The notes beneath the pieces were generated by a model. The model saw only the letters and a program-made list of their open reading frames with translations, was not told the DNA's origin and did no database searches. The translations under genes were made by a program, and so were the position numbers. Shown piece by piece: positions 1 through 64,000 of a stretch of DNA of 64,000 bases; within the stretch, counting starts at the first letter, position 1; every line of letters starts with the position of its first letter. This stretch comes from Botryllus schlosseri. Lineage: Eukaryota. Location: the NCBI GenBank assembly GCA_051294905.1, contig CM119373.1, positions 1,738,001-1,802,000 of the forward strand. The letters run 5' to 3'.

Positions 1-2493
1 CATACATGGCCTACACGCCAATGCATGCCTTCCGCTCGCCACGGGAGAGCAAACATTTGCATTGGATATTATTATAAATAATCCACGGCATATCATATAT
101 ATACCACGGTATTCTCTGGAGGCCTATACCAATAAATCGGAACTGTATACTTTATTGTGCTACCATAGTGTCCTATGTGGTGTCGACACAAGCAAATCTC
201 ACGGCTCAGTGAAATTGATTCACGTCACAATTTCCATTTGGCTACAGGCAATTTGACGGTCATTTTCGACCGGCTTGCCGAGCATTAAATTTGGTAAAAC
301 GGGAATAAATCGAAAGCTGACTCCGCACTGATTACGAAAATATAAATTTTATTCCGCTCGTGGCCCTGGAACTCCCACAATCAGCCTCGAATTTTTCATT
401 GTTATGGAGATTGGCATTGGGACGCAACAATGCTGCCCCAATATTGCAATATTGAGACAAAATAGTCCACCCAGTTGAGCAGCCATGTTGATCAAACACA
501 ACATTAGTACAACAACGAGCTCACTAACATGGTTGATGGGCAAGGGTACTACGAAAGGAGTAACATTCTATCAAGGAATTAGTCTATATATAAAACATGA
601 AATATTTAAATCATTAACTTCATTTTATTTTGAACTATGAGCTGCGCGCGATACTTGACGAGGCTTATTAGTTACCAACTAATCTATACTGGGGATAGGC
701 AGACATGGTACTAACTGAAATACCATCTCATCATAAGGACTGATCTTGTGGGAAATCACTAGGCCGTTTTTTTAACGTCTCGGTCATGGTAGTGTCTGTG
801 CCATTGTACGTCAAGGCAATATGCTCATTGTTTAATCAGCTTACCCACCAACGTTTTCGTGGCCGAAGTCTTTTCAGTTAGTGACGAATAGTGTTGTTGG
901 GCACAGGTCAATAGCTTAATTTGAAGCAACTACTATAATTTGATGCTTTATCATCGCCTTCTTCCAAAACCACAAACCAGATCGTCGGCCGCATGTGGCC
1001 GCGTGTTCGTGTCTTCGTGACCCCTGACCCCCATGCTTATAGGAATGCACTGTAATTTGACATGATCTGTGCTTGATTTTGATTTATTTTTCATTCACAT
1101 TTTCATACAATTTCCAAGCATTGGCGAATTCAGTAATTATAATTTTAATTCTAATCTAATTTGGGAGAAGCTGTGTAGCTTTATTTCTAATTCTAATCTA
1201 ACTTGGGAAAATTGTGTAGCTCTAATTCTAATTCGTATCTAATTTTGAAAACCTGAAAATTTTCTAGTTGTCCGAGTCAGCATTCATTGATTCGATAACC
1301 GTGTAATTCCATTGTGACTCAACAAACTTGACAAAATAAGAGGTCAGTGCAGAGTGGTCGATTGTCGCTTCATTACAAAGCATTCGTTGTTTTCAATAAA
1401 ACTTTCTTTCTTTGACGATATTACCAGTATTTGCGCAAAATGTCCTCGCGGGTTGCATGTTCGGGACACAGGCTTAGAGCTTGTTAATTGCTGTTATCAA
1501 TATTATTGCTGGTGTAAATAAAGCAAAGAATTGTCAGCGTCGACATGACGTTACTGGTTTATTGCGAATTAATCTTCATCTCCGGTATTTTTGAATTGGC
1601 AGCACAACATTTTCATGAATATCAACGAAGCCCGAAAATCAATGTAAATGCATACATGGCCTACACACCATTGCATGCCTTACGCTCGTTGCAGGCAGGC
1701 AAACGTTTACAGCGGATCTTAATATAAATAAGCAGCAGCTGAGAATTCAATACTCACAGACGGGATTGCATAGTATATTTTCCACACAATTTTGATATCT
1801 GAAATCGGTTCATCGTACAAACGGTCTGTTCGAATTCACATCCCGTCGAGAATCAACATCTGTGACTTTTCAGTGTCTCCTGATAGGAGAGCAACTCTTC
1901 AAGAAATTTTATAAACCATAAGGTATTCTTTATTGCAGTCTTAACATAGAGGTACCCTATGTAAATAGATTGATGTAGCTATTATACAATTCATTTAATA
2001 TGTCAAAACAATATTACACCGTGTCGATCGATACTAATATCCTGATATCTAATATAATGAAAATCGAAACCACTGAGAATAATATTATAAAATTTCGTCT
2101 CCTCAAGCTTCCGACACTCACTCTAAATGTCATTGGCGTTTATGAGACGGAAAACAAAACGCCAAAAGTGAGTCGATTTTTACCGCCTGATTGCGTTTCA
2201 TATTGCGTGTCACGCTTTTTCGCGTTTTAGGTAACGCTGTCGTGTTTAATATTGTCACAGAGCTCGAAATGAAAACAACTAACCCTGACGTGTTCAACAA
2301 TGACGCAGAACTTGAAATGAAACGAATTTTATTGCAAAAAGCACCAACTCATTTGAAACATAGGTGCAACGTGCAATGACATTACAAACGTTACGCGGAC
2401 AGATGAGCAAGCGACATAATTGGATTTCTAGAATTATATAGTTGTCCAAGTCTGTCTATACCATTGGATATTCTGAATTCTCACAAACAGGCC

Positions 2494-5400
2494 TCATGGT
2501 ATTTTTTTCAAATTCAACGTACTTTGCCGATTTGAAAGTCGTTTTTTTTCGTCCCCGATAAGTATCTTTTGAATAAATCCGACGATCGTAAATGATTTTG
2601 GATACTTAAGGTTCCAGGCATAGTAACAAGACATCAGGTCAATGACCATGTCTGGGATTCCTTGATCTTTTGTGCAGGGTATAGTGATTTCATCCACCAA
2701 CACCCACTCCTGATGAACTCCCAACTCATGGATGGCGATAAGTAGGTGCGGTGGGTCCAGTTTTAGGCATTTCAACTTTAACATCATGTGCCTGAAACAT
2801 AAGAATGTATAAGTCATTCAATAATGCGGTTATTATTATCTGTTGTCAGAATATCAAATCATGACCACCATTACCAAACTAGATTGCTGAGGGACTGGCT
2901 AGCAAGAATAGAACTTGGAGATCTGACTTATTTACACACAGTTAACACTAATTGATCGCACGCTAAGAGTAACATCAGTGACGGAATACTTTCACTTTTT
3001 CCGTATACTCAAGAAGGTTCTGCCTTGGGCATTAGTCACAAAGATGCACCTTGCAATTGAAAAGGTTTGTGAAATTTACGGCATTTCCTCCACTTTACTG
3101 TTGTAGCATGGCTGACTACTTGGACCACATCTGGACAGCCCTCTCACCCAAAATACTCAGCAAGATATCATGGTTCAAAATTTTTAACCAATAATTACCT
3201 GCTGGATGGCAATAGCGAGCAACTTTGATGTTGATTTTAAGCGCTTATCCGTCAATTCTTTTTGGAGGAATAGGAGACCTTTCACCTCCTTACTTTCATC
3301 TTCTTCCTGGAAAATATCATTTTAATAATGTTATGATTAGGTCACGTGCATATCTCCATGTATCTTAATGGATTACTTGGTAAATACAATTGTAATAAGT
3401 TGAAATATTAGCTACGGTTTTCTTGATTTGATCTAAATCAGAGGATCACAAACTTTTTAGACCAGCGATTCCCAACTGCGACTCTGACTCTCAGAGCCGC
3501 ATGCGTCTTACATTAACTTTACTTCTACTGCTGATAGACTTCTACAGATATTTGTCGGCGACGAGCTCTTGCACATATTACTAGCGTCTAGATAACGGCT
3601 AATGGCGAAGCGTAAATAGCAGTAAGTTTTATACTAATCCGCGTAGATTACCTGGCAAACTTTTTCATGTGTAATTATGAAGAGCTACAATGTAATTCCA
3701 TAGGTGGAAAATAGGCAAATTATACCGATTTCATCCATATCGCTGGGTTTAAATCAGGTTAGTTTGACACAGGGTTGTAATGACTCAAGTCCGATTCGAG
3801 TTACAATTTTCTGATGACTTGAGTCATTTTCTCAAAATACGGAAATGACTCGACTTGAGTCAATCAGTGTATTGACTCGACTTGGACTCGAGTCATTGCG
3901 CATACTCAAACCAGGTCACATGACTCGAGACTTAACCGGCTAAGACTTCATTGTAATTTTGAAGAATAGTAAAGTAATTACACCATTCGGGTTTTGTCTA
4001 TTGGTATTGGTACTTGAAAATGTGACTAGAAAGTGTTAAAAGTGGGGAAAATTAGTATATTATAAATGCGAACCATTCGATATCAACAAACAGGTATAAA
4101 AATTGGGTTTAACAAGATCTCAACTGGAAACTCAGCAGTCAAAACAATGACTTGGACTCAGACTAGAGTCATAATACCACGACTCGGACTCCGTCCTCTG
4201 CTCGATGACTTGGACTTGACTCGGTGGTGAATTGAAAATGACTCGACTTGACTCGAGTCAAAACTATAAAAGTGTGATTGACATGTGACACGGTTACAAC
4301 CCTGGTTTGACATGTATACCAGTTGTACTTTTCTGCCCCCTTCTTTCAAAATCATCCCTTAGGGGGTTCCACTTTGATATAAAATTCTAAATGATAGTCA
4401 AATAATGCTGCAAAAAACAGTAGGTAGGTGAATGATAAATGATCTAGTATACGGTACTGACCGTTTCTCCAGACATTGCTCCGATCATTGTATCCACGGT
4501 GGAAAGCATAGTGCGGTAGCGCTGTATGATTTCTGCTGCCGAGCACGATGTCAAAAGCTTGAATTCTTCTCGGATCTGAACATTGAAAAAGGGCATTACT
4601 ATGTTATCATCAGTTATCACTCGGGCAAGTTTTTGCAACTTTTTTTACAGCTTCCGACAGCTTCGCAGATACTCATAATCTACGTACCATGGTGTTTTAA
4701 GCTGTTTGGAGGGATTTCATAGTGCAACTTTTCTTCTATTTTTATAGCCAATTTTTACTGCAACTTTTATCAAATATTGCGTAAAAATGTAAAGGAGTGA
4801 TTTAGTAACCATGCCATAAACTATTTTTACTATTGTTCTACTCCCTTCAGTTTGCATAACGAAGAGCCATATGATAGGTTAGCTGCATCTCAGTGTTATC
4901 TATGACACAACTGAGAGAAGTTCAACTCCCCCTGCCAAGCACAACGTTGCCCGAATAATATGTAAATAGATCGCTTTATTTATTCTGTCGTTTAAATTTG
5001 AAATAGTTTTCCCATTTCACGAACGCCCAGGCGACACCGCTGAAAATTACATTTCCACTGCGTCCACTTCTTCTGGTATTCCCGCATTGCATAATTTTCT
5101 TGCTGTGTGCCGGGATAAAATGTAATTTTGGGCGGTTTCGTCACACCGCCAAATAGCGAAATAACAAATTTGACAGCTGTTCAGGAACTAGGTTATACAA
5201 CTGAGCCTTTTGAGTATCTCGTACCTTAATAATTCAACAAAAATTTTAAATTCAACTCTTTTTACTGCAACTTTTGTCAAAATTAAATGCAATTTTCTCA
5301 GTATTTTAGTGCAACAAAAACTTGCCCTAGTTATCACGTAATCACTGAAAATGAGAGAAACTTGAGCACATTCTTTCCAAGAGTTAACATACTCACTAGT

Positions 5401-6612
5401 TACACATTGAAAAGATATGAAAATTTCCTTAGTATTTCTCGCACACTTTGTGTTGTCATTTCTGCCAATACATCGCGACGCGAGCGATGCAATTTTCGAA
5501 ACAGAACGCTGATCTTTGCCCAGTCCGGAGAATGTTTTGTATACTTTTTCATCAGACTTGCTTCGTTCCCAAACTCTGTTTGGTCAACGCCTTGAGGAAA
5601 TATTACCCAAGGGTTACGAAAACAGGGAACTGATTCAGACTATGATAGATGCTACCTTCGATTGTATATAATGGTATCTTGATCATGCTCTTTTCCCTGT
5701 GACGAATGTTTCGTATCCTCATTTTCCCGTGACGAATGTTTCGTATCTTTTGTGAGAGTTTTTTCGAGAAATGTGTCTGTAATTGAGAAACTCGTTAAAT
5801 GACTATAGGTCGAGAAACTTGTAATATACACTTACCCAGTGATTACGCCCAATAAATTGCAGGCATGTATACTTTTGACAAAGCAGTCTCGAGAATTCGG
5901 AATATTCTCCTTTGGATGTCATATCACCTTGTGATAAGACATGGTATGCACTGCACTCCTCCCCAACCGCATTTATACAATGGGCAACTCGTCCATGTTG
6001 CAATGCGGATGCAACATGGGCACTGAATTTGGGTAATGTCATTTTCTTGCTGGTAGTTGCAATTCCGGATTCACGACTTCCTGGATTTGTTTGAACTTCT
6101 TCCGCCTAAAATGTGATAGTACTCAATTTATGCGAGCATTCGATGGAATATAGTTCTGCAAATGTTCACACCGAAACGCAAGTTCTTGATGTAGGCAAGA
6201 CAGGCGAGTACTCCGTACTAGCTTCTCTTTCCATCTGAGTGAGTTCACTTTTCTGTAAAATATACTTCCATGTAAAGGTGAATGCAATAATTACTTTAAT
6301 AATTTCTACACACATCAAGAGCTTGTGATCGAGAAGTCATTGGATGTTCAAAATCAGTATTTGGAGCATAAACATGGGATACAACATTGATCTCGCTGTG
6401 TTCGATAGACGTCAACCACTTCTGCAAGACAAGATTAGATGATAAATATCACTCCCTTTCTACAATGGAAAATTCGTAGCTACGAATATGGAAACAATAT
6501 ACTCACATCTCTCAGGCTCATAAAACGACGCATGATACCCACTTTGAAATTCATTTTAATAAAATCATCATCCACCAGTAATCCAAAAGCCGAGCTACAT
6601 ACTTCATTTTCT
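2494..6612 (-). pseudogene. Spliced SAMD3-like EnSpm accessory gene, probably decayed
   Basis: Exon ~6510-6610 ENEVCSSAFGLLVDDDFIKMNFKVGIMRRF is SAM-like; exon ~5835-6105 has EYSEFSRLLCQKYTCL...W; last exon has DLMSCYYAWNLKYPKSF..GFIQKILIG; stops seen in a middle exon. Confidence 0.6.
3770..4304. mobile_element. hAT-type MITE rich in GACTCGAGTC palindromes
   Basis: TIR CAGGGTTGTAA/TTACAACCCTG, perfect 8-bp TSD GTTTGACA; nested in the EnSpm element. Confidence 0.9.
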
Positions 6613-8359
6613 GAAAGAAATTGCATACTGTTTAGTCCCAAACGTATGAAATAATAATCACATCAATAGCTTTAGCAGGACAACCTTCAAAAGCACCACA
6701 CCTGATCAACATTCTTGCTAATAATATACTGTGTGTCACCAATTTTGTGACTGATTTGTGGCCATGGATAGGTGAACTCAGAAAATTTGCAGAACTTAAC
6801 AGCATCACTACTTTCTACGGCAAATGCATTGAATTTGGACTCGAAATGCAATACATTGAAGCGGCGGTATATGCAAAATATACTCCCCGATGCTTGTACA
6901 AACGTTTCAACGCAGTTGAATTCAGGGTAGCTGTTTTGACAAGAACCTAGACCAGTCTTTACAGTACATTACACCAGAACAGCACATAAAACAAAATAAG
7001 TACAAACAAAAAGATTTACATGGTGGTGGGAACCTTGAATCACAGGCTGACAATTCTTGATAGATATATACTTGGATGCAGAACAAGAAATTACACATAT
7101 ATTTTCGGCATTATCGTTACACTGCTCGTAAAATGTATAAATAAGTATGCACGTTGATACAAGTATCATATGATGCAACGTTACCGGTACAACACAAAAT
7201 TGAAGAACAGCTGTAGGCTGTGCCATCTGTATCTAAAGCGTACAATCCACCAAGAAACATTGCTGCACGTTAGCAAATAATAGTCGAGCTGTATACATGT
7301 AAAACAGCGCTATTTGTCATAACCTTGTCAAAGAGAACCCACCTTAATAGCTTTCTATGATTTGCGTGATCGATATACTTAACACTTACCGTTCAATAAG
7401 TCCACGTGTCTCTGCTCTATACCGTGTCCTAGCAGAAAATCGGCCAATTTTAAATCCATGGCGTCCAACTACGAATAACGCTTGCAGCCAACTTCACTCA
7501 ACGGAAAATTTTGTGAACGTTCTCACTCTTCCCGCGATTGTCACACCATCGAGCTTGCGATACCACATCGTTTGTGACGTAATATTAAGAGAAGAGGAAA
7601 ATGAGGAATGAGCTCGATTGAGCTCACCTTTATGTCACTCAAGCGAAAGCAGACGTCGTTCTCTCTCTATGCCGGTGTTTACTTCACACTCACGCATCTC
7701 GAGAGATGGAAAAAAGTCATATTGTGTTTTAATGTAACGCTTGGAATTTAGAGTGTACTCATATTCGACAGTACAGCATTTCTGGGTGCCTATTAGGACG
7801 TTAGGCTGTTGCAAAAGCCATCAAATTCCAACGTCCGCGTTTCCGGTTAAATCTCATGTATTCCTAACAACACATACTCTTGGACAGCATCCGGTTACGA
7901 CTAAAAAGAGTGGCGGGATAGCGTAGTGGTGTAATCCACTGCTGCAACACCTATGGGTTGCTGGTTCTAGTCTAACCGATTTCTACTCTAAAATTCCTAC
8001 TTAGATGTTTCAGGTTAATCTAGGCTCCTCCTCGCCATCTTATCCACATAACAGACTTGTAAAACTAGATAATTCTAGTTGTCTAATTTCACTAAATTAG
8101 AGAGAAATGCCAGTAATCCAATTTGTAAATTATTCCTATGCTCTAATTTCAATTTTAATCTAATTTATTGTAGTCCTGATCTGAAAATGCCTTTTTGACC
8201 GCGGAATGTTTCACCGAGTCCTTATCGCACAGAGAAAACATATCCATGCCGCTATCGCATTGCTTACACCGTACAGAAATAGTAGTTATTGTGCGACGAA
8301 TAATAGCCATACTGGCATAGTAGCTTGTTTGTTTGTTTGTTTTATTGAACACTTGTGAC

Positions 8360-11300
8360 CATAGGCGCTGACTTTTATTTTTTTACGAGGTGACGGAGTC
8401 TTGTGACGTCATAATGATTCCATATCGATCACGTCATCGTCGCACGAAAACGCACTTTACTACATGCCGGTGGTGCGCGTGCAGCGTTAAACCATTCGCG
8501 TGACATTTGAATACTGGCCTTGCACTCATTAATATCAAACCATGCAGTCGAGATATTAAATGGAATCTTAAAACGATACGATCATTTGAAGTGCCTGCGC
8601 TACCAGTCCGTCCATCGGAATCTGCAGTTGCATCGATGTTATTCACGCGCAATGCCCAGTACGCACTGACCTTGTAAGTAACACACACAACTCTCGAATA
8701 CTTCAAGCAGACAATAATGATGATTACGAACGCGAAATTGCGCAGCCAATCTATAATTGTCTCTTACGGTTTCTTGGTTTCTTGCTTCGCGTTGACCAGC
8801 TCGCATCGCGGCAATTGTTTGATGATTAAAACATTGGTGCATTTCTCGATTCATCGGTCAATTCGTAAATTCAATCAGCATGTCGAAGGCCGCCAACGCA
8901 TACTAATTGAATTACGTGTTGACGGCCGTACAAATTTCGTTCTACGGCCGCGGGTTGGCCACCCTTGGGCTAGAATTAATTCTACTTTCGGACGCATGCC
9001 GCAATCTTACCAATAGAAATCCACTGTCTATCTAATGCCTAATAGTTTGATATTCGATAATGTTGTTCATCCAGCAATCATCAAGTTTGTAGGAATGTAG
9101 ACGGTTCCCTGTTCAAACGAATCGAATAAAATCAGAATTTGTGCCACCCATAATATTGTGATGCATCACGGTAATAATGAAAGGAAGACTGAAAAATGAC
9201 TTTGTACGACAATTTCGGAGTACGAATGTATCAAGTAGATAACAAGAAATATGGATGATGGCAAATAAGAAAGCGTGTAATCTAATCAGTATCGCCACGA
9301 GTCGGTTTTGAGTGTGACACAGTATTGAGTGGCTTTCGTCGCGACAATTGTTTTCTCATTATATCGGTGTTTAAGCTGCATTGCTGCACCTCCCGTTTAA
9401 TGTCACTGGCAAAGCGAATCTGCGAAGAAATTATTTCCAATTTGCAGGCACACACCAACACACCCTCAAATTTCGCGCTACGAATACCTATCACGAAGCT
9501 AGCTAGCTCATGAATGGTTTTGTATACGAATATGGGTGCGCATAATTTAGATTTCAGAAAAGCAGAACGTATATTTGCGCGCTTGGTCGGCAGAGGAGAC
9601 TTAGGATGGTGCTTCTCAGCACACGCTAGGCGCTTAGCCACTCGAAAAATTAGGGGGGATTTGATTTTTTTTTCAAATTTACCAATATAGCATCAATTCA
9701 ATTAGGGGTCAAGTACATCTGTAAATGGCGATCATATAATCTCTTCGTATCGACGATTTTAGGCGTATGATAAGCTTGCCAGAGTCCAGGAGTGCTGTCA
9801 ATTAGCGAGTCACTGATCTCTGGTGAACAATTATATACGCGCGAGTATATTATACAGTCCCGGCGACAGTTTTAGCAAATCAAAATGTCCGAACTTGATT
9901 GCACCGATTTCAAACCTTTGTCGTATTTCAGAACTAGAGACATGATACACATCGTCTAGTCCAGTGCTTCTCAACCGGGGGTCCGCGAAGCATTTTCAGG
10001 GGGTCCGCGAGACCTCCGAATTTGAGAAATGATTAATAGACGAATTTGTATTTTTTCAATTATGTAAATCACGAGACAGATTCACTTCATAACTATGGTA
10101 AAACTTCACGACCCACATAACAAAAATGGCCATCGGAAATGAAACATCCTACTATACAAACTCATTTTTATTGATAAATTGACAGCAGCCTAATGATACA
10201 AACATATATCGCTATTCGAAGATGTTTTATCGCGGTTTGCGCTAAAATAAAGTCAGACTTTATTAAGATCAATCAGGGTGACTTCGAGATGTTTATAAGT
10301 TGGCATTCTCAGTAATATAGTGAGCAGTCGCTAAAAATGGAAATTTTGATCCATTTTCTTCTGTATACATAACCAATATTCAAGTATAATTGCAAGTTGA
10401 TCTGCCAGATAGGAATGACAAGGCTGGACTTTCACTAAAAAAACTGTTTCTAAATTTTTTGAGCCTTACGGTGTCGTCGGAAGCGTTACGAGTTCATATT
10501 ACATTCACCACGACCTGTCTTCGAGGAAGTGGATTTTCAGCACTCGTTAACAGCAAATCAGAAGCGCGGGTTTCAAGACATGACCATAAATTTCAATAAA
10601 TGCACCTGCAAAATTCGCTTTGAAATAATAAAAATTCATACAATTTCTACATAATGTATAACATTATTTATAGAATCAGTCAAATTGTTCCAGTTATCAC
10701 TGCAATTTCAACATAATGTATGATAATATCTATAAGATAGGCCATTTGGTTGCTGTTCATCACTATCCCACAGTTAAATTTTGGAGACGTGATATCACGG
10801 TTGCGCGATAATTGAGCTAAATTTTAACGAAAACTTGAGGGGGTCCGCGGCGCTCCCATAACGGCCGAAAGGGGTCCGCGAGGACAAAAAGGTTGAGAAC
10901 CACTGGTCTAGTCGTTACGTTTAAGTATTAGCGGGATTCAATTTCCCATGCTAAAGTCTGTTTGCGGCGATTTGATGTTATTCAGTTTCGCGGTGTCGCT
11001 TTTTAATCAATATGACATAAAACAATAACTAATCAGCGTAAGTTCGACCGCATTGTCTCGAAACCAGAGAGAGACAGGAACCAAAGCATGCTAGGCCCGA
11101 GACGCGATAGTTAGGCCATAGGCCGGGCAATGATGTCTTTCACTCCATGCCTATTGCAGATGCTATTGTGTAGGTCAGCGATAATACAGTGTGAGCTGGG
11201 CCCATTGCAGATGCGATTGTTGAAGCCTGCGAAACCAGGCTTGATCGAGACGCGATAAATCAGGCTAGCGACGATTGCCCCGCGCACGGGAATTAATGAC

Positions 11301-11663
11301 CTAATTCTTCGCGCTAATTGACAACACGTTTCTAGCAAACCCGACGCGCGGAACACTGATTACACAACTGTTGAATTGCAACTGTTGCAATTGCAAGAGT
11401 TAGAATGATCATTTCAAAATGACGGGGTTTCGCGTTTCAAGTAGGGAAGTGCAACCCCCGAAAACCCGTGGCTACACACCTGGCACACCCGCGTATCGAA
11501 ATCGAAGACGTCTCTAACGAGGTGGCATCGATTCGCCTGATTACTAATTACTGGTCACAAATCATTTGGTCATATGAGCATTTTGTACGAGGTGGTCGCC
11601 ACCTCGTAAATATGGTCACGAGGTGGCTGCGCCACCTCGTAACCTCGTCAGTCGGCACCTATG
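8360..11663. mobile_element. Non-autonomous hAT-like element (CATAGG ends), 3.3 kb
   Basis: TIR CATAGGCGCTGACT / AGTCGGCACCTATG, perfect 8-bp TSD CTTGTGAC; empty site at ~21920 and ~33807. Confidence 0.88.
9962..10905. mobile_element. hAT-Charlie-type MITE nested in 8360-11663
   Basis: TIR CAGTGCTTCTCAACC/GGTTGAGAACCACTG, TSD GTCTAGTC, subterminal GGGGTCCGCG repeats. Confidence 0.9.
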
Positions 11664-13124
11664 CTTGTGACGCTTATCGCCCATTCATGTTATTTCGCGC
11701 CATGATAATGAATGTTGCAATGTTCATTGATCATTGCCTTTGGAACTCTTTTCGGACTACTTCCAGTCACGCGTCCATTCATCATCAATATCTATCTCGT
11801 TTGCATACGTCCTCTCCGGTGTCTTTTGTTGACGATTTTAGAAGCTCGACTTCAATTGATCAATTTGGGGTTTTCGTACGGTACTGCATACGCAGTGAGG
11901 TCAGCTACAAATGAATCGATATTCGGGACATGTTGCTAGGTGAAAGAATGTCTCATCCTAAAGATTGATTGTGGGGATGCCCAGGGCCGTTTTCTAAGCG
12001 TCTTGGTCTTGGGCTTGGCGGTGTCGGGTCCATTTTACGTCATGGCAACATGCCTATTGATAATAGCTGACTCTCCATCGATGGAATGCTGTTGCCATCG
12101 TTGAAGCCATTTCCGCTATAGCGAGGAATAGTGTTGTTGAGCAAAGACGAATAGGTTTATTTAAAATAACATCAATAATAATTTGAAATTTAATTCAATT
12201 TCCGCATTTCAAAATGCTTTATTCGCGTTGTTTCAAATTCACAGATCAGATTGCCGGCCTCAAATTGCAGCCTCGCGGGCCACTTGTTGATGACCCCTGG
12301 TATAGTGCAAAATGAGTAAAGCTTGATATACAGACGTTAAACAGTCTCTTTGTTTTGAGACTCCACTGTGATTTGATATGAACTGAACTTTTTGCTGTAT
12401 TTATCATTCAGAATTTCATTCAATTTCAAAGTTTTTCCGAATTCAGTTGCCAAATTCTGATGCTAATTATTATCTAATTTGGAAATAACTGTGTGGATCT
12501 AATTCTAATTCTATTATAATCTGGAAAAAAGCTGTGTAGCTTTAATTCTAATTCTAATCTAATTTGGAAAAATTGTATAGCTCTAATTCTAATTCTAATC
12601 TAATTCGGAAAAGCTAAAAAACTCTTAGTTGTCCAAGTCCGCCGCCTTAGCGGCGTCATACAAAAGCATGAGTGGGCCGTGCAGCAGGTCAGCAGCTACG
12701 GAATTTAAATGAAGGACATTGGCCTGGTGTAAATGACCATAGTAGTCGCCAAACCCCATGGATGCCTCAAATCAAACAAACGAGCGTCTGAAAAGGGAGC
12801 ACAGAAATACGCCAACTTATATCGTTGTTAGTGCCACTGATTTAGCGCTCCGTAACTCTACTCAACAGACAAATCATCGCATTTTTGCCAATTCCATTGT
12901 TCGGGAATAAAGTCGTTGCTAGAATATAAACACCATGATCCGTGATATGATTTAATGCACTATTAAGTATATATGATCGATACTAGAATATTCACGTGAA
13001 AAATAAGGACATGTGGAAAAATTTTGAACCGAGTTGACTGATGGTCCGGCTCGTGACAGATTTGAAGGTTTAAATCCGACCCGCGTCGCCATTTGAGTTT
13101 GACAACCCTGCTCCAAGCTGAATC

Positions 13125-13320
13125 GCCATAACAAGATAGCATAATGGTATGATCCACGGCTGCAACACCAATTGGTTGCGGGTTCGAGTCTGACCCAGGT
13201 CCACTCCAGAATTTCCAGCCAAGCGTTACAGATTTATCTAGGGCTAGGCTCCTCTTCATTCACCAGATCGGCGGTAGTTGTTTCTTAAAAAAGCCTAGAA
13301 GTGGACCGTGCTATGAGTGC
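13125..13320 (+). mobile_element. Second tRNA-derived SINE copy per unit (also ~23295, ~35175, ~58692)
   Basis: tagcataatgg A box, ggttcgagtc B box, same core as the other SINE. Confidence 0.6.
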
Positions 13321-14156
13321 TCTCAATATTGCAGGCCCTGGGTATTTTCTGCACAGCGATCAATGTATATTTTTAAAATTAAATGCCTCTTGGCTCTGCA
13401 TTCAGGACAGTTTATTTTACATGCAATCGAAGTTTAAATCATTGGTAAAACAGAGTATATATTGCACAACATTAAAAGCTGGTGATTTTGTTTATTATAA
13501 CATTTGAGATTCTATATAGTTGCTGAGTGACGTATAGACCGAGTGAGTGTCTCACTTCGATTTCCCAAAAGTGTTTATGAATACTGGCTGAGGCCGTACA
13601 AACCCTATTACTGTCGTTATTGAGTGATCACTAGTAAATTAGTAATCATAAAAACTGCATGAAGGTATGCTTTAAAGCTGCCAAACACTGTAGAACAGCC
13701 GTCTCCGTGGATTCAATCGGACAGATTTACATGCTTATATCCTAATGGCGACAGCATTTTGAAAGAGGCAGAGATTGCCATCATTCCAGTCATCAGAACT
13801 CTACGTCGAAATCGGCCCCACATATTTGTTACTCAGAAGACCTAGTTTCAAACAATGCCAGGGAACTAGCTCATATGTAATTTTACAAATTTCTATTGTG
13901 TTTGAGTGTATCCGATCAAATGAAATCTAAAACATTCTATTCGACTCGAGGATCAATTCTCGATTCGGAATCGTATCTTCCGAAACCTCGATGTTGCCCA
14001 GCCACAATTGCAATATTATTTTACTTGAAATGATGGCGAAGCAGTCGTAGCACAGTTATGTGATCCTAATAGTATTTTACAGTTTAATGACAGAAATTTC
14101 AATTTCATTTCCGAAGGCTAATGAAAGTAATGTTATACGAGATTTTATCATTTCAG

Positions 14157-14324
14157 TTGAAAGAGTTCGGTATCATCGACAATTCAATGAATGAAGATGG
14201 ATATGAGATACTCGTTGACATTCTGAAGCTGTCAGATTGCAAGGAATTGGCGCTCAAAAATTGTTGTCTCACCAAGACCAAGTTGCAAGGAGTATTGAAC
14301 GGATGTCGAAATCAAAATATCCAG
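14157..14324 (+). CDS. LRR exon copy 1 (two RI/NLR-type LRRs, 56 aa, phase 0-0) of a putative NLR-like gene
   Basis: tttcag|TTG...ATCCAG|gtgcgt; LKEFGIIDNSMNEDGYEILVDILKLSDCKELALKNCCLTKTKLQGVLNGCRNQNIQ has two LxxLxLxxN/C motifs about 28 aa apart; ctaat branch-like motif upstream. Confidence 0.8.
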
Positions 14325-16264
14325 GTGCGTCATCATGAACAATACGCAATATCCAAGAAGACATGTCCCCAACGATTCGGAATTTGTCGTCATCCTACTT
14401 CGAATCAAAAACGATGCAGCAGAAAATTGTTCACCATTTAATCTTTCGTTTACCAATACTCGTCGGAGGTAATTCGAATATTGCAGACGTTTAGTATTTT
14501 GCAACACAGACAACCTTGTATACTTCTGAAATGATTCACGACGCGACAACGTAGATATTATAAATATAGGAATATTCAGGACAGAAATCTAGCCGACGCG
14601 AATGTGAGAGTGAGAAAAATCGTTTTTCATGATGCGGTTCCATGCACCTGTTGTCATGGCTTGGAATGTGGGAATTCCAGAAACGTTTGGGCTGGTGAAA
14701 ATACTTTGCAGCTTTAGTATGGCGTCCTGATCTACTGCGACGTAATTGGCAGAAAAACGGCCAAGGTAAAATTTAGGATTTTGGGCCAAAAATTGCGCAC
14801 ATTTTCATACTTTTAGGTTGCTTATAAGCAGAGAGCTATGTCGATCAATGATTGTCTAATTGGGAGGTCAAGAAATAACAGCATGCACCATAGTGACTTA
14901 TATCAATTGGCCCATAGCATGATGTATCAATATGTATTACTTGCCCTCAGTTTTCGAACATACCCCTTGATCAACTCTGCCGGCGAATGCGATCACATGG
15001 GCTGAGAAAGGATTAATGTTTGATAGGAATACGTGAAATTATTAAGTTTAATTACGAAATTCATGAGTGAATCTGAAAGTTTCTCGCACTACGCGCGATC
15101 ATATAACCGTTCCCATAACATGACCACTCGCGATTTCGGTGCGTGTAGTAACCGGATATGAGTTAATAGATAAGGTTGGAGTTCACCGGAAATGGACATG
15201 GACACTTGGACAGCTTAAAATCGGTACTTGGCGTTAATCTAGTTCATCGCGACTATGCCATCCAATGTGGCCGCATGATTAATCGGAATGAGGCCGTGAA
15301 TAGCAAACAAGTTTGCCACTCCTGATTTACACCTTAGAAATGATTTCACACGTGCACTCACAATCAAAATCATTCAAAATTTTTCATCCCGTTTTAGAAG
15401 CATATACAATCTGCCAGCGACGTCAATACTAGTTGACAATATGTAACAGTATTTTAATATTCAGTAATATGTATTGTGCTGCATCCGGTATATATTGCGA
15501 TCGGTATCTTTCATTACGTGTAGCTATATCTCTAGTCGCAAAACCATGTATTCCATGGAGCCCATTGTAATATGCCATCATGTAGCAGAGTTTATGTATG
15601 CGCTGTTAACGAAACGACCGGCGGACGGTCCACCGATCAAGGATAATCCCAGAATTATCAAAAGAAAACTGAAATAACTCCACTTCTATGGTTTGGAATT
15701 GAGTCAAATTTGTTTTGCATCATTTTTGAAGACAGCGCAAAAATTTCATGGGGTTGGCAAAAAAATTTGAAAAAATATTTTTGTTGCATTTTTGGGCAAA
15801 TCCAAAATTTTCAAACTGTACGAAATCCGCGAATATTGGTTGGAATGAATTCAAATTTGGTGTGCGTCGTTTTTAAGGCAACCTAACGATTTAATCACGT
15901 AGCCAGCTAGATTCAGGAAAAAAGGTTCTTTTTGAACCGCGCTAATATACATCCATGGCACACGAAACCAGAACCCACCATAGACTTATATCGCGTTATA
16001 AATCGAGCACAAGATTTTTATCCAAATTTTGCATGCACGTAGGTGCGTAGGATTTATGACCGCTATATAATTCTGAGTTAGGTCCTGTTTTCGTCTACCA
16101 CCCTTTTCGCCCTATGGGTGTGAATACACACTGTTTTCGCTAAAAGTGCACTTGAATAAGACACACAGTTTACTCGCAAAACGCATAGTATATCATGCAT
16201 ATCAGAAGAAATTTTTATAGTCTACCTGCTGTAAAGCAAAATATACGAAAGAACAGTGCATTGA

Positions 16265-16705
16265 TTATTATTATTATTAATAATAATATACTTAAAAGCA
16301 GTTTTTGTGACGCATATTAGAAGAGACTCTTTGGGGTACAGAAATTTAATATACATTTTAATAATATATTCATTGTAAAATATATTAAAACCCGAACCTT
16401 TTCGAGTTGACACTCTTCAAGGACAATCGTCAGCAAATGGAGAATTTCAAAAACATGCATACAGCTGAATTGCATACAACCAATTATGACGTCATAGAAA
16501 AAAACAGCATGAAATACAAGCAAACCACGAGCGCAGCTAGTGGCCAATTTTTAGGTTGACTAAAAATTCCTTCTGCTGACACAAGCGGGGTCGGTGGATT
16601 TTAATATAAGTTGATTCCAGTGCAGACAGATGGAAATTAGTGCGTCCTCTACCTAATATAGAGAAACTTTCATCGCGATTGTTTTTAGCGCAAGTTGCAT
16701 TGCAA
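16265..16705 (-). mobile_element. Penelope-like element GIY-YIG C-terminus and 3' end
   Basis: FSILGRGRTNFHLSALESTYIKIHRPRLCQQKEF followed by non-coding sequence and an (ATT/AAT)n tail; separated from the RT fragment by a MITE remnant (~16706-17085). Confidence 0.7.
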
Positions 16706-17089
16706 ATTTGGTTCAATTCCAACCGGTGGAAGCGGAGTTATTGCCGCCGAAAAATTCGGATTTGAATAAAATAGTATTTACGGTGACCGATTCTTTGTTT
16801 GTGTTCGACGGCAATAACTCCGCTTCCACTGGTTGGAATGGAACCAAATTTGGTGAGCATCGTTTCTATAGACAGCCTAACACATTCATGGGGTGAACAG
16901 AAAATTTTCCAAATTTTTCAATATTTACTTTTATATAATTAATAGAAACTTTTTTTTACTGTAGCAAAGCGGTTACTGGCTGGAATTTGACCAAATTTTG
17001 TGTGTAGGCTAAAATTAGGTAACCTAACAATTTTATCAAGTAGCCAGTACGATTTGAGAAAAAAGTCATTTTTGAAGAGCCCTAATGTA

Positions 17090-17500
17090 TATATACATTC
17101 TCCCCAGACCGTTTGTTCGTGTTTTGTGATTTGTAGGGATTGAAATTACTGAGTTTTCTGTCCACAGAACTCTTGATGAGCGCGAATGTAAACGGATCAG
17201 CGACACAATGCGAATCATACATGGAACGCACTGGTTCCAAAATACCGATAAGCCACTTCGGGAGCTTGTGCTGAGCTGATCCAATCATAGAAAGAATTGG
17301 TCGAAGGGGCCGCTGGTTTTATGAGATTTTGTCAGTCCGTACATACGTGGCCTCTGTGCCCCGACCGGTCTGATGGAGGCGTAGACCTCAGGTGTTATGG
17401 AGCCCTTTTTCTCGAGGCTGAATAGTCGGCGCTGTATCCGTCTTTCGATCTTAGCGATGTTATCGAATTCAGCAGCGGGACCAACAACAACGGCAACGAC
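17090..17500 (-). mobile_element. Penelope-like element RT fragment (frameshifted)
   Basis: PVGAQRPRMYGLTKSHK..P / ILSMIGSAQHKLPKWLIGILEPV, the N-terminal region of Penelope RT. Confidence 0.8.
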
Positions 17501-17566
17501 GGTCATTTGCGTCACGACTTAACACTTGCCAATCGAATCGATATTTCGATAAGTAAATACAGTCAA

Positions 17567-18240
17567 CTAAACATTTAGTACTGTCTCTTGGTCTTCGCAA
17601 TGAATTCTCACAGGAAAGATAATATATAATCGGTAGTTAATATACTTTTCATGGTCCAGTACGGCAGCTGTAAACTGGCCTCTTTCGTTGGCGTACTTCG
17701 CACACTCGATAATAACGTGCTCTGCAGTTCCTGGAACATGCCATGTGGTAAAATCAGGGGTATCGGAGCATCCAATTTTGCTCAGATGGGAGTTGAGACG
17801 ACAGTGTCTGGTTCGCAATCTGAAAATGGTGGTTTCGGCGCGGTGTGGCGTAGTTGAACGTTTCGTGTAGATGTCAGGGCAGAAATGCTTGAATTGTGCT
17901 CCAGCGGTGGTTTCGATGAAACGTTGGTTCCCGTCTTGTCTACAGTGACTCAAAATCAATAAGTTGGCCTCGCTAGAAGTAATGTATACACTTTGGTCAA
18001 CGAAGTCATGTACCGCAGCCTCTTTCGCAAGTCGGTCAGCGACTTCATTCCCTTTAATACCACAGTGTTCTGGAATCCATATAACAGAAATATCGTTATG
18101 GCTTTCATGCAACAGATGGTGACTCAGTTATAATATTTGATTGGTAATAAAGTTATTTTCACCAAGATGGTTATTGGTTTTTTAACGACAGCAATGCATT
18201 CAAAGAGTCACTCCGGATAGCATTTCGTTCGATGGAATTT
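17567..18240 (-). mobile_element. Non-LTR retrotransposon fragment (I-group; RNase H plus degenerate CCHC finger)
   Basis: DSLNALLSL...ISVIWIPEHCGIKGNEVADRLAKEAA...IFRLRTRHCRLNSHL...TAEHVIIECAKY. Confidence 0.85.
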
Positions 18241-18627
18241 TCTTAAATAAATCCATATCACTCACAAAACGCGCAATATATCATGCATATGAGAAATCAT
18301 TGTATACTCTACCAGTTTCAAAGCAAAATATACGAAAGAACAGTGCATTGATTGATTCGATATACGTGTAATTACATTGCTTTGTTGCGCCGATAGCAGA
18401 CGATATATATAAACATAAGACCTTGGTAGCTTTCACACTTTATTTAACGTCCATTTGCGAATGATTATAACTTTATTAGTTACACGGGCTCTCGGAGCGC
18501 CGCTACTTCATCACCTACCTTCGTACCTATCTATCAAGCTACCAATGTCTTAAGTTTGTAATTACTTTGTGAGTCGAAAAAAACAAAAGGCCACTGCAAT
18601 GTGATCGATTGTCGCTTAATTACGGAT

Positions 18628-18870
18628 GAGAAAGTGTAGTGGGTACGGTAAGCGCCCACCAATTCGACGAACCGGGTTCGATTCCTATCGGAGGTTTATC
18701 TGGGCTCCTCTTCCCCCGCCGTAGCCGTTCTTACGGCGGCATAAAGCACTGTAAAAGACCCCACGAAAGATAGCACTCTCAAGGAATGGAAAGAACGAGT
18801 AGAAATGGCCCGCGGCTTCATAAAATGATCAAACACCGACACCATCGCATTGTGTCTTATCGCATTGTAC
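18628..18870 (+). mobile_element. tRNA-derived SINE
   Basis: A-box-like gtgtagtgg, B-box ggttcgattcc, core 'gggctcctc'. Confidence 0.65.
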
Positions 18871-19099
18871 ATTGTGTGTGACTTGTTCAGATGAAAAATA
18901 TAATTCAACCATGTTATGTTATGCTACACTCAAATTTTATTTCTTTGGCGATAAATCGGTGTTTGTCCAAATAGTACCCACCGTAAGAACTATTCGGCAC
19001 TATTACTCGCGAATTTTTTTCATTCCATCATCGAATCCACAAATTTCTTTATAATATGAGATTCGATAATTATTTACTTATGCGTGTGCGAGTGTAGAC

Positions 19100-20678
19100 C
19101 AGGGGTTGGCAACCTTTTGCTAGTCGCGGGCCAAATTTCGGGTGTACAACCTTTCGGCGGGCCGGATTTTTTCTTAGTACTATATTTTACGCTCACTTCG
19201 GTATATTATCCTACATTGCTGCAATCTCAATCATACCAATCCGAAGACACATGTATTTACACTTCAACGACACAGAATAATTGTGACAATTGACGCAGCT
19301 TGCTTAGTGAAAGGTTTTGGTAACAAGTCAGATGAAACAAGAATCAGACCCTATTCAAAATGGACGTCCGAAATACGTGATCTTAGCTTGCTCTTCGTGA
19401 ATTTCATTGTTCAAAACTATTGTTGACATGCGTACGTGCTTTCAAAAATCGATGCAATTTTTTTGCATTGCTGGTCAAGCTGGGATAAAGACCAATTTCA
19501 AGAACGTAGCCTACTCTTTGTCAAAGTCATGCAGCGATATGCTCTTTGCATGAAATTTGTCATTCAATTCAACTGCATCGCATTTCAGAAAGGCCCATTT
19601 GAAATTTTCAGGCAATATAATTGGCGTCCATATTAAACAGAGTACTGAATAGTCAGAATTCATTTTGTAGACAAGGAATGTCGAAGAAGCGGGTGAATAT
19701 TCAGTAGTTAAATTTCGTATCACAATTACAAATGCAGTGTTGGTACTAGGTTTTCTCTCCTCCAGTATAGAAAAGTGAGCATAATTTTCGTTGTACTGTT
19801 GACATTTCCAGAGTCACAGATTTGTTTTGAATGCGCCTCAACATCTCATGTATGTAGTTGTTTTCCCCCTGAAGTTGCAAGTTTAATTTGTTCAGATGTG
19901 ACGTTAAATGTACCAGGAAAGGAAGATGAGATACCCATTTTCGATTACAAGATTATGAGTCGGCGATATTTGTATCTTCGAGGAAAGTTGCTATTTCATT
20001 TCGCAGATCATACTCTCGTGTAAGCATAGCTGCTCGACTCAATGAGCGAACATGACAGATATAGGCCTACATGACATCGCCATATTGATTCTCTGCATCT
20101 AGTAATATCTGGCGTAACTGATACAGTTGATGAGACAAAAATCAGATTTAACAGTTTTCACATCGTGGCCAAAACACTATTCAGGTTTTTTGTCTTGGCA
20201 CACAATGCCTTCTGGAAAATCAAACTATAGACAGGCTAACTAACATACGGAGGCTAGTTATCTATAATTGAATAATTTGAGATTCCGTCATTGCGTCTGA
20301 GATGCTCCAAGCGCTTTTGAAGCTAAGGAAGAACACCTTTATTGTCACACCCCGTTAGAGGGATCAGCCCTTTAAAAAGGAAGAAACACCTTCGGTTGCG
20401 AGATACACCCGATTGATAAGCACTGATCCAGTCTAGTCTATCTCCATCTCCTACTTCAACCACCTTCGTTTTATGGCGTAACAATAGACCAATACGATGT
20501 AGGCTACTATTATATCGTAGCAATGCCGCATTTTTTCATGCAGCGCTGCACTGCAGATTGAAACTCATTATGAAGCCGCGGGCCGTATTCTTGTGATAAC
20601 TAATTATCATGTCGCGGGCCGGACGATTTCGCTTGGCGGGCCGGATCCGGCCCGCGGGCCGTAGGTTGCCGACCCTTG
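19100..20678 (-). mobile_element. Internally deleted hAT-Charlie/SPIN-Buster-like transposon
   Basis: TIR CAGGGGTTGGCAACCT/AGGTTGCCGACCCTTG, TSD GTGTAGAC, GCGGGCCG subterminal motifs; minus strand ~19300-19450 reads FESTYACQQ*F*TMKFTKSKLRSRISD, a hAT dimerisation-domain remnant. Confidence 0.88.
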
Positions 20679-23664
20679 GTGTAGACTGTAGAGTTTTTTT
20701 TAGCATTATGCCAAAATAATTTTCAAAATGTGTGCCGAAGTTTCATCTCCAGTATTTTTGAATGGGCAACACAACGTTTTCAGGAATCTCGACGAAACCA
20801 CAAAATCATTGTACTTGTACGTACATACATACATGGCTTACTTGCCGATGCATGCCTTATGCTCGCTACAGGCACACAAACGTTTAGAGCGGATCCTGAT
20901 ATAAATATGCAGCGGCATATAATTGAATACTTATCTATCGGAATTGTATACTATATTGTTCCACATAATTCCTTCGTCAATAATTCAACTGTATGAAGTC
21001 TATCCGCGAGCAGTATAACTAACCCTTCCCTTCATCAATAGCTTATCTTAAATTGATATTTGAGCAAACTTCAAGTCAAGAGTATGGATGTGCAAACCGG
21101 AATTTATTAGCTACGAAATTCTATATCCGAAAAGATATAAAGCAGATCGATATTGATCGAATGAACCCTAGCAATTTTGATCTGATGTCGGTTCATCGAA
21201 CCTGAACACTGATGAAAGTGCAATTCTTCAAAAAATATTACAAACCATAACGTATTCTTTATTGCAGTCTTAACATAGAGGTACCCTATATAAATAGGTT
21301 GATGTAGCAATTATACAAATCATTTACTATGTCAAAACAATAACACACGGTGTCGACCGATACTGATATCTTGATATCTAATATAATGAAAATCGATACC
21401 ACTACGAATAATATTAATAAAATTTCACCTCCTCCAGCTTCAGAAACTGCTCATCTTCGACAGTACAATACTCCCGGTGCCTATTATATGACGTGGCAGC
21501 TATTGCGAAATCCACTGCTACAACACCTATGGGTTGCTGGTTCTAGTCTGACCGATTTCTACTCTAGAATTCCTACCTAGATGTTTCAGGTTAATCTAGG
21601 CTCCTCCTCGCCATCTTATCCACATAACAGACTTGTAAAACTAGATAATTCTAGTTGTCTAATATCACTAAATTAGAGAGAAATGCCAGTAATCCAATTT
21701 GTAAATTATTCCTATGCTCTAATTTCAATTTTAATCTAATTTATTGTAGTCCTGAAAATGCCTTTTTGACCGCGGCGTGTTACACCGTGTCCCTCTTGCA
21801 CAGGGAAAACAGAGCCAAGCCGCTATCGCATTACTTACACCGTACAGAAATAGTAGTTATTGTGCGACGAATAATAGCCATACTGGCATAGCAGTTTGAT
21901 TGTTGGTTTTATTGAACAATTGTGACGCTTATCCCCTAATCAAGTTATTTGCGCCATGATAATGAATGTTGCAATGTTCATTGATCTTTGCCTTTGGAAA
22001 CTCTTTTCGGACTACTTCCAGTCACGCGTCCATTCATCATCGATATGTATCTCGTTTGTATCCGTCCTCGTCAGTGTCCTTTGTTGACGATTTTAGAAGC
22101 TCGACTTCAATTGATCAATTTGGGGTTTTCGTACGGTACTGCATACGCAGTGTGGTCAGCTACAAATGATTTGATATTGGGGCTAGACAGACATGTTGCT
22201 AGGTGAAAGACTATCTATCTCATCCTAAAGATTGATTGTGGGGACGCCCAGGGCCGTTTTCTAAGCGTCTCGGTTTTGGGCTTGGCGGTGTTGGGTCCAT
22301 TGTACGTCATGGCAATATGCCTATTCATATTCATATTAGCTGACTCTCCATCGATGCAATGCTGTTGCCATCGTTGAAGCCATTTCCGCTATAGCGAGGA
22401 ATAATAGTGTTGTCGCGCACAGACGAATAGGTTTATTTCAAACAGCAACAACAATAATTTGAAATTGAAATCAATTTTCGCATTTCAAAATACTTTATTC
22501 GCATTCTTTCAAATTCACAGATCAGATCGCCACCCTCAACATGCAGCCTCACGGGCCACGTGTTGATGACCCCTGGTATAGTGCAAAATGAGCAAAGCTT
22601 GATATACAGACGCTAACCAATCTCTTTGTTATGAGACTCCACTGTGATTGGATATGAACTGGACTTTTTTGCTGCATTTAACATTCAGAATTTCATTCAA
22701 TTTCAAAGTTTTTCCGAATTCAGTAGCCAAATTCTGATGCTAATTCTATTCTAATTTCGAAAAAAGCCGTATATAATTCGGAAAAGCTAAAAAATTCTTA
22801 GTTGTCCAAGTCTGCCGCGTAAATGGTGTCTCATAAAAGCATGAGTGGACCGTGCAGCAAGTCAGCAGCTATGGAATTTAAATGAAGCACATTGGCCTGG
22901 TGTAAATCACCATAGTATTTGACAAACCTTATGAATACCTCAAATCAAACAAAGAAACGACTAAAAAGGGAGCATAGAAATGCGTCAACTTATATCGTCG
23001 TTAGTGTCACTGATTTAGCGCTCCATAACTGTACTCAACAGGCAAATCATCGCATTTGGCCAATTCCATTGTTCGCGAATAAAGTCGTTGCTAGAATAAA
23101 AACACTATGATCCGTGATATGATTTAATGTACTATTATGTATATATGATTGATAATAAAGTATTCAAGTGAAAAGTAAGGACAGGTGGCAAAATTTTGAA
23201 CAGAGTTGACTGATAGTCCGGCCAGTGACAGATTTGAAGGTTTGAATCCGACCCGCGTCGCCATTTGAGTTTGAAAACCCTGCTCTAAGCTGAATCGCCA
23301 TGACCAGATAGCATACTTGTATGATCCACGGCTGCAACACCAATTGGTTGCGGGTTCGAGTCTGACCGAGGTCGACTCCAGAATTCCCAGCCAAGTTTTA
23401 GAGGTGCTGGGCTCCTATTCTTGCGGTTTCTTAAAAAAAGCCTAGAAGTGGACCGTGCTATGAGTGCTCTCAATATTGCAGGCCCCGAGTATTTTCTGCA
23501 CAACGATAAATGTATATTTTTAAAATTAAATGCCTAGTGGCTTTGCATTCAGGACAGTTAGTTTTACATCCAATCGAAATTCAAATCATTGGTAAAACAA
23601 AGTATATATTGCACGACATTAAAAGCTGGTGATTTTGTCTATTATAACATTTGAGATTCTATAT

Positions 23665-24851
23665 CAGAAGTCTCAAACTCAAATGTGCTCGCGGGCCAAT
23701 TTTCCAGTTTTGACGACGCCGCAGGCCGCAGCATCAACAGGGGTATTCCATGTCTTTCAATGTAGGCCGTGTTTGACAGGATGAAATTGTCGTATTGAAA
23801 GTGAGCCAATCCAACAGGCTGACATTCAACACTCATCACGAAAATGGGATTTACTCTTGTATCAATTTAGGCCTGGCATGAAAAAAAATTATCACATTTA
23901 TAACTATTTGAATAGAAGTGTTGTTGTATCTGATGTATATTAATTATAAGATATAGACGCCATGTGAGAGGACAATTATATAATGTTATCGTAAAAGCTA
24001 TCACGTTATAATTTTGCAGCTACTGTGAATATTTTGAATTTAACAGATTGATAATAGAGATTGATCTGCTATCACAGCATTTGGGGTTTAGCAGTATAGC
24101 CCAATCCAGGATCCGGGTATCCTCCTGATGAGCTCATGGTCAAATACTTTCGAATATTGGAGTAGAAAAATAACAATATAATATATTAATGAAAGTGTCA
24201 TAGTTATAGAAATATCGGCGCCAAACAACATCGTTACATCGTTGGAGCGTACCACTATGGTTTACTCGGTACCTTCAAGTGGCATTAATAACATGGTTTA
24301 GCGACCCAAGATGTAACTAACAGATTGCAAATGGTTGCCATAACTAATTGCTTAGTTAGCGAAATGCCAAGCTGCAACCTTCTGATCTATTACTATTCTC
24401 ATGACACGCCAATAGTTTGTTGCGTCTATGGCTCTAACCAATTCACGGATTTCCGAGTCCATCCGAATCCACTCCGGTCATTTTCATTTTGCCATCGAGT
24501 CAGCCCGAGTCTTAGTACTTCTAATAAAGGTCGCGTCCAAGTCTAACTCAAAAATTTCAGTCACGAATCGTCCAAGCATAGTGCTGTAAACTACTATCGT
24601 CTAAGGGTCAGGGTTTATCATCATCATCATGAATTGGAAATGTTCCGAAATAGGGAATCTCTACTGCATGGTCACGGATAGTGAAGTTGGATGAATAGTT
24701 TTAGGCTATCGGAGCAATTTAAGAAGGAATTTGCCCTTTACAACTTGAAAAGATATAAGTGGCACTTATATGTTGTAAAATTAATGAAAATCTGAAACGT
24801 CGTCGCGGGCCGCACGAAATGCTCTGGCGGGCCGCGTGTTTGAGACCTCTG
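23665..24851. mobile_element. hAT-type non-autonomous element
   Basis: TIR CAGAAGTCTCAAAC/GTTTGAGACCTCTG, TSD TTCTATAT; empty site 'gagattctatatagttgc' at ~13506, ~35557 and ~59072. Confidence 0.88.
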
Positions 24852-25430
24852 TTCTATATAGTTGCTAAGTGACGTAAAGACCGAGTGACTCATTTCGATT
24901 TCCCAAAAGTGTTTATGGGTACTGGCTGAGTGCCGTACAAACCTTAATACTGTCGTTATCAAGTGATCACTAGTAAATTAGTAATCATAAAAACTACATA
25001 AAGGTATGCTTTAAAGCTGCCAAACACAGTAGACCTGCCGTCTCCGTGGATTCAATCGGACAGATTTACATGCCGATATATTAGTGGCGACAACTTTTTG
25101 AAAGATGCAGAGATTGTTATCATCCCAGTGAATAGAATTCTACGTCGAAATCGGCCCCATATATTTGTTACTCAGAAGACAGAGTTTCCAAATAATGTCA
25201 GGGAACTAGCTCGTAGATAATTTTACAAATATCTATGGAACATTAAACGATTCGAGGATCAATTCTCGATTCGTTTCACAATTGCAATATTATTTCACTT
25301 GAAATGATGGCGAAGCAATCGTCTCACAGTAATGTAATACTAATAGTCTTTTACAGTTTACTGACAGAAAATTCGATTTCATTTTCGAAGCCTAATAAAA
25401 GTAATGTTATACGAGATTTTATCATTTTAG

Positions 25431-25598
25431 TTGCAAAAGCTCAATATCATCGACAGCTCAATGAATGAAGATGGATATGAAATACTCGTTCACATTATGA
25501 AGCTGTCAGATTGCAAGGAATTGGTGCTCCAAAATTGTTGTCTCACCAAGACTAAGTTGCAAGGAGTATTGAACGGATGTCGGGATCAAAATATACAG
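25431..25598 (+). CDS. LRR exon copy 2
   Basis: ttttag|...|gtgcgt, 168 bp, LQKLNIIDSSMNEDGYEILVHIMKLSDCKELVLQNCCLTKTKLQGVLNGCRDQNIQ. Confidence 0.8.
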
Positions 25599-25745
25599 GT
25601 GCGTCATCATGAACAATCCGTAATATCCAAGAGGACACGCCCCAAAGGATTCAGAATTGTTCGTCATCCTACTTTGCCTCAAAAACCATGCAGCATAAAA
25701 TCGTTCAGAATTTATTCTATCGTTTACCAATACTCGTCGGAGGTA

Positions 25746-25980
25746 TTGTATTGTATTGATAAGATACGACAGTGGTGCTTATAGCCTTATGAGGCTTATA
25801 TAATGGCAATTTCAACAGTTCAATGCATTTTTCTTGGCGACTTTTCTTGTTCTGTCTTCCACGAATCATTCTCTCTCTTCCGTACGCATTCATTAATCGG
25901 ATCTTTGCTGCCGACTTTCCAGCTCGGCTCACAGTACTTTCTGGGCTTTTTCGGTCACTGCAATCGTACTGAGGTCGGCG
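25746..25980 (-). mobile_element. 5'-truncated LINE/SINE 3' end with (CAATA)n tail
   Basis: Flanked by a ~12-bp TSD actcgt(c/t)ggagg; absent from other unit copies; shares the 'cagtggtgctt..gcctt..aggc' 3' motif with 48300-48600 and 62710-63010. Confidence 0.7.
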
Positions 25981-26738
25981 ACTCGTTGGAGGGTATTCGA
26001 ATATTGAACGCGTTTAGTATTTTGAAACACTGAGAACCTTATATATATTTTTAAAATTGGTAACGGCGCGACAATGTAGATATTATCAATATAGGAATAT
26101 TGAGGACAGAAATCTAGCCGACGAGTCTAAAAGAGTGAGAAAAATAGTTCCAGTGTTTGTTGATACGGTTCCATGCACCTGTTGTCATGGCTTGGAATTC
26201 GGGAATTCCAGAAACATTGTGGCTGGTGGAAATGCAGAAAGTAATGTGCAGTTTTGGTATGTAGTCCCTGATCTACTGCGACGTAATCGGCAGAATAGGG
26301 CCAAGGTTAAATTTAGGATTTTTGGCCTAAAATTGAGCACATTTTCATACTTTTAGGTTGCTTATAAATTAGGGTGGAGAGAGCTATGTCGATCAATGAT
26401 TGTCTTATTGGGAGGTCAAGAAATAACAGCATGCAATAAAGTGACTAATAACAATTGGCCCACAGCATGATGCATCTTTGTATATAACTTGCCCTCAGTT
26501 TTCGAAGATACCCCTTAGTCAACTCTACCGGTGAATGGGGTCACATTGGCTGAGAAAGGATTCATGCTTGATAGGAATATGTGAAACTATTAAAATTAAT
26601 GACGAAATTCATTATTGAATCTGAACAGCTTCTTGGAGGTACATAACTTCAATATACAATTGAATAGTATATTCATATTGCAATGAACCCGAATATTTTC
26701 GGCTGACACTCGTCAGGGGTAATCGTCAGCAACTAGTA

Positions 26739-27780
26739 TAGGGTTGCCATATTTTTGTGAAGCGAATTCCGGACACTCTTCAGCGCCCACTAGCGGATTT
26801 TAAAACGAGGTGTCACACATTGACCGTCAATATGACGTCACACTAGCAAAGCATTGCCCATCGACTGTATACCCTATATAGGAATGAAGTGGAACATAGG
26901 TCATGAATTGGGTCATCTGTAATGTGAGCTCTGGTGATTGCTACTTGCTAGGGTTTGCAATAGATTACTCCACGGGCCGGATGAAATCATCTGACGGGCC
27001 CTGCTATACAGTTAGGTCGGTACGGCTATCTGTTTATGTGTTTTAATCAGGTCCGGAACAACATTCCCCCCCTTCCGCCCAAAAAGCACTGATCTTGGGC
27101 CCACCATAGGGTAGTCGCTGTAAGTTGCTGGCCACTTACTATATGAATTTGGTCAATAATATTGATTCTTCGATATATTAGGCTACTATAAAATGCACCA
27201 GCAGGTTGTACATCCGGTGATTTCCAACCTTTTATGCTCGCGACCTCATTTCCCACTTGAAAATGTTCCGGGGCAAAGCTCGAAACTTGATAAGCTGATT
27301 ACTAAAAAAAATCCGCTTGCCCAAACTTACTCACGGCCTAGGAAGCTGATTACGGCCAACATCATCGCGATCACCAGATAAAGGCGGACGACCCCAAGAT
27401 TTGAAACCACTATCTGGGATTGAAGCATCCAATCGGCCTTAACCAACTCTAGGAATATACCGTTAGCTTATAATTGCGCTTACAACCAGACTTATTTCAG
27501 TAGATGATGGTTATTTATATTTATTTTGATTGCATTTTTGGCGAGGGTGGTGCCTAGAGCCCATACTAATATCATACGTTGCATTAACTCGCGCGCGGCG
27601 CGAAGAACAATTTTGAACAGCATAAATCTGCTTGAAAATAATATTGTTTATGTTGATTTACGAAAATCTTTTGAGCCTGTTTCAAGCCTTCAAAATTCCG
27701 GAGATTTAGGCATATTTTAGAAATTCCTCCCGGACGCAGATTTTTCAGTGAAATTCCGGACATGTCCGGGAAATTCCGGA
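26739..27780. mobile_element. hAT (Blackjack-like TAGGGTTGCCA) element with right TIR deleted
   Basis: Starts TAGGGTTGCCAT, CCGG-rich subterminal repeats, flanked by (a)actagta; empty site at ~50120. Confidence 0.7.
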
Positions 27781-29529
27781 CTAGTAGAGAATTCAAAATA
27801 ACAGCGTATATCACCACTCGTAACACAAAATTAGTGAATCTGGAAGTTTTTCGCACTTCGCGCGATCTTAACCGTTCCCATAACGTACCCACTCGCAATT
27901 TGGGTGCTGTAGTAAGCGGGTATGAAATAATATAGATAAGTCCGGAGCTCATCGGAAATGGACATGGATCTCTTAATATGGGTAGTTGGCGTCCAGCTTG
28001 TTCATCGCGACTAACCCCTGGAATGCTGCCGTAGGCTACATCATTAATCGAAATGCAGCCGTGAATAGTAAAAAGGTTGGCGACCCCTTGCAAATGAATT
28101 CCAGCTAAGCTTTTCATTTAAGAGAGCTCGTTTCTCATGCACTTGAAATTCAAATCATTCAAACTTTTTTTTATAATGGTGTCGAAGCATATACACTTAT
28201 ACAATCTTCCAGCGATTTCAATACCAATTGACAATATATACCAGTATTTTATTAATCTGTAATATGTATTGTGCTGCATCCGGAATATTTCGCGATCGGT
28301 ATTTTTCGTTACATGTCGCTACATCTCTAATCGCAAAACCATGTATTCATAGGAACCCATTGTAAAATGCCAACATGTAACAAGGTCTTTGTAAACGCTG
28401 GTAACGAAACGACCGGCGAACGCCAATTATCAATATCTATTATAGGATAATAACTCATGGTATAAATCTAGCCGACTGAGTGAAGAAAATCGATTTAGTG
28501 TTTGATGCTTGACTCAAGTGTACTCGGGATCCAATTTCCTAGTTTTTGATCACCCCGCAGGCCACAGCGTCAATATGGGGATTCAATGTATTTTTAAGTA
28601 TGTCGCATTTGACGCGGTGAAATTGTATGACTGAAGGTTAACCGAAATAGCAGACTGAGATTCCGCAAATATGGTGACATTGTGATTTACTATTTTTTTT
28701 AGCAATTTATACGTGGCACGAATAAAAACCACCTTTATGAATATTTGACTAGAACTGTCATTGTACTTGTCTGGGAGTACGCCTCATTTGTCAAAATCAT
28801 GAGGAATAGGCATCATAGCCGAATCTAGATTTAGGGTATCATATTGACAAGTATAGGCTATTGATTATGTCATTGCCCAAGTCAAAATAAATTGCGTTGC
28901 ATTCAACTTCACTAGTGTCACAGCGGTGGAGCGTAGCACTACGGTATTACCATCTTAAATCGGCGATAAAGATTCGGATAAAGGGTTCAAAGATGCAACT
29001 GACTACACATTAAGGTTGTAACAGAATGCTCAACCATGTGATAACAACTTGCTTCGATAGCGAAATATCATGTCACGAGCTTATCATCTATTACGAACCC
29101 CGGGACACGCGAATAATAATTTTTCCGTCCATGGTTATAACAATGTCACGACGTTCTGACTTACTCGGAGGCAACTCGAGTCATTTTCATCCTGTCACCG
29201 AGTCATTTCAAGTAACTCTACGAGAGGTCACCTGAAATTCCAAGTCACATTTTTCAGTCTCAAATCATGGATCATGCTTCATCATCATGATAAGGCTATT
29301 CCATGGAATATCAGATCTTCCACCGCATGGTACCGTTTGAAAGTGATGCCATAGAGCGAAGTTTGCTCAGTAATTTTATGATTTTTGAGCAAATTTGAAG
29401 TGAATGATAACTTCTGAAATCTGACAAAAGTAATGTTGCACATAACTAATGCCAAGTATAGCTTACTTGGAAAACCAACGTTTTCACGTGGCTGCGAAAA
29501 ATGTCCTCGCGGTTCGCGTGTTTGGTACC

Positions 29530-30040
29530 CAGGCTTAGAGCATGCGGATTACTACTATCAAAACTATTGCTGGTGTAAATAGAGAAAAGAATTTTCAGAT
29601 TTGGCATGACGTGACCGGTGTATTGCGAATTAATCGCGAAATATTCGACAATACAAAATTTAAGATATTAGACCCAAAAGTGAGCATTTCAACCCACACA
29701 GGTAAGTTCTCTAAGATTACTTGTAAAATGTAAATTATGACGGAGGGAGCTATGTAGAACAATAACAGAGAATTCGCAATTCCCGTGTGTGAGACCTCTG
29801 GCTTGGAGCATGCGAATTACTGCTAGCAAAACGATTAATTGTGCAATTGAGAAGATAATTTGTAGCTTTGGCATGACATTACTGGTTTATTGCGAATTAA
29901 TGGCGAAATATGCGGCAATACAAAATATGCGATTTTAGACCGGAAAGTGAGCATTTCAGCCCACACAGGTCTCCTTTCTATTGCTGCTCGTAAAATGTAA
30001 ATTATGACGGAGGGAGCTATGTCGAACAATAAGAGAGGAA
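29530..30040 (+). repeat. Local ~270-bp tandem duplication
   Basis: gctt(a/g)gagcatgcg...gtaaaatgtaaattatgacggagggagctatgt occurs twice. Confidence 0.85.
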
Positions 30041-30336
30041 TCTAGCTTACACGCAGTGTGACCTAATGCTCATTCTTTACGTGGGATTTCGAGGTTGCTG
30101 ATTACGAATATCGCAAATGTTTTGCCAGATTGACACCAGAAAAGAAGATATTTTAACCCCTAAAAGAGAGCTTCAAATAACTGTATTTAACCTAAAACTT
30201 TTCAATTGGTAGGAAGTAAATCTTAGAATTTTTAATTTTATACCGCACACAAATATACAATCGATTATGATGAACATCCATGTCGTTCTCAGTTATACCA
30301 TCAACACTAACATGACCCGATGCGAGAACTTTGTTA

Positions 30337-30817
30337 CAGGGTTGTGACCAAGTCACAAGGCTCCGAGCCACAAGTCAATCCCACTTTTATGGTTTTGACT
30401 CGAGTCAAGTCGAGTCATTTCAATTCACCACCGAGTCAAGTCCGAGTCCAAGTCAGCGAGCAGAGGGTCGAGTCCGAGTCATGGACTTATGACTCGAGTC
30501 CCAGTCAAAGTCATTGTAGACTGCTCAGTTTTCAGTTTAAGTCTTGGTAAACTCACTTTTTATACTTCTGTTTGGTGATATCAGATGTTTCGCATTTATA
30601 ATATACCAGTTTACCTCAATTTCAGCAGTTTCTGGTCGCATATTCAAGTACCAGTACTAACAGACGAAAACCTAATAGTGTGTTGGCTTCGGAATTACAA
30701 TGAAATGGCGGTCTTGGCCGTCTGAGTCTCGAGTCAACGACTTGGTTCGAGTCATGCGCAATGACTCGAGTCCAAGTCGAGTCAATACACAGATTGACTC
30801 GAGTCATTACAACCCTG
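30337..30817. mobile_element. hAT-type GACTCGAGTC MITE (same family, opposite orientation)
   Basis: CAGGGTTGT...ACAACCCTG, TSD ctttgtta/cttcgtta. Confidence 0.85.
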
Positions 30818-31096
30818 CTTCGTTATAAAAAAATTGTCAAACCTAAAAAATGTACTTTTGCACAATGGTAATATAATTTATCTTGTACCAATCGGTCATT
30901 CTACCAAGATGAAAGGGGAGTATGAAGCTATCAAGTTTGTCCCTGGAAAGCAATTTAAGAGGCAATTTTCAACTTTATAACTTGAGAAGACATATGTGAT
31001 TCATATATATCGTCAAATTATTAAAAACCCAAAATGTCGTCGCGGGACGCACAAAATGCTCTGGCGGGCCGCGTGTTTGAGACCTCTGTATTATAT

Positions 31097-31780
31097 GATA
31101 ATACCTCATGGTATAAATCTAGCCGACTGAGTGAAGAAAATCGATTTAGTGTTATGCTTGACTCATATGTACTCGGGATCCAATTTCCTAGTTATTGATC
31201 ACCCCGCAGGCCACAGCGTCAATATGGGGATTCAACGTATTTTTAAGTATGTCGCATTTGACGAGGTGAAATTTTATGACTGATGGTTAACCGAAATAGC
31301 AGACTGAGATTCCGCAAATATCGTGACATTGTGATTTACTATTTATTTTAGCAATTTATACGTGGCACGAATTCGATAAAGGGTTCAAAGATGCAACTGA
31401 CTACACATTGAGGTGGCAACAGAATGCTTAATGTTGCTATAACAACTTGCGTAGTTAGCGAAATACCATGTCACGAGCTTATCATCTATTACTATCCACC
31501 TGGACACGCGAATAATAATTTTTATGTCCATGTTATAACCATGTCACGAAGTTCCGAGTAAATCGGAGTTAACTGGAGTCATTTTCATCCTGTCCACGAG
31601 TCATTCCGAGTAATTCTGCGAAAGGTCGCCATGTTTATCATAATGGAATAGCAGATCGTCCACCGCATGGTACCGTTTGAAAGTGATGCCATATATAGCG
31701 AAATTTGATCAGTAATTTTATATTTTTCGAGCAAATTTAAAGTGAATGATAACTTCTCAAATCTGAAAAAAGGAAATGTA
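31097..31780 (+). repeat. Partial duplicate of 28447-29430 with internal deletions
   Basis: Near-identical 'ctcatggtataaatctagccgactgagtgaag...' block. Confidence 0.85.
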
Positions 31781-33447
31781 GCATTTCATTGTCATCAATT
31801 TCTCGGAAATCCAAAATTTCGACGCAAGCCGCACTCAATGAACTTGCGGCCCTCCTGTTTCAGACCCTGGCTTAGATCATGTATATCACTATTGGTTGCC
31901 GGCTTGACAGTAACTTAAATTAGAGGATTTTGAAAAGAGGCCCCGAGCCCCTAACCTTTAACACGCCACTGTATTAACCTCTTAAAGACATGTTTATACT
32001 GCAAAAAGAATAACTATACTGGCCGTGTAGAAGATTTAATAACAAGATACTGCAATATAGATAAATTATTCACAAATATAAAAATTTCGCAGAGAGCCAT
32101 ATATTATGCCCAAAAGAGCCATCCATATATGGCTAGCGAGCCATAGGTTCCCGACCACTGAACTATAGAGTATGTTTTCGAACCCGCGTACCACCCCTGC
32201 TATATGGGTGTGAATATACACCAATGGCACACGAAGCCAGAACCCACCTTAAACTTATATCGCGGTATGAATCGAGTACAACATTTTAATTCAAATTTTG
32301 CATGTACGTAGGCAAGTAGGAGTTATGACCGCGATATAATTCTGAGTTAGGTCCTGTTTTCTTCTACCACTCTTTTCGCCCTTTGGGTGTGAATGCAAAC
32401 TCTTTTCGCTAAGAGGAGACTTGAATAAGATAGGAAGGTTACAAACAAAACGCGCAGTTTATCATTCATATTAGAAATCATTGTATACTCTACCAGTTGT
32501 AAGCAAAATATACGAAAGAACAGTGCATTGATTGATTCGATATGCGTGTGATTGCACTGTGAGTTAATAACCTGACAAAAATTAAAGGCCACTGCAATGT
32601 GATCGATTGTCGCTTAATTACCTATTTACGTCTATGCTCGAGCAGTATAGCTAACCCGTCGCTTCCACAATTGTATGTCTTAAATTGATATTTATCCAAA
32701 CTTCAAGTCAAGAGTATCGATGTGCAAACCTGAATTTATCAGCTATGAAATTCTAAATTCGAAAATATATAAAACAGACCCATATTGATCGAATGAACCC
32801 TAGCAATTTTGATATCTGAAATCTGTTCATCAAACAACCCGTTTGTTGGAATTCACAATCATATGTCGAGAATCAACATCTATGACTTTTCAGTGCCTTG
32901 TGATGGGGGTGCAATTCTTCAAAAAAATCAGAAACCATACCGTATTCTTTATTGCAGTCTTAACATAGAGGAACCCTATATAAATAGATTGATGTAGCAA
33001 TTATACAATTCGTTTATTATGTCGAAACTATAATACACCATGTCGCCCGATACTGATATCTTGATATATAATATAATGAAAAAGAATAATATTGTTAATA
33101 TTTCGTCTCCTCCAGCTTCAGAAACTGCTCATGCTCATCTTCGACAGTACAATACCCCCGGTGCCTATTATGGCGTGGCGGCTGTTGCATAAGCCACCAA
33201 ATGCATCGAAGTCTATTCACCGAACCCAATTCCAACGTCCGAGTTTACGGTTTAATCTTTTGTATTCTTACCAGCGCCCAACACCCGGTTACGACTAAAA
33301 AAGAGTGGCTGGATAACGTAGTGGTATAATCCACTGCTGCGTCACCTATGGGTTGCTGGTTCGTGTCCGACCAATTTTGACTCTGTAGAATTCCTACTTA
33401 AGTGCTGGAAGTTATCTACGCTCCTCCTCCCCATCTCATCCGCGTAA

Positions 33448-34700
33448 CAGACTTGGACAACTAGATAATTATAGTTGTCTAATTTCACTAAATTAGAGCG
33501 GAATAGCAGTCATCTAATTCTAATCTAATTTATAAAATGTTTCTATGCTCTTCTTAGAATTCTAATTCTGATTTTAATCTAATTTGCGAATTTTTCTTAT
33601 GCTGTAATTTCAATTCTAATCTAATTTATTGTTTTCCTGAAAATGCCTATTTGACCGCGGCATGTTTCAGCGAGTCCCTCTCGACCATGGAAATCCACAG
33701 CCAAGCCGCCATCGCATTACTTACACCGTAAAAATTAGTAGTTGTTGTGCGACGAATAATAGCCATACTGACATATAGTAGCTTGTTAGATTGTTTTCCT
33801 GAACAATTGTGACGCGTATCGCCTAATCATGTTATTTGCGCCATGATAATGAATGTTGCAATTTTCATTGATCTTTGCCTTTGGAACTGTTTTTGGACTA
33901 CTTCCAGTCACGCGTCCATTCATCATCGATATCTATCTCGTTTTCATGTGTCCTAGTCAGTGTCTTTTGCTGACGATTTTCGAAGCTCGACTTCACCTGA
34001 TCAATTTGGGGTTTTCGTTCGGCACTGCATACGCAGTGAGGTCAGCTACAAATGAATCGATATTGGGGACATGTTGCTAGGTGAGAGACTATCTCATCCT
34101 AAAGATTGATTGTGGGGACGCCCAGGGCCGTTTTCTAAGCGTCTTGGTCTTGGGCTTGGCGGTGTCGGGTCCATTGTACGTCATGGCAACATGCCTATTA
34201 ATACCAGCTTACTCTCCATCGATGCAATGCTGTTGCCATCGTTGAAGCCATTTCCGCTATAACGAGGAATAGTGTTGTTGAGGACAGACGAATAGGTTTA
34301 TTTACAACAACAACAATAATAATTTGAAATTGAAATCAATTTTCGCATTTCCAATGCTTTATTCAAGTTCTTCCAAATTCACAGATCAGGTCGCCGGCCG
34401 CAAAATGCAACCTCGCGGGCCACGTGTTGATGACCCCCGGTATAGTGCAAAATGAGCAAAGCTTGATATACAGACGTTAACCAATCTCTTTGTTATGAGA
34501 CTCCACTGTGATTGGATATGAACTGAACTTTTAGCTGTATTTATTTCTCATTCAGAATTTCATTCGATTTCTAAGTTTTTCCGAATTCAGTAGCCAAATT
34601 CCAATCGTATTTGTAATCTAATTTGGAAAAATTGTATAGCTCCGATTTTAATTCTAATCTAATTCGGAAAAGCTAAACAATTTCTAGTGGTCCCAGTCTG
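33448..34700. mobile_element. hAT-type element (CAGACTTGGACAACTAGA ends) inserted in a SINE; other copies 8052-12641, 21628-22814, 56258-~58210, right end only ~1278
   Basis: 18-bp TIR with 2 mismatches, 8-bp TSD CCGCGTAA; the SINE continues across it and an uninterrupted SINE body exists at ~54380-54545. Confidence 0.8.
33640..34300 (+). pseudogene. Decayed intronless class-A-GPCR-like pseudogene fragment (copies ~11670-12150 split by an insertion, ~21755-22430, ~56450-57110, diverged ~600-930)
   Basis: Across the copies, frames read NA(F/Y)LTAAC..L...KP.SHYL (TM1-2-like) and PFIID(I/M)YLVCIRPLRCLLLT..ARLQLINL (DRY/PL-like TM3-ICL2-TM4); stops and frameshifts present. Confidence 0.45.
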
Positions 34701-37046
34701 CCGCGTAAGCGGCGTCTTATAAAAACCTATGAGTGGGCTGTGCTGCAGGTCAGCAGCTACGAAATTTAAATGAAGCACATTGGCCTGGTGTAAATGACCA
34801 TAGTAGTCGACAAACACCATGAATACCACAAATCAAACAAACAAACGACTAAAAAGGGAGCATAAAAATACGCCAACCTAATCGTCACTGATTTAGCGCT
34901 CCATAACTTTACTCAACAGGCAAAGCATCGCATTTTTGCCAATTCCATTGTTCGCGAATAAAGTCGTTGCTAGAATATAAACACCATGATCCGTGATCTG
35001 ATTTAATGTACTATTATGTGTATATGATCGATACTAAAATATTCAAGTGAAAAATAAAGACATGTGGCAAAATTTTGAACTGAGTTGTCTGATGGTCCGG
35101 CCCGTGACAGATTTGAAGGTTTGAATCCGACCAGCGTCGCGATTTGAGTTTGACAACCCTGCTCTAAGCTGAATCGCCATGACGAGATAGCATAATGGTA
35201 TGATCCACGGCTGCAACACCAATTGGTTGCGGGTTCGATGCTGACCGAGGTCGACTCCCGAATTCCCAGCCAAGTGTTACAGATTTATCTAGGGCTATGC
35301 TCCTATTTATTCACCAGATCAGCGGTAGTGGTTTGTTAAAAAAGCCTAGAAGTGGATCGTGCTATGAGTGCTCTCAATATTGCAGGCCCTGAGTATTTTT
35401 AGCACAGCGATCAATGTATTTTTTTTTAATTAAATGCCTCTTGGCTTTGCATTCAGGACAGTTTGTTTTACATGCAATCGAAATTTAAATCATTGGTAAA
35501 CCATAGTATATATTGCACGACATTAAGAGCTGGTGATTTTGTCTATTATAACATTTGAGATTCTATATAGTTGCTGAGTGACGTAAATACCGAGTGAGTG
35601 TCTCACTTCGATTTCCCAAAAGTATTTATGAATACTGGCTGAGTGCCGTACAAACCCTAATACTCTCGTTATTGAGTGATCACTAGTAACCCAGGTAGCA
35701 CGACTACTTGGGTACCGGAAGGTATTAAAATGGGACGAGGTCCGGGTACCAAGTGGGGAAACCAATCGGTACCCGTACCTTTTTGGCCCCATATTACAGA
35801 GGTATTTTCTGTGGCACCATGTGGGTTACCCATTCATTTATGTGGGGATCCCACGCTTAGACCTCAATCCACCCACTACAGTCGTAACTGATCTAATCAT
35901 ATCCCATGAACCATCATCTATCACTTACATACCAGGGAACCCATATTAATAAGAAAAAGGCTCCCACAGTTACCTGGAACATTGGTATATTGCAAACGTA
36001 CAAACGAAAATACCAAAATTGGCATATTGCAAACAAACGAAGATGACAGGCTTGCACAGTTATCTGGAACCAGACTTGGACAACTATAGCAATCGAATAT
36101 AATTTGGAGCGACATTCAATTTTTAATGTGGTTTGGAAAAAAACTGTAGGACGAATCCTAATCTAATTTGGAAAAGCTGAAAATGTTTTAGTTGTCCAAG
36201 TCTGTCTGGTAAATTCACAGATTGCAAATAATAAACAAAACTAACGAAAATGTACAAATACAATAGACTAGCAGTGGTGCACAAGTCTAACAGGGCTGTT
36301 TATTAATTCTTTTTAAAATTTCAATGGCTACTTGATAAATTGTTAGTTGGCTGCATACCAAATTTGGTTCAATTCCTACCTGTAATCGCATTGCTACAGG
36401 AGAAAGTTTTGGATTGACTATATAATATCTAAATAATATTTCTTTCCAATTATTCTGTCTGCTTTATGAAACTGTTAGGTGGTCACCATAGATACCAACT
36501 ATTAACTACGCTTCCAGTTCCACTGTTTCAAATGGAGCCGTATATGATGTTGAGAGTTTCTTAGCCAAATTAACAATTTGATCGAGTAGCCAGTGAAATT
36601 GTTTAAAAAAAGTCATTTTTCAAAAACGATAATGTTCAATCGTTCATACTCACTCAGAGGTGGCGCATACTTTCAAATCACAAGATGTTTCTTCGCGAGC
36701 GACCAAACAAAAATGACTAGTGACACCATAAATTGACTGGTACAATACTTGAAAATACATTCAAGAAGTTCTGCTATAGCTATTTGACATGTTTATGCTG
36801 ATTTGACACACACTAAGTGGTCATTCAACACCTAGAATTGGTGTGAACGTATACCAAAACTACTTGAAATTTTCAACCACTATGAAAAACTGTTCAAGTA
36901 GAAATATCAAAAAAATTGATAATCGAATCAAGTACACATAATCCGTCGTTTTGAAAGAGTAAAATACTTGTTACTGACCACCACTGTCAGTATGTCCTAG
37001 CACCGAAGCGGCCAGATGAGTGCTCAATTTTATGAAATGATTGATA

Positions 37047-38894
37047 TCATTCTGCGTTGCTTTTTTCTATTTCTGGTTGAAGACGATTGCAATCCTGTGT
37101 CGCTCCTGGGTATGAATTCTTCTTTGTCATGAATCTTGAACCACCGGCACGATCTCTTGAATTGGTGATCCACTTTCGCATGGCACGTTCAATATATTTT
37201 TCGGTGCAATCTTTTGTGTTGATGTTCATCTTGACTGCAGCTGTCGAAGGTAAATCAATTCATAACCGATTAAAAGACATAAAAATTACTCGGGTATTAC
37301 CAAAAACCCCTTTAAAAATGATTGTGTTCTTCAGCTTAAATTTATCATTTCGTCCGAAAACGCTGCAGCGATTTGCGAATTCGTTCTGCAATAATCTCGG
37401 CATTACCCGTCTCATGAAGTCATCGGAAGTATCGCCACCAATATTAGCCAGAGTCTTCACCTGTACGAACGTACGAGTTAGTACAGATCTTTGTTTGCAA
37501 AAGCAAAAGTTTACCATCCGTTCGAAAACTCCCGGCTCCCTTGCAAAAAGCTGATCCAAATTCTGTAGTTTTTCACCGTCTTGTATTGGAAACACTGAAG
37601 GTAGTTCTGATGTCATAGACGCGTTGAAGTATGGCAGAATCAGCTCCATGAAATGTTCTATTCTCTGGATGCTACGCGACATTCGATTGACGTCCGATTG
37701 AAGATTCACCAATCTGCGACCCATGGTTTTCGATTCAGCCGATATAACTGTAGCATAAAATAATATTTTTTAATATTATGCATCTGCTGAATATCAATAC
37801 AATACACACCAGGATTGTATTGATTTGTTGAGGATATAACTGAGGAGGGCACTTCTTCACCACTATCAATATCAGTGTTGTCGAGAAACCGATCAGGTTC
37901 ATTGTATTGCCTGTCCGAACAGCGAGACTTGGTGAATGATGCGGGTACTTCCTCACTAGGATCATCTTCCCTGTCACCGAGGGACTGACTATGTTGCCCC
38001 TCCAAGTAGCAATACTTTTTTGCTGAAAAATGATAAAGCATTGTGCTAGCCATCAAGTTACAGAATCAGAAATTGGATAATTGATTTGATCTGTACCTGA
38101 CTTCTTAGAATTATTTGGCCGCCACACAGGTGGTGGACATATGATCGGGCTATCATCATCATCGGTGTCACTGCTTGTCTCTTCTATCAATCTTCTCTTC
38201 CGAGAAGGGATCACTCTGAAACAAAAATGGGATATTGACCGACTAAGTATGCAGGGCAGACATTCCATGATAACGGTAGGAAATAACTGAAGTATGGAGT
38301 TATTAGACACAATTTTTTGACCATTAATGATGTATAAAGATGAAAACTGCCACCATCTGAAAACGCTGTGTCGATATATATTTTCAAAAGTCGAAAAAAG
38401 GAGAAAGACTTATCACCACCATTTTTTTGTTTGTTTGAAATTTGTAGACCTGTGTTATCATTAGTCATATTTTGAAGTTCCATTCCATAGAGAAGACTTT
38501 TAAGAGTATTTTGCTTTACTTCCGTTTAGCTGGAAGTGCTCCAGCAGATTCCGAAAGCTCGCAATCCGTCTGCCTCAGAGATCTTTGCAATTTCTTGTTT
38601 GCCTCTGCATAGTCATCTAGGAAATAATAAGTAATACAGTAATACGCAAGGATAGGTCTATCCAATACGCGTACGAAACATACTAGTTTCGGCCAAAATT
38701 TTAACGGCATGCAATGCCCAGGTTTTTTCAGGATCTCTGAACTTTTTCAGCAACTTGTCAATTTTGTTAGATGACATTTTCGAGGGCCAGGAGCATCGGC
38801 CATTTTTTCCAAGCCATGTCTTTGGCACGACAGCTGCCGACACCTTGTCCTTGCTGTCTAGGAATTCAACCACACAATATACTTTCTTCGACAT
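37047..38894 (-). CDS. Spliced EnSpm accessory gene, DUF4806-type (YCVVEF..VVPKTWL..W-P N-terminus; LANIGG...RKWITNSRDR C-terminus)
   Basis: Exon 1 38894-38684 (MSKKVYCVVEFLD...), GT-AG intron, exon 2 from 38616 (NDYAEANKKL...), further short exons to the stop at 37047; internal exon boundaries only partly resolved. Confidence 0.75.
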
Positions 38895-39059
38895 TACGAT
38901 TATGGATCTGTCAAAAACAACAAGATGCATGTTGTCAATACTGTCACAGGGAAAACCTATATATGAGGTGGGTACGACACTACCGCGTGGCAAGAAATGA
39001 TTAGGTGTTGGGCCTATAATTGAAGATCAGATTTTTTAAATACTTTTAGCGCACACATA

Positions 39060-41186
39060 TCATATGGATTGATGAATCAAAGGGAAAACCACGTACGCAT
39101 CATTGACATCATTTGCATCAGGCAAGACTACCAGCTTGTGACTGATATCTGTTATACTCGCGGTATGCAGATTTGATGATAAACGGTTTACCCGTTTAAT
39201 CCCAATCAAGGTCGAATCAAACGGACGGTCGAAGAATTTCTCAGAATGTCGAAATATTTGATATACTACTGAACCACTGGAGCCTCCGGAGGAATTTTGC
39301 AAAATATTCTGAATCATACATATTTTGTTATGAATATTCACACAATTGTCCCCTTCATTCAAGGAAAAGGACAGAGCATCAGATCGAAACCGACGGAATT
39401 GTCTCTGGCCCTCAGATTTGGGTCCAGAATAGTACTCTTGACAAAACTGAGGAGTCAATGCTTCATCATGCCCAGGCTCACATTCCCTCTCAGAGTTTTC
39501 TTTCTCATTAATCCTACGAAGAATTTGGGCAATTGGATTGCGCGAGCTCCGAACCAAGCCCTTCAACTTTCCAAGCATGGATTCAAAAGGAAAGCAGGAT
39601 ACGTTTTGTAATGACCCATAGCGCTTCGCATCAGCAACAAGATGGATTACGCTGTGAACGTTATAAACCAATGACTCCTTTCCATATATGCAGGAAAATT
39701 CTTGAACAAAAATCTTTAGAAGGCACTCGATGTAGTCATAGTCCAAACCATACGCGTTGTCATGTAGTAAGCACCGAATGCAAACCGACAAAAGCAGGAA
39801 ATTTCTATATACTTTCTTTTTCAAAATTCCCTTGAGACATACTGGACCAGTATATAGGAGGAATTGGCGAAATTCCGTTGCTTTCCACAACTTTGATTCA
39901 AGGAGCGATCTTGGCTTCCGAGAAAATTCCTGTGATAAATGTGGCCTTAAACTCAACAGCGTATCGGAAATCTTCCTGATATCCCTGGCATGCAGTCTGA
40001 CTGTCAACGGGCCGGGTGGAAATACCCAATAATACAGTATTTTCCGTACAACGCCCAAGCATATCAAATGCTGATAGTCCAAAACAACCTGCGACACCAT
40101 GCCGATACCGAGTTCCACCAAAGGCGATTGGTGCAGATGGTGGTTTTCATCTTCCATCGTGCAGAAGGATTCGTCAGTGCGGAGTGTTGCATGAAGTTCT
40201 GGAAAGATCATTCTACCTTCAAATTCGCCTTCTTGTATGCAACGCTCACATGAGCTGTACCCACTATGCCCCTTTATTCCTTTGATAAAACTTCGTGCTT
40301 GTGAGTCACATATAACAGCATTGATTGCCACCTGATATGTCTTTTCCTGAATCGTCATTCCATTAACCATAAGATCTTGCATTTCTTCGACAAAGTCTTT
40401 TAAATATTCTGCTACTGATGATGGCTTTCCGGGTCCATAAAATATGGCCACGACAAATGGATCGAATCCTTTCAACTCTTTCACTTGAGCAAGAATGGGC
40501 CAAAGGGATGATCTTGCACTTTTGAAAAGAGGTATTCCATCCACGTTAACATCAATGGTGATTTGCTGTATGCTCCTCCTCAGTACTGCTCCTTCAATAG
40601 CCTTTTGCAGGCCTATGTAATCATATAAACCTCCTGACACATTTTTAATTTCATAGTCGTCCGTTCTCATTGTTTTCAGCAACGTTCGGGGATCCTTTGG
40701 CAAATCTGATTGAGTGTGAATGCGGAGTATCATCAGCAATTCACGAAATGCACAATGAGTTATATTATGCTTACATGCCCAGTCCCGAAGTAGTGCGGAT
40801 AAATTACCAACTTTTCGACCATCAGGTGACTCCTCTTCTGAACTAGACCAGTCTGCAACATCATCCATTTGAGTAAACGTATTGGCATCAATATGTGAAG
40901 TACTGGTAACTTGAAAGACACCATCATTGGAATGATCATGACGAGTAGTGGGGTTCCATTGTGTATCATATTCATCAGGGTAACCACATCGAACTGAGCT
41001 ATCACGATGCCTCTCAGCCTGTTCCAAGCTATTAGAGGGTCCTCTTGCGATCTCAGCTTGAATTTGCCCCTCAGCCTGTTCCAAGCTATCAGAGGGTCCT
41101 CTTGCCACCTCAGCTTGAATTTCACCAAGGTAAATTTCATAAGCCTGTTTTCTTCTCCGACTCCGCGTTCTTTTAGGTATATCCAT
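39060..41186 (-). CDS. EnSpm/CACTA-type transposase, 708 aa, intact single ORF
   Basis: Motifs VNVDGIPLFKS..LWPIL, ICDSQARSFIKGIKGHSGYSSCERC, LDYQHLICLGV, FSRKPRSL..WKATEFRQFLLYTGP, YNVHSVIHL and SCFPFES are typical of animal EnSpm transposases. Confidence 0.92.
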   Translation of the reverse strand: MDIPKRTRSRRRKQAYEIYLGEIQAEVARGPSDSLEQAEGQIQAEIARGPSNSLEQAERHRDSSVRCGYPDEYDTQWNPTTRHDHSNDGVFQVTSTSHIDANTFTQMDDVADWSSSEEESPDGRKVGNLSALLRDWACKHNITHCAFRELLMILRIHTQSDLPKDPRTLLKTMRTDDYEIKNVSGGLYDYIGLQKAIEGAVLRRSIQQITIDVNVDGIPLFKSARSSLWPILAQVKELKGFDPFVVAIFYGPGKPSSVAEYLKDFVEEMQDLMVNGMTIQEKTYQVAINAVICDSQARSFIKGIKGHSGYSSCERCIQEGEFEGRMIFPELHATLRTDESFCTMEDENHHLHQSPLVELGIGMVSQVVLDYQHLICLGVVRKILYYWVFPPGPLTVRLHARDIRKISDTLLSLRPHLSQEFSRKPRSLLESKLWKATEFRQFLLYTGPVCLKGILKKKVYRNFLLLSVCIRCLLHDNAYGLDYDYIECLLKIFVQEFSCIYGKESLVYNVHSVIHLVADAKRYGSLQNVSCFPFESMLGKLKGLVRSSRNPIAQILRRINEKENSERECEPGHDEALTPQFCQEYYSGPKSEGQRQFRRFRSDALSFSLNEGDNCVNIHNKICMIQNILQNSSGGSSGSVVYQIFRHSEKFFDRPFDSTLIGIKRVNRLSSNLHTASITDISHKLVVLPDANDVNDAYVVFPLIHQSI

Positions 41187-44100
41187 TACTGATCAATCAA
41201 ATATTCACGAACTATACTGTAAACAACTGTTGCAGTGAGGTTTTTGTGGCTGATCTTTCAGTTAGCAAAAAATGCAGTGAAAACATTGACACATGTTTGG
41301 TAATTCAACTCGACTTCCAAAAAGTGAAATCACTTTTTTCCAAAAGGTTAAACAAATTGAGCATCAGGTCAACACAGTGGTGTAGCCTATTCAGTCGATA
41401 TTATAGGGTCATCTCAATCAATCAACCATTATCGCTAAGCTAACGATTATAGAAGCGTACACGAACATATGATTTTCAGCATCTTTCCGAACCGTGTGAC
41501 TGACCCTACAGCACGCGCGATGATAACTACACCTCGATCGAAGCAGGGGCGTTCGGTCAGCTATATACCAGGTTATAAACTGGGAAGATAATAACTTCAG
41601 CGTCAGAAAACTGAGGCACTTCATCGATGGTAGGAAGACATCGCAAAGTGAATACCATAATCACCACCAATACATGTTCTCCATGAGGGGTTCTAGTTCA
41701 TTACATGACTGCCCCAATTTTAATCGAGCGATTAAAATGAGGTCTATTGAATCAATAGGTCAAGTCAACTCATGCAAAATCATCATCACAAACGATGGAA
41801 AACATAAGCGGGTGGAATCAAGGCTGTAGGCTCGTGTCGCTAGGACATGCTTGGCAATATGTGATGCAGGAGCGAACTGATGATAATCAGATGTTGGTAT
41901 TTCAGCATTTTGAAAACACGAATAGATTGCGATTTAATGAAAAAATAGAAAGGTACTGAAACGATATGAAGCAGTTATTAAAGCTGGACAGTCACCAATA
42001 GCTACCAATAGCCACAAGACGGTGTAAAGAAGCACCAACGTCATAATATGGCGCATTGCAATATGTACATTGTACGATAGACACTGAATATAAAGAAACA
42101 GAAGAGAAGGGAAGATAGCCTAATGAAGTGGCATGTTTCGGAATGATAGCTCAATATAACAAATTGAGACTTGAATGAGACTTGATGTCAGATTGCTCTC
42201 GAGGCTTTTAGCGAAGTCTTTCACAAACTCATCTCCACGGCGTATTTCATTATCGAATTATCGAATCAAGAGGCGAAGTCAATACTTGCATCTGTGGAAA
42301 AACACGAGTATATGAAATCAAAATAGGCTTGCGTCAGTAGGATGGAGATTGACGATATCAATGTGATCTTGAAAGGAACTTTCAGATATCACGTAAAACT
42401 ACGCCAAACTGAGAAAAGGCGATATACCCTTTGAGGAAGAAGATTTTTAACAGAATCCACAGAGAACAGATTACATCAGAAAATTTGGAGGCCCAGCCTT
42501 GGTCTCGCATTCGCCATCCCAATAATATATATTGATATAATCGAATATATCCATAGTATATGTCCATGCTGGAGAAGTCTTGTAATGAACTAGAATCCCT
42601 CATACCTCACTCGCAAACGAAATATCCGACACTTTTTGTCTTGGCAATTGGAAATGATGCATGCTTTATAGATAGGTGCTAAAGCGTACTGAATGTAATG
42701 AATGAATGAATGTTCACAACCCCACGTGTAAGGTACAATCAGCAAGATATGCGCCAGAGATTAACGTATCAGTTGTGCGATATATCTGGGTGAGGAGAAA
42801 AAAGCATAAAATGGGAGCACAGCTGATTTCCACGTGAAACATCATCAATTCTGACATGTTCACGGAGAACATGTATAGGCGGTGATCGTGGTGAACACTT
42901 TTTGATGCCTTCGTAGTATTGAAAAAGTGCTAGCTAATATCGTTAGGCTAACTTTACTCTACTAGGCCTAGTCAATTATCTAATTAAGGAACAATGTAAC
43001 GTTCCACAACAAGCCTGTATTCTCGTAGCAAGACAATGCAGATAAGAGAATAGAATTGTCATACAGGCGTCGCCATTTCTGCTTCTCTTTCATCAATCAA
43101 AACACCGTACAATCCTCAAGATTCCAAGGCGAGCAATAGGTCAGGTAGAGCAAAAATTACGGGTGATAATATAGGGGTAAGCCAATACATTTGAGAACTT
43201 TGATTCTCTTATGTACAAGGCAGCTTATAACAACTGACCTGCAGCTAAATAATCAGATACCATATTTTTCAAGAGAAAGAACTATTATATTGAACCGAGA
43301 AATTAGCAAATAATTGAGGCTATAATGCATATAGCTTTGGGATTACTGCTATAAAGGTATGATACGAACCATGAACCTGTTTTACGACGCACAGACTATC
43401 TTTCAGGCTTCACTACATTTCAATCAGTATCTCTCAGTTAAACTAGATCACTATCAACCTAACTGACAATTCAGTCACCTAAAAATACTGTCTGTACTTT
43501 TCTACCTGCACTGAAAGGGACTTCTTCCACGTCCCAGTGCAAAAGAGCCACGGTAGCGAGCGAGAGCGACTTGAGCTTCGAAAGACGGAAGTTCAAAGAA
43601 ATTGGCGGGCTTGATTGACTATAACTTTTCATGGCTGACTGAACTCGAAAAAATAAAATTCTAGAGGATCCGGACAGTTGGTTCTATCGTTATTCTACCG
43701 ATCGACGCTATAAAATTATATCACACACTCTGAGGAGTTGAGTACTCTAGCAAAGGAAATGTCAGTTCATTTCAGTGTGATAAACGGACAATTTTAAACA
43801 GTTCAAATCACATGGACAAAGTAAAGCTTGGTAGGAGTTTTAAAGTTCGATGTTAGAGCGACCAACAGGGATCGCATAATAGCTAGAAAACTTTACTACA
43901 TATGGCAACACCTTCTTATTCGATTAAATAAACCAAATAACATTGATGGAAAATAAGGTTGGTTCCTGTGTGGGTAATGTATAGGAAATCTGAGCTTCTC
44001 TATAGGTGGATTTCTCATGTTTCAAGATGATTTGATTACAAAAACTCAACAGGTAAAACTCTCCCGAGTTCAAATAGATATGTGCAATTAACATTAACGA

Positions 44101-44795
44101 GAAGATAGACTTATTGGAATCTACCTGGGATTGGTATGGTATAACCACGCATCTATATGGATGGAAATCCCGCTTGGGTTCAATGTGGTATACATGTTAC
44201 CAACCCATTTCGTTTTTCCACCCCACCTAACCACCTAAATTCCACTTCCATACCAAGTGGGTGTGCTAGCTGGGAAATTAGTAATCATAAAAACCGCATG
44301 AATGCATGCTTTAAAGCTGCCAAACACTGTAGACCTGCCGTCTCCGTGGATTCAATCGGACAGATTTACATGCCGATATCCTAATGGCGACAGCATTTTG
44401 AAAGAGGCAGAGATTGCCATCATTCCCGTCATCAGAATTCGACGTCGAAATCGGCCCCACACATTTGTTACTCAGAAGACCGAGTTTCAAATATTGCCAG
44501 GGAACTAGCTCGTAGGTAATTTTACAAATTTCTGTTGTGTTCTAGTGTATCCGATCAAATGAAATCTAGAACATTCTATTCGACTCGAGGATCAATTCTC
44601 GATTTGGAATCGCGTCTTCCGAGCCCTCGATGTCGCCCAGCCACCATTGCAATATTATTTTACTTGAAATGATGCCGAAGCAATCGTAGCAGAGTGATGT
44701 GATACTAATAGTATTTTACAGTTTAATGACAGGAATTTCAATTTCATTTTCGAAGGCTAATGAAAGTAATGTTATCCGATATTTGATCATTTTAG

Positions 44796-44957
44796 TTGCA
44801 AAGGCTCATTATCATCGACAATTCAATGAATGAAGATGGATATGAAATACTCGTTCACATTCTGAAGCGGTCAGATTGCAAGAAATTGGTGCTCCAAGAT
44901 TGTTGTCTCACCAAGTTGCAAGGAGTATTGATCGGATGTCGGGATCAAAATATCCAG
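44796..44957 (+). CDS. LRR exon copy 3 (6-bp in-frame deletion)
   Basis: ttttag|...|gtgcgt, 162 bp, LQRLIIIDNSMNEDGYEILVHILKRSDCKKLVLQDCCLTK--LQGVLIGCRDQNIQ. Confidence 0.75.
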
Positions 44958-46712
44958 GTGCGTCATCATGAACAATCCGTAATATCCAAGAAGAAAAGGC
45001 CGAAAGAGCCGAAAAGAGCCGAAAAGGCCGAAAGAGTGATAAAAATCGTTTTAGGGTTTGTTGGTGCGGTTTCATTCACCTGTTGTCATGGATTAGAATT
45101 TGGGAATTCTAGGAAAATTGTTGGTGGTAGAAATGCGAAAAATAATTTGCAGCTTGGGTATGGCGTCCCTGATCTACTATGAGGTAATATGCAGAAACGA
45201 GCCGATGTTGCATTTAGGATTTTGGGCCGAAAATTGGGCGCACTTTCATACTTTTACGTTGCCTATAAATTAGGGTGGATAGAGCTATGTCGATTAATGA
45301 TTGTCAACTTGGGAGGTCAAGAAATAACAGCATGCAACAAAGTGACTGATAAAAATTGGCCCACAGCATGATGCACCATTATGCAAAACTTGCCCTCAGT
45401 TTTTGAAGACACCCCTTGATCAACTCTACCGGTGAATGCGATCATGGGGGCTGAAAAAGAATTAATGTTTGATAGGAATATGTGAAACTATCAACAATAA
45501 TGACGAAATTCATTAGTGAATCTGAAAGTTTTGCGCACTTCGCGCGATCATAACCGTTCCCGTAACATGACCAATTGACCACTCGCGATTTCGGTGCCGG
45601 TGCGTGTAGTAAGCGAATATGAACTAATAGATAAGTCTGGAGCTCACCGGAAATGGAGATGAATCTCTTAACATCGGTATTTTGCATCCTGGTAGTTCAT
45701 CGCGACTATGCCATGGAATGTGGCTGCAGGCTACATGATTAATCGTAATGCAGCCGTGAATAGGAGAAGGGTTTGCAACCACTGATTCACCCCTTGGAAA
45801 TGAATTCCAGCTAAGCTTTTCATTCAAGAGAGCTTGATTCTCTTGCACTCAAAATTCAAATAATTCAATTTTTTTTTCATGGTGTTGAAGCATTTACAAT
45901 TTGCCAACGACGTCTAAACTAGTTGACAATACGCAACAGTATTTTAATAATCTGGAATATGTAGGCTATTGTGCTGCATCCGGAAAATTTCGCGAGCTTT
46001 ATCTTTCATTACGTGTCGCTATATATCTGGCCGCAAAACCATGTATTCCATGAAGCTCATTGTAAAATGACAGCATGTAACGAAGTTTATTTAAGCGCTG
46101 TTAACGAAACGACCGGCGGACGGTCATATTATCAGTATATATTATAGGATAATAGCCCACGTTAGAAATCTAACCACCAACGCCGACTGAGTAACGAAAA
46201 TCAATTTAGTGTTTGATGTTTGACTCAAATGCACTCGGGCTAATTTTCAAATTTTTGACTACCCTGCGGAACACGACGTCAATATGAGTATTCAATGTAT
46301 GTTCAAGTATGTCGTATTTGACGAGGTGAAATTGTACTATTGGCCGGAATAGCAGATTGAGATTCCGCAAATATAGTGAACTTATGATTTACTACTTATT
46401 TTACCAATTTACGCGTGGCACCAATGAAAACCACATTCACAAATATTTGACTAAAATTGTCGTTGTACTAGGCAGGGAGCACGCTTCATTTGTCGCAATT
46501 ATGAGAAATAGGCACCATGGCCGAATCTAGGTTTGGGGTCCCATATTGATAAGTGTAGGCCAGGGGTAGGCAAACCCCGGCACGCGTGCCATTTGTGCCA
46601 CGCGAAATGATTTTTCATGGCATGCCAAATGATTTCACGCAAATGACATATTCATACCATGTTTTTGCAAAAAGTGAAACAGAAGTTTTCAAAACGTGAA
46701 ATGCTCGTAGGC

Positions 46713-48285
46713 CAGTGGTTCCCAACCTTTTTCATCTCGTGCCTCCCTTGGCCGAAATTTGAGCCAAAATTCCCCCCTTAGGAGAAATCTGCCTGATGAT
46801 TAAAAAAGGTCGTTTTTTACCGCGCAATCACCTGTTGACCGAAGAATAAGACCGGAGGTACGGAGTGTCTGTTTCTTGTAGGGCTGTAACAACACTTTGT
46901 AGACCTCCAAGAACAATGGTCTTGGTCCCAATCAAACAGATTCTGGAAGGCTTGACTCAACAGACCCCCATACTTCCATTTGTGTTTTCGGCCTATTTTG
47001 CACCAATCGCTAATATAACTGCTGTGAAAAATCAGTATGCATAAATTTGCTGGTCTCGCAATTTTTTTCTGAAGTGTGCGTATGCATTTGGCCAATAATA
47101 TTGGTATTTTCATATATAGCAGGATTGGCGACACTCGAGTCGGACTCGAGTCAGCATTTTCTGATGGCTCGACTTGACTCGAGTCATTTTCTCAAAATAG
47201 GGAAACGACTCGACTCGACTAGAGACAATCTGCGTATTGACTCGACTTGGAGTCATTCTACATGATTCGAACCAAGCCATATGACTCGTGACTATAGGAG
47301 GGCCAAGACCGACATTTCAATGTAATTTCGAAGAACAGTAAAATGGCCTTCCTATTGGAATTTCGTCTATTGGTCCTGGTACTTGAAAATGCGACAATAA
47401 ACTGCGCAAAGTGAGGAAAACTGTATGTTATAAATCAAAATCATTCAATATCACCAAGCAGAGTTATAAAAAGTGAATTTAACAAGACTTTAACTGAAAA
47501 CTGAGCAGTCAACACTCGAGTCATAATACCATATAACTCGGACTCGACCCTATGCTCGGTGATTTGGACCGTCGGACTTGACTCAATGGTGAATTGAAAA
47601 TGAATCGACTTGACTCGAGTCAAAACTATGAAAGTGAAATTGACTTGTGGCTCGGAGCCTCGTGACTTGGGTACAGCCCTGATATATACCCTGATATATC
47701 ACATACACGTGATCAGATTTCCTGCTTGTGCTCATTGAAATTTAGGACACTCATTCGGTTTCGGCAACATTGCACCAAGTTTAACATGCATTTTTTCGAT
47801 AGAGTAGCTGTTCACTAAAAATAAAGCAAGGCTAGCGATCTCTTTGACTTGAATTGATGACGTTGGAATATTCTGTCACTTTATGAAAATGTTGACATGA
47901 AAATATAAGATAAATACTTTCGTTAGAGGCCTTGAAGTGATAGATTCGGCACGACATTTGCTCGCTTAGAATTTATTTGATTGAGAGGCCGTTGCTGGCC
48001 TACAAAATTGTCTTGCGAACTGCAGCACATCTGAGCTAGTTCAAAAAAAAATCAAGGGCGAACTTGTATGGGAGAAAGAGATTTCAAATAGCATTCGAAC
48101 ATACTTTCAGCAACAAAAAAAAAAACAGCTATAAGGAGCATACGCTCTGATATAACTGGTTGCCAACATGACAGTTCGGACATGAACATTTTGGGAAATC
48201 CGTTACAATTCTAAAGTGGAATTCCTCCCTAAATATTGCAAAATTCCCCCCAAGGGGGGAATTCCTCCCCGGTTGGGAACCACTG
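46713..48285. mobile_element. hAT-Charlie-type element inserted in another hAT end (starting 46561)
   Basis: TIR CAGTGGTTCCCAACC/GGTTGGGAACCACTG, TSD TCGTAGGC; empty site at ~62694 in the sister duplicate. Confidence 0.9.
47120..47681. mobile_element. hAT-type GACTCGAGTC MITE, nested
   Basis: Homologous to 3770-4304; ends CAGGATTG/CAGCCCTG, TSD atatatag/atatatac. Confidence 0.8.
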
Positions 48286-48299
48286 TCGTAGGCGATCCA

Positions 48300-48600
48300 A
48301 AATTATTATTATTATTATTTCACATTTTACAGTGGTGCTTCTCGCCTTTTTCAGGCTATGTGCACCACGACACGAATATTTGTAATGTTCATAAGTCTTT
48401 GTCTTTGTGGCAATCTTGGGGACGACTTCTTCATTCTTTCGCACATCCAGACGTCAGTCTCTCTCGCACTCATGCGTCCCCGTCGAGGTCTTTGCTGCCG
48501 ACTTCTAGGACGGCTCACTTTCAATCTGGGCTTTTCAATGCACTGCAACTGCGGTGAGGTCGGCAATGGGTAGCCCAGAGAAACCTCCGACACATAGAGC
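48300..48600 (-). mobile_element. Retroposon 3' fragment with (TAA)n tail (duplicate at ~62710-63010)
   Basis: (att)n run next to the conserved 3' motif. Confidence 0.55.
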
Positions 48601-51499
48601 CTGATGTGTTAATTATGCTGTGGGAACCCCCACTAAATAGATAAATATATATGTTGTATTTATAAAATGTTTTAAAAATCTATGCATAGTGTACAAAAAT
48701 GAGTCAACCGTATTAGCAGTTGTGAAAGAACATCAACCGAACATCGTTTGAAAACGTTTGGATTCTTTAGTCTAGGAGTGTTATTCACTGTGTAGCCTGC
48801 GGGAGTGCAACTACTGAACCGGCATTACGACGCTGGGCATCTTCACGCTATATAATACATGACCTAGATATAGAGTTTCGGACAATATCCGACCATGCGA
48901 CTAACAGGCGGTCTATGCGTTGCCAAAGTGATTGGCGGCGATAAAACCTTGAAACAAAATAGCCGCTGCATCATGGACAAAACGTTAGACATTGATATGT
49001 CCACTGGCAAGGCGCCGAAGTGACCAGCGCCGAATGACCAGCGCCCGCACCCGCAGCTTGAACCGCACGTATCAAATGAGATCTGCCAAGGAAAATAATC
49101 AGCCCCGTGTCGTACCTCGCCTCAGAAACCATATAGCATAGAATCATTCACCTGTTAATCTACCGTTTACCAATACTCGTTAGACGCAATTGGAATACCA
49201 CAGGCAATTAGTACTTTGCAACACAGATTACTTTGGATATGTTTAAAATTGTTAACGACGCGACAGCGTAGATATTATCAATATATGAATATTCATGACA
49301 GTAATCTAGCCGACGAGGCCGAAAGAGTGATAAAAATAGTTTTAGTGTTTGATGATGCGGTACCATGCACCTGTTGTCAAAGCGTGGAATTTTGGAATCC
49401 TAGAATGATTGTTGCTGGTGTTAATGCTGAAAATAATTTGCAAGTTTGTTATGGCATCTCTGATCTACTGTAAGGTAGTCGCCAGAAAAGGAACAATGTT
49501 AAATTTAGGATTTGGGCCGAAAATTAGGCACACTTTCGTACTTTTAGGTTGCTTATAAATTATGGTGGAGAGAGATATGCCGATCAATGATTGTCTAATT
49601 GGAAGGTCAAGAATTAACAGCATGCAACAAAGTGACTAAAAACTATTAGCCCAGAGCAAGATGCATCATTGAGTATAAAACTTGCCCTCAGTTTTCTAAG
49701 ATACTTCTTGTTCAACTCTTCCAAGGGTATTCGAATATTGCATGCGTTTAGTATTTTGAAACACAGAGGACCTTTTATATTTTCAAAATTGTTCACGGCG
49801 CGACAACGTAGATATTATCAATATAGGAATATTGAGGACAGAAATCTAGCCGACGCGGCTGAAAGAGTGAGGCAAATTGTTTCAGTGTTTGATGATACGG
49901 TTCCATGCACCTGTTGTCATGGCTTGGAATTCGGGAATTCCAGAAACATTGTGGCTGGTGGAAATGCAGAAAGTAATGTGCAGGTTTGGTATGACGAAAT
50001 TCATTAGTGAATCTGAACACCTTCTTGGAGGTACATAACTTCAATATATAATTGAATAGTATATTCATATTGCAATGAACCCGAATATTTTCGGCTGACA
50101 CTCGTCAGGGTTGATCGTCAGCAACTAGTAGAGAATTCAAAAGAACAGCGTATATCAACACTCGTAACACAAAATATGACGTCACCAGCAGCATTAGTGA
50201 ATCTGGAAGTTTTTCGTTCCCATAACGTGACCACTCGCAATTTGGGTGCGTGTAGTAAGCGGATATGAAATAATATAGATAAGTCCGGAGCTCATCGGAA
50301 ATGGACATGGATCTCTCAATATTGGTAGTTGGCGTCCAGCTAGTTCATCGCGACTAAGCTCTGGAATGCTGCCGTAGGCTACATGATTAATCGATATGCA
50401 GCCGTGAATAGTAAAAAGGTTGGCGACCCCTTGGAAATGAATTCCAGCTAAGCTTTTCATTTAAGAGAGCTCGTTTCTCATGCACTTGAAATTAAAATCA
50501 TTCAAACTTTTTTTTATAATGGTGTCGAAGCATACACACTTATACAATCTTCCAGCGATTTCAATACCAATTGACAATATATACCAGTATTTTAATAATC
50601 TGTAATATGTATTGTGCTGCATCCGGAATATTTCGCGATCGGTATTTTTCGTTACATGTCGCTACATCTCTAATCGCAAAACCATGTATTCCAAGGCGCC
50701 CATTGTAAAATGCCAACATGTAACAAGGTTTTTGTTATCGCTGGTAACGAAACGACCGGCGAACGGTCATATTATCAATATCTATTATAGGATAATAACT
50801 CATGGTATAAATCTAGCCGACTGAGTGAAGAAAATCGATTTAGTGTTTGATGCTTGACTCATATGTACTCGGGATCCAATTTCCTAGTTTTTGATCACCC
50901 CGCTGGCCACAGCGTCAATATGGGTATGCAATGTATTTTGAAGTATGTCGTATTTGACGAGGTGAAATTGTTCGATTGAAGGTTAACCGAAATAGCAGAC
51001 TGAGATTCCACAAATATCGTGACATTGTGATTTACTATTTTTTAGCAATTTATGCGTTGCACGAATAAAAACCACATTCATAAATATTTGACTAGAACTG
51101 TCATTGTACTTGACAGGGAGTACGCATCATTTGTCAAAATTATGAGAAATAGGCAACATAGCCGAATCTAGTTTTAAGATATCATATTGATAAGTATAGG
51201 CTATTGATTACGTCATTGCCCAAGTCAAAATAAAACAGCGTTGGATTTAACTTCACTGGTGTTACAGCGGTGGAGCGTAGCACTACGGTATTCACCCTCT
51301 TAAATCGGCGATAAAGATATGGATAAAGGGGTCAAAGATGAAACTGACTACACATTCAGGGTGCAATAGAATGCTCACTGTTGTTATAATAACTTGCGTC
51401 GATAGCGAAATACCGTGTCACGAGCTCAATTCCAATCAGTCGAAGCGGAGTTATTGCCGTCGCAAAATTTTGGATTTGAATAAAATAGTATTTACGATT

Positions 51500-52720
51500 A
51501 CCAGAGAACCCGTCCCTTGGGGAACCCGTCCCTACCAACTCGGCCCTCGGAGAACCCGGCCCTTGGAGAACCCGGCCCTCGGGAAATTTTGCATATCAAG
51601 CACGCGTGGTCTACTTGTTGTCGTATTTACGGTGTTTTTCGACTACTCTGGACCTCGGAGAATGCGGCCCGCGAATAATTTTGTATCAAAAATGCATTAA
51701 ATGTGAAGCCGGCCCTCGGGAAATATTGTATTCACCGGCAACCCTAATATCCCACCTCCACCAACCCTAATATCCCACCCCCGGCAACCCTAATATCCCA
51801 CCCCCGGCAACCCTAATATCCTAACCCTAACCCTAATATCCTCCCCCAACCCAAATATCCCCCTCCCCCAACCCTAATATCCCCCTACCCCAACCCTAAT
51901 ATCCCACCTCCGGCAACCCTAATATCCCACCTCCACCAACCCTAATATTCCACCCCCGGCAACCCTAATATCCTAACCCTAACCCTAATATCCTCCCCCT
52001 ACCCTAATATCCCCCTCCCCCAACCCTAATATCCCACCTCCGGCAACCCTAATATCCCACCCCCGGCAACCCTAATATCCCCCTCCCCCAACCCTAATAT
52101 CCCACCTCCGGCAACCCTAATATCCCACCCCCGGCAACCCTAATATCCCACCCCCGGCAACCCTAATATCCTCCCCCTACCCTAATATCCCCCTCCCCCA
52201 ACCCTAATATCCCACCTCCGGCAACCCTAATATCCCACCCCCACCAACCCTAATATCCCACCCCCGGCAACCCTAATATCCCACCCCCGGCAACCCTAAT
52301 ATCCCACCCCGGCAACCCTAATATCCCATCCCCGGCAACCCTAATATCCCACCCCCGGCAACCCTAATATCCCACGCATGCCCTGACCTCCTTACAAGAC
52401 CGACAAATCAGTTGATAATAACATTATTACTTTATTAATTCATATTAATACTTGTGAATACACTTAATTTCTAAATTTCCCGAGGAATATTACTTTTCAT
52501 TCAGTGTGCATGCCTCTTATTTACTTCGCCTACGCTAAGGTGGGTGTCTGATCTTAATGGCTACTCCAAGTTTTTTCGACACCCTCCTATCTTTTCATTG
52601 TATCGCAGTCTTGTGATGTTTTGAAACGATGAAAATATTATTAAACCTGACTGACTGACTTCACCGAGGGCCGGGTTCTCCAAGGGCCGGGTTCTCCAAG
52701 GGACGGGTTCTCCGTAAATA
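51500..52720. mobile_element. Foldback-like element with tandem ~16-bp subterminal inverted repeats and an internal telomere-like minisatellite
   Basis: Left (ggagaacccg(t/g)ccct)x4, right (agggccgggttctcc)x3; inserted in a MITE whose empty version is at ~16770. Confidence 0.75.
51737..52375 (+). repeat. Minisatellite, ~21-bp unit GGCAACCCTAATATCCCACCCCC (about 30 copies)
   Basis: Directly visible; contains a CCCTAA telomere-like core. Confidence 0.95.
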
Positions 52721-54645
52721 CGGTTGCCGATTCTTTAATCATTTATTACAATTGTGCCCACCGTAAATACTATTTTATGCAAATCCAAATTTGTCGACAT
52801 CAATCACTACGCTACGGCTGGTTTGAATGGAGCCAAATTTGGTGGACATCGTTTCTATCGACAACCTTACAATTTCATGGGTGAACAGAAAATTTTGAAT
52901 TTTTTTTTATTAATTCTTATATAATAAATAAAAAAACTTTCTTCTCCTGTAGCAATGCGGCCACTGGTTGGAATTGAACCAAATTTGGTGTGTAGGCTTC
53001 AATTCGGTAATCTAACAATTTTATCAAGTAGCCAGTAGAATTTGAAAGAAAAAGTCATTTTTGAACACCCCTACTGTACAGTGTACAGACATTTGCTATT
53101 CCCATGCGCATAAGATGAACTATGATTTGATATTAACGGGTGTGAGTATACACCATGGCACAAGAGACCTGAACGTACCTCATACTTATACCGCGGTATA
53201 AATCGAGTGCAATATTTTAATCCAAATTTTGCATGCACGTAGGATATATGACCTCGATCTCATTATGACTCAGGTTTTGTTTTCATGTACCACCCTTTTC
53301 GGCCCCTTAGGTGCAAATACACACTATTTTCGCTAAAAGTGCACTCGAATAAAATATGCATGTTACGCATAAAACGCGTAGTATATTATGCCCATTAGAA
53401 ATCGGTGTCTACTCTACAAGTTGTAAACCCAAATGTACGAACGGGCAGTGCATTCATCGATTCGATATCTCTAAAATTCCATTGTGAGTCAACAAACCTG
53501 ACTAAAATACGAGGTCACTGCAAATTGGTCGATTGTCGCTTCATTGCGAAACATTCATTATTTTCAATGAAACATTCTTTCTTTGACGATATAATCAGTG
53601 TTTTTCCAAATCGTAACGACCGTAAAAGCATTTCAGCACTATTACACGCAGCATTTTTCATTTCATCGCCGATATCCACTAATTGCATATTAATATGAAA
53701 TTCGCTAAAATATTCATTTATGCGAATGAGACTCTAGAGTTAGTGATCATTATGCAAAGGTGAATTGCAGAATATGGTCGGAAGTTTCATCGCCCTTATT
53801 CTTGAATAGGCAACACAACTGTGAGAAGTCCATCCGTCTGAAGTATAATTATGCGGTCGTTTTCACAATAAAATATTTTAAATTGATAATAATACAAACA
53901 TCAAGTCAAGTGTTTAGATGTGCAAATCTGAATTTATTAGCTATGAAAATTCTGTAACCGAAAATATATAAAAAGGAACGATATTTATCATGTTCCCAGC
54001 TATATTCGGATGAACTCTCGCAACTTTCGTATCTGATATCTTAAATTGGCTCATTAAACAAACGCTCTGTACGAATTCACATTCATATGACGATAATCAA
54101 CATATGCGACTCGTAGCTTACATTGTCGTAAACTTGCTTACCTCAACCTTACCTCTTGTATATAATTTAAATCAAACGAATATCGTTCATACGTTTATAA
54201 TTGTATATCGTTGATAAGTAGGTGGGTAGGGTATTGAACTATATCAATTTTAAACATTCTGAGGTTTCGTATGTTGTCCTCTATTTGGCTGATATTTAAA
54301 GACTGGCTACATCGCCATACTTGCGTAGTTGAGCAGTTCTGCGTATGCGTGAGCGATACAGCGCCTCTTCATTCCATTACTCCTCGCCACTTAATCCGCG
54401 TAAGCCGTGACTTGCGCAAAGTCTAGAAGTGGGCCGTGCTATAAGTCGGCAGTTGACGAATAAATATGAAGAATATTGGCCTGGTGTGAATGGCCGTAGT
54501 AGTTGACAAACACCATGAATATCTCAAAACAAACAAACAAACTATTTATTCGTTCGTCGATTCCGAATAAATGGGTACTTCATCTGTATTTAAAACAGTT
54601 AGCAAAATGTAATGACTTTGAATCATGTCCAGTACGTTGAAATTT

Positions 54646-55190
54646 CAACTTGACTTGACTAGTGACTTGACTAGTGACTTGACTCGTGACTTGACTTGAC
54701 TTGACTTGACTTGACTTGACTTGACTTGACTTGACTTGACTTGACTTGACTTGACTTGACTTGACTTGACTTGACTTGACTTGACTTGACTTGACTTGAC
54801 TTGACTTGACTTGACTTGACTTGACTTGACTTGACTTGACTTGACTTGACTTGACTTGACTTGACTTGACTTGACTTGACTTGACTTGACTTGACTTGAC
54901 TTGACTTGACTTGACTTGACTTGACTTGACTTGACTTGACTTGACTTGACTTGACTTGACTTGACTTGACTTGACTTGACTTGACTTGACTTGACTTGAC
55001 TTGACTTGACTTGACTTGACTTGACTTGACTTGACTTGACTTGACTTGACTTGACTTGACTTGACTTGACTTGACTTGACTTGACTTGACTTGACTTGAC
55101 TTGACTTGACTTGACTTGACTTGACTTGACTTGACTTGACTTGACTTGACTTGACTTGACTTGACTTGACTTGACTTGACTTGACTTGAC
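54646..55190 (+). repeat. (TTGAC)n pentanucleotide microsatellite, ~100 units
   Basis: Directly visible; adjoins a GACTCGAGTC-MITE remnant. Confidence 0.98.
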
Positions 55191-57399
55191 CCGAGTCACC
55201 TTTGAAAATCAAGTGACTTGACTTGACTCGAGTCAAAATGAATTGGCAACAAAACGTTTCCATGAATCTCGACGAAGTCACAAAATCAATGTAAATACAG
55301 GCCAATGGCACACAAAGGCAGACAAACGTTTACAGGGGATCCAAATATAAATAAGCAGTGGGACAGTATTGAATGCTTACACATCGGAATTGTATACTAT
55401 ATTGTTCCACATAATTCCATCGTTAATAATTCAACGGTATGAAGTGTATGCTCCAGCAGTATAGCTAACCCGTCGCTTCCACAATTGCATGTCTTAAATT
55501 GATATTTATCCAAACTTCAAGTCAAAAATATGGATGTGCGAACCTGAATCTAGTAGCTATGAAATTCTAAATCCGATATTGATCGAATGAACCCTGCAAG
55601 ATTGATATCTGAAATCGGTTCATCAAACAAACGGTATGTGCGAATTCACAATCGTAATATCGAGAATCAACATCTGTGACTTTTCAGTGTCTTCTGATGG
55701 GAGTGCAATTCTTCAAAAAATATCACAAACCATAACGTATTCTTTATTGCAGTCTTACCATAGCGGTACCCTATATAAAAAGATTGATGTGGCAATTATA
55801 CAATTCATTTTTTATGTCGAAACAATAATACACCGTGTCGACCGGCACTGATATCTTAATGTCTAATATAATGAAAATCGAAACCACTAAGAATAATATT
55901 GTTAAAATTTCGTCTCCACCAGCTTCAGAAACTGCCCATCTTCGACAGTACACTACTCCCGGGTTCTTATTATGACGTGGCGGAAATTGCAAAAGCCACC
56001 AAATGCGCCGAAGTGTGTGTACCGAACCCAATTCCAACGTCCACGTTTACGGTTTAATCTCTTGTATTCTTACCAACGCACACTCGGGGTCAACATCCAG
56101 TTACGACTAAAAAGAGTGGTGGGATAGCGTAGTGGTGTAATCCACTGCTGCAACACCTATGGGTTACTGGTGCGAGTGCGACCAATTTCGACTCTAGAAT
56201 TCCTAATTAAGAGTTGGAGGTTTAGCTAGGCTCCTCCTCGCCATCTCATACGCGTAACAGACTTGGACAACTAGATAATTCTAGTTGTCTAATTTCACTA
56301 AATTAGAGCGAAATAGCAGTAATCGAATTCTAATCTAATTTATAAAATTTTCTATGCTCCAATTCTAATTCTAATTCTGATTCTAATCTAAATTGAGAAA
56401 CGTTCTTATACTCTAATTTTAATTCTAATCTAATTCATTGTTTTCCTGAAAATGCCTATTTGACTGCGGCATGTTGCCGCGAGTCCCTCTCGTACAGGGA
56501 AGTCCAGAGCCAAGACGCCATCGCATTACTTGCACCGTACAGAAATAGTAGTTATTGTGCGACGAATAAGAGCCATACTGGCATAGTAGCTTGTTTGTTG
56601 GTTTTCTTGAACAATTGCGAGGCTTATTGAATAAGCATGTTATATGCGCCATGATAAGAAATGTTGCAATGTTCATTGATCTTTGCCTTATGAACTCTTT
56701 TCGGACTACTTCCAGTCACACACCCATTCATCATTGATATCCATCTCGTTTGCATACGACCTCGTCAGTGTCTTTTACCGACGATTTTCGAAACTCGACT
56801 TTAATTGATCAATCTGGGCTTTTCTTACGGCACTGCATACGCAGTGACGTCAGCTACTAACGATTCGATATTCGGGCAAGCCAGACATGTTGCTAGATGA
56901 AAGACTATCTCATCCTAAAGATTGGCTTTGGGGACGCCCTATAGCCCTAGTTTTCCAAGCGCCTCGGTGTCGAGTGCACTGTACGTCATGGCAATATCCC
57001 TATTCATGCCAGCTGACTCTCCATCGATGGAATGCTGTTGCCTTCGTTGAAGCTATTTCCGCTATAGCGAGGAATAGTGTTGTTTGGCACAGACGAATAG
57101 GTTCATTCAAAACTACAACAATAATAATTTGAAACTGAAATCATTTTCGCATTTCAAAATGCTTTATTCGCGTTCTTCCAAATTCACAGATCAGATCGCC
57201 GGCCGCAAAATACAACCTCGCGGGCCGCCTGTTGATGACCCCTGGTATTGTGCAAAACGAGCAAAGCTTAATATACGGACGTTAACCAATCTCTTTGTTA
57301 TGAGACTCCATTGTGATTTGATATGAACTGAACTTTTTGCTGCATTTATTTCTCATTCAAATTTTCATTCGATTTCCAAGTTTTTCCGAATTCAAATTC

Positions 57400-58195
57400 T
57401 GATGCTAATTATAATCTAATTTGGAAAAAAGCTGTGTAGCTTTAATTCTAATTCTAATCTAATTTGGAAAAATTGTATAGCTCTAATTCTAATTCTAATC
57501 TAATTTGGAAAAAGCTGTGTAGATGTAATTCTAATTCTATTATAATCTGGAAAAAAAGCTGTGTAGATTTAATTCTAATTTTAATTTAATTTGGAAAATA
57601 TGCATAGCTCTAATTATAATTCTAATATAATTTGGAAAAAGCTGTGTAGATCTAATTCTAATTCTAATCTAATTTGGAAAAAGCTGTGTAGATTTAATTC
57701 TAATTTCAATCTAATTTGGAAAAATTGTATAGCTCTAATTATAATTATAATCTAATTTGGAAAAAGCTGTGTAGATCTAATTCTAATTCTAATCTAATTT
57801 GGAAATAACTGTGTTGATCTAATTCTAATTCTATTCTAATCTGAAAAAAAGCTGTGTAGCTTTATTTCTAATTTGAATCTAATTTGGAAAAATTGTATAG
57901 CTCTAATTATAATTATAATCTAATTTGGAAAAAGCTGTGTGGATCTAATTCTAATTCTAATCTAATTTGGAAATAACTGTGTTGATCTAATTCTAATTCT
58001 ATTCTAATCTGAAAAAAAGCTGTGTAGCTTTATTTCTAATTTGAATCTAATTTGGAAAAATTGTATAGCTCTAATTATAATTCTAATCTAATTTGGAAAA
58101 AGCTGTGTAGATCTAATTCTAATTCTAATCTAATTTGGAAATAACTGTATAGCTCTAATTCTAATTCTAATATAATTTGTAAAAGCTTAAAAATT
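57400..58195 (+). repeat. ~41-bp satellite (AATTCTAATTCTAATCTAATTTGGAAAAAGCTGTGTAGATCT), about 19 copies
   Basis: Directly visible; only 1-4 units at paralogous sites (~1140, ~12470, ~22740, ~34600). Confidence 0.95.
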
Positions 58196-59674
58196 CTTAG
58201 TTGTCCAAGTAAGCGGTGTCATATAAAAGCATGAGTGGGCCTTGCAGCAAGTCAGCAGCTACGGATTTTAAATGAAGCACATTGTCCCGGTGTAAATGAC
58301 CATAGTATTCGACAAATCCCAAGATTACCTCAAAACAAACAAACAAGCGACTAAAAAGGGAGCATAAAAATACGCCAACTTCTATCGTCGTTACTGCCAC
58401 TGATTTAGCGCTCCATAACTGTACTCAACAGGCAAATCATCGCATTTTTGCCAATTTCATTGTTCGCGAATAAAGTCGTTGCTAGAATATAAACCCTATG
58501 ATCCGTGATATGTTCTAATGTACTAATATGTATGTATATAATGATAGATAATAAAGTATTCAAGTGAAAATAGGGACATGTGACAAAATCTTGAAATGAG
58601 TTGACTGATGGTCCGGCCTGTGAGAGATTTGAAGGTTTGCATCCGACCCGCGTCGCCTTTTCAGATTCACAATCCTGCTCTAAGCTGAATCGCCATGACG
58701 AGATAGCATAATGGTATGATCCACGGCTGTAACACCAATTGGTTGCGGGTTCGATGCTGACCGAGGTCCACTCCAGAATTCCCAGCCAAGTGTTACAGAT
58801 TTATCTAGGGCTATGCTACTCTTTATTCACCAGATCAGCGGTAGTGGTTTCTTAAAAAAGCCTAGAAGTGGATCGTGCTATGAGTGCTCTCAATATTGCA
58901 GGCCCTGAGTATCTTCTGCACAGCGATCAATGTATATTTTTATAATTGAATGCTTCTTGGCTTTGCATTCAGGACAGTTTGTTTTACATGCAATCGAAAT
59001 TTAAATCATTGGTAAAACAGAGTATATATTGCACGACATTAATATTGCGCACATTGTCTATTATAATATTTGAGATTCTATATAGTTGCTGAGTGACGTA
59101 AAGACCGAGTGAGTGTCTCACTTCGATTTCCCAAAAGTGTTTATGAATACTGGCTGAGTGCCGCAGAAACCCTATAGTACTGTCATTATTGAGTGATCAT
59201 TAGTAAATTAGTAATCATAAAAACTGCATAACGGTATGCTTTAAAGTTGCCAAACACAGTAGACCTGCCGTCTCCGTGGATTCAATCGGACAGATTTACT
59301 TGCCGACATCCTGATGGCGACCACTTTTTGAAGGAGGAATAGATTGCTATTATTCCAGTTAACAGAATTCAACGTCGAAATCAGCCAACACATATTTTAC
59401 TCAGAGGACCGAGTTTCCAAATAATGTCAGCCAAATAGCTCATAGGTAATTTTACAAATTTCTGTTGTGTTTGAGTGTATTCGATCAAATGAAATCTAGA
59501 ACATTCTACTCGACTCGAAGATCAATTCTCGTTTCGAAATCGTATCTTCCGAGCCGTCGATTTCGCCCAGTCACAGTTGCAAGATTATGGTATTTTGAAG
59601 TCTACTGACAGTAATTTCGATTTCATTTTCGAAGCATAATAAAAGTCATTTTATCCGATATTTTATCATTTTAG

Positions 59675-59842
59675 TTGCAACAGCTCGGAATCGTCGACAA
59701 CTCAATGAAAGAAGATGGATATGAAATACTCGTTCACATTCTGAAGCTGTCAGATTGCAAGAAATTGGTGCTCCAAGATTGTTGTCTCACCAACACCAAG
59801 TTGCAAGGAGTATTGAACGGAAGTCGGGATCAAAATATCCAG
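59675..59842 (+). CDS. LRR exon copy 4
   Basis: ttttag|...|gtgcgt, 168 bp, LQQLGIVDNSMKEDGYEILVHILKLSDCKKLVLQDCCLTNTKLQGVLNGSRDQNIQ. Confidence 0.72.
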
Positions 59843-60568
59843 GTGCGTCATCATGAACAATACGTAATATCCAAGAAGACATGACACATATTGCACACAT
59901 TGTCTATTATAATATTTGGGATTCTATATAGTTGCTGAGTGACGTAAAGACCGAGTGAGTGTCTCACTTCGATTTCCCAAAAGTGTTTATGAATACTGGC
60001 TGAGTGCCGTAGAAACCCTATAGTACTGTCTTTATTGAGTGATCATTAGTAAATTAGTAGTCATAAAAACTGCATAACGGTATGCTTTAAAGCTGCCAAA
60101 AACTGTAGACCCGTCTCCGTGGATTCACTCGGACAGATTTACATGCCGATATCCTAATGGCGACAACATTTTGAAAGAGGCAGAGATTGCTATCATTCCA
60201 GTCATCAGAATTCTACGTCGAAATCGGCCCCACATATTTGTTCCTCAGAAGGCCGAGTTTCAAATATTGCCAGGGAACTAGCTCGTAGGTAATTTTACAA
60301 ATCAATATTGTGTTTGATTGTACTCGATCAAATGAAATCTAAAACATTCTATTCGACTCGAGGATCAATTCTCGATTCGGAATCGTATCTTCCTAGCCCT
60401 GGATGTCGCCCGGCCACGATTGCAATATTATTTTACTTGAAATGATGGCGAAGCAATCGTAGCAGAGTAATGTGATACTAATAGTATTTTACAGTTTATT
60501 GACAGGAATTTCAATTTCATTTTCGAAGGCTAATGAAAGTAATGTTATACGATATTTTATCATTTTAG

Positions 60569-60736
60569 TTGCAAAGGCTCCTTATCATCGACAATTCAAT
60601 GACTGAAGATGGATATGAAATACTCGTTCACATTCTGAAACTGTCAGATTGCAAGGAATTGGCGCTCGCAAATTGTTGTCTCACCAAGACTAAGTTGCAA
60701 GGAGTGTTGAACGGATGTCGGGATCAAAATATCCAG
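60569..60736 (+). CDS. LRR exon copy 5
   Basis: ttttag|...|gtgcgt, 168 bp, LQRLLIIDNSMTEDGYEILVHILKLSDCKELALANCCLTKTKLQGVLNGCRDQNIQ. Confidence 0.8.
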
Positions 60737-60849
60737 GTGCGTCATCATGAACAATCCGTAATATCCAAGAAGACATGTCATCTTACGATTCGAAATTGTT
60801 CGTCATCCTACTTCGCCTCAAATCCATGCAGCACAAAATCGTTCATCAT

Positions 60850-61850
60850 TTATTCTATCGTTTACCAATACTCGGCGGAGGTAATTCGAATACCGCAGGC
60901 GTTTAGTATTTGGCAACACAGATTACTTTGGACATTTTTAAAATTGTTAACGACGCGACAGCGTAGATATCATAAATATAGGAATATTCATGACATAAAT
61001 CTAGCCGAAAAGGCCGAAAGGGTGATAAAATTAGTTTTAGTGTTTGTTGGTGCGGTTCCATGCACCTGTTGTCATGGATTGGAATTTGGGAATTCTAGAA
61101 AAATTGTTGCTGGTAGAAATGCAGAAAATAATTTGCAGGTTTGGTATGGCTTCTTTGATCTATTGTGAGGTAATATGCAGAAAAGGGCTGATGTTGCATT
61201 TAGGATTTTGGGCCGAAAATTGGGCACACTTTCATACTTTCACGTTGCCTATAAATTAGGGTGTATAGAGCTATGTCGATTAATGATTGTCAACTTGGGA
61301 GGTCAAGAAATAACAGCATGCAACAAAGTGACTGATAAAAATTGGCCCACAGCATGATGCACCATTATGCAAAACTTGCCCTCAGTTTTTGAAGACACCC
61401 CTTGATCAACTCTACCGGTGAATGCGATCACGGGGGCTGAAAAAGAATTAATGTTTGATAGGAATATGTGAAACTATCAACAATAATGACGAAATTCATT
61501 AGTGAATCTGAAAGTTTTTCGCACTTCGCGCGATCATAACCGTTCCCGTAACATGACCAATTGACCACTCGCGATTTCGGTGCTGGTGCGTGTAGTAAGC
61601 GAATATGAACTAATAGATAAGTCTGGAGCTCACCGGAAATGGAGATGGATCTCTTAACATCGGTATTTGGCATCCTGATAGTTCATCGCGACTATGCCAT
61701 GGAATGTGGCCGCAGGCTACATGATTAACCGTAATGCAGCCGTGAATAGGAGAAGGGTTTGCAACCACTGATTCACCCCTTGGAAATGAATTCCAGCTAA
61801 GCTTTTCATTCAAGAGAGCTTGATTCTCATGCACTGAAAATTCAAATCAT
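60850..61850 (-). pseudogene. Decayed intronless 7TM-like pseudogene downstream of each LRR exon (copies ~14420-15380, ~25980-28150, ~45020-45850, ~49150-50480)
   Basis: One minus frame gives spaced hydrophobic segments with several stops: LQTLLLFTAALRLIM, LSISSYSLT, FHIFLSNINSF, GQFLSVTLLHAVI, NTKTNFITLSAFSARF, RVVNNF. Confidence 0.4.
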
Positions 61851-61899
61851 TCAATTTTTTTTCATCCCGGTGTTGAAGCATTTACAATTTGCCAGCGAC

Positions 61900-62540
61900 G
61901 TCTAAACTAGTTGACAATACGCAACAGTATTTTAATAATCTGGAATATGTAGGCTATTGTGCTGCATCCGGAAAATTTCGCGAGCCTTATCTTTCATTAC
62001 GTGTCGCTATATATCTGGCCGCAAAACCATGTATTCCATGAAGCTCATTGTAAAATGACAGCATGTAACGAAGTTTATTTAAGCGCTGTTAACGAAACGA
62101 CCGGCGGACGGTCATATTATCAGTATATATTATAGGATAATAGCCCACGTTAGAAATCTAACCACCAACGCCGACTGAGTAACGAAAATCAATTTAGTGT
62201 TTGATGTTTGACTCAAATGCACTCGGGGGCCAATTTTCAAATTTTTGACTACCCTGCGGAACACGACGTCAATATGGGTATTCAATGTATGTTCAAGTAT
62301 GTCGTATTTGACGAGGTGAAATTGTACTATTGGCCGGAATAGCAGATTGAGATTCCGCAAATATAGTGAACTTTGATTTACTACTTATTTTACCAATTTA
62401 CGCGTGGCACCAATGAAAACCACATTCACAAATATTTGACTAAAATTGTCGTTCTACTAGGCAGGGAGTACGCATCATTTGTCGCAATTATGAGAAATAG
62501 GCACCATGGCCGAATCTAGGTTTTGGGTGACATATTGATA
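61900..62540 (-). pseudogene. Second tandem 7TM-like pseudogene, C-terminal half (copies ~15420-15660, ~28210-28860, ~45910-46550, ~50550-51200)
   Basis: SNTKLIFVTQSALVVRFLTWAIIL*...RFVNSA*INFVTCC resembles TM6 (F..W) and TM7 (NS..NF); visibly paralogous to the adjacent pseudogene. Confidence 0.4.
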
Positions 62541-64000
62541 AGTGTAGGCCCGGGGTAGGCAAACCCCGGCACGCGTGCCATTTGTGCCACGCGAAATGAT
62601 TTTTCATGGCATGCCAAATGATTTCACGGAAACGACATATTCATACCATGTTTTTGCAAAAAGTGAAACAGAAGTTTTCAAAACGTGAAATGCTCGTAGG
62701 CGATCCAAAATTATTATTATTATTTCACATTTTACAGTGGTGCTTCTCGCCTTTTTCAGGTATGTGCACCACGACACGAATATTTGCAATGTTCATAAGT
62801 CTTTGTCTTTGTGTTAATCTTGGGGACGACTTCTTCATTCTTTCGCACATCCAGAGGTCAGTCTCTCTCGCACCAATGCGTCCCCGTCGAGGTCTTTGCT
62901 GCCGACTTCTAGGACGGCTCACTTTCAATCTGGGCTTTTTAATGCACTGCAACTGCAGTGAGATCGGCAATGGGTAGCCCAGAGAAATCTCCGACACATA
63001 GAGCCTGATGTGTTAATTATGCTGTGGGAACCCCCAATAAATAGATAAATATATATGTTGTATTTATAAAATGTTTTAAAAATCTATGCATAGTGTACAA
63101 AAATGAGTCAACCGTATTAGCAGTTGTGAAAGAACATCAACCGAACATCGTTTGAAAACGTTTGGATTCTTTAGTCTAGGAGTGTTATTCACTGTGTAGC
63201 CTGCGGGAGTGCAACTACTGAACCGGCATTACGACGCTGGGCATCTTCACGCTATAGAATACATGACCTAGATATAGAGTTTCGGACAATATCCGACCAT
63301 GCGACTAACAGGCGGTCTATGCGTTGCCAAAGTGATTGGCGGCGATAAAACCTTGAAACAAAATAGCCGCTGCATCATGGACAAAACGTTAGACCTTGAT
63401 ATGTCCACTGGCAAGGCGCCGAAGTGACCAGCGCCGAATGACCAGCGCCCGCACCTGCAGCTTGAGCCGCACGTATCAAATGAGATCTGCCAAGGAAAAT
63501 AATCAGCCCCGTGTCCAAATGCGAATCGTGTTCGTCTCTCGGGCGTAGAGTCTGGTGTGCACGCGATTCAATATCTTGAGCAACGCCAATCCTTACCGCT
63601 TGACTGCGACCTTTGCCGACAAATATAGTGTCAGACCGACCTTAATGTGACGCCAAACCGATTTGAATGAGACTGTGGGGAGGGGGGAAACATTTTTCAT
63701 CATCATCAGACCATATCATCGTAGCTACACTGATTGGCCCGTCATTTATGATTTATTGGATACGGTAACCAACATAGTGGACTTGGAAACGATCCAATCA
63801 ACCACACAAGATCGATCATTGCCCAATGGCGCGACTGAAAATAAATTATGTAAATATCACGTGAGCCTACATATAAGCGATAGGTCGGGTACGGTAGTGT
63901 CCAAAATTCAATCCCTTCACGGCCAATCAAGAATTGCTGGCGTGACGAATGGCGTTGCCAGGCGTAGAAAAACGGTTGGTGGTGTTCCTTGCTGCTTGAA

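Follow-up and report, generated by a model that had tools for sequence, protein, structure and literature searches.

Five duplicated LRR cassette exons, probably of one large NACHT-LRR gene, diversifying at predicted ligand-facing positions

Copies of one short exon encoding leucine-rich repeats (LRRs), dispersed through duplicated and transposon-bearing DNA, raise the question of whether they are working parts of a diversifying receptor gene or intact remnants of one. The window analysed here is C3:1738001-1802000, i.e., 64 kb of a 495-Mb eukaryotic genome, and it carries the five exons c1 to c5 listed in the table together with the duplication units and insertions that surround them. All five (5/5) are open, of phase 0-0, and flanked by AG on the 5' side and GTGCGT on the 3' side, so the preliminary description, which reported five plus-strand copies with intact splice sites, is correct in its positions and reading frames. 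An array of five such exons is far beyond chance. On C3, 27 copies of the exon occur between 1.487 and 2.153 Mb, and 27/27 lie on the plus strand and are open. Alignment covered 22 of these 27 genomic copies, and all 22 read as AG, 168 bp (162 bp in c3) and GTGCGT. At the nucleotide level, c5 shares 98-99% identity with the copies that lie at C3:1820251 and C3:2002881. The shortened repeat of c3 and the substitution C50S in c4 suggest that these two may be weaker members of the array.

Table. Features of the window (positions counted from its first letter; locus B is the locus with the NACHT exon 41 kb upstream of the window).
Feature	Position	Strand	Remarks
LRR cassette c1	14157-14324	+	168 bp, encoding 56 aa and two RI-type LRRs; exon 6 in the 12-exon locus B chain
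LRR cassette c2	25431-25598	+	168 bp; exon 7 of the locus B chain
LRR cassette c3	44796-44957	+	162 bp; exon 8; codons 40-41 lost through a 6-bp in-frame deletion; N48I
LRR cassette c4	59675-59842	+	168 bp; exon 9; longest branch of the copy tree; C50S in the framework
LRR cassette c5	60569-60736	+	168 bp; exon 10; starts 726 bp past c4
Duplication unit U1	11665-21999	+	~10.2 kb, intron and c1; self-BLAST, repeat families D4-D20
Duplication unit U2	21920-33886	+	intron and c2; self-BLAST
Duplication unit U3	33807-56689	+	intron and c3; enlarged by insertions and satellites
Truncated unit U4	56615-59883	+	ends just past c4; self-BLAST
Unit U5	59900-62113+	+	begins ~670 bp before c5; self-BLAST
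8.6-kb insertion in U3 relative to U1	35689-44275	.	breakpoints from self-BLAST
710-aa ORF inside the U3 insertion	39060-41192	-	
169-aa ORF inside the U3 insertion	37260-37769	-	
Two exon-less partial copies of the cassette-downstream segment	49110-49965	+	equivalent to 14393-14981
Retroelement fragment with RNase H tail, c1-c2 intron	17567-18127	-	Pfam RNase_H 23.7 bits (below the cut-off of 25.8)

Each cassette comprises one A-type and one B-type repeat resembling those of ribonuclease inhibitor (RI), with 28+28 residues. An alignment of 24 cassettes gives the patterns L1-L4-I6-D8..M11 and L31-L33-C36-L38-T39, to be compared with the RI-type consensus LxxLxLxx(N/C)xL given in PMC6642158. 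The best matches of the cassette profile among solved structures are ribonuclease inhibitors (1a4y and 1z7x), in register and weak (E=0.019, 17.9 bits), in keeping with the earlier assignment of a two-repeat RI-type unit to each exon. The AF2 model of one cassette predicts helices at residues 13-25 and 40-49 with a pLDDT of 71.8. None of the five single cassettes (0/5) matched a Pfam family at E<=1, and the 56-residue cassette fragment had no Foldseek match in the PDB at E<=0.001.

Self-BLAST of the window places c1 to c5 in tandem duplications of exon plus intron with a unit of ~10.2 kb, and a local duplication of ~880 bp is the source of the c4/c5 pair. Growth of the array by duplication of exon together with intron, as proposed in the preliminary description, is thus evident from both self-BLAST and the comparison of copies, which reveal units of ~10 kb. 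The insertion that enlarges U3 is probably a DNA transposon; Pfam searches of its ORFs gave DUF4218 at 19.3 bits (below the cut-off of 27) and DUF4806 at 27.3 bits (above the cut-off of 25). Neither the cassette peptides nor the upstream LRR exon types detected, by tblastn, any other exon of this gene type between c1 and c5, in agreement with the earlier remark that no other host exon could be recognised among the copies, and the 64-kb window holds no long non-transposon ORF.

The exons have changed more slowly than the DNA duplicated with them. Fitch counts for 21 aligned copies gave 0.673 changes per site in the exon vs. 1.272 in the upstream and 2.058 in the downstream flank; these counts use one tree for recombining sequences, which inflates homoplasy in exon and flanks alike. 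Framework codons evolved ~4 times more slowly than the flanking intron, and no change was found in the acceptor AG or the first 12 intron bases. A single indel event, in-frame, occurred in the exon vs. 18 in the flanks (4 upstream and 14 downstream), and the flanks hold transposon ORFs, as the preliminary description had noted. The neutral expectation that it set against its own reading is not matched: the exon is slower than its flanks, and the frame is kept in 27/27 copies. On this pattern of substitution, we regard the five exons as real and selectively maintained LRR cassettes.

The constraint is unevenly distributed along the cassette. For 22 copies, the overall dN/dS is 0.72, and an a-priori split of the codons gave 0.29 for 46 codons and 1.72 for the 10 codons of the concave face (0.24 vs. 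2.09 when the sites were chosen post hoc). These 10 a-priori concave codons of the LxxLxLxx strand account for 27/44 of the minimal replacements (binomial p=1.8e-10). The predicted ligand-facing residues are therefore diversifying, which agrees with the earlier suggestion of a diversifying receptor.

Upstream of the window, locus B supplies the candidate remainder of the gene. Its NACHT exon (C3:1696710-1697861, plus strand) is intact; PF05729 matches C3:1696710-1697882 with 51.9 bits (cut-off 26.7, E=1e-13), and the exon carries the Walker A motif GEAGAGKST and IDGLDQ and ends in HQTMQ followed by GTGAGT. Downstream of it come a winged-helix exon, a helical exon, the divergent 168-bp LRR exons LRR-a and LRR-b, and seven cassettes, five of which are in the window. 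These 12 exons form an in-frame chain of 3141 nt (1047 codons, 0 stops) spread over 123.7 kb, with AG at 11/11 acceptors, GT at 12/12 donors, and fitting phases. The winged-helix, helical, LRR-a, and LRR-b exons are homologous to their counterparts at sister locus C, where NOD2_WH matches an ORF with 20.9 bits, under the cut-off of 23.1; the winged-helix exons of loci B and C share 84% identity, and the isolated winged-helix and helical exons of locus B had no Pfam match.

The preliminary description expected a NACHT or death-fold exon on the plus strand upstream of the array. The first was found, and the second was not: no Pfam family, and neither a start nor an N-terminal effector domain, was detected in 44 plus-strand ORFs (>=55 aa) within 18.7 kb upstream, and comparison of loci A, B, and C revealed no conserved coding block upstream of NACHT. 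The NACHT ORF has its first Met at residue 34. An N-terminal effector (CARD, PYD, Death, etc.) is not universal among NLRs. A search 3' of the last cassette located no terminal exon or stop. The further LRR exons that the description anticipated do exist, as two upstream LRR exons and cassettes beyond those of the window, and its single large LRR receptor gene is supported at the genomic level, where NACHT and four more exons join the cassettes in frame. Judged by its coding sequence, locus B is a real NLR-type gene, a variant of the known NACHT-LRR kind, and we consider it probable that the five exons represent the first five of seven cassettes in one such gene, spanning C3:1696710-1820418 (at least 123.7 kb). 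We infer that the exons of locus B are spliced together and that the product would serve as an intracellular sensor.

Locus B is not alone in this region. Only three related NACHT exons occur in C3:1.4-2.2 Mb (at 1422156, 1696722, and 1929385), and the two sister loci have 5 and 15 cassettes vs. 7 at locus B. Compared with c5, cassettes across the three loci show 82-96% identity, and the flank divergence among copies is ~11%. In the copy tree, cassettes of locus B are interspersed with those of locus C, and the noncoding flanks of their cassettes are 94-99.4% identical vs. 79.5% for the NACHT exons; flanks of up to 99.4% identity beside NACHT exons of ~80% point to a recent exchange of array units. 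Such an exchange between arrays is in line with the unequal crossover of the preliminary description, and recombination presumably changes the cassette number. The nearest outside paralogues have 81-82% nucleotide identity, which leaves no sequence elsewhere as an obvious donor for conversion.

Expression was assessed by sampling three bulk RNA-seq runs that carry the same species label (X4, X6, and X8; 1.9, 1.1, and 1.5 Gb read, i.e., 6, 6, and 13% of the runs), with coverage judged at c1 and c2 only. The depth in the c1 bin was 0 in all three samples, and in the c2 bin it was 0.03, 0.14, and 0. The joint 14324->25431 was not listed in any of the three, a weak negative given that two exons were covered and 6-13% of each run was read. 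The exon-to-exon junctions by which the preliminary description would recognise the array were accordingly not recovered for c1 and c2.

The scarcity of reads at c1 and c2 would fit a silent relic, a recently duplicated tail of an NLR locus that is no longer, or never was, transcribed and whose exons are intact through youth or through conversion from a few functional copies. The flanks diverged by only ~11%, the 99% identity of some unit pairs, the terminal exon and N-terminal domain that were not found, and the unusual changes in c3 and c4 agree with such a state. However, the copies have accumulated 113 inferred substitutions without any stop, for which the probability under random substitution is 0.001; the framework has ~4.5 times fewer changes per site than the upstream intron, the splice sites and first 12 intron bases are invariant, broken copies number 0/27 at the DNA level, and the paralogues outside are too distant (81-82%) to act as obvious donors. 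We therefore consider the relic unlikely. Separate complete genes for each exon would suit the spacing of 0.9-19 kb, but the presence of only three related NACHT exons in the region and the absence from the window of host exons between cassettes and of long non-transposon ORFs make this reading barely credible.

Other alternatives concern how the cassettes are used. With phase 0-0 and a length of 168 bp throughout (162 bp in c3), they would keep the frame in any subset, and a regulated choice by alternative or mutually exclusive splicing or by alternative 3' ends could produce many isoforms per locus. In one Styela clava relative, the annotated isoforms share their sequence as far as residue 1322, which lies within the repeat array, and differ beyond it. 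Alternative splicing of modular LRR exons is described both for human NLRP3 (PMC6642158) and for brown-alga ROCO genes (PMC11378527). Against regulated choice stand the near absence of reads at c1/c2 and the fact that the chain with all seven cassettes has 1047 codons, a usual length for an NLR; we hold it to be improbable. In mutually exclusive arrays of the Dscam type, a docking site pairs with a selector sequence beside each variant exon. No sign of such pairing was found at this locus: the docking/selector duplexes between the 18.6-kb intron before c1 and the cassette flanks included no outlier (best z=-3.4 among ~930 windows), and the longest complementary word between them was a 13-mer of A/T only.

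The cassettes might also be a reservoir of unspliced templates for germline or somatic conversion of an expressed copy, for which lamprey VLR cassettes and chicken pseudo-V genes are parallels. Exchange of units between loci and the many near-identical cassettes with variable surface residues agree with this, but a pure donor would not need an invariant AG, GTGCGT, and first 12 intron bases, and the cassettes share the strand and frame of the NACHT exon and are collinear with it, so we find a reservoir very unlikely. VLR-type assembly uses cassettes without splice signals beside an incomplete germline gene, whereas here AG and GTGCGT border 22/22 of the cassettes read, which continue the gene collinearly and in its frame.

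The closest relatives of the NACHT-LRR gene proposed here are uncharacterised Styela clava NACHT proteins with 9-23 such repeats; the cassette profile matches 23 stretches in XP_039248824.1 (2508 aa), 9 in XP_077976001.1, and 21 in XP_077976009.1. Isoforms of XP_077976001.1 belong to the same set. In an order that locus B would share, the Styela clava gene models combine in one protein NACHT and NOD2_WH followed by long runs of very similar two-LRR units of 56-57 residues, and the NACHT exon of locus B aligns over its whole length with XP_039248824.1 (30% identity, E=1e-55), with the alignment ending at an F-x-H-Q-x-x-Q motif common to both. They differ from locus B in their identity of ~30%, in belonging to a different species and, in one protein, in N-terminal Death domains, of which none were found at locus B.

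Four known systems resemble the locus in part. Vertebrate NLRs such as NLRP3 (Hoss et al. 2019, PMC6642158) share the NACHT-LRR architecture, two LRRs per exon, a constant exon border, and skipping that keeps the frame. NLRP3 exons are 171 bp (28/29 residues) vs. 168 bp (28/28) at locus B, where, moreover, introns of 0.7-19 kb were duplicated with the exon, cassettes are 82-96% identical, and substitutions cluster at concave positions. The zebrafish NLR-B30.2 family (Howe et al. 2016, PMC4852459) likewise represents an NLR expansion specific to its lineage, in which duplicated LRRs vary in number and members undergo conversion with one another. Its LRRs are described as "not particularly variable", with B30.2 as the likely recognition module, whereas at locus B no B30.2 was found and the variable part is the LRR concave positions.

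Fungal NACHT-WD genes (HNWD/het-d/het-e; Paoletti et al. 2007, PMC1805685) have near-identical C-terminal repeats exchanged within and between loci, with a few interaction-surface residues per repeat under positive diversifying selection; they differ in that their WD40 units lie within one exon, while in the animal genome studied here each LRR pair of locus B has its own exon and duplicated intron. Brown-alga ROCO genes (Teng et al. 2024, PMC11378527) have a symmetric exon per LRR unit, intense exon duplication, and positive selection on the concave face. Their exons are of 72 bp, phase 2, and one LRR each, the GTPase is ROC-COR rather than NACHT, and the lineage is unrelated. Locus B itself combines high repeat identity with few selected surface positions and signs of exchange within and between loci, features by which repeat-diversifying receptors are recognised.

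We suggest that locus B, whose array grew by tandem duplication of intron-plus-exon units of ~10 kb, would still trade units with both of its sister loci, whether through unequal or ectopic recombination or through conversion. Selection preserves the reading frame, the splice sites, and the framework of the LRRs and favours replacements at the x positions of LxxLxLxx, on the predicted concave ligand-facing strand. The product would be a solenoid of ~18 LRRs, with a binding surface that is a mosaic of diversified cassettes. A broader proposal, to which we give a small chance, is that the three loci form one recombining cassette system in which germline shuffling within and between arrays, possibly with alternative splicing or 3' ends, would lead individuals to carry and express different mosaics of hypervariable LRR cassettes. 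If true, this would represent an animal, apparently tunicate-lineage, counterpart of the non-self recognition mediated by fungal NACHT-WD genes, possibly serving pathogen or allorecognition specificity.

The window (G+C 39-40%, with many dispersed repeats and without long bacterial-type ORFs) carries five two-LRR exons, designated cassettes c1 to c5, and the positions, plus strand, AG/GT borders and open phase 0-0 frame given for them in the preliminary description proved exact. The peptide of a cassette has 56 residues (example: LQKLNIIDSSMNEDGYEILVHIMKLSDCKELVLQNCCLTKTKLQGVLNGCRDQNIQ), and c3 is shorter because of one 6-bp in-frame deletion. Comparison of the window with itself demonstrated that the five exons are held in tandem units of ~10.2 kb (U1 to U5, one cassette each). 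U3 is enlarged by an 8.6-kb insertion (window 35689-44275) with transposase-like ORFs and by satellites, and contains two exon-less partial copies of the segment directly downstream of a cassette, while an older unit at window 702-2118 has no exon-bearing part. The close pair of c4 and c5 is the product of a local duplication of ~880 bp.

Coordinates of the cassettes and duplication units in the window and of the locus B exons and transposon ORFs
Feature	Position	Strand	Length	Remarks
Cassette c1	window 14157-14324	+	168 bp	AG before, GTGCGT after; open, phase 0-0
Cassette c2	window 25431-25598	+	168 bp	AG before, GTGCGT after; open, phase 0-0
Cassette c3	window 44796-44957	+	162 bp	AG/GTGCGT borders; open, phase 0-0
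Cassette c4	window 59675-59842	+	168 bp	AG before, GTGCGT after; open, phase 0-0
Cassette c5	window 60569-60736	+	168 bp	AG before, GTGCGT after; open, phase 0-0
Unit U1	window 11665-21999			window self-comparison
Unit U2	window 21920-33886			window self-comparison
Unit U3	window 33807-56689			window self-comparison
Unit U4	window 56615-59883			window self-comparison
Unit U5	window from 59900			window self-comparison
NACHT exon	C3:1696710-1697861	+	1152 nt	locus B
Winged-helix exon	C3:1700162-1700324		163 nt	locus B
Helical exon	C3:1715637-1715956		320 nt	locus B
LRR-a exon	C3:1731751-1731918		168 nt	locus B
LRR-b exon	C3:1733274-1733441		168 nt	locus B
Seven cassettes	C3:1752157-1820418	+	168 nt each, c3 162	locus B
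Transposon ORFs	L024 3108-3854, 6961-7812; L025 1579-2235			NACHT-to-helical introns of locus B

Several tandem repeats were also recorded in the window. A pure (ACTTG)n microsatellite (54648-55190, ~107 copies, 97% matches) gives long artefactual minus-strand ORFs, and a C-rich repeat of 23 bp with a 68-bp higher-order period (51735-52375, ~29 copies) coincides with the strongest negative GC skew of the window. A 42-bp minisatellite within the duplication unit has 3.7 copies in U1 (12456-12612) and 18.7 copies in U4 (57398-58184), the expanded U4 array showing a 168-bp higher-order period. Rfam and tRNA scans of the window gave no match.

When the c2 peptide was compared with the 495.5-Mb eukaryotic assembly (219 contigs; 135 matches at E<=0.001, 150 of 302 candidates scored), 27 copies were found on contig C3 at 1,487,510-2,152,528, with 68-98% identity, all on the plus strand and with 0 stops. 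A DNA search with c5 and its flanks returned the same 27 places (34 of 34 candidates scored) and no broken further copies. The corresponding 0.73-Mb stretch has only three related NACHT exons (C3:1,422,156, 1,696,722 and 1,929,385, all on the plus strand), each followed by cassettes: five in locus A, seven in locus B and fifteen in locus C, the inner structure of A and C being taken from search coordinates only. The window lies within locus B, whose NACHT exon (NACHT-B) precedes the window by 41 kb. All three NACHT exons score 50.4-55.1 bits against PF05729 (cut-off 26.7), possess GEAGAGKST and end at HQTMQ|GT(G/T)AGT.

Using ORFs downstream of NACHT-C as tblastn queries for the locus B homologues, we located an intact winged-helix exon (QEFCCALH…), a helical exon and two divergent LRR exons, with AG/GT at each junction and agreeing phases. 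The full chain of locus B comprises 3141 nt (1047 codons, 0 stops) in a span of 123,709 bp, with introns of 726-19,197 bp. With nine two-LRR exons (about 18 LRRs) behind its NACHT domain, the encoded protein would have a size usual for NLRs. The earlier reading of the exons as parts of an NLR-like receptor built by duplication is thus largely borne out by the upstream NACHT exon, the in-frame chain and the ~10.2-kb units. At the 5' side, the NACHT-B ORF has its first Met at residue 34; 44 upstream ORFs gave no Pfam family for an N-terminal effector domain, and comparison of the regions upstream of loci A, B and C for a coding exon gave frame-broken noncoding similarity only. At the 3' side, a terminal exon or stop was sought with the compact paralogue L043, whose tblastx matches in the next 40 kb were all to repeats on the opposite strand, and with three Styela proteins, C-terminal tails included, for which tblastn gave nothing past the last cassette; no further cassettes were found between C3:1,820,418 and NACHT-C.

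Other NLR clusters of this genome (e.g., C3:7.186-7.194 Mb) have a like exon type with introns of just 0.6-3 kb, and therefore the long duplicated introns are peculiar to loci A, B and C. Since the NACHT-to-helical introns of locus B contain zf-RVT retroelement and DUF4371 (hAT-like) ORFs, the gene owes its size to transposon load as well as to duplication. A second LRR exon type (…DSTMPADAYHDVAAVVKATKC…), akin to the LRR-b exon, occurs in L042 (C3:2017905-2018075), at C3:2118076 and in L043 (5321-5587); as it recurs within the long locus C array as well as in this compact paralogue, the arrays do not consist of a single cassette type.

None of the five single cassettes matched a Pfam family at E<=1. 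For a profile of 24 cassettes, the best solved-structure match was ribonuclease inhibitor (1a4y, 1z7x), weak (E=0.019) and aligned in register with its A/B repeat pairs. The invariant and near-invariant columns match LxxLxLxx(N/C)xL two times, in 28+28 residues. AlphaFold2 on the cassette alignment predicted helices at 13-25 and 40-49 (pLDDT 71.8), and Foldseek of this small 56-residue fragment against PDB gave 0 matches at E<=0.001. According to Hoss et al. (2019, PMC6642158), all LRR exons of NLRP3 measure 171 bp and code for a pair of LRRs (28 and 29 residues), with the exon border at a constant position in the strand, and this modularity is regarded there as a precondition for alternative splicing. 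The cassettes share this NLRP3 exon design at 168 bp.

Selection was analysed in 22 of the 27 copies (the five of the window plus 17 from loci L002-L020), all 22 of which have AG|…|GTGCGT and an open frame. In an alignment of 21 copies with 700-bp flanks (L005 was excluded since one base past its donor failed the motif filter), mean pairwise identity is 0.929 for the exon, about 0.89 upstream and 0.88 in the first 50 downstream columns, falling to 0.78 beyond. On the tree from this alignment, the exon has 0.673 parsimony changes per site (113 changes in all), the upstream flank 1.272 and the downstream flank 2.058; because the copies recombine, a single tree overcounts changes in exon and flanks, and the tree-independent pairwise and state-count measures agree with the parsimony result. 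Indel events are distributed as one (in-frame) in the exon, four in the upstream flanks and 14 in the downstream flanks. The AG and the first 12 intron bases underwent 0 changes in the 21 copies, the probability of eight unchanged core splice positions at the intron rate being about 4e-5. As 30 of the 504 possible single exon changes create a stop, 113 random substitutions would give 0 stops with P = 0.001. A conserved element just past the donor, striking in the five window copies, was discarded: in the 21-copy alignment, slow change (0.4 changes/site) is confined to the first ~20 bases, which fits ordinary donor-site constraint.

Exon substitutions cluster strongly: codons 3, 5, 7, 9, 12, 30, 32, 34 and 35 account for 73 of the 113. 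The overall dN/dS (Nei-Gojobori, 22 copies) is 0.72, and post hoc division of the same copies gives 0.24 in 48 framework codons and 2.09 in eight variable codons. Since such a choice is circular, we defined the sites beforehand as every x in the two LxxLxLxx strands (codons 2, 3, 5, 7, 8, 29, 30, 32, 34 and 35). Of 44 minimal amino-acid replacements, 27 lie in these codons (binomial p=1.8e-10), where dN/dS is 1.72 versus 0.29 in the other 46 codons. Exon dS (0.096) is close to the divergence of the flanks (about 0.11), and therefore the synonymous sites behave as neutral and the duplications belong to one age class.

The NACHT exons of A, B and C share 79.5-84.8% DNA identity, while the noncoding flanks of individual cassettes are 94-99.4% identical between B and C (99.4% and 99.3% over 1.5 kb per side for L017 and L020), and B and C cassettes are intermixed in the tree of copies. 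This pattern suggests that array units moved between loci, by copying or exchange, at a time much later than the divergence of the NACHT exons. Possible mechanisms are recombination (unequal or ectopic), conversion and segmental duplication, and the data do not discriminate between them.

The RNA check covered window 8000-27500, i.e., c1 and c2 only, in raw reads of the bulk RNA-seq runs X4, X6 and X8, which bear the same species label (sampled at 6, 6 and 13%, or 1.9, 1.1 and 1.5 Gb) and in X1, a contig set of unknown kind. In the three RNA runs, the c1 bin has depth 0 on both strands, the c2 bin has 0.03, 0.14 and 0 in X4, X6 and X8, respectively, and none of the joints listed connects c1 to c2 (14324->25431). 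By a rough estimate, a transcript of about 1 TPM should give roughly 1x depth in X4, and thus any expression of c1 and c2 in these runs is very weak. A sequencing-run search with the NACHT-B exon listed no RNA run and a single match, X1 (share 0.41). X1 was rejected as expression since it behaves like low-coverage DNA and covers 30 of 30 bins, introns included; its 107-nt contig of depth 23 at window 25492-25598, the 3' part of c2, stops at the last base of the exon and is read as a collapsed DNA k-mer path rather than RNA, its depth being near the cassette number of 27.

RNA reads in the covered region pile up on repeats only. A tRNA-like B-box element (GGTTCGATTCC, window 18640-18900) reaches about 330x, 70x and 55x in X4, X6 and X8 on both strands, with loose ends that turn to poly(A) past about 18897. 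Its probable identity is that of a tRNA-derived SINE with many transcribed copies in the genome, and ARAGORN and Rfam made no call on it. A high-copy dispersed repeat in the c2-c3 intron (window 26228-26878) has a depth of about 11,000 in X1 and about 25x in two RNA runs.

The RNA blank is the main evidence against an active gene, yet it is not enough to override the selection signal. It is also all that favours regarding the array as a silent, young relic, which we consider unlikely; tissue- or challenge-restricted NLR expression would explain the blank. Regulated choice among the cassettes is possible, and we give it a low probability, as a scan for docking/selector RNA pairing gave no outlier. 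That the cassettes are a reservoir of conversion donors is very improbable given their invariant splice sites, and the notion that each exon belongs to a separate gene is hardly credible, as NACHT exons number just three and no other exon was found between the cassettes. The five exons probably belong to one NLR-type gene of 124 kb as constitutive or nearly constitutive cassettes; in this gene the LRR solenoid would have been lengthened through exon-plus-intron duplication and the concave surface diversified one cassette at a time, with units moving among the three sister loci.

A HMMER search with the cassette profile against 1.84 billion representative proteins yielded 33 proteins at E<=0.001, the best being Styela clava proteins annotated only as "uncharacterised": XP_077976009.1 (1383 aa, 21 matched stretches), XP_039248824.1 (2508 aa, 23 stretches, with NACHT and NOD2_WH) and XP_077976001.1 (1650 aa, nine stretches, with Death, NACHT and NOD2_WH). 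NACHT-B aligns over the whole exon with XP_039248824.1 (30% identity, E=1e-55), and thus a family combining NACHT with long runs of near-identical two-LRR units is present in ascidian gene models. The organism of the window probably belongs to this broad lineage too. An annotated isoform of one Styela gene shares all residues up to 1322, a position within the array, and then has a different end, a hint, from automatic models of another species, that transcripts can differ in array length. Word-based homologue searches gave no match for c2 among longer proteins and a single distant match for the NACHT exon (Ciona NLRC5-like, 29%).

Conceptual precedents are in print. The repeats of fungal NACHT-WD genes undergo concerted evolution within and between loci, and positive diversifying selection acts on four residues of the interaction surface in each repeat (PMC1805685), and brown-alga ROCO genes have single-LRR exons, exon shuffling and alternative splicing, with positively selected sites on the concave face (PMC11378527). 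In contrast to both, the LRRs of zebrafish NLR-B30.2 are described as "not particularly variable" (PMC4852459). A description of tunicate NLR arrays of this kind was not found by full-text searches of the literature, which does not in itself prove its absence.

Expansions of NLRs in animals are mostly portrayed as large sets of genes whose LRRs vary rather little. Here, diversity lies within the gene: two-LRR exons that are nearly identical were duplicated along with ~10 kb of intron, kept open and spliceable and exchanged between three loci, and they differ mainly at predicted ligand-facing residues. Locus B shows how a protein of ordinary size can occupy 124 kb, and it is a warning for annotators, as dispersed 168-bp exons are easily missed. 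If expressed, the gene would be a concrete, testable example of a receptor diversified through turnover of exon cassettes in an invertebrate from the chordate side, parallel to fungal NACHT-WD genes, brown-alga ROCO genes and plant NLRs.

Follow-up and report, generated by a model that had tools for sequence, protein, structure and literature searches.

A stretch of 64,000 nt from Botryllus schlosseri (hereafter the window) carries five copies of a short LRR exon, and the residues that differ between these copies are centred on the x positions of the LxxLxLxx motif. An earlier note on this DNA saw in this pattern positive selection for different binding surfaces. The locus therefore raises the question of whether diversifying selection has acted on these positions, or whether they are free to vary in copies that exchange sequence, and of what kind of gene the copies belong to. 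In the reading that we consider likely, they are consecutive tandem-duplicated LRR exons forming the 3' sensor part of a very large NACHT-LRR (NLR) innate immune receptor gene, with a binding face under diversifying selection.

Five exon copies in a duplicated unit

The first copy (G000:C3:1752157-1752324) is 168 nt, or 56 codons, long and encodes two 28-residue RI-type LRRs. All five copies in the window have AG upstream and GTGCGT downstream (Table 1). Copy 3 has lost two codons (TK) from its second repeat through a 6-nt in-frame deletion, and copies 4 and 5, whose starts are 894 nt apart, form part of a local 846-nt tandem duplication (59042-59886 and 59888-60780). Comparison of the window with itself by BLASTN gave blocks that are 74-97% identical and offset by 10-46 kb. 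Besides the core of the unit around copy 1, further core copies lie at about 21920-28422, 44275-46712, 56615-59886 and 59888-62701, and a truncated one without the exon lies at about 33807-35689.

The window also holds relics of another kind of LRR exon, type A, located with the intact exons at C3:1485415 and 1593279 as queries. The relic at 55864-56005 retains about 80 nt of exon together with the intron upstream of it, and the relic at 33084-33203 has a 1-nt deletion, a 6-nt insertion and a TAA stop. In all four relics, the alignment shows similarity ending after about 80 nt of exon, and the donor site is absent. Transposon-derived ORFs outside the receptor separate the units, with a Pfam DUF4806 match at 37263-37769 (27.3 bits over cut-off) and a weak DUF4218 match, below cut-off, in a 710-aa ORF at 39063-41192.

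Table 1. Features of the window, in window coordinates.
Feature	Position	Strand	Basis
LRR exon copy 1	14157-14324	+	Sole open frame over the block; AG before, GTGCGT after; A1 profile E 7e-37
LRR exon copy 2	25431-25598	+	Profile E 3e-38; AG and GT kept
LRR exon copy 3	44796-44957	+	162 nt; profile E 7e-34
LRR exon copy 4	59675-59842	+	Profile match; AG/GT borders
LRR exon copy 5	60569-60736	+	Profile match; AG/GT borders
Core of duplicated unit around copy 1	11665-15630	+	Window self-BLASTN; repeat families D4-D20
Type A relic (second LRR exon type), truncated	55864-56005	+	tblastn/blastn with intact type-A exons
Further type A relics	21379-21515; 33084-33203; 2050-2121		tblastn/blastn
Transposon-derived ORFs between units	37263-41192	-	Outside the receptor

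Once extracted, the exons read exactly as the earlier note had reported. Across the five copies, positions 2, 3 and 5 are KE.G, QK.N, QR.I, QQ.G and QR.L, with codon 5 being GGT, AAT, ATT, GGA and CTT; positions 30, 32, 34 and 35 are E.A.KN, E.V.QN, K.V.QD, K.V.QD and E.A.AN; and the segments EDGYEILV, KLQGVL and QNIQ are constant throughout.

An array spread over three predicted NLR genes

Five copies are too few to test for selection, so all genomic copies were used. The genome contains 27 copies of the exon, all intact and on the plus strand between 1.487 and 2.152 Mb of C3, with none elsewhere; 26 were recovered by a pattern search, and a diverged first copy brings the count to 27. In every copy the reading frame is open between an AG acceptor and a GTGCGTCA donor; each exon opens with the L codon that follows AG and stops before GT, in phase 0 at both ends. 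The length is 168 nt in 26 copies and 162 nt in one, and the 27 peptides have a mean column identity of 89%. Their first residue is L (TTG); the leading M seen in the alignment is an artefact of table 11 starts.

Three intact NACHT exons, all on the plus strand, lie at C3:1422156, 1696722 and 1929385. The first falls in a 404-aa ORF (C3:1422156-1423367) that matches Pfam NACHT at E 1e-14, and the other two are its paralogues (77% and 85% identity, respectively). The order is the same each time: a NACHT exon, a "type C" LRR exon (1471370, 1733289 and 1938024) and then the array, with 5, 7 and 15 copies. Because the copies lie behind three NACHT exons, they read as LRR exons belonging to three NLR genes in tandem. 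The window starts 40 kb past the second NACHT exon and 4.6 kb past the second type-C exon, and by this exon order it lies inside the second of the three predicted genes, whose array comprises seven exons (392 residues). Copies are spaced 0.9-167 kb apart overall, in transposon-rich DNA; introns between exons measure 0.9-43 kb and are likewise rich in transposons, and the LRR regions span about 70-210 kb. Among the near-identical copies, some may be alleles or may have been duplicated in the assembly.

The best of 44 protein matches come from Styela clava and combine NACHT with NOD2_WH domains, and one Styela clava relative, a 2508-aa model, has up to 20 matched repeat stretches. Together with the gene order, this suggests that the NACHT exon is joined to the array exons and that these are spliced serially. 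Four RNA runs compared with window positions 58400-62400 gave zero exon reads at ≥95% and zero splice joints, and these runs may come from another organism or from non-expressing tissue.

Evidence for diversifying selection at the x positions

The concentration of variation on the x positions is seen again in all 27 genomic copies. A framework of period 28 (L1-x-x-L4-x-I6-x-x-N9-x-M11 and C28-x-x-L31-x-L33-x-x-C36-x-L38) is invariant or nearly so, and codons 3, 5, 7, 30, 32, 34 and 35 each show six or seven different residues, against one to four at the other codons. These variable codons are x3, x5 and x7 of the first repeat and x3, x5, x7 and x8 of the second; x positions 2 (Q), 8 (D) and 29 (K) are conserved. 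On a nearly constant scaffold, the 27 copies thus carry 24 different seven-residue signatures.

We defined ten of the 56 codons a priori as x positions (2, 3, 5, 7, 8, 29, 30, 32, 34 and 35). Among 25 close copies, pooled Nei-Gojobori estimates at these codons were dN 0.313 and dS 0.179, so that dN/dS exceeds 1 there and lies far above that of the other 46 codons (dN 0.029, dS 0.093); the intron distance was 0.133. The earlier note had proposed a codon alignment of the genomic copies and a comparison of models M7 and M8, and this comparison bore out its claim of diversifying selection: lnL was -1028.79 under M7 and -1005.58 under M8 (2dlnL 46.4, P = 8e-11), with omega above 1. M1a and M2a gave -1027.90 and -1005.65 (2dlnL 44.5, P = 2e-10), and M8a, at -1027.32, differed from M8 by a 2dlnL of 43.5. 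The site models assign an omega of 5.4-5.8 to about 14% of sites. They were fitted with our own code, which matched the iqtree M0 lnL of -1050.78, and with branch lengths rescaled only, not re-optimised. Across the 27 copies, the posterior exceeded 0.95 at codons 3, 5, 7, 30, 32, 34 and 35, all seven of which fall inside the a priori set (hypergeometric P = 5e-7). In the 25-copy subset, 2dlnL was 43.9 and the posteriors of codons 7 and 35 were below 0.9; with the flank tree used instead, 2dlnL was 85.

As an alternative to selection, the x positions might be unconstrained, with gene conversion, recombination and import from distant paralogous LRR exons producing a spurious omega above 1. Exchange among the copies is real: exon and flank genealogies are in strong conflict (lnL -1051 versus -1312), and six copies with upstream flanks at most 1.5% apart bear exons that are 2-10% apart, synonymous differences included, which together point to recombination or gene conversion. 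At x codons, dS is also about double that elsewhere (0.179-0.299, on about five synonymous sites, versus 0.093-0.121), and the differences include whole-codon replacements, such as GTG versus CAA at codon 32. Imported or multi-nucleotide changes, which inflate omega, may thus make up some of the excess. When all 27 copies are included, a crude pairwise dN/dS for the x codons reaches only 1.11, and the tree-free count shows no significant excess over intron (P = 0.058).

Recombination of this kind does inflate the likelihood-ratio test. In simulations where each block was given an independent genealogy, the null statistic exceeded 5.99 in four of ten replicates of one set and climbed as high as 17.2. 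However, the observed values of 44-53 lie far above all null replicates, and under the FastTree pipeline none of 20 simulations reached the observed 53.0. A tree-free count of minimum steps, which is conservative at saturation, gave the same answer for the 25 close copies: 36 nonsynonymous steps per 25.1 sites at x codons exceed both the 16 synonymous steps per 34.2 sites (P = 8e-5) and the 398 intronic steps per 545 sites (P = 2.5e-4). Since the neutral rate is a ceiling for unconstrained sites, mere lack of constraint does not account for this. The selected sites also coincide exactly with the structural x positions. We consider it improbable that exchange and relaxed constraint explain the pattern, and these tests, made on the DNA itself, support positive selection at the x positions.

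Placement of the variable residues

A profile of the 27 copies matched a designed RI-like LRR (PDB 4r5d, E 7e-4) and mouse RI (3tsr_E, E 5e-3), followed by other RIs (E 0.01-0.6) and NLRP14 (E 0.4); all these matches are weak, yet they agree with one another and keep the register. Zero matches to the exon at E ≤ 0.001 came from Pfam LRR models, as did Foldseek with the exon model, whose confidence is modest (pLDDT 64). This model has strands at residues 3-6 and 30-33 and helices at 13-25 and 40-51. The relative P0006, predicted with a pLDDT of 91, matched NLRP2, RI, NLRP3 and NLRP9 (E 3e-10 to 2e-7), and exon residues 3-51 align without a gap to its residues 384-432, a region with strands at 384-388 and 411-414.

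In both models, the selected codons fall in or just after the two predicted strands, in agreement with the expectation that the variable sites share one face. In standard LRR geometry, residues that alternate with the hydrophobic strand positions lie on the same face; the selected codons alternate with the conserved hydrophobic residues 4, 6, 31 and 33 and would thus be placed together. The variable residues probably form the ligand-binding face.

Other readings of the array

The exons might instead form an alternative-splicing array, in which cells include subsets or single members, by Dscam-like choice or NLRP3-like exon skipping, and obtain many isoforms from each gene. Their uniform length (one of 162 nt among exons of 168 nt), phase 0 at both ends, identical splice signals and 24 binding-face signatures are all compatible with such a system. 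According to the available text of Hoss et al. 2019 (PMC6642158), NLR LRR exons have the modularity that alternative splicing requires, and exon 5 of NLRP3 is skipped in human cells. Against this, the serial repeat stretches within one protein in the Styela relatives make serial inclusion the simpler account, and we regard a splicing array as unlikely. In a Dscam-like array, one member enters each transcript, through pairing of docking and selector RNA.

A less probable view still, and one that we doubt strongly, is that the copies are dead pseudo-exons that segmental duplication deposited in introns or between genes, so that their pattern records constraint from before the duplication. The units do sit in transposon-rich DNA at widely varying spacings, and intronic non-coding LRR exons are known from Ectocarpus ROCO genes (PMC3341825, as far as the accessible part of that paper goes). 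However, per 600 nt the upstream flank has 32 gap intervals, of which 26 shift the frame, and the exon has a single, in-frame gap interval where about 7.3 frameshifts would be expected (P = 7e-4); frame, acceptor and donor are kept in 27 of 27 copies, while the type-A relics of the same units have decayed in four of four. The framework codons are under purifying selection, and because framework dN (0.029) falls below the intron distance (0.133) after duplication, this selection has acted on the copies themselves.

Lamprey VLRs are assembled somatically from cassettes without splice signals, with LRRNT and LRRCT caps, 24-residue LRRV modules and an incomplete germline gene. We find barely credible a comparable set of germline donor cassettes copied somatically into an incomplete receptor gene: the likeness (a single locus with many similar LRR modules whose concave face varies) is superficial, and, unlike the lamprey cassettes, every copy here bears canonical splice signals, the repeats are 28-residue RI/NLRP-type ones behind NACHT exons, the array keeps one orientation in register with ordinary NLR gene structure, and, among the window ORFs, none resembled an LRRNT or LRRCT cap. 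The earlier note's term "cassettes" holds for duplicated LRR modules but not for donor cassettes of the VLR type, the copies being ordinary spliceable NLR exons with AG/GT in 27/27.

Comparison with known systems

The locus belongs to a known kind, with the LRR exons of a brown alga, the conserved repeats of fungal NLRs and the two-LRR exons of NLRPs as its closest precedents. Plant NLRs and lamprey VLRs share with it the hypervariable x positions of LxxLxLxx, which lie on the concave beta sheet and are under diversifying selection. Plant NLRs have an NB-ARC domain and LRRs of 24 residues that do not usually each occupy an exon of their own, whereas here we find NACHT, 28-residue RI-type repeats and small two-LRR exons.

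The LRR exons of vertebrate NLRP and other NLR genes are short and frame-preserving, with two RI-type LRRs and a constant border, according to the available portions of Hoss et al. 2019 (PMC6642158). The Botryllus exons share the two-LRR, frame-preserving build, the border position and the place downstream of NACHT, and P0006 folds like NLRP2, NLRP3, NLRP9 and RI. They differ in measuring 168 nt (28+28 residues) instead of the 171 nt (28+29) given there, in being about 89% identical at 5, 7 or 15 per gene with introns of 0.9-43 kb, and in being known from DNA alone.

In Ectocarpus ROCO genes, M8-type tests found positive selection at solvent-exposed LRR positions with a mean omega of 5.9, as reported in the accessible sections of Zambounis et al. 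2012 (PMC3341825), against 5.4-5.8 here. Those sections also describe one module per small exon, exons duplicated and shuffled both inside a paralogue and from one clustered paralogue to another, and relic exons in introns, all as in Botryllus. The alga differs in having 24-residue plant-type LRRs, one per 72-nt exon, in a ROC-COR GTPase, with relics on both strands; the tunicate array has two RI-type LRRs per exon behind NACHT, on a single strand.

Fungal NACHT/STAND proteins carry C-terminal repeats that are more than 85% identical, with a few hypervariable, selected positions on the binding face; these repeats also seem to evolve in concert and to be reshuffled (Dyrka et al. 2014, PMC4986451; Paoletti et al. 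2007, PMC1805685; both in the parts available). Near-identical repeats, few selected positions and signs of reshuffling recur here. The fungal repeats are of the WD, ANK or TPR type within single exons, and LRRs were not found in the fungal NLRs surveyed, as the available part of Dyrka et al. 2014 has it, whereas the Botryllus repeats are LRRs, each pair in its own exon between long introns. Set against the fungal threshold of >85% identity over ≥100 residues, the 89% mean of the 27 peptides is above the first value, and the 392 residues in the window's gene would count toward the second only if the exons are spliced serially.

A working model and its meaning

A unit of about 4 kb, consisting of a truncated type-A relic and an exon, was amplified by segmental or tandem duplication to 27 copies in three NLR paralogues. 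In our preferred reading of serial NLR exons, each exon supplies one pair of RI/NLRP-type repeats, each with a beta strand, loop and helix, and serial splicing would build a horseshoe with a mosaic of variable residues on its concave side. Diversifying selection on ligand recognition may have driven change at seven strand-associated codons ahead of synonymous and, in 25 close copies, intronic change, and unequal crossing-over and gene conversion among near-identical units may reshuffle exons relative to introns. Diversifying selection on binding-face residues is a pattern known from other immune receptors.

It is conceivable, if unlikely, that these interchangeable, frame-neutral exons do more than build a long constitutive LRR domain and can be chosen among during splicing, stochastically or under regulation. 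Different NLR surfaces would then be expressed from one gene in single cells or individuals of an invertebrate chordate, with the DNA left unrearranged, and the near-identical introns would favour continual reshuffling of the exons. Such a system would parallel VLR assembly at the level of splicing and, with LRRs as its repeats, the fungal allorecognition NLRs whose repeats are highly conserved.

The repeated exon and its locus

The 168-nt block is present five times on the plus strand of the window (table). The window spans C3:1738001-1802000 of a eukaryotic assembly totalling 495.5 Mb and has a GC content of 0.36-0.44. A single open frame runs through the block, and each window copy is bordered by ...ttttag or ...tttcag upstream and by gtgcgt downstream. 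The encoded peptide consists of two leucine-rich repeats (LRRs) of 28 residues each, with the framework L1..L4.I6..N9.M11...G15 in the first and C28..L31.L33..C36.L38 in the second. On extraction of the five copies, all residues and codons quoted in the earlier note proved correct. The DNA around each exon is likewise repeated, with a core of ~4 kb (11665-15630) recurring at 74-97% identity, broken by insertions. One such unit, at 33807-35689, is truncated and has lost its exon; it is followed by a transposon insertion. Among the 100 longest of the 135 window ORFs of at least 75 residues, Pfam identified only transposon fragments and tandem-repeat artefacts, the latter including sub-threshold pentapeptide and decapeptide matches from ORFs across the 10-nt-unit tract. 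Searching the window with a profile of the exon copies and with Styela proteins revealed, besides the five copies, only relics of another kind of LRR exon, type A.

Features of the window (window positions) and exon copies with near-identical upstream flanks (contig positions, C3)
Feature	Position	Strand	Remarks
LRR exon copy	14157-14324	+	168 nt
LRR exon copy	25431-25598	+	168 nt
LRR exon copy	44796-44957	+	162 nt; 6-nt in-frame deletion
LRR exon copy	59675-59842	+	168 nt
LRR exon copy	60569-60736	+	168 nt
Type-A relic	2050-2121
Type-A relic	21379-21515
Type-A relic	33084-33203		1-nt deletion, 6-nt insertion, TAA stop
Type-A relic	55864-56005
Transposon insertion	37263-41192	-	710-aa ORF with weak DUF4218 match; 169-aa ORF with DUF4806
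Tandem-repeat tracts	54567-55330, 51661-52437, 57384-58237		units 10, ~23 and 42 nt
Flank-similar copy L012	C3:1797645
Flank-similar copy L014	C3:1980764
Flank-similar copy L019	C3:2103006
Flank-similar copy L020	C3:2064267
Flank-similar copy L021	C3:2126062
Flank-similar copy L025	C3:2042771

A genome-wide DNA search with the exon gave 40 matches, 27 of them at C3:1.487-2.152 Mb and all of these on the plus strand. A conserved 24-nt motif (at most 2 mismatches) was found at 26 places in the same interval and nowhere else, with a single match for a control pattern; the first copy of the array, at C3:1487534, has diverged and brings the total to 27. None of the 27 copies has lost its open frame, its AG acceptor or its GTGCGTCA donor, and their peptides have a mean column identity of 89% (the leading M in the peptide alignment is an artefact of translating TTG, a Leu codon, with table 11).

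NACHT exons are abundant in this genome, with 94 scored of 224 candidates. A 404-aa ORF at C3:1422156-1423367 matches NACHT at E 1e-14, and its closest paralogues, both intact and lying within the array, are the exons 1696722-1697873 (77% identical) and 1929385-1930530 (85%). Each of the three is followed by a distinct type-C LRR exon (1471370, 1733289 and 1938024) and then by the repeated exon, so the locus comprises three tandem NLR paralogues carrying 5, 7 and 15 exon copies. The window lies inside the second gene, starts 4.6 kb past the type-C exon of that gene and includes five of the seven copies there; the regions C3 1.61-1.738 Mb and 1.802-2.25 Mb were covered by search tables and 3.2-kb loci. 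The copies are thus ordinary LRR exons, predicted to be spliceable, of giant tandem NLR genes. This architecture is a common, general feature of the genome, because periodic arrays of related LRR exons also occur in the search tables at C1:24431735-24460378 (~5.65-kb period near 24.43-24.46 Mb) and C7:28566265-28598230 (~6.3-6.6-kb period near 28.566-28.586 Mb).

Protein relatives and fold

Single exons gave no LRR family match in Pfam at E <= 0.001 or at 0.01, and a word-index protein search with one exon as query returned eight candidates, none significant. The 27-copy profile matched 44 of 1.84 billion representative proteins, the best three being Styela clava RefSeq proteins. One protein of this species (P0001, 2508 aa) has NACHT and NOD2_WH domains and a series of 20 repeat stretches that match the profile. 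Long series of such exons are annotated in proteins of this related species, and an ascidian is the probable source of the genome; identity of the exon to the Styela proteins, at only ~30-36%, points to a species other than S. clava. The profile also matches a designed ribonuclease inhibitor (RI)-like LRR (E 7e-4) and mouse RI (E 5e-3), with the LxxLxLxxN strands in register.

AlphaFold, run on the 27-copy alignment, predicts strands at residues 3-6 and 30-33 and helices at 13-25 and 40-51 (pLDDT 64). Foldseek with this 56-residue model found nothing at E <= 0.001, and NLRP1, NLRP14 and RI appeared only in non-significant rows. An LRR-only Styela protein, P0006, has a predicted fold of 16 strand-helix units (pLDDT 91) that matches NLRP2, RI, NLRP3, NLRP9 and NLRP14 at E 3e-10 to 3e-7. 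The alignment of the exon with P0006 is gapless over exon residues 3-51 (P0006 384-432) and pairs the P0006 strands 384-388 and 411-414 with exon residues 3-7 and 30-33.

Probable diversifying selection on the predicted variable face

The earlier note proposed that hypervariability is concentrated at the x positions of LxxLxLxx and that this reflects positive selection. Across the 27 copies, codons 3, 5, 7, 30, 32, 34 and 35 hold six or seven different residues each, and all others hold one to four. From the LRR consensus, the x positions were set a priori as 2, 3, 5, 7, 8, 29, 30, 32, 34 and 35; three of these (2, 8 and 29) show conservation instead. Among the 25 close copies, pooled Nei-Gojobori estimates were dN 0.313 and dS 0.179 at x codons and dN 0.029 and dS 0.093 at other codons, with dS of 0.105 over the entire exon and an intron distance of 0.133. 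With all 27 copies, x-codon dN was 0.330 and dS 0.299 (ratio 1.11), and the intron distance was 0.204.

Site models were fitted with our own codon-likelihood program, which matches the iqtree M0 lnL of -1050.78, with branch lengths rescaled rather than re-optimised. Log-likelihoods were -1027.90 for M1a, -1005.65 for M2a (omega2 5.83, proportion 0.139), -1028.79 for M7, -1005.58 for M8 (omega 5.41, proportion 0.140) and -1027.32 for M8a. The likelihood-ratio statistics were 44.5 for M1a/M2a, 46.4 for M7/M8, a comparison on the aligned genomic copies that the earlier note had suggested and that favours M8, and 43.5 for M8a/M8 (P from 2e-10 to 2e-11). The codons with posterior > 0.95 under M2a and M8 alike were 3, 5, 7, 30, 32, 34 and 35, and all seven fall within the ten a-priori x positions (hypergeometric P = 5e-7). 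The variability at the x positions is therefore real and statistically strong, and concentrated as proposed. Whole-codon replacements inflate omega; they are present here, and dS at x codons is itself raised, so the omega values are to be read with this caveat.

Given the strand positions in the exon model and P0006, the selected sites are predicted to lie in and right behind both strands, alternating with the buried residues L4, I6, L31 and L33. In standard LRR geometry, such sites point to the concave surface. By this geometry rather than by coordinates, the selected sites would face the concave surface.

Recombination or gene conversion among copies

We considered the flanking introns as a guide to exon genealogy and dropped them, as the flank tree fits the exon data far worse than the exon tree (lnL -1312 vs -1051); the downstream flank aligns poorly across copies. 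In six copies (table), the 600-nt upstream flanks are at most 1.5% apart, and the exons are 2-10% apart, including synonymous sites. Gene conversion or recombination is thus at work, and introns appear to have been homogenised, or exons exchanged, by it. Two exon triplets have almost equal spacing, C3:1798569-1812552-1820251 in the second gene (13983 + 7699 nt) and 2042801-2056786-2064297 in the third (13985 + 7511 nt). Near-identical in the middle exon (signature MVMEQQY) and clearly different in the outer ones, the triplets look like a higher-order duplication whose neighbouring exons were replaced later.

The selection signal holds under several treatments of genealogy. With the flank-derived tree the statistic was 85.0 and the same seven sites were selected; the 25-copy subset gave 43.9, with posterior > 0.9 at sites 3, 5, 30, 32 and 34. 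We also simulated a null from the fitted M1a with independent genealogies for four or two exon blocks, analysed by an identical FastTree pipeline that gave 53.0 on the real data. Four-block replicates (n=15) reached 0-17.2 and two-block replicates (n=5) 0-1.2; the observed value was reached in 0 of 20, though the null is clearly inflated. Tree-free counts, a lower bound on mutational steps, put nonsynonymous change in the 25 copies at 1.44 steps per site for x codons and 0.23 for other codons, and the x-codon value exceeds both the synonymous count (0.47 per site, P = 8e-5) and the intron count (0.73 per column, P = 2.5e-4). With 27 copies, the excess over synonymous steps remained (P = 0.0014), and that over intron was not significant (P = 0.058). 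Site models (omega 5.41-5.83), tree-free counts and null replicates alike support the positive-selection reading, with diversifying selection as the probable process at seven codons of the exon.

Constraint and RNA reads

Framework codons have changed little since duplication: in the 25 close copies their dN is 0.029, compared with 0.093 for dS and 0.133 for the distance between upstream introns. The flank holds 32 distinct gap intervals per 600 nt, 26 of them frameshifting, vs one in the exon, in frame, where ~7.3 frameshifts would be expected (P = 7e-4). Type A, which is intact at C3:1485415, 1593279, 2017926, 2118079 and 2162876, occurs in the window only as truncated or frameshifted relics (4/4 broken), so the amplified unit was a type-A relic plus an intact exon. 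Similarity of all four relics to intact exons ends at the same point, ~80 nt into the exon, suggesting that the truncation is older than the amplification. Together, low framework dN, the gap contrast and the decayed relics argue for purifying selection probably acting on each exon copy.

Reads of four RNA runs were mapped to window positions 58400-62400 at 90% likeness, placing 0 (X4), 39 (X9), 14 (X11) and 45 (X13), all partial and most 90-95% alike, with no exon-exon joints among them. Four X13 reads at 59711-59760 originated from a paralogue. Pile-ups were confined to 61296-61350 and 61454-61508 (depth up to ~5-8 in X9 and X13); their reads are partial, 90-95% alike and loose-ended on both sides, as expected of a dispersed repeat transcribed elsewhere.

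Relation to known systems and significance

Diversifying selection is known in plant NLRs and lamprey VLRs. A VLR-type cassette-assembly system is rejected here on the tested features, with splice signals present and a different repeat type. The sections consulted of Hoss et al. 2019 (PMC6642158) describe NLRP LRR exons, modelled on RI, as exactly 171 bp and frame-preserving, each with two repeats alternating between 28 and 29 residues; the exon here is a module of that kind with a length of 168 nt. In Ectocarpus ROCO genes, according to the parts consulted of Zambounis et al. 2012 (PMC3341825), each 72-nt exon encodes one LRR, with exon shuffling and intronic relic exons, and models M2, M3 and M8 back positive selection at solvent-exposed sites (mean omega 5.9). 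Fungal NLR repeats, in the portion consulted of Dyrka et al. 2014 (PMC4986451), have > 85% internal identity and, on the concave face that serves for binding, sites under positive selection. The exon array has one strategy, a constant scaffold with a variable face, in common with the LRR exons of the brown alga and the repeats of fungal NLRs, which suggests convergence on constant scaffold, variable face and recombination-prone repeats wherever NLR-like receptors have to track variable ligands.

The consulted part of PMC8662601 treats TLRs and RLRs, not tunicate NLRs. No description of LRR exon arrays of this kind in tunicate NLRs was found in the full-text literature searched, outside which most subscription journals lie, and this is weak evidence that they are unpublished. 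LRR-exon diversification is a known kind of system, to which this array adds a further instance, notable for how cleanly its scaffold and face contrast, for how large its genes are and for the question of exon use in RNA. The locus provides a concrete test case for whether exon use is serial or combinatorial. Scaffold and splice signals are near-identical in 27 copies, and seven predicted contact positions outpace synonymous sites, as they also do intronic sites among the 25 close copies. Sequence statistics, and not inspection by eye alone, thus show that a non-vertebrate chordate diversifies a predicted intracellular NLR sensor in this way.
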